25,518 nucleotides of DNA from the NCBI GenBank assembly GCA_947474875.1, contig CANJKY010000001.1, forward strand, positions 1-25,518. Direction: 5' to 3'. This DNA comes from Gemmataceae bacterium. Its GTDB lineage: Bacteria > Planctomycetota > Planctomycetia > Gemmatales > Gemmataceae. This document shows, one piece after another, positions 1 through 25,518 of the stretch. How positions within the stretch are numbered: position 1 is the first letter of the stretch; each line of letters starts with the position of its first letter. Under the pieces are notes generated by a model, which was not told where the DNA came from, ran no database searches, and saw nothing but the letters and a program-made list of their open reading frames with translations. Position numbers and translations under genes: made by a program.

Positions 1-562
1 CGGTGATCCGCCCGCCTGCCGGATGCGGACAGTTGCCGGTCGCACACCCGCCGGTGTCGCAGGCGTTCGTCCCGCACCCGTACTTGTTGGCCGTGTACGG
101 GAAGTACCACCGAATCGGAGCGTAGAACGGCCGCGGGGTACACAGCGGCACCCCGCTCGGGCACGGATGGAACCCGAGCCACGTCTTCAGCCGGTCGAGC
201 AGCGTGCCCCGCGGCCCGCACCCGGCCGCCGGCCGCGGCAGCAGCCCCGGCGACAGCAGGTTGAAGTGCGGGCGGGTCGTCGGCCCGCAGGTGTCGCACC
301 CGGCCGGCGGCGGGGTGAAGCTGGTCGGGCCGTAGTGCGTCGGGACGGCGCCACTGGAGGGCTGCACCGCGCCCGTCGCCGACCACCGCGTCGGGGTGCT
401 GACCAGCGCCGGGGCCGGGGCGGGCGTCGCCGCCGCGTCCTGCACCACGCTCGGCAGCGGCCGGCTCAGGCTGGACCCCGGAGGGTTGACCGACACCGGA
501 TCGCCCGCCACCGCCGCCACCGACACCGCCATGCCAACACCGAGCGCGAGGAAGCGTTTCAC
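1..562 (-). CDS. Secreted Pro/Cys/Gly-rich hypothetical protein, 3' end runs off the left edge (absent from the ORF track)
   Basis: GTG start at 562 with GGAGG 5 nt upstream. The frame is open for 187 codons to the window edge with GC-rich third positions. Translation MKRFLALGVGMAVSVAAVAGDP... is signal-peptide-like, followed by GCDTCG and GCGTNACDTGGCATGNCP clusters. Confidence 0.75.
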   Translation of the reverse strand, partial: MKRFLALGVGMAVSVAAVAGDPVSVNPPGSSLSRPLPSVVQDAAATPAPAPALVSTPTRWSATGAVQPSSGAVPTHYGPTSFTPPPAGCDTCGPTTRPHFNLLSPGLLPRPAAGCGPRGTLLDRLKTWLGFHPCPSGVPLCTPRPFYAPIRWYFPYTANKYGCGTNACDTGGCATGNCPHPAGGRIT

Positions 563-792
563 GGTGGCCTCCGTGCCATTTCCGGGAGTGAGTTTGTGGG
601 GGTTGAATCGACCGGACAACCGGCACAACCGGCGAGGGAGGCAGGATCAGGGTGAATAAGCTGATCTGCGGGACGTAACAACCGGCACAGGTTCGCCAGA
701 TTGCCGAGTCGAGCGGACCACCGGTCGGGCTTGATCCCGCACGACTGTTCGGCCATACGCACGACGTTCCCGCGGATGTTCGAGGGGCGGCG

Positions 793-1590
793 ATGTTCCG
801 TGGTCAATCCCGGCGGGCGTCGGTTCTGTTGATCGGAGTAATCGCCACCTCGCTCACAGGGTGCGGGCTGTTTCACGAGTACCGGCCGATGCGGGTTCTC
901 GTCCGGGACGCGCAGACCAAACAGCCGCTACAGGGGGCCGAGATCGAGGGCTGGAACATGGTCATGTTGGACGTGTTCGGCCCGAGCAGCCCGCACGGCA
1001 CCACGGACGCCAACGGTGTGGCTACCCTGAAGATCGGCCCGGAGCGAGGCTTCAACCTCCGCGTCGATGAGCCGGGGTACGAGATGACCGACCACCGCGA
1101 GGAAAGCAGCTATTTCAACACGCTGCCGAATCGCGGCGGGCCGGGCGACGACCCGAAGCGGATCGACGTGGTGATGGACCTGCCGCGGAGGCACGGGACC
1201 ACCGTCGTCGTGGTCGTACCGGACGGCTACCGCGGGTTGGTGCGGGTGAAGTTCGAGCCGACCAACGACCCACCGGACCCTACGAAGCATATCTACACGG
1301 TGATGGCGGACGCGTCCGGCCGGGCGGTGGTGCGGGTGCCCGAAATTTCCCTGTCCCGCGACATCGCCGCCCGGTACCGCAGCGGGAAGAAGGTGCCGTG
1401 GGACGGGAACAGCCCGAACTCGGAACGGGTCGCCATTCGGTATCTGGCGGAGACCCTGGACACCAGCCTGTGTCTGATCGGCACCGGACCCGAAGCCGAG
1501 GAACACGACCAGCAGATTCGGAAGCAGAAACCGGACGGGCGACGGGAGTTGGATCAGGCGGCCTACGACCGGCTTTTCCGACAGCGTTGA
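793..1590 (+). CDS. Predicted lipoprotein with an N-terminal carboxypeptidase-regulatory-like beta domain
   Basis: Basic N-terminus, hydrophobic stretch and lipobox SLTG-C. The segment VLVRDAQTKQPLQGAEI...GTTDANGVATL resembles the carboxypeptidase regulatory-like fold. Confidence 0.65.
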   Translation: MFRGQSRRASVLLIGVIATSLTGCGLFHEYRPMRVLVRDAQTKQPLQGAEIEGWNMVMLDVFGPSSPHGTTDANGVATLKIGPERGFNLRVDEPGYEMTDHREESSYFNTLPNRGGPGDDPKRIDVVMDLPRRHGTTVVVVVPDGYRGLVRVKFEPTNDPPDPTKHIYTVMADASGRAVVRVPEISLSRDIAARYRSGKKVPWDGNSPNSERVAIRYLAETLDTSLCLIGTGPEAEEHDQQIRKQKPDGRRELDQAAYDRLFRQR

Positions 1591-1640
1591 ACGGCCGGCC
1601 ACCGACACCGCCGGAACCCGGGTGCGAGCGGCGGGTCTCG

Positions 1641-2048
1641 TCACCCCTTCCCCATCGGCCAACTCGCGTTCTGCAACACCACGCGGTAGCCGTCCGGGTC
1701 CTCGAACGTCTGGCCGTGCCGGTCCCAGTACGGGTTGAACGCCGGCACCGCCCGGTGCCCGGCCCGCTCCATCCGCTCCACCGCCGTCCGCCAGTCGGCC
1801 GCGTCTGGCAGGTAGAACACCAGCAGGTTGTCCGGCGTCGGGGCGCGGCCGGCGGGATGTCCGGCTTTGTGGGTGAACTCCAGGTGGTACCCCGCCCCCG
1901 GGTGGCCGAGCATCACCCCGTCGAACCCGTCGTGGTCGCGGAACTCGGCCAGTACCTCGAACCCGAGCGCGTCGCGGTAGAACCGCACCACCGCGGCCAG
2001 GTCGTCGGTCGGCCGGGCCACCCGCAGGTGGGCGTGCGTCGGGAGCAT
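1641..2048 (-). CDS. VOC/glyoxalase family protein (YycE-like)
   Basis: HLRVARPTDDL...FYRDALGF, YHLEFT and FEDPDGYRVVL motifs; GGAGG RBS upstream. Confidence 0.85.
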   Translation of the reverse strand: MLPTHAHLRVARPTDDLAAVVRFYRDALGFEVLAEFRDHDGFDGVMLGHPGAGYHLEFTHKAGHPAGRAPTPDNLLVFYLPDAADWRTAVERMERAGHRAVPAFNPYWDRHGQTFEDPDGYRVVLQNASWPMGKG

Positions 2049-2063
2049 CGTCCGCCTCCGGAC

Positions 2064-2132
2064 TTCTTCCGTGGCACCGGCGGCCCGCCGGTGATTTCAG
2101 ATCACCGGCGGGCCGCCGGTGCCACGGAAGAA
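2064..2132. repeat. REPIN-like perfect inverted repeat (GTGG-tagged arms)
   Basis: 32-nt arm TTCTTCCGTGGCACCGGCGGCCCGCCGGTGAT (2064-2095), 5-nt loop, exact reverse complement (2101-2132). Each arm contains GTGG followed by the hairpin CACCGGCG-GCC-CGCCGGTG. Confidence 0.85.
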
Positions 2133-2136
2133 ATAA

Positions 2137-3045
2137 TCACTCCATCCCCGGCAGGGGGCGTTGCACCGCGCGGACGACTTTCCTCACCGGGCGGGTGGCT
2201 CGCGGGCGGCCGGTGCGATCCGTCAGCGGCACGCTCGCCGCCGGCCGGTGCTGCGAGGCGGTGACGACCACCGCGTTCGACCCCACCTCCGCCAGCGCCG
2301 CCCGCCCTGCGGCGGCGGCCAGCTCCGGGGTGTTGCAGTCGCGGCTCAGGTGCAGTTGCACCACCGCCGTCAGCCCGCCGGGTTCGTCCGCCGTCGCCAG
2401 CGCCGCCACCGCGTCCGCCGCCTGCCGGTTCGACAGGTGCCCGTAGTCGCTCAGCACCCGCTCCACCAGGTGCCGCGGGCGGCGGCTGGCCCGCTCCATC
2501 GTCACGTCGTGGTTGAACTCGACGGCCAACACGTCCACCCCGGCGAACAGGGCGAACAGCTCGTCCGGCACCCGGCCCAGGTCGGACGCCAGCCCGAAAC
2601 TCCACGCGGGGGATTTCACGTCCCCGGCGTCCACCCGTAGGGCGAACGTGGGGGAGCTGTCGTGCGGCACCTCCACCGCCCGCAGGGTGATGCCGGGGGC
2701 GAGTGGTAGTGGGGTGTCGGCGGCGTACTCCCGCACCAGGCCGGCGCGGGCGAGCGGGCCGTACTGGGCGGTGGCGGCCAGCGCGTCGTGGTGCCGGCGG
2801 TGGGCGAACACCGGGATGTTCAGCCGGCGGAGTTGCTCGAACGTGTACCGGTTCCAGTGGTCGGTGTGGGTGTGGGTGAGGACGACGGCGTGGACCTGTT
2901 GCCACGAGGCGCCGACCGCCTGCAGCCGGCCGGACAGGTCTTGCGGGCCGAGGCCGCAGTCGAGCAGCACGCCGACCCCGCCGGCCTGGAGGAGGGTGGC
3001 GTTGCCGGAACTGCCACTGGCGAGCACCGTGAGCCGGTCGGTCAT
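2137..3045 (-). CDS. MBL-fold metallo-hydrolase (YycJ/WalJ-like)
   Basis: LASGSSGNAT N-terminus, HTHTDH metal motif, VPHD, SDYGHLSN and HLSRDCN, as in YycJ-like MBL hydrolases. Confidence 0.88.
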   Translation of the reverse strand: MTDRLTVLASGSSGNATLLQAGGVGVLLDCGLGPQDLSGRLQAVGASWQQVHAVVLTHTHTDHWNRYTFEQLRRLNIPVFAHRRHHDALAATAQYGPLARAGLVREYAADTPLPLAPGITLRAVEVPHDSSPTFALRVDAGDVKSPAWSFGLASDLGRVPDELFALFAGVDVLAVEFNHDVTMERASRRPRHLVERVLSDYGHLSNRQAADAVAALATADEPGGLTAVVQLHLSRDCNTPELAAAAGRAALAEVGSNAVVVTASQHRPAASVPLTDRTGRPRATRPVRKVVRAVQRPLPGME

Positions 3046-3145
3046 GAAACGTGGCCGGGGGTGAAGGGCGTGTGAAGAACTGTACCCGGCCGGGGGCGGG
3101 GGTGGGAAGGGCGGTCGCGGGAATGAGTGTGCCTACCACTCTCAG

Positions 3146-4675
3146 TCAGTTGGCGAATCCGATCACCGCCCGCACCGCCTTCCGCCACGTGGTCAGCTTG
3201 CGGTCGCGGTCGGCGGCGGGCATCGCCGGCTCGAACCGCTGCCCCGCCGCCAGCAGCGACCGCAGCTTCGCCTCGTCCGTCAGCCCGGCTCCGACGCCGG
3301 CCAGGAACGCCGCCCCCAGTGCCGTCGATTCACTCTGGGCGGCGCGGACCACCGGCCGGCCGAGCACGTCCGCCTGGAACTGCAGGAACCAGTCGTTGCG
3401 GGCCATGCCGCCGTCCACGCGGAGCGGGGAGTCTTGTAGCCGCGACCCAGCGGGGAGCGCGTTCGGCCCCGACGCGCTCCCCGCTGGGTCGCGGCTACTA
3501 GATGCCTCCACCAAATCCGCCACCTGATACGCCACACCTTCCAGCGCCGCCCGCGCCAGGTCCGCGGCGGTCGTGGCCCTCGTCAGGCCGAAGATCGCTC
3601 CACGGGCCTCCGGCACCCAGTGCGGGGCGCCCAGCCCGACGAACCCGGGCACGAACAGTACCGGCTCGGCCGGGTTCGACTCCTTCGCCAGCCGCTCGGA
3701 CTCGGCCGCCGAGGTGAACAGGTGCAGGCCGTCGCGGAGCCACTGTACGGCGGCGCCGGCCACGAACACCGCCCCTTCCAGGGCGTACTGCGGTTTGGTG
3801 TCGGTCATCGCCGCCACGGTGGTGAGTAGCCGGTTGGCGGACGACACCGGGGTGTCACCGGTGTGCAGCAGGTAGAACGCGCCGGTGCCGTAGGTGCATT
3901 TCCCCTCGCCGGGGGCGAAGCACCCCTGGCCGTACAGCGCCGCCTGCTGGTCTCCGGCGATACCGCGGATGGGGATGCCATCAGGCAGGAAGTCCAGCCC
4001 CTTCGTGACGCCGAACGCGGCGGCGGACGGCTTCACCTCCGGCAGCAGCGACCGCGGCACGCCGAAATAGCGGAGGAGTTCATCGTCCCATTGCAGGGTG
4101 TGGATGTTGAACAGCAGGGTGCGGCTGGCGTTGGTCGTGTCGGTGGCGTGGCTCGCCCCGCCGGTCAGTCGCCAGACGAGGAACGAGTCGATCGTTCCGG
4201 CCGCCACTTCGCCCCGCTCGGCCGCCACCTTCACCGCCGGATTTGCTTCGAGCAGCCACCGCAGCTTCGTTCCGCTGAAGTACGGGTCCAGCACCAAGCC
4301 GGTCTTCGGCGTGAGCCACGGCTGGTCGGCCGCCCGCTCGCGGCAGAAGTCGGTCGTCCGCCGGTCCTGCCAGACGATCGCCCGGCCGACGGGCCGGCCG
4401 GTGGTGCGGCCCCACACCACGATGGTTTCGCGCTGGTTGGTGATGCCGACGGCGGCGACATCACTTCCCGATTTGCCGGCGTTCGCCAGCGCCTCGCGGA
4501 CGGTGCGGGCGACCGAGTACCAGATGTCTTCCGGTTCGTGTTCGACCCACCCGTCCTTCGGGTAGTGCTGCTCGATCTCCTGCTGGGCCGAGCCGAGGAC
4601 GGCGAACGTGCCGGGGTCGAACACGACCGCCCGGGACGAGGTGGTGCCCTGGTCGATGGCGAGGAGGACGGTCAT
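3146..4675 (-). CDS. glpK: Glycerol kinase (FGGY family) carrying an in-frame palindromic insertion
   Basis: AIDQGTTSSR, GITNQRET, WQDRR, DPYFSGTK, TDTTNASRT, GDQQAAL, KCTYGTG and RVDGG motifs. True start is ATG 4675 (MTVLL), not the 5938 start in the ORF track. Confidence 0.97.
   Translation of the reverse strand: MTVLLAIDQGTTSSRAVVFDPGTFAVLGSAQQEIEQHYPKDGWVEHEPEDIWYSVARTVREALANAGKSGSDVAAVGITNQRETIVVWGRTTGRPVGRAIVWQDRRTTDFCRERAADQPWLTPKTGLVLDPYFSGTKLRWLLEANPAVKVAAERGEVAAGTIDSFLVWRLTGGASHATDTTNASRTLLFNIHTLQWDDELLRYFGVPRSLLPEVKPSAAAFGVTKGLDFLPDGIPIRGIAGDQQAALYGQGCFAPGEGKCTYGTGAFYLLHTGDTPVSSANRLLTTVAAMTDTKPQYALEGAVFVAGAAVQWLRDGLHLFTSAAESERLAKESNPAEPVLFVPGFVGLGAPHWVPEARGAIFGLTRATTAADLARAALEGVAYQVADLVEASSSRDPAGSASGPNALPAGSRLQDSPLRVDGGMARNDWFLQFQADVLGRPVVRAAQSESTALGAAFLAGVGAGLTDEAKLRSLLAAGQRFEPAMPAADRDRKLTTWRKAVRAVIGFAN
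3436..3498. repeat. GTAG-tagged REPIN-like palindrome (family A), inside glpK
   Basis: 27-nt arm GTAGCCGCGACCCAGCGGGGAGCGCGT (3436-3462), 9-nt loop, exact reverse complement (3472-3498). Total 63 nt. Sister copies at 20980 and 25474. Confidence 0.93.
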
Positions 4676-4704
4676 GGGGGAGGCCCGGCGGGAGCGGGGG
4701 TGCG

Positions 4705-7371
4705 TTACATCTTCACCACTTCGCGGGTGAAGTCCTCGGTCTTGGCGTACACCGTCAGCAGGGTGTCGCCGATCTCGAAGAACGTGCCCTCGCGTTCGTC
4801 CTTGCTCAGCGCCAGGTCCGGGTACTTGGCCGAGATCTGGTCCGCGGTCTGGGCCGGCACGTCCAGTTCGTCCGGTAGCAGGCCGGTGCTGCCGATGTAG
4901 AACACCAGCGCGCTCAGCCGGTCGCGGAACAACTTCTCCTGCTGCGCTTCCAGCTTCTTGCGGGCGTCGGTCAGGGCGGCCACGAACGCCTTCTTGTCCG
5001 GCTCGTCGCCCCGCAGCCGCGCCTGCACGATCTTCGCCAGGTCCTTCGCCCCCACCTCTTCGAGCAACTGCACCGTCACCCCGGTCGGCTTCAGCCCGAG
5101 GAACTCGTCGAAGTAGTCCTTCATCAGCTCGTCCACCTTCGTCACCTTCACGCGGGCAGAGAGCGTCTTGAACCCGTACTTCCAGCCGCCGTTCACCGCG
5201 TCCTCGAACTTCGGCTTCTCCACCGGCACCCCGTTCGCCTTCACCTCGTACATCCGCTCCAGGAACTTGTTCGCCGAGTGCAGCTTGCCCAGGTTCAGGA
5301 TGTGCCGGTTGCCGATGTCGATCTTGTAGCTGGTGCGGGTGTCCAGGGTGCCGTTGCTGAGCGCGGTCAGCCGGTCGGTGTACGGCACGGTGGTGGGGAA
5401 GTTGAGGAATAGGCTCTTGCTCAGGTAGTGCTTCTTCAGGTCCTCCACCTGCTCCGGGGTGAAGTCCTCGGCCGCCTCCTTCAGGTGGGCGGCGCACAGG
5501 CTGGCCAGGATCTTCAGCCCGCACAGGTGGTCGTACACGCCGGTGAAGTCGGGGGTGCCGGCGAACGGCGGGACGAGCGGCAGTTGGTCCAGCCGCAGCA
5601 GGTAGTCGGCCTTCGGGTCGTGCTTGCCGGCCGGGGTGCCGTCGGCGGCCTCCAGGATGCCTTCCTTCGCCAGCGCGTCGAACAGCTTCTTCCCGCTGAT
5701 CCGCACCTTCAGGGTCTGCACGTTCAGCTCGCCGTCGCCCACCAGGGTGTAGTTGTTGAACGTGCGGAGCTGGTCCAGCTTCACCCCGGCCACCTGCGAG
5801 ATCACCTCGTTGCCCTTCACCTTCACCAGTTTCACCCGCCGGGAGATGAGCATGTTCAGGGTGGCCGCGTTGCGGTTCACGTCGAAGCTGCTGACGCGGA
5901 CGTACTCGTCGTCGTCCACGTACTCGGTCTTCAGCCACGGCTCGGTCAGGTTGCCGTTCTCGTCGCGGGTGCCCTGCAGCCGCTTCACCCCGCGGCGGAC
6001 GTAGTGCTCCTGTAGGTACGGAAGGTTTACCAGGTAGTCACCGGCATTCTCCTCCAGCAGCTTGATCACGTTCACCAGCGGCATCCGCTTGTTCACCGGC
6101 ACCTGGCTGAGGATCTGGTGGCTTCCCAGTTCGCCCGGGTCACTCAGCAGCTTGTCCAGGTCGGTGGTCAGGGCGGCCACCTGTAGGTTCGTCAGCGCCT
6201 TGCCGTGCGCCAGCACCATCGTCGCATCGAACGCGCTGGCCAGGGCGTACTTGGCGGTGTTCAGGTTGCCCACCGCCAACTGCCCGCGGGCGAAGGCGTA
6301 CACCGCCTCGCTCGTCTGCACCTCCGGCACGTCCTTGAGCGCCTTGTACTCCTTCGCGTCCACCGGCCGGTACTGGTACACGGCCGCGTCGTGCTCCGGC
6401 TTGATGCCCATCACCTTCAGCCCGCCGGCCGCCCCGTTCACCCGCCCGGCGGCGTGGCTCACGAACACCTGGAACTCGCACCCCTTCGGCAGCGGCACCT
6501 CCACCGGCGGGGTGAGCGACGCGCCGAGCGTCCGGGTGTTCTCGTACAGGGTGTCGTACATGATCTTGATGTTGCCCGCCTTCACGCACGACCCGCCCAC
6601 GCTGTTCGCCACCCGCGACAGCAGGCGGAAGTCGGAATAGTCCGTGTACGCGATGGTGTTCACGAACACGTCCTTGCCCTGCAGCGTCTTGGTGAGCGCC
6701 ATCAGGCTGGTCACCTCGGCGTTGCTGGACGGGTCGTTGGCGTACCCGTCACTGTGTACGGTGATGCTGGTCAGCTCGCCGTCCCGCACCAGGCTCTCGG
6801 CCAGCCGCAGCCCGCCGGAGATGCACGTCAGGCACGTCGCCTCCAGCCGCTTGATCTGCTGCTGCTCCGGGCTGCCGGTCTTCATGATGTCGGCGATCGG
6901 CACCCGCTGGAAGTGGCAGGTGACGTCGCCCACGCTGCTGTACGAGATGAGCGTGACCACTAGGTTGAACCGCTTGTACTCGTCCAGGGTGAGCAGCTTG
7001 AGCAGGGTGTCCCGCACCTCCCGCATCTGCCCGTACATGCTGCCAGAGCGGTCCACCACGATGATGCTGTGGGCGATGGTCTTGGCCTTCGGATCCGGCT
7101 TGCCCCGTTCCAGTTCCACCCGATCGACCAGGTAGTACGCCCGCGGCTCGCCGAGCAGGTTGAACAGGGTGAACTTGGACCGGCCTTCGGGCACCGGCAG
7201 CGCCCCGGCGGACACCAGCTTCACCTTCGGGGCGACCGGCTTGCGGGTGGCGGGGGTCTTCGCCACCGCCTTCTTCGCTGCTGAGGCCGCGGGCTTCTTG
7301 GCGGGAGGTTTCTTCGCGGTGGGCTTGGCGGACTTCTTCGGCGCGGGCTTCTTGGCGGGCAGCTTCGCCAT
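4705..7371 (-). CDS. von Willebrand factor A domain protein with Lys/Ala/Pro-rich N-terminal tail and an unassigned C-terminal region
   Basis: IIVVDRSGSM (MIDAS DxSxS), downstream T (ATCLT) and HSDG. 888-aa ORF with strongly GC-biased third positions. Confidence 0.85.
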   Translation of the reverse strand: MAKLPAKKPAPKKSAKPTAKKPPAKKPAASAAKKAVAKTPATRKPVAPKVKLVSAGALPVPEGRSKFTLFNLLGEPRAYYLVDRVELERGKPDPKAKTIAHSIIVVDRSGSMYGQMREVRDTLLKLLTLDEYKRFNLVVTLISYSSVGDVTCHFQRVPIADIMKTGSPEQQQIKRLEATCLTCISGGLRLAESLVRDGELTSITVHSDGYANDPSSNAEVTSLMALTKTLQGKDVFVNTIAYTDYSDFRLLSRVANSVGGSCVKAGNIKIMYDTLYENTRTLGASLTPPVEVPLPKGCEFQVFVSHAAGRVNGAAGGLKVMGIKPEHDAAVYQYRPVDAKEYKALKDVPEVQTSEAVYAFARGQLAVGNLNTAKYALASAFDATMVLAHGKALTNLQVAALTTDLDKLLSDPGELGSHQILSQVPVNKRMPLVNVIKLLEENAGDYLVNLPYLQEHYVRRGVKRLQGTRDENGNLTEPWLKTEYVDDDEYVRVSSFDVNRNAATLNMLISRRVKLVKVKGNEVISQVAGVKLDQLRTFNNYTLVGDGELNVQTLKVRISGKKLFDALAKEGILEAADGTPAGKHDPKADYLLRLDQLPLVPPFAGTPDFTGVYDHLCGLKILASLCAAHLKEAAEDFTPEQVEDLKKHYLSKSLFLNFPTTVPYTDRLTALSNGTLDTRTSYKIDIGNRHILNLGKLHSANKFLERMYEVKANGVPVEKPKFEDAVNGGWKYGFKTLSARVKVTKVDELMKDYFDEFLGLKPTGVTVQLLEEVGAKDLAKIVQARLRGDEPDKKAFVAALTDARKKLEAQQEKLFRDRLSALVFYIGSTGLLPDELDVPAQTADQISAKYPDLALSKDEREGTFFEIGDTLLTVYAKTEDFTREVVKM

Positions 7372-7485
7372 CGACGAACCTCGTGTGCGGATGAGACCGT
7401 AGGTGACGGGAGGTGGTTGAGGGAGTTTAGCGATTCGCCCCCACCTGGGGGAAAGTCGGCAGGTGAGCCGGGGCGGATTTTGTGA

Positions 7486-7556
7486 GCCGCTCTTCGCCGC
7501 GACCTCCGGGAGCGGTTGGGCCTTGACCGCTCCCGGAGGTCGCGGCGAAGAGCGGC
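7486..7556. repeat. REPIN-like perfect inverted repeat (family D), possibly also a terminator
   Basis: 31-nt arm GCCGCTCTTCGCCGCGACCTCCGGGAGCGGT (7486-7516), 9-nt loop, exact reverse complement (7526-7556). Lies 1 nt after the stop codon of the upstream minus-strand gene. Confidence 0.88.
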
Positions 7557-7557
7557 G

Positions 7558-8526
7558 TCACAGCCCCAGCCGCTCCCGCACCCACCCGGCCACCGCTTCG
7601 GCGTCCGCCTGTTCGGGGTACTCGGCGAACGGGATCTCGATCGGGCCGGGGTGCGTCGGGTCGAGCACCAGCGTGGGCATGAACACCGGCCGCACGCTCC
7701 GCCTCGTCCGCCGGGTGGCCGTCCGCACGTCGATGTCTCGCACCGCCGATCGCGGCACGGTGGTCGTCACCCGCCCGGTCGGGGAGGTGGGCACCGTGAG
7801 CGAATCCAGCCCCTCGACCACCGCCCGCGGCACCCGGAACCGCCACGCGAGCAGCCCGCACGCCACCAGGATGCCCGCCCAGATGCCGCCGTCCGCCGCC
7901 CACGACACCGGCACCCCGCCCCAGTCGTGGACCCCGAGGATGACCACGAAAATGCCGGCGAACGACAGCCCGAGCAGGGCAGCTGCGAACACCCCGGTCG
8001 GCCCCAGCCCGTTCAGCCGGGCGGCGTACCCGTCGGCCGTCGGCCGCACGTCGCGGGCCGGGTCGAACTGTCGCCGGCGAGTGACCGCCGCCCACCACGC
8101 CCACCCAAGGCCGACGGCGATCACGTTGAACGGCGTGAGGGCGAGCAGCACCAGCAGCACGTCCGGCCTCAGCCCGGACACCAGCACCGCCTCGGCCGGG
8201 TCGGCCGGGTTGTAATGCACGGTGACGCGGGAGCCGACCGGTAGGGCGGCGTGAACCGCCCGCCACTTGCCGCTCGGCAGCAGGTGCGGGCCGGGCTGGT
8301 ACTCGCGACCGGTGAGTCGCTGCCCATCCACGGTGTAGGTGTACGCCAGGTCGAGGGACACCGACCCCTTCCGCCCGTGCCGCAGCTCGCTGCGGCTGAC
8401 GACGCCGTCGGTCGGCGTCCAGTCGGCCGAGCGGACCGCCGTGCGGACGCCGTAGGCGACGGCCGCGTCGGCCACCAGCACGAACCCGGCCCACACGAGA
8501 AAGAAGAGTGTGAGAAGAAACCGCAT
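7558..8526 (-). CDS. DUF3592-like membrane protein
   Basis: N-terminal TM segment, then W..T.GVV..S...Y.YTVDG...V.VHYNPADP.EAVL, a pattern typical of DUF3592, then further TM helices. Start ATG 8526 (MRFLL) is preferred over 8691. Confidence 0.75.
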   Translation of the reverse strand: MRFLLTLFFLVWAGFVLVADAAVAYGVRTAVRSADWTPTDGVVSRSELRHGRKGSVSLDLAYTYTVDGQRLTGREYQPGPHLLPSGKWRAVHAALPVGSRVTVHYNPADPAEAVLVSGLRPDVLLVLLALTPFNVIAVGLGWAWWAAVTRRRQFDPARDVRPTADGYAARLNGLGPTGVFAAALLGLSFAGIFVVILGVHDWGGVPVSWAADGGIWAGILVACGLLAWRFRVPRAVVEGLDSLTVPTSPTGRVTTTVPRSAVRDIDVRTATRRTRRSVRPVFMPTLVLDPTHPGPIEIPFAEYPEQADAEAVAGWVRERLGL

Positions 8527-8730
8527 CGGCGCTCCCAGCGGGTGCGGATTAAGGTAGCCGATCGCTTCGTCGGTGTGGTAGTGTTGCCGCTCGGATTCAC
8601 CCGTCGGGAAACACGACACCCGCCGCGGAGGAATGCCGCACTCATGTGTGGAACGCCGACACCCGGCGATTATGCTGGTACGGTCCACCAACCCGTTGCC
8701 CGTCTTTCACCCGAATCGGGGCTGCTTGCT

Positions 8731-10034
8731 ATGAGCCGAGTGATCCGCCTGCGGTTGGTGTTTCTGCTGGCGCTGGTGGTACCCGGGTCGGCCGTCGCCC
8801 AGGTGCCAACTTATACCAAGTGGACGGGCAGCACGGCCCTGCCCAAACCCCAGGGGAACAGCAACCAGGGCTCCCCGCTCACCCTCACCTGGGGGTTCAT
8901 GGCGCCGGGCACGCCGATCAACGACAGCGGCAGCAGCGGGTTCGCCAACGCGAACAACGACCTGCAGACCCGGCTGAACACCATCTACGGCAGCCAGGCG
9001 ACGTGGCAGCCGCTGTTCCAGAGCGTGTTCGACCGCTGGTCGTCGGTCAGCGGGCTGAGCTACCAGTTCGAGGCGAACGACGACGGGGCGGCGATCACCG
9101 GCGGCACGTCGAGCGGGTTCCCCACCGGCGTGCTGGGCACCCGGGCGGACATCCGCATCGGCGGCAAGCCGCTGGACGGGAACAGCGGCACCCTGGCGTA
9201 CAACTACTTCCCGAGCATCGGCGAGATGGTGATCGACACGAACGACAGCTTCTTCGCCGACACCAGCTCAGGGTCGATCAAACTGCGGAACGTGGTGGCG
9301 CACGAGCACGGGCACGGCATCGGCATGCCGCACGTCACCTCGTCCACCAACTCGTTCCTGATGAACCCGTTCTACAGCGGGGCGTTCGACGGCCCGCAGT
9401 ACCACGACATCCTGGCCGCCCAGTACATGTACGGCGACGCGCGGGAGAAATCGAACGGCGGGCTGGGGAACGACACCGCGGCGCGGGCCAACCCGCTCGG
9501 CACGTTCGGCGTCGGCGGGAGCACGTCCATCGGCAACAGCGCCCGCACCATCAGCGTGGCCCCCACCGCCACCGACTTCGTCAGCATCGACTCGCAGACG
9601 GACACCGACTTCTACAAGTTCACCCTGAGCGAGCCGGCCACGGCGACCGTGAAGTTGGAGGCGCTCGGGTTCACCTACAACGTCGGCACCCAGGGCGGGT
9701 CGTCGGTGACGTTCGACAGCAAGTCGCGGAGTAACCTGAAGCTGGCCATCCTGGCCGCCGACGGCACCACCCTCCTCGCGTTCGCCGACGCCACCGGGTT
9801 TGGCGGGGACGAGACGCTCGTTTACAACTTCGGCGGCGCCGGCGACTACTACCTGCGGGTGACCGGCGAGGACAACCCCGACGGTGTGGCACTGGTCGCC
9901 CAGTTCTACGGGCTGACCCTGACCCTTACCCCGGTGCCCGAGCCGGCCACCGTGCTGGTGGTGGCGGGGGTGGCGCTGGGCGGCGGCTGGCTCGTCCGCC
10001 GGGTGCGGCGGGGCGGGGCTGCCGCCCCGGCCGG

Positions 10035-10050
<16 letters not shown>
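8731..10050 (+). CDS. Matrixin-family (metzincin) metalloprotease with PPC-like domain and PEP-CTERM tail
   Basis: Signal peptide from ATG 8731, ADIRIG, zinc motif HEHGHGIGMPH, Met-turn LMNP, PPC-like DTDFYKF...GDYYLRV. C-terminal VPEP, then a TM segment, then RRVRR. Confidence 0.9.
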
Positions 10051-11153
<1,103 letters not shown>

Positions 11154-11438
11154 GAGTCTCGGGGTTCGGGGGTGGGGCCGGCGCAAACTAGATGAATGAT
11201 ACGAAGTGCGTGCGGCGGCGTCCGGGATGTGGTGTGGTCCGCGCCCGCAGGTGGGCTCTGGCAGAGTAGGCGTTTCACGACGTGGATCGTTCGCCGTCCA
11301 AATTGTCTTCCTCTGAATTGTCGCCCTCGAACAGATGTGGACCTGGGGTCGGGGGGGGGAGGGGGGACGTCTCTCACCCGTCGTCAATCGGGATGGTTTT
11401 GGTTGTACGCAGATCGGGCGCGAGGGCGATGCGGTTGA

Positions 11439-12827
11439 TTACGCCAGCCACCGCTGGCGGAGGATGCGGAGGTCGGTGAGGGTGGGGGTGGGGGTGCCGT
11501 CCGGGGTGACGAGCGGGAACGCAGGCACACGGCTGCACGGGTCGGCCGCCGACCACGTGTCCCAGTACACCGCCCGCACGCTCGGGGCGGCCAGGGCGGT
11601 CAGGAACAGGTCGGTGCCCGGACCCGTCACCGCCGCCTCCAGCGGCAGCCCGAGGGTGTCGAACAGCTCGATCAGGTGGACGAGATCCAGGGCGTCCCGC
11701 CGCTCCCCGCCCCGCCGCGTGGCGCCGGGGATCACCTCCAGCTTCACCGCCGACGCCTTCAGCCCGGCCCGCAGCAGGGTGTCGGCGAACACCAGCGGGG
11801 AGTACGTCAGGTCCTCGTTCGTCAGGTAGTCGCCCCACGGCTGGCTGACGGCGAACGTGCGGTCGCCCTTCGGGTCCAGTTCCTGGGCGGTTTCGAGCAC
11901 CCGGGCGGCCAGCCGCAGGCGGTCGTCCTCCACCAGCCCGAACACGTCGGCGTGGTTGAACCCGGCGAACGTGTGCCACCCCCGCACCCGGTCGCGGTAC
12001 CGGGACATGAGGGTGTGGGCGTAGTCGGACACGAACGCGGCCAGGTTGGGCAGGTCGCCGGCGTAGGCGGCCACCCAGTCCGGCAGGGTGCCGTCGGCCA
12101 GGTCGATGAGCGGGCCGACGGTCACGTCCAGCCCGGCGTGGTCGGCCCAGCCGATGAGTTCGTCCAGGGCGGTCCAGTCGGTCGCCGACTCGTGCGGCTC
12201 GATCGCCCGCCAGTCGGGGACCACGCGGACGGCGTTGAACGCCTCCAGGTACAACTCGGCCTGGTCGGGCGGGAGCGGGCGGGACAGGCGGCTGCCGACG
12301 CGGGTGGGGAGCGGGCCGTGGTGCTGGTGGCGGGCGGTCAGGCGGTACTCGGCCAGGGCGGCGGCGGCCCGGTCGGCCAGGGCGGTGGCGGTGTCGACGA
12401 GGGTAACGGCGAACGCGGTGGTCGGCTCGGCGCCACTGACGACGCGGCCGAACCCGGCGGTCAGCCGGGCCAGGTCGTCGGCGAACCCGTTCGGCAGTTT
12501 CAGCCCGGCCGAGGCCAGGGCGAAGTGCATGGTCCGCACCCGGTTGACCGCCCCGCGGGCCAGTTCCCGCAGGGCCGGGTACGGGGTGTCGGTCAGCCGC
12601 AGGGTGGCGGACGACACCACCCGCTCGGTGCCGTCCGCCCCCCGCCACGGCACGCACAGGTAGCCGCTTTCGGTTTCCTGCCGGCGGAGGGTGAAGGCGT
12701 GCGGGGCGTCGGTCCGGCGGGTGGGCACCGGCGAGCCGTCGTACCCGCCGGCGAACCACGCCCGCGACAGGCCGACCCGCCGGTCCGGGGGCAGGTCGGG
12801 CGGCACCTCGAACGTGATCTGACCCAT
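11439..12827 (-). CDS. Conserved planctomycete protein with a GH10-like TIM-barrel region
   Basis: FNAVRVVPDWRAIEP...DWTALDELIGWA...GPL resembles the N-terminal half of GH10/clan-A barrels. The expected acid/base NE motif is not visible. Confidence 0.6.
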   Translation of the reverse strand: MGQITFEVPPDLPPDRRVGLSRAWFAGGYDGSPVPTRRTDAPHAFTLRRQETESGYLCVPWRGADGTERVVSSATLRLTDTPYPALRELARGAVNRVRTMHFALASAGLKLPNGFADDLARLTAGFGRVVSGAEPTTAFAVTLVDTATALADRAAAALAEYRLTARHQHHGPLPTRVGSRLSRPLPPDQAELYLEAFNAVRVVPDWRAIEPHESATDWTALDELIGWADHAGLDVTVGPLIDLADGTLPDWVAAYAGDLPNLAAFVSDYAHTLMSRYRDRVRGWHTFAGFNHADVFGLVEDDRLRLAARVLETAQELDPKGDRTFAVSQPWGDYLTNEDLTYSPLVFADTLLRAGLKASAVKLEVIPGATRRGGERRDALDLVHLIELFDTLGLPLEAAVTGPGTDLFLTALAAPSVRAVYWDTWSAADPCSRVPAFPLVTPDGTPTPTLTDLRILRQRWLA

Positions 12828-12926
12828 AACGGCGGGGGTTCGTTCGGCCGGGGTTCGGGCAACCCCATCATCATAGAGCGGGGGGCAACGGCGTGCGACC
12901 GGAGTGTCCGGAATCGCCCGGACGGG

Positions 12927-13784
12927 TCACCAGTCCGGCCCGAGTATCTCGCCCCCGCTGGCGGTGACGGCCGCCTTCAGCGTCTGCGGGCTGACCGTCT
13001 TCTTCACCCACCGCACGCTGCCGTCGGCCATGGCCGCCGCGAACACGTCCCGCTTCGGGTGGCCGAGCGGGGGAAGCGGGCCGGCCGGGTCGAACCGGTA
13101 CTCGCCGAACCGCGACCACGTCACCTTCTCCGCCCCCTCCACGTACAGGATGGTGTTCGCCGTGCCGTCCGGGAACGACTGCGGGATGCGGGCCGGGCGG
13201 CGGGTGTCGAACGCCGCCCCGTTGTCGTAGAAGCAGCGGTACCGGGTGGCCGGGTCGGTCGGGGCGTCGGCGTCGGCGTACGCCTTCACCGCGATGCCGG
13301 CGAGCGGCTGGTTGGCCGGGCTGTTCCACGGCTCGTCCGGCTTGAACCGGCGGTACAGGTTGTCCTGCTCCAGGTACGGCAGCAGGCTGACCCGCCAGCT
13401 CAGCCGGTCGTTCAGGTCGGACGGCACCGCCCCCGTCGGCTCGCCGGTGCGGGGCACGAACGGCAGCGGCAGTTTGCCGGTGGCATCGTTGTAGTTGTGC
13501 GAGGCGATGCCGAGCACCTTCACGTCGTTGGTCGACCGCTGGCGGTCGGCCGCCTCCCGCACCTTCTGTACCGCCGGCAGCAGCAGGCCGATCAGGATGG
13601 CGATGCACGGCAGGGCGATGACCGCCACCGCCCCGAACACGATGGCCAGAATGACCCCGGTGGACATGCCTTTCTTCGGCGGCGAGCGGTCGTCGCCCTC
13701 GTCGTCGAAGTCGTCGCGACGGGGCCGCCGGCGGGGGCGGTCGTCCTCGTCGTCGTACCGGTCGTCGTCGCGGTCGCGGGGCAT
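12927..13784 (-). CDS. DUF1559 family protein
   Basis: Asp/Arg-rich leader, TM helix, LLLPAVQKVREAA, SWRVSLLPYLEQ, DGTANTI, and the C-terminal H-X9-DG motif (HPKRDVFAAAMADGSV). Confidence 0.9.
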   Translation of the reverse strand: MPRDRDDDRYDDEDDRPRRRPRRDDFDDEGDDRSPPKKGMSTGVILAIVFGAVAVIALPCIAILIGLLLPAVQKVREAADRQRSTNDVKVLGIASHNYNDATGKLPLPFVPRTGEPTGAVPSDLNDRLSWRVSLLPYLEQDNLYRRFKPDEPWNSPANQPLAGIAVKAYADADAPTDPATRYRCFYDNGAAFDTRRPARIPQSFPDGTANTILYVEGAEKVTWSRFGEYRFDPAGPLPPLGHPKRDVFAAAMADGSVRWVKKTVSPQTLKAAVTASGGEILGPDW

Positions 13785-13949
13785 GGGACACCCTCCGGGG
13801 ATGGTCGCACCCGGATTTTACGAACCGGGGGCGCGGCCGTGAATTGACAGGCTCCGCCTATCACACCCATCCGGGGAACCGATTTCACCCCCGGCCGGCG
13901 GTCGCTACCATACCCGTACCATTCCCCTCCTTCCGGAGACGTGTTCCCG

Positions 13950-14531
13950 ATGTCCGTGTTCGTGACCAAACCCGCACCCGCGTTCAGCAGCCAGGCGGTG
14001 GTGAACGGCGAGTTCAAGACGGTCAGCCTGGCCGACTACCGCGGCAAGTACGTGCTGCTGTTCTTCTACCCGCTCGACTTCACCTTCGTCTGCCCGACCG
14101 AGATCATCGCCTTCTCCGACCGGGTGGCCGAGTTCGAGAAGCGGGGGGTACAGGTGCTCGGCTGCTCGATCGACAGCCGGTTCAGTCACCTGGCGTGGAT
14201 CAACACCCCCCGCACCAAGGGCGGGCTGGGCGACCTGAAGTACCCGCTGCTCGAGGATCTGACCAAGCAGATCAGCAAGGACTACGGGGTGCTGCTCGAC
14301 TCCGGTATCGCCCTGCGTGGGCTGTTCCTGGTGGACAAGGACGGGGTCGTCCGGCACGCCACCATCAACGACCTGCCGCTCGGCCGGAGCGTGGACGAGG
14401 CGCTGCGGGTGATCGACGCCCTACAGCACTTCGAGAAGCACGGCGAGGTGTGCCCGGCCGACTGGAAGCCGGGTAAGGACGCGCTCAACCCGAAGAAGGC
14501 GAACGAGTACTTCGAGAAGGCGAACAAGTGA
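13950..14531 (+). CDS. ahpC: Typical 2-Cys peroxiredoxin (AhpC/TSA)
   Basis: [14 protein letters not shown] (peroxidatic Cys) and GEVCPADW (resolving Cys); GGAGA RBS upstream of ATG 13950. Confidence 0.93.
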
Positions 14532-14539
14532 GTCCCCTG

Positions 14540-14566
14540 GCCCCCGGACGGCCGTCCGGGGGCTTT
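14540..14566 (+). terminator. Possible intrinsic terminator or processing hairpin between the peroxiredoxin and the kinase
   Basis: Perfect 24-nt palindrome GCCCCCGGACGGCCGTCCGGGGGC (14540-14563) followed by only TTT. Confidence 0.5.
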
Positions 14567-14576
14567 CGGTAGCCCC

Positions 14577-16220
14577 ATGTCGTACCGCACGTTCAAGCGG
14601 CTGCTCGGCGAGACCAACCTGGAGCGGAAGTGCCGGTGGCTGCTCGGGTGCGGCACCCTCGCGCTCATGTCGGCCAGCTTCCTGGTGTTCGCCAAACTGA
14701 CCGAAGGGGTGGCCTACGACCAGCTCACCCACACCGGCCGCACCCTGGTCGCCCCGGCCCTGGCCGACGCGCACGTCCGCCTGAACCCGGACGTGAAGGT
14801 CGGGATGGAGGAGTTCCAGAAACAGGCCGAAGTCCGCTGGCCGTCCGGTTTCCAGGGACACCAGAGGAGGTTGATCGTCCCCGACTCGGCCGACCCGGAC
14901 CGCCACGGCGAGGACGCCGACCGCGAGGTGTTCGGCCGGTTCCGGGATGACCCGCAACTGGCCGAGCACACCGTCGCCGAGCGGAAGCGGGCGTTCGTGT
15001 ACTACGGGGCGGTGCGGGCCGGCGAGGCGTGCGTCGCCTGCCACCGCAGCGAGCCGCGGATGGCCGCGTTCCTGGCCGGGTCGGCCGCCCGCCCGCCGGC
15101 CGGCCCGAGGGCGAACCCGGAGTTGGCCGTCGGCGACCTGATGGCGGTGGTGCGGGTGGACCTGAACACGGATCTGATCGAGGACGGCGTCCACCAGAAC
15201 CTGGCGTGGCTGATCGCGTTCGCCGTCGGCACCACCGCCCTCATCCTGGCCGGCACGTACCTGGTCATCCGGTACGTGGTGGTCAAGCCGGTGAAAGAGC
15301 TGAAGACCACCGCCGACGCCATCACCGCCGGCCAACTGACGGTGCGAAGCGACATCCAGACGGGGGACGAGTTCGAGGACCTGTCGCAGGCGTTCAACCG
15401 CATGCTGACCAACCTGGTGCAGGTGCAGGAGCGGAACCGCGGGCTGATCGCCGACCTGGACGCGAAGGTGGACGAGTTGGCCCGCGCCAACCTGGAGTTG
15501 CACCAGTCCGGCGCGCTGAAGACGCAGTTCCTGTCCACCGTGTCGCACGAACTCCGCACCCCGCTGAACAGCGTCATCGGGTTCAGCGAGGCGCTGCTGA
15601 ACGCCGACACCCTGACCGACAAGCAGGTGCGGTGGGCGGCGAACATCCACGAGAGCGGCAAGCACCTGCTAGCCATCATCAACGACGTGCTCGACCTGGC
15701 CCGGATGGAGTCGGGCAAGATGCGGGTGCGGCCGGAGGTGGTGAACGTGGCGGCGGCGTGCGAGGCGGTCGCCGGCCTGTTCCGCCAGCAGGCGGAGAAG
15801 AAGGAGATCGAACTGCTCGTGCAGGTGCCGGACAACACCCCGGACGTGCGGCAGGACGGCGGGAAGGTGCGGCAGATCCTGTCCAACCTGCTGTCCAACG
15901 CCATCAAGTTCACCCCGGAGGGCGGGCGGGTGACGCTGAAGGGCGAGGTTGCCGGGGATACTCTCACGCTCACCGTCACGGACACCGGGGTGGGCATCGC
16001 CCCGGAACACCAGGAGATGGTGTTCCAGAAGTTCCGGCAGACGTCCGGCACGCTGACGCGGGAGCAGGGCGGCAGCGGGCTGGGGCTGAGCATCGTGCGG
16101 GAGCTGGCGAAACTGCTCGGCGGGGACGTGACCCTGCACAGCGAACCCGGCCGCGGCAGCACGTTCACCGTCACCCTGGCATCGCGGCTGAAGGACGACC
16201 CGCTGGCTGCCTTCGAGTAG
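14577..16220 (+). CDS. Membrane sensor histidine kinase: periplasmic DUF3365-like c-heme domain, HAMP, HisKA, HATPase
   Basis: Two TM helices flank a domain containing CVACH (CXXCH). HAMP (VVKPVKEL...GDEFEDL..AFNRM), H-box SHELRTPLN, N-box NLLSNAIKFT, G boxes DTGVGI and GSGLGL. Confidence 0.92.
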   Translation: MSYRTFKRLLGETNLERKCRWLLGCGTLALMSASFLVFAKLTEGVAYDQLTHTGRTLVAPALADAHVRLNPDVKVGMEEFQKQAEVRWPSGFQGHQRRLIVPDSADPDRHGEDADREVFGRFRDDPQLAEHTVAERKRAFVYYGAVRAGEACVACHRSEPRMAAFLAGSAARPPAGPRANPELAVGDLMAVVRVDLNTDLIEDGVHQNLAWLIAFAVGTTALILAGTYLVIRYVVVKPVKELKTTADAITAGQLTVRSDIQTGDEFEDLSQAFNRMLTNLVQVQERNRGLIADLDAKVDELARANLELHQSGALKTQFLSTVSHELRTPLNSVIGFSEALLNADTLTDKQVRWAANIHESGKHLLAIINDVLDLARMESGKMRVRPEVVNVAAACEAVAGLFRQQAEKKEIELLVQVPDNTPDVRQDGGKVRQILSNLLSNAIKFTPEGGRVTLKGEVAGDTLTLTVTDTGVGIAPEHQEMVFQKFRQTSGTLTREQGGSGLGLSIVRELAKLLGGDVTLHSEPGRGSTFTVTLASRLKDDPLAAFE

Positions 16221-16261
16221 GGTGGGCAACCCCGCCGCCTCTGCACCAAGGGAATCGCCCG

Positions 16262-16771
16262 ATGCCCGCACCGAAAGTCACGCCCGACGGGTGGGTCGTC
16301 AGCGACCCGAACCTCTTTTACTTCTTCACCTCTCACGAACCGCCTCGCCCCAACGTTGTCTGGAGGCTGTTGTGGGAAGATGCCCGGAGTTGGAGACCTC
16401 TCGCGTTGTGGGCCACAGCCGCCGGATTGTTCGCGGCGGCCGTCATCACCGAGTGGTGGGTACCGGTGGCACCCGGTGTGGGCGTGCTTTATTTCTGGTT
16501 CCTGATGTTCCGGCGTACCGTGCCCTACTTCCGCGACAGCCCGGTGCTGACGGGTGTGATCGAAGATGATCTACGACCGCATCCGTTGCCGATTCTCGGG
16601 AACCTCTCGACGGCCATCGCGACGACCCCGGACGAACGAGAAATCCCGGTCTTCTTTTACACCGAGCATGTGACTGAGTTGTTCAAGCAGGCGCGAACGG
16701 TCGAGGTGGTGTTCCTTCACGAACCCAGTTCCCAGTACTGTATGGTGCTCGGTGCCAGGGCACGGGTGTGA
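16262..16771 (+). CDS. Hypothetical membrane protein
   Basis: ATG 16262 with upstream AAGGGA; 169 aa; two hydrophobic segments (LALWATAAGLFAAAVI, VGVLYFWFLMF); fills the gap between the kinase and the repeats. Confidence 0.6.
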   Translation: MPAPKVTPDGWVVSDPNLFYFFTSHEPPRPNVVWRLLWEDARSWRPLALWATAAGLFAAAVITEWWVPVAPGVGVLYFWFLMFRRTVPYFRDSPVLTGVIEDDLRPHPLPILGNLSTAIATTPDEREIPVFFYTEHVTELFKQARTVEVVFLHEPSSQYCMVLGARARV

Positions 16772-16783
16772 CGGAATCCAAGA

Positions 16784-16971
16784 ACCTCACCCCCCGGCCC
16801 CCTCTCCAAAGTGGAGAGGGGGTGTTCAAGCGAGGAACGTGGTGCCCGTCGTCGCCGCGAGCTTGCGAGCGGAGCCAGCTACCCCGCTCGCAGACTCGCG
16901 GCGGCGACACAGATGCGCATCCCGTTTGAACACCCCCTCTCCGGCTCGGAGAGGGGGCCGGGGGGTGAGGT
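16784..16971. repeat. Composite element: two inverted 46-nt repeats (family B) enclosing a second palindrome
   Basis: 16784-16829 ACCTCACCCCCCGGCCCCCTCTCC-AAAGT-GGAGAGGGGGTGTTCAA matches the reverse complement of 16926-16971 except in the 5-nt loop (42/46). Confidence 0.88.
16848..16908. repeat. REPIN-like imperfect inverted repeat (family C) nested inside family B
   Basis: Arm GTCGTCGCCGCGAGCTTGCGAGCGG (16848-16872) versus the reverse complement of 16884-16908: 22/25 matches, 11-nt spacer. Confidence 0.8.
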
Positions 16972-17020
16972 CTTCACGAACGCCATTCTCTCGCTCCCGC
17001 TTGGGGTACACCAATCGCTC

Positions 17021-17683
17021 ATGCTGCACCCCTGGACCCTGACCCCGGACGAGGCGGTGGCCCTCCAGACGGAGCTGGCCGGCCGGGTCGAGCTGTGCCC
17101 GCTCGGGCCGGTCCGCACCGTCGCCGGGTGCGACATCGCCTACGACACGTTCGCCCCCGTCCTGCACGCCGCGGTGGTGGTCGTGCGGCTGCCGGACCTG
17201 GTCGAGGTGGAGCGGGCGGTGGTCCGCGCCGAAGCGGCGTTCCCGTATGTGCCGGGGTTGCTGTCTTTCCGGGAGTGTCCCGCTTTGTTATCCGCCGTGG
17301 CCGCGTTGCGCCGGGTGCCGGACGTGCTCATGGTGGACGGACAGGGCGTCGCCCACCCGCGGCGGTTCGGGCTGGCCTGCCACCTTGGCCTGTGGCTGGA
17401 TCGGCCGGTGGTCGGGTGCGCGAAGACGTGGCTGGTCGGCGACCACGCCGAGGTCGGCCCGAATGCCGGCGACGCCACCCCGTTGACCCTGGATGGCGAA
17501 ACGGTCGGGGCGGTGGTGCGAACCGCCGACGGAGTGCGGCCGTGCTACGTCTCGCCGGGTCACCGGTGCGACGTGGACTCGGCTGTTGGGCTGGTGCGGC
17601 AGGTACTAAGCGGCTTTCGCCACCCGGTGCCGACGCGGTTGGCGCACATGGCGGCGAACGAGGCACGGGCGGCGGACGGCTAG
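17021..17683 (+). CDS. nfi: Endonuclease V (deoxyinosine 3' endonuclease)
   Basis: AGCD, FPYVPGLLSFRE, VDGQGVAHPRRFGLACHLG, GCAKT, YVSPGH. Start ATG 17021 (MLHPW). Confidence 0.95.
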   Translation: MLHPWTLTPDEAVALQTELAGRVELCPLGPVRTVAGCDIAYDTFAPVLHAAVVVVRLPDLVEVERAVVRAEAAFPYVPGLLSFRECPALLSAVAALRRVPDVLMVDGQGVAHPRRFGLACHLGLWLDRPVVGCAKTWLVGDHAEVGPNAGDATPLTLDGETVGAVVRTADGVRPCYVSPGHRCDVDSAVGLVRQVLSGFRHPVPTRLAHMAANEARAADG

Positions 17684-18055
17684 TTGCAGTCAAGGTTTCC
17701 CCGACTTGAGGCGATGTGTCAAAATGGGCGAAACAAACCCGACCTGGCGGCCCTGCGCCGCATCAAGCTGGAACGACTGATTGAACCCCTGCGCCGCGCC
17801 ATCGGGTGTAAATTGCCCAGTCGAACGCCGCCAATTTCTTTCACATGCCCCGGCGCGGCCGACGATGCAGAGGGGTAGAATGGACCCGCCCTGGGGTGAA
17901 CACCTGGCCCCTGGCGGTGGCGGATGGAGAGGGAACTGGACCGCCCCGCCCGACCGGACTAGACAGACACCACGATGCCTCCCCCGTCCCCCCGCTGGTC
18001 TGGCCGACGGAACCCGTCGGACCGGCGGCTGCGAGCGGCCCGACACCGCACCCTC

Positions 18056-18253
18056 ATGAGCGACACCCCGACCCGTCCGTTGAACGCGTCCGCCGACCCG
18101 GACGACTGTCCGCCCCGCCCCGGCGACGACGGCATCCGCTGGGAGCTGGTCCACCGCATGAAGCGGCTGATCGCCCAGGGGAAGCTGGACACCCCGGAGC
18201 GGTGGGCGCTGGCCGAGGAGATGCTGTTCCGCGCGACCGAGGACCGGCGGTAA
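18056..18253 (+). CDS. Small protein resembling the C-terminal part of anti-sigma-28 FlgM
   Basis: GIRWELVHRMKRLIAQGKLDTPERW resembles the FlgM pattern R.e.V..ik..I..G.y. This is recalled similarity only. Confidence 0.5.
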   Translation: MSDTPTRPLNASADPDDCPPRPGDDGIRWELVHRMKRLIAQGKLDTPERWALAEEMLFRATEDRR

Positions 18254-18287
18254 AATAGGCTCGGCCTGTCGCCACCGGAGTTCCCCT

Positions 18288-18773
18288 GTGCCGCTCCCCG
18301 CTGTTGCGGTGTCGCAAACCCCCGAGGAGCGGTTCCGCGAGTACCTGATCAGCCGGCCGAAGCCGCAGCGGTTCACCGACCAGCAGCGGGAGCTGGTCCG
18401 CCACATCTTCGCCAAGCACTCGCACTTCGACACCGACGAACTGCTGGCCGAGCTGCGGCGGTCGGCCCGGCGGGTAAGCCGGGCGACGGTGTACCGCACC
18501 CTGACCAAACTGGTGGACGCCGGCCTACTACGGCGGATCGAGATCGACTCCCGCACGGTGTACGACCACGACTACGGGTACCCGTGGCACGAGCACCTGG
18601 TGTGCAAGGGGTGTGGGAAGTTGATCGAGTTCACCGACACCGGCATCGTGGCGGCGGTGAAGGCGGTGGCCGCCGCCCACCGCTTCCAGGTGGACGGGTA
18701 CGACCTGGTGGTGAAGGGCACCTGCGGCGAGTGCAACGCCGCCGCCGCGGCGAAGCGGCGGTACGTGATGTGA
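18288..18773 (+). CDS. Fur-family transcriptional regulator
   Basis: GTG start with GGAG RBS; HFDTDEL, VSRATVYRTL helix-turn-helix, HEHLVCKGCG and C-terminal GTCGEC. Confidence 0.92.
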   Translation: MPLPAVAVSQTPEERFREYLISRPKPQRFTDQQRELVRHIFAKHSHFDTDELLAELRRSARRVSRATVYRTLTKLVDAGLLRRIEIDSRTVYDHDYGYPWHEHLVCKGCGKLIEFTDTGIVAAVKAVAAAHRFQVDGYDLVVKGTCGECNAAAAAKRRYVM

Positions 18774-18801
18774 CCGGCCCATCCCGACGGACCTACCCCA
18801 C

Positions 18802-20985
18802 ATGCTCCGGGAAGAGCAGATCGAGATCCGCCGGCAGCGGGCGAAGGCCGGGCGGTACGTCATCAGGAACCTGGGCAAGAACCGGGTGTTCTCCGACTAC
18901 GCCGTGTCGAACCCGCAGACCGGCGGGGCGTACACGGTGGCCGTCCGCGGGTTCGACACCGGCGACAACACCTGCACCTGCCCGGACTTCAAGGCGAACA
19001 CCCTCGGCACCTGCAAGCACATCGAGGCGGTGCTGGAGGAGCTGAAGGACGACAACCCGGCGCACGTGCGGAAGAAGAAGGCGGCGGTGGTGCGGCCGGA
19101 GGTGTACCTGCACTACGGCGAGGCCCTGCAACTCGGCATCCACCTGCCGCCGCGGCACACCGACAAGCTCGCGGCAGTGGCGAAGAAGTACTTCGACGAC
19201 AAGGGGCTGTGGTCCGGCCGCGGGCGGTTCGAGGACCTGATCGCGGACGTGGAGAAGGTGCCGGAGGAGGTGACGGTCCGGTCGGACGCGCTCGACTTCC
19301 TGGACCGCGAGCTGGAACGCATCGACATGCGGCGGCGGGAGGACGAGTGGCTGGCGCAACTCGACGCCGGCACCCTCGACCTGAACCTGCTGAGCGTCCC
19401 GCTGTACGACTACCAGACGCGGGGTGCGCTGTTCCTGGCCTGCCGCGGCCGGAGCATCTTGGGCGACGACATGGGGCTGGGCAAAACGATTCAGACGCTC
19501 GCCGCCATCGAGTTGCTGGCCCGCGAGCGGGGGATCAGCCGGGTGCTGGTGGTGGCCCCGGCGAGCGTGAAATACCAGTGGGAAGGGGAGATCCGGAAGT
19601 TCACCAAACGGGCGGTGCAGGTGATCGAGGGCGGGCCGGACGACCGCCAGGACCAGTACGCCGCCGCCACCTTCTACCGGCTGGTGAACTACCAGCAGGT
19701 GGTGCGGGACCGCGACGCCATCAACGCCTGGAACCCGGACCTGATCGTGCTGGACGAGGCCCAGCGGATCAAGAACTGGGAGTCGAAGACCAGCCGGGCG
19801 GTGAAGAAGCTGGTCAGCCGGTACGCCATCGTGCTCACCGGCACCCCGCTGGAGAACAAGCTGGAGGAGCTGTACAGCATCGTCCAGTTCGTGGACGAGC
19901 GGCGGTTCGGCCCGGCCTTCCAGTTCCTGCACGACCACCGCGTGCTGGACGACAAGGGCAACCTGACCGGCTACCGCAACCTGGACACCATCCGCGAGCG
20001 GCTGGAGCCGATCTTCCTCCGCCGCACCCGCGGCGAGGTGCTGACCGAACTGCCGGCCCGCACCGACAACACGGTGTTCGTCGAGCTGAGCGAGGAGCAG
20101 CGGAGGCCCTACGAGGAACAGCGGACCGCCCTCGCCCGCCTGCTCACCAAAAACTTCCTCACCGACCTGGACCGCAAGCGGATCCTGGCCTGCCTGTCGA
20201 ACCTGCGGCTGATCTGCGACAGCACGTTCCTGTTCGACAAAGCCACCCACCACTCGCCCAAGCTGGACGAACTGGCCGACCTGCTGCCCGAACTGCTGTC
20301 CGGTGGGCCGCACAAGCTGGTGGTGTTCAGCCAGTGGGAGACAATGCTCAACCTGGCCGCGTCCACGCTGGAGCGGAAGGGGGTGGGATACGCTCTGCTG
20401 CACGGCGGGCTGAGCGGCAAGGACCGCAAGGCCGCGCTGGAGCGGTTCAAGACCGACCCGAAGTGCCGGGTGTTCCTGAGCACCGACGCCGGCGGGGTGG
20501 GGCTGAACCTGCAGATGGCCGACACGGTGGTGAACCTGGAACTGCCGTGGAACCCGGCAGTGCTGGAGCAGCGGATCGCCCGCGTCCACCGGCTCGGACA
20601 GGAGCGGCCGGTGCGGGTGATTAACCTGGTCACCCGCGGGACGATCGAGGAGCAGGTGCTGCGGACGCTGGAGCGGAAGCAGGGGCTGTTCGCCGGGGTG
20701 TTCGACGGGGAGGAGGACGAGATCGCGTTCGCGGCGGTGAACCCCGGCGGGTTTCTGGACGCGGTGCGGGAGATGATCGGCGAGAAGCGGACCGAGCCGG
20801 TGGTGGAAGCGCCGCCCCCCCTGCCGCCGGCGGTGCCGGCGCTCGACGCCGGCCCGACCCTGCTGCCCACCGCCGTGCAGATGCTCGAATCGCTGGCCGA
20901 GTTGCTGGCGAACCCGGACGCGCGGAAGCGGCTGACGGCCGAGCAGCGGCGACGGATCGCTGCGGCGGTCGAGAAGTTGTCGTAG
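18802..20985 (+). CDS. SNF2-family helicase/ATPase with an N-terminal SWIM zinc finger
   Basis: CTCPDF...CKH (SWIM), GDDMGLGKT, DEAQRIKN, LTGTPLEN, STDAGGVGLNLQ, WNPAVLEQRIARVHR. Confidence 0.93.
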   Translation: MLREEQIEIRRQRAKAGRYVIRNLGKNRVFSDYAVSNPQTGGAYTVAVRGFDTGDNTCTCPDFKANTLGTCKHIEAVLEELKDDNPAHVRKKKAAVVRPEVYLHYGEALQLGIHLPPRHTDKLAAVAKKYFDDKGLWSGRGRFEDLIADVEKVPEEVTVRSDALDFLDRELERIDMRRREDEWLAQLDAGTLDLNLLSVPLYDYQTRGALFLACRGRSILGDDMGLGKTIQTLAAIELLARERGISRVLVVAPASVKYQWEGEIRKFTKRAVQVIEGGPDDRQDQYAAATFYRLVNYQQVVRDRDAINAWNPDLIVLDEAQRIKNWESKTSRAVKKLVSRYAIVLTGTPLENKLEELYSIVQFVDERRFGPAFQFLHDHRVLDDKGNLTGYRNLDTIRERLEPIFLRRTRGEVLTELPARTDNTVFVELSEEQRRPYEEQRTALARLLTKNFLTDLDRKRILACLSNLRLICDSTFLFDKATHHSPKLDELADLLPELLSGGPHKLVVFSQWETMLNLAASTLERKGVGYALLHGGLSGKDRKAALERFKTDPKCRVFLSTDAGGVGLNLQMADTVVNLELPWNPAVLEQRIARVHRLGQERPVRVINLVTRGTIEEQVLRTLERKQGLFAGVFDGEEDEIAFAAVNPGGFLDAVREMIGEKRTEPVVEAPPPLPPAVPALDAGPTLLPTAVQMLESLAELLANPDARKRLTAEQRRRIAAAVEKLS

Positions 20986-21045
20986 CCGCGACCCAGCGGG
21001 GAGCGCGCCGGATGGAACGCGCTCCCCGCTGGGTCGCGGCTACGA
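20980..21045. repeat. Family A REPIN-like palindrome between convergent genes
   Basis: 28-bp perfect stem TCGTAGCCGCGACCCAGCGGGGAGCGCG with a 10-nt loop. It contains the helicase TAG stop at 20983-20985. Confidence 0.93.
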
Positions 21046-21054
21046 AGCCCCGCC

Positions 21055-22038
21055 CTACTCCTTCTCCGTCAGCACCGCCCGCACGTCGGCGGCGGGCACG
21101 GTCAGCTTCACCACCATTTGCAGCGCCGACGGCGTCGGAGCCGGGGCCGCGTCCTTCTTCTTGTCGTCGTCCCGCCGGTTCACCGTCCGGCGGACCATCG
21201 ACTGCCGCGCCTTCCGCACCGCCTTGTCCGCCTGCCCCCCGCCGTCGTCCGGGTAGTCGATGTTCTCGGTCAGCGCCGCCATGCCCACCACGTTCCCGAA
21301 CTTGTCCACCACCGGCGACCCGCTCGACCCGTATGCGTAGTCCGCCGTGATGCTCATCCACCGCGTCTTCGTGTCGTCGTCCTCGGTGTACGTCGAGTAC
21401 CGGCTGACGTGCCCCTGGGTGAACGTGTAGTACCGGTCGCCGGGGTGCCCGAGCACGCCCACCCATGCCCCCACCTTCGCCGGCTTGTCGGCCAGCGGCA
21501 GCGGGGTCAGCCCCTTCCCCGCGATCTTCACCACCGCCACGTCCGCCGCCTTGTCGATCGCCAGCACCTCGACCAGCGGGTACACTTTGCCGTCCGCCGC
21601 CATCGCCCCGTACCACTCGTCGTCCTCGATCTGGTCGAACACGTGCCAGTTGGTGACGAGCACCCCGTCCGCCGTCGCCGCCCACGCCGTCGCCATCCGC
21701 CCCTGGTCGAACCCGTTCTCCTTGTCCCCGGTCACCGACCCGAACAGGAACACGCTCGCCCGCACCCGCTCGCCGACCTCCTCCGGTGACAGCGGCTTGT
21801 CATTGAATTTGGCCGGCGTCACCTTCGCTGTCGCCTTCTTCCTGTCCTCCACCGCCGCCTTCAGGTCGGCCGGCTTCATCCCCTTGTCCGCCTTCACCAA
21901 CTCACCGAGCTTCTTGGTGAAGTCGTCCAGCGTCTTGGTGTCATCCGTGAATTCGACCGCCTGCGGCTTGTCGGCGAGGGAAACCCCGATCGCAGCGAAC
22001 AGGATCAGCACCGGGGCGGACAAACGGAGCGCACGCAT
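21055..22038 (-). CDS. Secreted trypsin-like serine protease without a PDZ domain
   Basis: Signal peptide from ATG 22038 (MRALRLSAPVLILF); triad-like TNWHV, ADVA and GSSGSP. Confidence 0.85.
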   Translation of the reverse strand: MRALRLSAPVLILFAAIGVSLADKPQAVEFTDDTKTLDDFTKKLGELVKADKGMKPADLKAAVEDRKKATAKVTPAKFNDKPLSPEEVGERVRASVFLFGSVTGDKENGFDQGRMATAWAATADGVLVTNWHVFDQIEDDEWYGAMAADGKVYPLVEVLAIDKAADVAVVKIAGKGLTPLPLADKPAKVGAWVGVLGHPGDRYYTFTQGHVSRYSTYTEDDDTKTRWMSITADYAYGSSGSPVVDKFGNVVGMAALTENIDYPDDGGGQADKAVRKARQSMVRRTVNRRDDDKKKDAAPAPTPSALQMVVKLTVPAADVRAVLTEKE

Positions 22039-22089
22039 GGCGGGGTCCGGGTAGGATGGGGCCGAGGAATTGTACCGCAAGGTGTAGCC

Positions 22090-23013
22090 ATGCTGGAACG
22101 CCAACGCTTCCGCGGGTGTCTGCTCGGGCTGGCCGCCGGGGACGCGCTCGGCACCACCGTCGAGTTCTCGTCGCCCGGCTCGTTCGCCCCGCTCACGGAC
22201 ATCGTCGGCGGCGGGCCGTTCCAGTTGAAACCCGGCGAGTGGACGGACGACACGTCGATGGCCCTGTGTCTGGCCGAGAGCTTGGTGGAGAAGGGGTTTG
22301 ACGAGACGCACCAACTCGAAACATACTGCCGGTGGTGGCAGCACGGGCACCTGAGCGTGAAGGGACGGTGCTTCGACATCGGGCTGAAAACTCGGTCCTC
22401 GCTGGCCGCGTACTGGGAGCGGAAGAAGTTCATCCCGGTCCCGGCCGACACCTCCGCCGGCAACGGCAGCATCATGCGGCTGGCCCCGGTGCCGATGCGA
22501 TACGCGGCCAACGCGGAGCAGGCGGTCGAGTACTCGGCCCGGTCGTCCCTCACCACCCACGGGGCAACCGAGTGCGTCGACGCCTGCGGGTACATGGGCG
22601 GGATCATCGTGGCCGCGCTGCACGGCCGATCGAAGGATGAATTGCTGTCACCACGGTTCAGCCCGGTGCCGGGGTTGTTCGAGAAGGTGCCGGTGGCGGC
22701 GAAAATCCGCGAGGTGGCGGACGGGTCGTTCAAGCGGAACGACCCGCCGCAGATCGTCGGCAGCGGGTACGTGGTGAAGTCGCTGGAAGCGGCGCTGTGG
22801 GCGTTTCACCGGACGAGCGACTTCCGGTCCGGGGCGCTGCTGGCGGTGAACCTGGGCGACGACGCGGACACCACCGGGGCGGTGTACGGGCAGATCGCCG
22901 GGGCGTTCTACGGCGACGCCGGCATCCCCACCGGGTGGCGGGCGAAGCTGGCGATGCGGGAGCTGATCGAACAGCGGGCGGACGAGTTGTACGAGTTGGC
23001 CGCCGGCGGCTAA
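22090..23013 (+). CDS. ADP-ribosylglycohydrolase family protein (DraG/ARH-like)
   Basis: GDALG, WTDDTSMAL, GNGSIMR, THG and GDDADTTGA metal-binding motifs. Confidence 0.92.
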   Translation: MLERQRFRGCLLGLAAGDALGTTVEFSSPGSFAPLTDIVGGGPFQLKPGEWTDDTSMALCLAESLVEKGFDETHQLETYCRWWQHGHLSVKGRCFDIGLKTRSSLAAYWERKKFIPVPADTSAGNGSIMRLAPVPMRYAANAEQAVEYSARSSLTTHGATECVDACGYMGGIIVAALHGRSKDELLSPRFSPVPGLFEKVPVAAKIREVADGSFKRNDPPQIVGSGYVVKSLEAALWAFHRTSDFRSGALLAVNLGDDADTTGAVYGQIAGAFYGDAGIPTGWRAKLAMRELIEQRADELYELAAGG

Positions 23014-23026
23014 GCCGCAAGCGGCT
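23013..23026. terminator. Short hairpin between convergent genes
   Basis: AGCCG-CAAG-CGGCT overlaps the ARH stop codon inside a 17-nt gap. It has no T-tract, so its function is uncertain. Confidence 0.3.
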
Positions 23027-23030
23027 CCGA

Positions 23031-24971
23031 CTACTCCCTCCACCGCACGAACGCCTCCAGCGCGAAGTACTCGGGCAACCCCAGCGCGTCGTAGGTCTTG
23101 GCCGTCGCCAGGTTGCGGTCCTCGGCCCGCTGCCAGAACTCGCGGCGGTCGGTGCCGCCGGGGAACATCGCCTTGTCCTTTTGCGACTGGTGCCGGAAGA
23201 TCGCCTGCTTCTTCCGCTCCAGCACCTCGGGGCTCAGCGGCACGGCCATCTCGATCTCGTGCGGCTCCCACTCCTCCCACGCCCCCTTGTACAGCCAGAC
23301 CTCGAACGGCGGAACGGCGTCCGCCTTCCGCGTCCGTCGCACCGCTTCGTACACCGCCTCGGCGCAGGTGCGGTGGGTGCCGTGCGGGTCGGACAACTCG
23401 CCGGCTACGTAGATCTGGTCCGGCTTCAGTCGCCCGAACAGGGCGACGATGTCGTCGATGTCCTGCGGCTGGATCGGGTTCTTCGTCACCGTGCCGGTGC
23501 GGTAGAACCGCAGGTCCATGAACTCCAACTGCTCGGCCGGGATGCCGCACGCCAGCGCCGCCGCCCGCGCCTCCGTCGCCCGGATCATGCCCTTCACCGC
23601 CAGGATTTCGGGGCTGTCCGGCTGGCCAGGCTTCTTGGCGTCGAGGAACTGGTTCACCCGCTCCTTGATGGTGCCGGCGATGCTCTTCTCGGACACGTCG
23701 CCGAACCCGCCCAGGAACTCGTCCACGAAGTCCACGAACCGGCGGGCGTCGTGGTCGAACACGGCGATGTTCCCGCTGGTCATGTACGCGATGTGCACCT
23801 TGTGCCCCTGCTCCACCAGCCGGATGATCGTCCCGCCCATGCTGATCACGTCGTCGTCCGGGTGCGGGCTGAACACCAGGATGGTTTTCGGCTCCGGCCT
23901 GGGTGGATCGGCCTTCCCCTCCAGGCCCCGCCCGCGGCGTTCGGCCGCGCCCCGCCCGGCCGGGTACGGCTGGATGGTGGCCAGCCGGTCGTGGAACACC
24001 GCCTCGCCGATCTTCTCGGCCGGCCCCTGCTCCCGCAGTAGTTCGTACAGGTGGTGCTCGCGGAAGTCGTCGTCGTTCAGCTTCTGCAAGCCCTTCTTCG
24101 CCGTGAGCGCCAGCCACACCACCGCCTGCCGGGTCCGCTCCGGCGTCCAGTTCACCGGCCCCACCTCCCACGGCCGCTTCACCGCCGTCGTCTCGGCCGC
24201 CGCCGCCGGGTCGAGCAGGAACAGGGCGTCCGGGTGCTCCTGCAGGAAGCTGGCCGACACCGCCTCGGTCGGCGGCTGCTCCACCGCCTTCACCACCGTC
24301 GGCGCCTTGTGCTCGCCGAACGCCATCAGGAACACCCGGCGGGCGTCCAGGATGCTGGCGACCCCCATCGTGATCGCCTGATTCGGCACGTTCTCCTCGC
24401 CGAAGAACCCGGCGGCCGCGTCCCGGCGGGTGATGCTGTCCAGGATGACCATGCGGGTGCGGCTGTTCCGCGGGCTGCCGGGTTCGTTGAACCCGATGTG
24501 CCCGGTGCGGCCGATGCCCAGGATCTGGATGTCGATCCCGCCGGCCTCGCGGATCTTCCGCTCGTAGCTCAGGCAGAACTCCTCCACCTCGTCCGGGTCC
24601 AGGGTGCCGTCCGGGATGTGGATGTTCTCCCACTTGATGTTGATGTGGCTGAACAGGGTGTCGTGCATCCACTTGAAGTAGCTGTGCGGGTCCTCCTTCG
24701 GGATGGGGAAGTACTCGTCCAGGTTGAACGTGACCACGCGGGAGAAGTCCAGCCCCTCCTCCTTGTGCATGCGGATGAGCTCGCGGTACAGCCCGACCGG
24801 GGTGCTGCCGGTGGCCAGGCCGAGCACCGTGGGCTTGTTGGCCGCGTTGCGGGCGCGGACCAGCTTGTCGATCTCGCGGGCCACGTACCGGCCGGCGGCG
24901 GTGCTGTTCGGGAACAGGAGGGCGGGGACGCGGGTGTGCGGCAGCAGGTGGTGCTGGTTCGGCGGGGGCAT
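23031..24971 (-). CDS. nagB: Glucosamine-6-phosphate deaminase fused to a PIG-L/LmbE-like domain (long NagB)
   Basis: LGLATGSTP, TFNLDEY, ILGIGRTGHIGFNEPGS (NagB), then FSPHPDDDVISMGG, YMTSGN and DPHGTH (PIG-L-like). Confidence 0.93.
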   Translation of the reverse strand: MPPPNQHHLLPHTRVPALLFPNSTAAGRYVAREIDKLVRARNAANKPTVLGLATGSTPVGLYRELIRMHKEEGLDFSRVVTFNLDEYFPIPKEDPHSYFKWMHDTLFSHINIKWENIHIPDGTLDPDEVEEFCLSYERKIREAGGIDIQILGIGRTGHIGFNEPGSPRNSRTRMVILDSITRRDAAAGFFGEENVPNQAITMGVASILDARRVFLMAFGEHKAPTVVKAVEQPPTEAVSASFLQEHPDALFLLDPAAAAETTAVKRPWEVGPVNWTPERTRQAVVWLALTAKKGLQKLNDDDFREHHLYELLREQGPAEKIGEAVFHDRLATIQPYPAGRGAAERRGRGLEGKADPPRPEPKTILVFSPHPDDDVISMGGTIIRLVEQGHKVHIAYMTSGNIAVFDHDARRFVDFVDEFLGGFGDVSEKSIAGTIKERVNQFLDAKKPGQPDSPEILAVKGMIRATEARAAALACGIPAEQLEFMDLRFYRTGTVTKNPIQPQDIDDIVALFGRLKPDQIYVAGELSDPHGTHRTCAEAVYEAVRRTRKADAVPPFEVWLYKGAWEEWEPHEIEMAVPLSPEVLERKKQAIFRHQSQKDKAMFPGGTDRREFWQRAEDRNLATAKTYDALGLPEYFALEAFVRWRE

Positions 24972-25061
24972 AGAGGGTCGTGGGTCCGCGGGAGGGTAGG
25001 TCCGGGGAATACGGTTGTCTTACGGCCGGACGCCGGGGGCGGCACCGACTACCAAGACAGC

Positions 25062-25463
25062 ATGAACCCGCTCGGCGTCACCCACCTCGACCACTGCTCC
25101 GTCATCGTCACCGACGTGGCCGCGGCCCGCGCGTTCTACGGCGGGGTGCTCGGCCTGCACGAGATCCCCGCCCCGAAGGAGTTCGATTTCGTGGCCGTGT
25201 GGTACGACCTGGGCGGGACGTACCTGCACCTGCTGCTCAAGCCGCACCCGGACACCATCAGCCCGCGGCACTTCTGTCTGCACGTGGCGGACGCGGCGGT
25301 GGCGCGGGAGGCGCTTCGGGCGAAGGGCGTACCCATCGACGAGACGGTGACGATCGCGGCGGCCGGCCGGTTCTTCGTCCGCGACCCGGACGGCAACCGC
25401 ATCGAGTTGTTGCAGTGGCGGCGGCGGTACGAGCCGGAGAGCGACGGGCGGTGGGCCGAATGA
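25062..25463 (+). CDS. VOC/glyoxalase family protein
   Basis: HLDHCSVIVTDV...FYGGVLGL, HFCLHV and FVRDPDGNRIEL. Start ATG 25062. Confidence 0.88.
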   Translation: MNPLGVTHLDHCSVIVTDVAAARAFYGGVLGLHEIPAPKEFDFVAVWYDLGGTYLHLLLKPHPDTISPRHFCLHVADAAVAREALRAKGVPIDETVTIAAAGRFFVRDPDGNRIELLQWRRRYEPESDGRWAE

Positions 25464-25473
25464 TGGGGATTTT

Positions 25474-25518
25474 GTAGCCGCGACCCAACGGGGAGCGCGT
25501 TGGAACTGAACGCGCTCC
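25474..25518. repeat. Family A REPIN-like palindrome, truncated by the window edge
   Basis: GTAGCCGCGACCCAACGGGGAGCGCGTT (one substitution relative to the other copies), loop GGAACTG, and the right arm beginning AACGCGCTCC. Confidence 0.9.

Follow-up and report, generated by a model that had tools for sequence, protein, structure and literature searches.

What becomes of a housekeeping enzyme when a mobile palindrome is read through as part of it, and how long can such a sequence occupy one place in a gene? These questions are raised by a stretch of 25,518 nucleotides at the start of contig CANJKY010000001.1 of a Gemmataceae assembly (GCA_947474875.1), referred to below as the window, in which the glycerol kinase gene glpK contains a palindromic repeat. 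An initial annotation, made from the sequence alone, had proposed that the repeat belongs to a REP/REPIN-type family, that an intact housekeeping gene reads it through in frame, with a peptide loop added to the product, and that the loop was created anew by one insertion. The family anatomy and the integrity of glpK bear out the first two proposals. The history of the site turns out to be longer, and the best reading of the sequence comparisons is that an old REP site has come to hold, in the window, a doublet that arrived later and belongs to a younger subfamily.

Structure and reading frame of the palindrome

The 63-nt element consists of a perfect 27-bp stem and a 9-nt loop (Table 1), and lies in frame ahead of the RVDGG motif, as the initial annotation had it; the sequence, the comparison of the arms and the reading of the ORF all agree on this. 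None of 100 dinucleotide shuffles matched the arm. In its mRNA context the element is predicted to fold with −82 kcal/mol (z = −9.2), and the 63-mer as DNA with −42.8 kcal/mol (z = −11). The glpK ORF crosses it without a stop codon or a frameshift, reading ...VEASSSRDPAGSASGPNALPAGSRLQDSPLRVDGG (also given as ...ADLVEASSSRDPAGSASGPNALPAGSRLQDSPLRVDGG), and GlpK gains about 21 residues directly ahead of the RVDGG strand. The predicted tryptic peptide spanning the insert is DPAGSASGPNALPAGSR. One of the three frames of the element starts with TAG and the other two are open; the copies in glpK and in fpg, described below, share one open frame (SRDP...GSRL). Deleting the 63 nt from glpK in silico gives EAS-K-DSPLRVDGG, and the product quoted earlier is thus correct. 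No direct-repeat target duplication was found around the glpK copy, the flanks TCTT and TAGA being inverted, not direct.

Table 1. Position of glpK and of the family-A repeats in the window
Feature	Position	Strand	Detail or evidence
glpK CDS, 509 aa + stop	3146..4675	-	ATG 4675-4673, TGA 3148-3146
REP doublet (REPIN-like palindrome), family A, C-variant, in frame in glpK	3436..3498	.	~residues 389-410 of P0001
Arm 1: outer GTAG tag, then small imperfect stem-loop	3436..3462	+	0 mismatches
Spacer (loop), 9 nt, variable between family copies	3463..3471	.	26-doublet alignment
Arm 2: exact reverse complement of arm 1, 27 nt	3472..3498	-	Sequence comparison
Extended inverted repeat, 31-nt arms with one mismatch	3432..3502	.	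Flanks TCTT/TAGA give three extra pairs
Second family-A doublet; the SNF2 helicase and trypsin-like peptidase genes converge on it	20982..21043	.	Arm match
Third family-A copy: arm 1, spacer, start of arm 2; ends with the contig	25474..25518	.	Arm match

Assembly support and integrity of glpK

The source MAG (G000; 4.35 Mb, 67% complete, 69% GC) is fragmented into 741 contigs, and 17 of its 63 repeat loci lie less than 80 nt from a contig end, so that an assembly artefact had to be excluded. The repeat does disturb assembly, and family-A repeats account for many contig breaks in these MAGs; it could further be supposed that glpK is a decaying pseudogene tolerant of junk. Both gene-to-arm junctions were, however, found in Logan contigs from four independent metagenomes, each of a different study (freshwater, mixed culture, lake and bioreactor), with record 18 of X3 spanning 3297-3493 and record 26 of X4, from a diverged strain, spanning 3435-3793, and no empty-site joint in glpK occurred among the Logan contigs of these metagenomes. 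In the palindrome-bearing strain of X4, the arms are unaltered though the adjoining glpK differs at 10 positions, and all 10 of the glpK differences are synonymous. Against G017, the nearest species, the dN/dS of glpK is 0.10 (475 codons, the loop left out). With the frame intact and the product scoring above its equivalog cut-off, artefact or decay, which the initial annotation had named as grounds for giving up its reading, can hardly be credited.

The window's own GlpK (P0002, 509 aa) scores 626 bits with the GlpK equivalog model TIGR01311 (cut-off 590), contains both the FGGY_N and FGGY_C domains and is 53% identical to the solved GlpK 4e1j; an identical protein is on record from a contig of 646 kb. 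It keeps every one of the more than 100 alignment columns that are invariant across 19 GlpK orthologues (L001 included), among them the motifs DQGTT, R77/E78, D237, GTG 258-260 and DGG 416-418; this is in line with the earlier remark that the remaining GlpK motifs look intact. An AlphaFold2 (AF2) model, a check suggested at the outset, retains the kinase fold (pLDDT 87; TM 0.88-0.92 to the solved GlpK structures 4e1j and 2dpn) and places the insert as low-confidence coil (pLDDT 41-53) between the helix 365-388 and the RVDGG strand, and the insert peptide is predicted to be disordered. Sequence comparison thus strongly supports a glpK that works and is under purifying selection, the insert notwithstanding. 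In no RNA run did the share of sampled words exceed 0.10, and we infer translation through the hairpin from purifying selection only.

The loop that receives the insert appears to be a permissive spot. Among 106 Gemmataceae GlpKs, all insertions of at least 5 aa fall in this loop, and the stretch between the anchors AYQV and VDGGM ranges from 23 to 79 aa. The DNA of the L066 loop forms a perfect hairpin of about 130 nt from another family, that of L067 contains nested palindromes, and the long loops of P0036, P0072 and P0086, known from the peptide alone, have the same palindrome-type signatures. Each of these five stands beside plain-loop relatives in the tree, and they look like separate events.

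A genus-wide family of GTAG-tagged REP doublets

Searching the MAG with nhmmer gave 63 family-A loci, of which at least 26 form inverted doublets of 56-65 nt. In the alignment of the 26 doublets the arms are conserved and show paired changes at their centre, and the spacers (2-13 nt) are unrelated. Arms start with GTAG, or with TTAG in a subgroup, and many copies extend by TT..AA or GG..CC. A lone arm folds as an imperfect hairpin in which the GTAGC tail stays unpaired; the energy is −7.3 kcal/mol and the z, at −1.7, is modest. Family arms were found in all five congeners tested. By this sequence anatomy, the element is a REPIN-like doublet in which two GTAG-tagged REPs stand head to head, and it belongs to a family that extends over the genus.

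Opposite the G017 family copies at L077, L080, L084 and L086, G000 has sites that are empty or different, and such presence/absence differences between close genomes record recent mobility. Comparisons of filled with empty sites revealed neither a clean target-site duplication nor a defined target; the direct target-site duplication by which a MITE is recognized is thus lacking. Among the compared sites, one palindromic element was seen nested inside another.

Two further copies had been reported in the window, and both are present (Table 1). At 20982-21043, the TAG within the GTAG of the doublet terminates the SNF2 helicase ORF (18802-20985). On the syntenic contig C60 of G017, the positions that match 7486, 20982 and 25474 of the window hold palindromes of other families, the counterpart of 16784-16971 is nearly empty, and an extra doublet stands at 22085. 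The intergenic palindrome sites therefore behave like the GlpK loop, in that the resident family changes between sister species.

On the transposase side, a candidate for the family came up only with the profile NF047646. It is an ORF of 198 aa in G017 (C217:117-710) that resembles a REP-associated tyrosine transposase (RAYT), scoring 54.9 bits, below the 80-bit cut-off, and containing an HxH motif and a YxxxNP motif. C-variant arms bracket it at 2-79 and 709-862, and the adjoining GTAG supplies its TAG stop. An orthologue of this ORF was not found in G000, the assembly of which is 67% complete; the RAYT genes of G000 on C492 (NF047646, 89 bits) and C486 (partial) are flanked by other repeat families. 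These sequence features suggest that family A probably depends on a RAYT. Among PF01797 matches, the ten best loci of G017, G018 and G013 were also considered for this role and rejected, being IS200-like themselves or flanked by other palindromes.

History of the glpK site

Related genomes place REP sequence in this loop well beyond G000. In G014, G013 and L068, GlpK has a single arm only, of the G variant and with the peptide VSREPTASA, at the same place; in G017 one G-variant arm is followed by a different structured element, the GlpKs of G017 and G000 being 94% identical outside the loop and 91% over the full alignment. SREPTASA of the orthologues corresponds to SRDPAGSA in G000. Orthologues with a REP arm at this spot fall into at least eight protein clusters at 90% identity, those of G017, G014 and G013 included, and the arm-bearing GlpKs form one clade with 100/100 support in a maximum-likelihood tree. 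The GlpK loops of G018, G002 and G011 are short and without an arm, reading GDDGRSAA in G018 and G002. The left junction of the insert differs by two to four codons among orthologues. A loop peptide shared with orthologues that lack the DNA palindrome had been named in the initial annotation as evidence against its reading. Such sharing was found in part. It does not tell against a REP origin of the loop, since the peptide in common is in its turn the product of a REP arm.

The proposal of one insertion at the empty site TCTAAAGA, making a new loop, is not sustained, the congeners already carrying a REP arm there. It could be rescued by supposing that a single REPIN did enter an empty glpK site recently and that the likeness to SREPTASA reflects an independent hit on a hot spot. 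On such a history it would be natural that removal of the 63 nt leaves an open frame and a loop, EASKDSP, of a length near that of the repeat-free GDDGRSAA, that family copies differ in presence between G000 and G017, as expected of recent mobility, and that five other palindrome-type GlpK loops (two of them checked at the DNA level) occur among plain-loop relatives. In the protein alignment the arm of G000 is nevertheless collinear with those of G017, G014, G013 and L068, the arm-bearing clade is well supported, and an empty ancestor would require at least three independent hits on the same few codons, and again in fpg. We regard such a recent first arrival as improbable.

Two arm variants help to separate the layers of this history, the G-variant (GAGCC..GGCGAG) of the relatives and the C-variant (GACCC..GGGGAG) of the window copy, and the change from C to G and from G to C between them leaves the inner 3-bp stem paired. 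C-variant arms number 64 in G000 and 33 in G017 and are absent from G014, G013 and G018, the same five genomes having 4, 13, 8, 14 and 35 G-variant arms, respectively. Among the five genomes counted, the C-variant is confined to G000 and G017 and therefore represents a young subfamily of that lineage. The arm of G000 differs from the old arm by three changes, which are the subfamily-diagnostic pair and a common family polymorphism, and the second arm is its perfect complement. At the orthologous site the sister G017 keeps the old arm; G000 carries the young doublet.

The doublet could instead be ancestral and vertically inherited, with one arm lost elsewhere and the sequence changed by point-mutation drift and hairpin-templated repair. 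REP singlets are regarded as decayed REPINs, three substitutions from the G-variant to the G000 arm are about the number expected at the glpK dS of about 0.36 between G000 and G017, and paired changes at the arm centre occur in many family copies, all of which would suit this course of events. What makes it unlikely is that the only changes are the three that yield the consensus of the C subfamily, which is confined to G000 and G017, that the same holds in fpg, and that the glpK of the sister G017 retains the G-variant arm. The best reading of the sequences is, rather, that after the split of G000 and G017 the old REP at both glpK and fpg gave way to the expanding subfamily, by conversion or by re-seeding.

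Coding copies elsewhere in the genome

A count of coding insertions had been called for, and the census combined a test for spanning ORFs with GC at third codon positions (GC3). Of the 63 loci in the MAG, two are complete and in frame, one within glpK and one within fpg/mutM, and one more is a possible half copy. The fpg/mutM copy (C305:4830-4889, 60 nt) encodes the peptide SLVSRDPTGSEKTPALPVGSRLT, and the product with the insert still passes TIGR00577. The possible half copy is in a large ORF on C395, DUF1549/DUF1553-like by eye, and may be native sequence. At the fpg site, G000 has a C-variant doublet at the position where G018 and G014 show one G-variant arm; a decayed arm is present in G002, none is recognisable in G017, and in nine other congeners the loop is short and plain. 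No further case of an old singlet matched by a young doublet was found, the intergenic G-variant sites of G017 that were examined facing decayed, empty or other-family sites in G000.

Tolerated passenger or functional insert

The stability of the arm invites the thought that it has been put to use. Its 23-nt core is invariant in four species, in a gene of which only 47.5% of third positions are invariant, and ties with an active-site motif as the longest invariant run. Co-option of the insert or arm, as an mRNA or DNA structure that adjusts glpK expression through pausing, mRNA processing or mRNA protection, as a site for a REP-binding protein or as a functional peptide loop, would account for this conservation across dS values of 0.5-0.7, at the level of an active-site motif, and for the constancy of the arms in the X4 strain despite 10 surrounding differences. 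Gene conversion from the many genomic copies would explain arm conservation equally well, however, and the loop has been lost or replaced by unrelated sequence in the close relatives P0008, P0007, P0020 and G018/G002. The predicted disorder of the peptide also speaks against a function, as do REP copies in unrelated proteins, which argue against a protein-specific role (PMC3733652). We therefore attach little likelihood to co-option, and take the insert most probably for a passenger, tolerated only because its length and frame do no harm, rather than for an adaptation.

Taken together, it is probable, with room left for the alternatives above, that in the tolerant loop of glpK an old REP site was re-occupied by a young REPIN-like doublet that travels as a passenger. 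The sequence evidence strongly supports the first part of this explanation, in which a non-autonomous GTAG-tagged REP doublet sits in the one insertion-tolerant loop of GlpK, between the helix end at about residue 388 and the RVDGG strand, and one of its two open frames is translated as about 21 disorder-prone residues, with the kinase still working. The loop would have held REP DNA since before the species split, first as a G-variant arm, and after the separation from the sister species the copy in G000 would have been overwritten or re-seeded by a C-variant doublet. This may have come about by gene conversion, with other copies as donors, or by an insertion at the existing REP that a transposase mediated. 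That in this genus a young REPIN subfamily overwrites older singlets where they stand, even in coding loops, with the doublet, mobilised by the transposase, homing to an existing REP or with gene conversion biased in its favour, is a more tentative proposition, which we would put somewhat short of even. If it is true, a colonised protein loop would be a long-lived landing pad, the peptide of which is periodically rewritten; and if the switch generalises, REPINs would target existing REPs, which would also explain why the positions of REPs are stable and their sequences are not.

Comparison with known systems

A close precedent is provided by the GTAG and CGTC REPs that are read in frame, whose dimers encode 20-30 aa and among whose host genes DNA-repair genes are over-represented (Di Nocera, De Gregorio & Rocco 2013, BMC Genomics 14:522, PMC3733652). 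Most GTAG REPs lie outside genes, close to their 3′ ends, and the smaller share is in frame within known genes; such families occur in Planctomycetes and Verrucomicrobia (PVC superphylum), and their RAYT genes are flanked by repeats (PMC3733652). Family A shares with them the tag on a short stem-loop, the hairpin formed by a head-to-head dimer and the presence in a DNA-repair gene, here fpg. It differs in its family sequence, in its host, an uncultured Gemmataceae genus, and in offering a dated site with a changed occupant. In-frame REP dimers have been known since 2013 (PMC3733652), and the novelty claimed in the initial annotation is too high. What is new here is a dated and repeatedly re-occupied coding site, together with the switch from an old singlet to a young doublet in two genes; the glpK case would represent selfish palindromic DNA read as protein in a central metabolic enzyme.

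In REPIN-RAYT systems, a single-copy-type tyrosine transposase is flanked by its REPs (Bertels & Rainey 2011, PMC3116915). Family A resembles these systems in its inverted REPs, variable spacer, tens of copies, vertical persistence in the genus and turnover of subfamilies (PMC3116915; bioRxiv 10.1101/2021.07.10.451892). REPINs are about 100 nt long and are described as almost exclusively extragenic, whereas family-A doublets measure 56-65 nt, two copies are coding, and the linkage with a RAYT is seen in the sister genome only. Rickettsia palindromic elements (RPEs), the classic case, are like the coding family-A copies in being mobile palindromes, in frame in unrelated housekeeping genes, that encode peptides compatible with the fold (Ogata et al. 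2000, reviewed in PMC10969869). They are about 100-150 bp long, specific to Rickettsia and intragenic in nearly half of cases, compared with about 3% here, and the two are likened by behaviour alone.

Finally, existing REPs are known to serve as targets of insertion sequences (PMC3733652, background; PMC8450116 for ISPpu9). The situation here is alike in that sister species have palindromes of different families at orthologous sites. It is unlike in that what arrives would be a REP doublet, and its proposed landing site a coding loop.

In-frame family-A copies and other repeats in coding sequences

The gene for formamidopyrimidine-DNA glycosylase (fpg/mutM) holds the second full in-frame copy of family A, the GTAG-tagged REP family, in the whole Gemmataceae assembly (G000), placed between RRGKWIIV and LLVHLGM and read in the same frame as the glpK copy. 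At this insertion position, the relatives carry one arm of the old variant or an arm that has decayed, or else the loop there is short and plain. Separately, one REP arm was matched over 42 nt, in frame (PVSRDPKGSAW), at C395:2383-2424 of G000, close to the N-terminus encoded by an ORF of 793 aa. On visual inspection alone, this ORF looks like those of planctomycete DUF1549/DUF1553 proteins; the REP match may be a half copy or native sequence.

The GlpK loop also hosts other repeats in other Gemmataceae, where palindromes of other families are read in frame and supply 40-50 additional residues (L066 and L067). In the glpK loop of the sister species G017 (L002), a REP arm is fused to a second structured element of ~55 nt, with an outer stem GGGTGGCC/GGCCACCC around two small hairpins. 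The same composite was found again at other G017 loci (L084:400-530 and L086:500-590) and, because it is present at several loci, represents a nested-element family.

As the glpK element is palindromic, an antisense ORF across it encodes SRDPAGSAFGPDALPAGSRL, a peptide nearly identical to that of the glpK insert; this gave rise to a spurious self-match when the genome was searched at protein level. REPs can also end a reading frame: in two cases, one in the window and one in G017, the upstream gene uses the TAG within the GTAG tag as its stop.

Coding features associated with REP and other palindromic repeats
Feature	Location	Detail
Family-A doublet, full, in frame	G000 C305:4830-4889 (L033:531-590)	60 nt; inside fpg/mutM CDS C305:4637-5509
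glpK, other Gemmataceae	L066:301-1929	~130-nt perfect hairpin in GlpK loop; other repeat family
glpK, other Gemmataceae	L067:285-1937	Nested palindromes in GlpK loop; other repeat families
Antisense ORF over glpK element	Window 3051-3527	+ strand
SNF2 helicase ORF	Window 18802-20985	Stop is TAG of REP GTAG at 20982-20985
RAYT-like gene, G017	L110 (C217), stop codon at 708-710	Stop is TAG of REP GTAG
RAYT gene	G000 C492:2832-3251 (L032)	Flanks: palindromic repeats other than family A
RAYT gene	G000 C486:17-304 (L031)	Flanks: palindromic repeats other than family A

Intergenic turnover, contig breaks and REP-RAYT systems

Intergenic sites of the window (7486-7556, 16784-16971, 20982-21043, 22085-22089 and 25474-25518) were compared with G017 contig C60 (L054 and L055), which has palindromes of other families, nested elements or nothing at the orthologous sites. 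Palindrome positions stay and their occupants change, at a dS of ~0.36 between the two genomes. Of the 63 family-A loci in the entire G000 assembly, 17 are found ≤80 nt from a contig end. Family A is therefore one of the main reasons why contigs break off in this MAG, and the same probably holds for its relatives. The repeats flanking the two G000 RAYT genes comprise units with GGCACAGGCTT..AAGCCTGTGCC and GGCACAC..GTGTGCC; since neither belongs to family A, G000 hosts several REP-RAYT systems.

Follow-up and report, generated by a model that had tools for sequence, protein, structure and literature searches.

A family of inverted REP doublets in a Gemmataceae genome and its probable link to a RAYT transposase

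A palindromic repeat, referred to here as family A, is dispersed through the genome of a Gemmataceae bacterium, mostly at the 3’ ends of genes. Family A very probably consists of non-autonomous REP elements that are arranged as inverted doublets and associated with a RAYT (HUH Y1) transposase. This explanation is supported by the high copy number, the four-base tag, the hairpin within each arm, the matching arms of single elements, the lack of target-site duplication, and the position of the copies. It is further supported by a REPtron in the related genome G017, by the flanking of RAYT genes by their own palindrome families, by the restricted distribution of family A, and by turnover at orthologous sites.

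Materials and Methods

The window, meaning the whole stretch of DNA analysed here, is 25,518 nucleotides in length and is an entire contig (C1) of an assembly with 741 contigs, 4.35 Mb, 69% GC, and 67% completeness. Family A arms were searched across the genome with up to five mismatches allowed, and the reversed arm pattern served as the control. Gene ends were assigned with an ORF/GC3 script, calibrated on the genes of the window, in place of a gene finder. Position classes were counted on the 54 copies away from contig ends. The relatives compared were 19 genomes in the genus and 12 genomes in the neighbouring family.

A scan of the window against Rfam gave no family at the gathering threshold. 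Logan contigs from four metagenome runs were compared with positions 2600-22000. Their unitigs are broken at every palindrome, and the small indels that they show in the spacer of copy 1 could have other family copies as their source. The Logan contigs are therefore uninformative on polymorphism and expression.

Results

Family A copies in the window

The window contains three copies of family A, at positions 3436-3498, 20982-21043, and 25474-25518, identified with a repeat finder and by reading through the sequence. Copies 1 and 2 have identical, perfectly complementary arms of 26 nucleotides, and the arm of copy 3 differs from these at arm position 15 only. The spacers between the 26-nucleotide arms are 11, 10, and 11 nucleotides long in copies 1, 2, and 3, respectively, and have unrelated centres.

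Copy 1 is a full inverted REP doublet (arms 3436-3461 and 3473-3498, spacer 3462-3472) and lies in frame inside glpK. This glycerol kinase gene of the FGGY family (3149-4681, minus strand) is full-length, carries the Pfam domains FGGY_N and FGGY_C, and matches solved glycerol kinases over its full length (E 9e-162). Copy 1 contributes 21 codons to the FGGY_C domain, between a conserved helix and the strand bearing the DGG motif. The AlphaFold (AF2) model of the kinase has a mean pLDDT of 84, with residues 398-414, those of the insert, below 50; the model thus predicts that the insert forms a floppy loop.

Copy 2 is also a full doublet (20982-21043) and occupies the gap between two convergent genes. 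To its left is an ORF for a SNF2-family helicase (18802-20985, plus strand; Pfam SNF2-rel_dom, Helicase_C, and SWIM; GC3 0.96), the stop codon of which is the TAG of the copy 2 tag (20983-20985). To its right, an ORF for a trypsin-like peptidase (21055-22623, minus strand; Pfam Trypsin_2) ends 11 nucleotides beyond the right foot of the element, with its stop codon at 21055-21057.

Copy 3 (25474-25518) contains the left arm, its spacer, and the first 8 nucleotides of the right arm, where it is ended by the contig end. It starts 10 nucleotides past the TGA (25461-25463) of a plus-strand ORF (24051-25463), of which the 3’ part (25086-25463) belongs to the glyoxalase/bleomycin-resistance family, with Pfam Glyoxalase on residues 346-453.

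An earlier sequence-only reading of the window had described three copies, two with identical arms and one with a single base changed, placed within a CDS, over a stop codon, and 10 nucleotides after a stop codon. It had also stated that two of the three reading frames of the glpK copy are open and the third starts with TAG, and that no mobilising enzyme is present. All of these statements were borne out at glpK, the helicase ORF, and the glyoxalase-family ORF. Direct reading of the sequence shows that the frame that closes does so at the TAG of the tag, and no transposase gene was found within the window. The shorter loops of that reading are the same spacers as those given here, with one or two closing pairs counted as stem.

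Arms and spacers of the family

The arm is a GTAG-type REP, as indicated by its tag and its own compensated hairpin, and the full element is a doublet of two such REPs in inverted orientation (also termed REPIN, or “double-foot” REP). Each arm folds alone into a small bulged hairpin behind the four-base tag. Of the 64 arms of full elements, 39 begin with G and 25 with T, so that the tag is GTAG in 61% and TTAG in 39%. Positions 2-4 (TAG) are nearly invariant, and the TTAG tag departs from the canonical form in its first base. Variation is greatest at position 15, the midpoint of the small loop. The pair 11/19 shows covariation, being C-G in 91 arms, G-C in 10, and C-A in 1, and there is no G-G or C-C intermediate. 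Beside related RAYTs of the genus, the palindromes carry this 3-base-pair stem in a third form, compensated again, around the same loop. The arms with the variant 11/19 pair may descend from a single event, in which case the covariation represents few independent changes.

The spacers of full elements are 4-13 nucleotides long. They had been described as unrelated loops, which is true of their centres and untrue of their ends: 20 of the 32 begin with T and 26 of the 32 end with A, and one common short spacer recurs in about ten copies. Arms within one element differ by a mean of 1.25 mismatches, versus 2.72 between elements (0 of 10,000 permutations). Such shared private variants fit doublets that would have been copied as units. 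Target-site duplications of at least 2 nucleotides are absent from the 32 full copies; 26 have none and 6 have a single nucleotide.

Copies with identical arms and unrelated spacer centres are not what a simple copy-and-paste of the whole doublet predicts. Several master lineages could be the cause of this divergence, as could hypermutation or repair at the tip of the hairpin, or assembly of doublets from single REPs.

Copy number and genomic position

The genome contains 100-102 arm matches at up to five mismatches, and the reversed control gave 0. The hairpins fold as RNA at −70 to −77 kcal/mol, with z of about −10 to −11 relative to shuffles. Given the 102 matches against none for the control and these fold scores, the arm repeats are not due to chance. 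A genome-wide count and an arm and loop consensus, both proposed on the basis of the window, yielded a family of about 70 loci in 4.35 Mb with a consistent arm and a variable spacer. Full hairpins account for 32 of the loci and single arms for 38, with about 20 of these single arms away from contig ends. Since 16 copies are within 70 nucleotides of a contig end, the true copy number is higher.

A supported ORF ends in the tag or up to 20 nucleotides upstream of it in 42 of the 54 copies (78%). Fifteen copies provide the stop codon through the TAG of their tag, for 16 gene ends in all, as a single element on contig C722 supplies the stop to both convergent genes. Copies between convergent genes number 19 of the 54. 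Two further copies have their nearest supported stop 31-49 nucleotides upstream, and four have no adjacent gene end.

The other six copies lie within ORFs that are long and well supported, and keep their frame. The hosts are glycerol kinase, formamidopyrimidine-DNA glycosylase (fpg), the phenylalanyl-tRNA synthetase beta chain, a planctomycete cytochrome (PSCyt1/PSCyt2) protein, a PNP_UDP_1 phosphorylase, and one protein without assignment. All six share one frame, in which the left arm reads SRDP.GSA and the right arm LP.GSRL; six copies are too few for a test of bias.

The sequence-only reading had proposed that the element can land either as a peptide insert or as a stop-plus-terminator cassette. 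The insert and the stop are both supported genome-wide by the counts given above, and the terminator is not. A consensus scan of 20500-25518 for intrinsic terminators called no copy, and no T-run follows either foot. A Rho-independent terminator was rejected for these GC-rich hairpins that lack a T-run. The hairpin may have a role in 3’-end stability or in read-through.

Turnover at orthologous sites

Contig C60 of G017 shares synteny with the window, with 86-95% identity at the nucleotide level. A canonical family A element is present at none of ten orthologous sites in G017, most of which bear another palindrome family. The copy 2 site has a different long palindrome in G017, and the copy 3 site has yet another. 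The two genomes also differ across the 25 kb in the presence of palindrome families other than A. The polymorphism of sites that had been suggested for strains was thus found in a comparison across species.

The glpK loop has four element versions in four species overall. It is empty in G018, G002, and G011. In G013 and G014 it contains one variant arm and the common spacer, in G017 a variant arm and, behind it, a second palindrome that is nested and keeps the frame, and in the window the canonical doublet. G000 groups with G017 in a glpK tree, and the clade of G013, G014, G018, and G002 is unresolved. Because of this unresolved clade, a single ancient insertion with later loss or conversion is not separable from repeated insertion at a hot spot. 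The fpg insert (contig C305) is absent in G017. The glpK and fpg elements are both palindromic inserts that are in frame and missing from these orthologues.

Six tag-stop gene ends were compared with those of relatives. The stop is kept at the same codon in four of the six, and the family that follows it switches. At C226 and C264 the relatives have the same TAG codon with another family behind it. At C74 and C134 they have TGA at the same codon, as do G018, G013, and G014 at the C264 site. At the copy 2 and C722 sites the stop of the relatives is one codon away. The G017 stop at C134 and C722 is the TGA of a GTGA-tagged family.

Distribution of family A and the RAYT of G017

Family A has many copies in 5 of the 19 genomes in the genus. 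G017 has 51 arms, G018 about 41, and G013 and G014 also have many; four more genomes of the genus have a few arms. The 12 genomes of the neighbouring family have none.

An ORF of 198 amino acids on contig C217 of G017 is surrounded by family A. Two arms are located upstream, and a full hairpin and two arms downstream. All of these turn their tag end to the ORF, and the stop codon of the ORF is the TAG of a tag. This REPtron arrangement answers the search, proposed earlier, for a RAYT gene flanked by these arms. It is present in the nearest relative and was not found in the 67%-complete assembly of the window.

The G017 protein (P0002) is a RAYT, an HUH/Tyr protein of the TnpA-REP/IS200 fold, as judged from its sequence and its model; its activity is predicted. 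It matches NCBIfam REP_Tyr_transpos at E 1e-14 and 54.5 bits (under the curated cutoff of 80) and Pfam Y1_Tnp at 16.7 bits (under the curated cutoff of 23). Residues H106 and H108 of the HUH motif and Y176 of the C-terminal YVExNP motif are invariant in 17 homologues. A search of a solved-structure library with the single sequence gave nothing significant, and a 17-sequence profile gave E. coli TnpA-REP (4ER8) as the best solved match (E 9.5e-5). The AF2 model of P0002 (pLDDT 84.5) has 4er8_A as its best Foldseek match (E 1.2e-5), followed by the ISDra2, IS200, and IS608 transposases.

A protein search with the G017 RAYT gave no match at E 1e-5 in the assembly of the window. This is weak evidence of absence, because the assembly is 67% complete and broken at these repeats. 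Two Y1_Tnp-like (RAYT-like) genes were identified in it by Pfam search, on contigs C486 and C492, and both were rejected as the family A enzyme since the palindromes beside them belong to other families.

Every RAYT homologue of the genus has its own palindrome family on its flanks, and one of these families is present in the window at 7486-7556. In G018, which has its own family A arms, the nearest RAYT is nevertheless flanked by another family. At least five palindrome families occur in the genome of the window, and G017 has 15 Y1_Tnp matches.

Discussion

Proposed mechanism

The two 26-nucleotide arms face each other across the spacer and would form a hairpin of 26-30 base pairs in single-stranded DNA or RNA. 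By analogy with E. coli TnpA-REP and the IS200/IS605 paradigm, the RAYT would bind the small hairpin of an arm on single-stranded DNA and use the tag as a guide, with cleavage and rejoining at that point. The doublet would then be copied or exchanged without target duplication. Copies would persist where the harm is small. Such places would be directly at the 3’ ends of genes, with the TAG of the tag available as the stop, and surface loops of proteins, in the only reading that would yield a polar peptide. We infer catalysis by the RAYT, and the direction and timing of movement. The sequence-only reading had called the element recently active and non-autonomous. Identical arms and turnover relative to the sister species are consistent with recent activity, movement itself being read from these patterns.

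Alternative explanations

The hairpins could instead be selected by the host as protectors of mRNA 3’ ends, modulators of translation termination, or protein-binding sites, and be homogenised by gene conversion, with no mobilisation by a transposase at present and an incidental or historical link to the G017 RAYT. The 78% of copies that hug stop codons and the maintained pairing of the arms would be expected of such elements. Orthologous sites nearly always have some palindrome, even of another family, so the hairpin itself may be what is needed, and the RAYT was not found in the 67%-complete assembly. However, a 3’-end function makes no sense for the six copies within coding sequences, and the hairpins have no T-run. 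RAYTs in the genus each have a palindrome family of their own alongside, family A is limited to a few species with very different copy numbers, and conversion alone would hardly maintain exact arm identity at dozens of unlinked loci. Host selection of this kind is therefore considered very unlikely as the main explanation. Another origin, as a MITE of a DDE-type insertion sequence with terminal inverted repeats and cut-and-paste movement, would account for short, non-coding, high-copy elements with inverted repeats. It would be expected to leave the target-site duplications that were not found in the 32 full copies. The arms also abut each other rather than flanking an internal region, and the only gene found between these arms encodes an HUH/Tyr enzyme, which makes a DDE origin extremely improbable.

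A different question is which unit moves. If a single 26-nucleotide REP were the mobile unit, a doublet would arise when a second REP landed inverted beside a resident one, which would account for the differing spacers and for single arms being so numerous. The 38 single arms, about half of them away from contig ends, agree with this, as do the spacers of 4-13 nucleotides with unrelated centres between identical arms. On contig C133 a WD40 gene of 1.2 kb is located between two inverted single arms, and the RAYT is flanked by arrays of single arms. Against it, the arms of one element share private variants far above chance, and sub-families have the same short spacer in common. Several “single” arms also keep the common spacer or a decayed second arm (glpK in G013 and G014; C111 and C140) and look like decayed doublets. 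A single REP is thus regarded as an unlikely mobile unit. The preferred explanation remains a RAYT-associated family of inverted doublets.

Exchange at the tag and wider significance

The precision with which the stop-codon position is kept through family switches suggests that exchange may occur at the tag. At the six sites compared, the tag might serve as a stop-codon-bearing anchor where RAYT lineages exchange cassettes; this is a tentative and somewhat doubtful proposal. The junction of such an exchange would fall inside the stop codon, directly after GT. If cleavage and rejoining by RAYTs do take place at the tag of a REP already in residence, a REP would be an interchangeable unit of stop codon and hairpin. 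Such exchanges would determine which stop codon a gene uses and the C-terminal residues of its product, and would be a source of new loops in proteins.

Family A shows that Gemmataceae-type planctomycetes have a rich REP/RAYT landscape with fast turnover. About a quarter of the gene ends next to its copies take their stop codon from them, and housekeeping enzymes gain loops of 8-21 residues, with consequences for gene calling and for the comparison of proteins. The copies also fragment short-read assemblies, and the contig of the window itself ends within one. The comparisons of orthologous sites are a clean natural data set on how REPINs are “overwritten”. REPs within about 15 nucleotides of a stop codon reportedly stall terminating ribosomes in E. 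coli (Liang, Rudd and Deutscher 2015), and such stalling could apply to most family A copies.

Comparison with known systems

Rickettsia palindromic elements (RPEs) are palindromic repeats that lie in frame in conserved protein genes and add a peptide loop. RPEs are not known to have a cognate RAYT, and they are longer and mostly intragenic. Both RPEs and family A give in-frame peptide loops, but the intragenic copies of family A are a minority (6 of 54).

The closest published group is the GTAG superfamily of REPs. In the survey by Di Nocera, De Gregorio and Rocco (2013, PMC3733652), GTAG-tagged REPs are described from eight phyla, including the PVC group, mostly within 20 nucleotides of the 3’ ends of unidirectional or convergent genes. 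Head-to-head REP dimers, REPtrons, and in-frame intragenic REPs, notably in repair and tRNA synthetase genes, are described there as well. Family A shares with the superfamily the GTAG foot tag, high copy number, 3’-end location, head-to-head dimers, in-frame copies in repair and tRNA synthetase genes, RAYTs flanked by their own REPs, and presence in the PVC group. It differs from the REPs catalogued there in having arms of 26 nucleotides, compared with stems of 6-13 base pairs, and in the TTAG variant, which makes up about 40% of its tags. Neither the family A sequence nor its Fimbriiglobus-like host appears in the accessible part of that catalogue.

REPINs were described as inverted REP doublets by Bertels and Rainey (2011, PMC3116915). 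Conserved extragenic spaces with different REPIN types, which “may be overwritten”, were reported by Bharadwaj, van Dijk and Bertels (2024, bioRxiv 10.1101/2024.10.14.618302). The REPIN-RAYT systems of Pseudomonas and enterobacteria share with family A the paired inverted REPs that form one long hairpin, a cognate RAYT, singlets as decay products, several families per genome, and orthologous spaces with differing REPINs. In contrast to these REPINs, the spacer of family A is very short and hypervariable, about a quarter of its copies supply a stop codon, and some lie inside genes. A further difference is that its RAYT, known from G017, falls in a planctomycete clade that scores weakly against Pfam and NCBIfam.

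“Double-foot” REPs and in-frame REP insertions were described by Quentin, Siguier, Chandler and Fichant (2018, PMC6006769). The double-foot REPs of TnpA-REP subclass 2.4 resemble family A in having a 5’ GT[AG]G foot with its reverse complement at the 3’ end, in their suggested origin from an inverted REP dimer, and in insertions that are in frame and leave genes unbroken. The RAYT clade of family A, with proteins of about 195 amino acids and the motifs DH[AV]H and YVExNP, has no clear match to the subclass 2.4 signature. The core features of GTAG REPs, REPtrons, in-frame REPs, stop-codon overlap, and REPIN “overwriting” are already published.

Stop codons and in-frame inserts

The GTGA-tagged palindrome family provides the TGA stop codons of flanking genes on two contigs of the nearest relative, G017 (C113 and C76; L143 and L109). 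These contigs are orthologous to C134 and C722 of G000, the assembly that contains the window. Each TGA in G017 occupies exactly the codon position that in G000 is a TAG supplied by family A, the inverted doublet with GTAG/TTAG-tagged arms. The GTGA-tagged family has approximately 31 arm matches in G000 itself.

Within glpK, the region of the G017 gene (L005) that matches the in-frame family A copy at window 3436-3498 contains an arm of family A in variant form and, after it, a second palindrome, nested, that belongs to another family. No stop codon interrupts this stretch, which keeps the reading frame throughout and makes the gene 21 codons longer than glpK of G018, another relative in the genus.

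Other palindrome families and RAYT-like genes

Three further palindrome families are present in the window. Those at positions 2064-2132 and 7486-7556 have approximately 60 and 50 arm matches in the genome, respectively. The latter family also flanks, as its own family, a homologue of the REP-associated tyrosine transposase (RAYT) in G017 (C294). The third forms a nested unit at 16784-16971; this unit is missing at the orthologous site of G017, where a small hairpin stands alone.

Two RAYT-like genes are found in G000 (C486:1-420, L001; and C492, locus 1363-1851, L002), one of which is cut by a contig end. Both adjoin copies of repeat families other than family A. A repeat family that begins with GTAG and continues with GGCACAC has approximately 113 arm matches genome-wide.

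Other genes

Relative to the window, G017 (C60; L092/L093) carries approximately 1.39 kb of additional DNA within the region matching the SNF2-family helicase gene (at window 19483), and approximately 640 additional nucleotides, containing an open frame, immediately upstream of that gene (at window 18778-18784). A long ORF on the minus strand (window 4705-7371) has only a weak vWA match (E 9e-4); the sequence-only reading had recorded it as a vWA protein whose tail is rich in lysine.

In G000 (C133:4536-5776; L003:1037-2277), a WD40-repeat gene of 1.2 kb lies complete between two single arms of family A. One of these arms provides, with its TAG, the stop codon of the adjoining gene. The two arms are in hairpin orientation, as though the WD40-repeat gene occupied the loop of a family A element.
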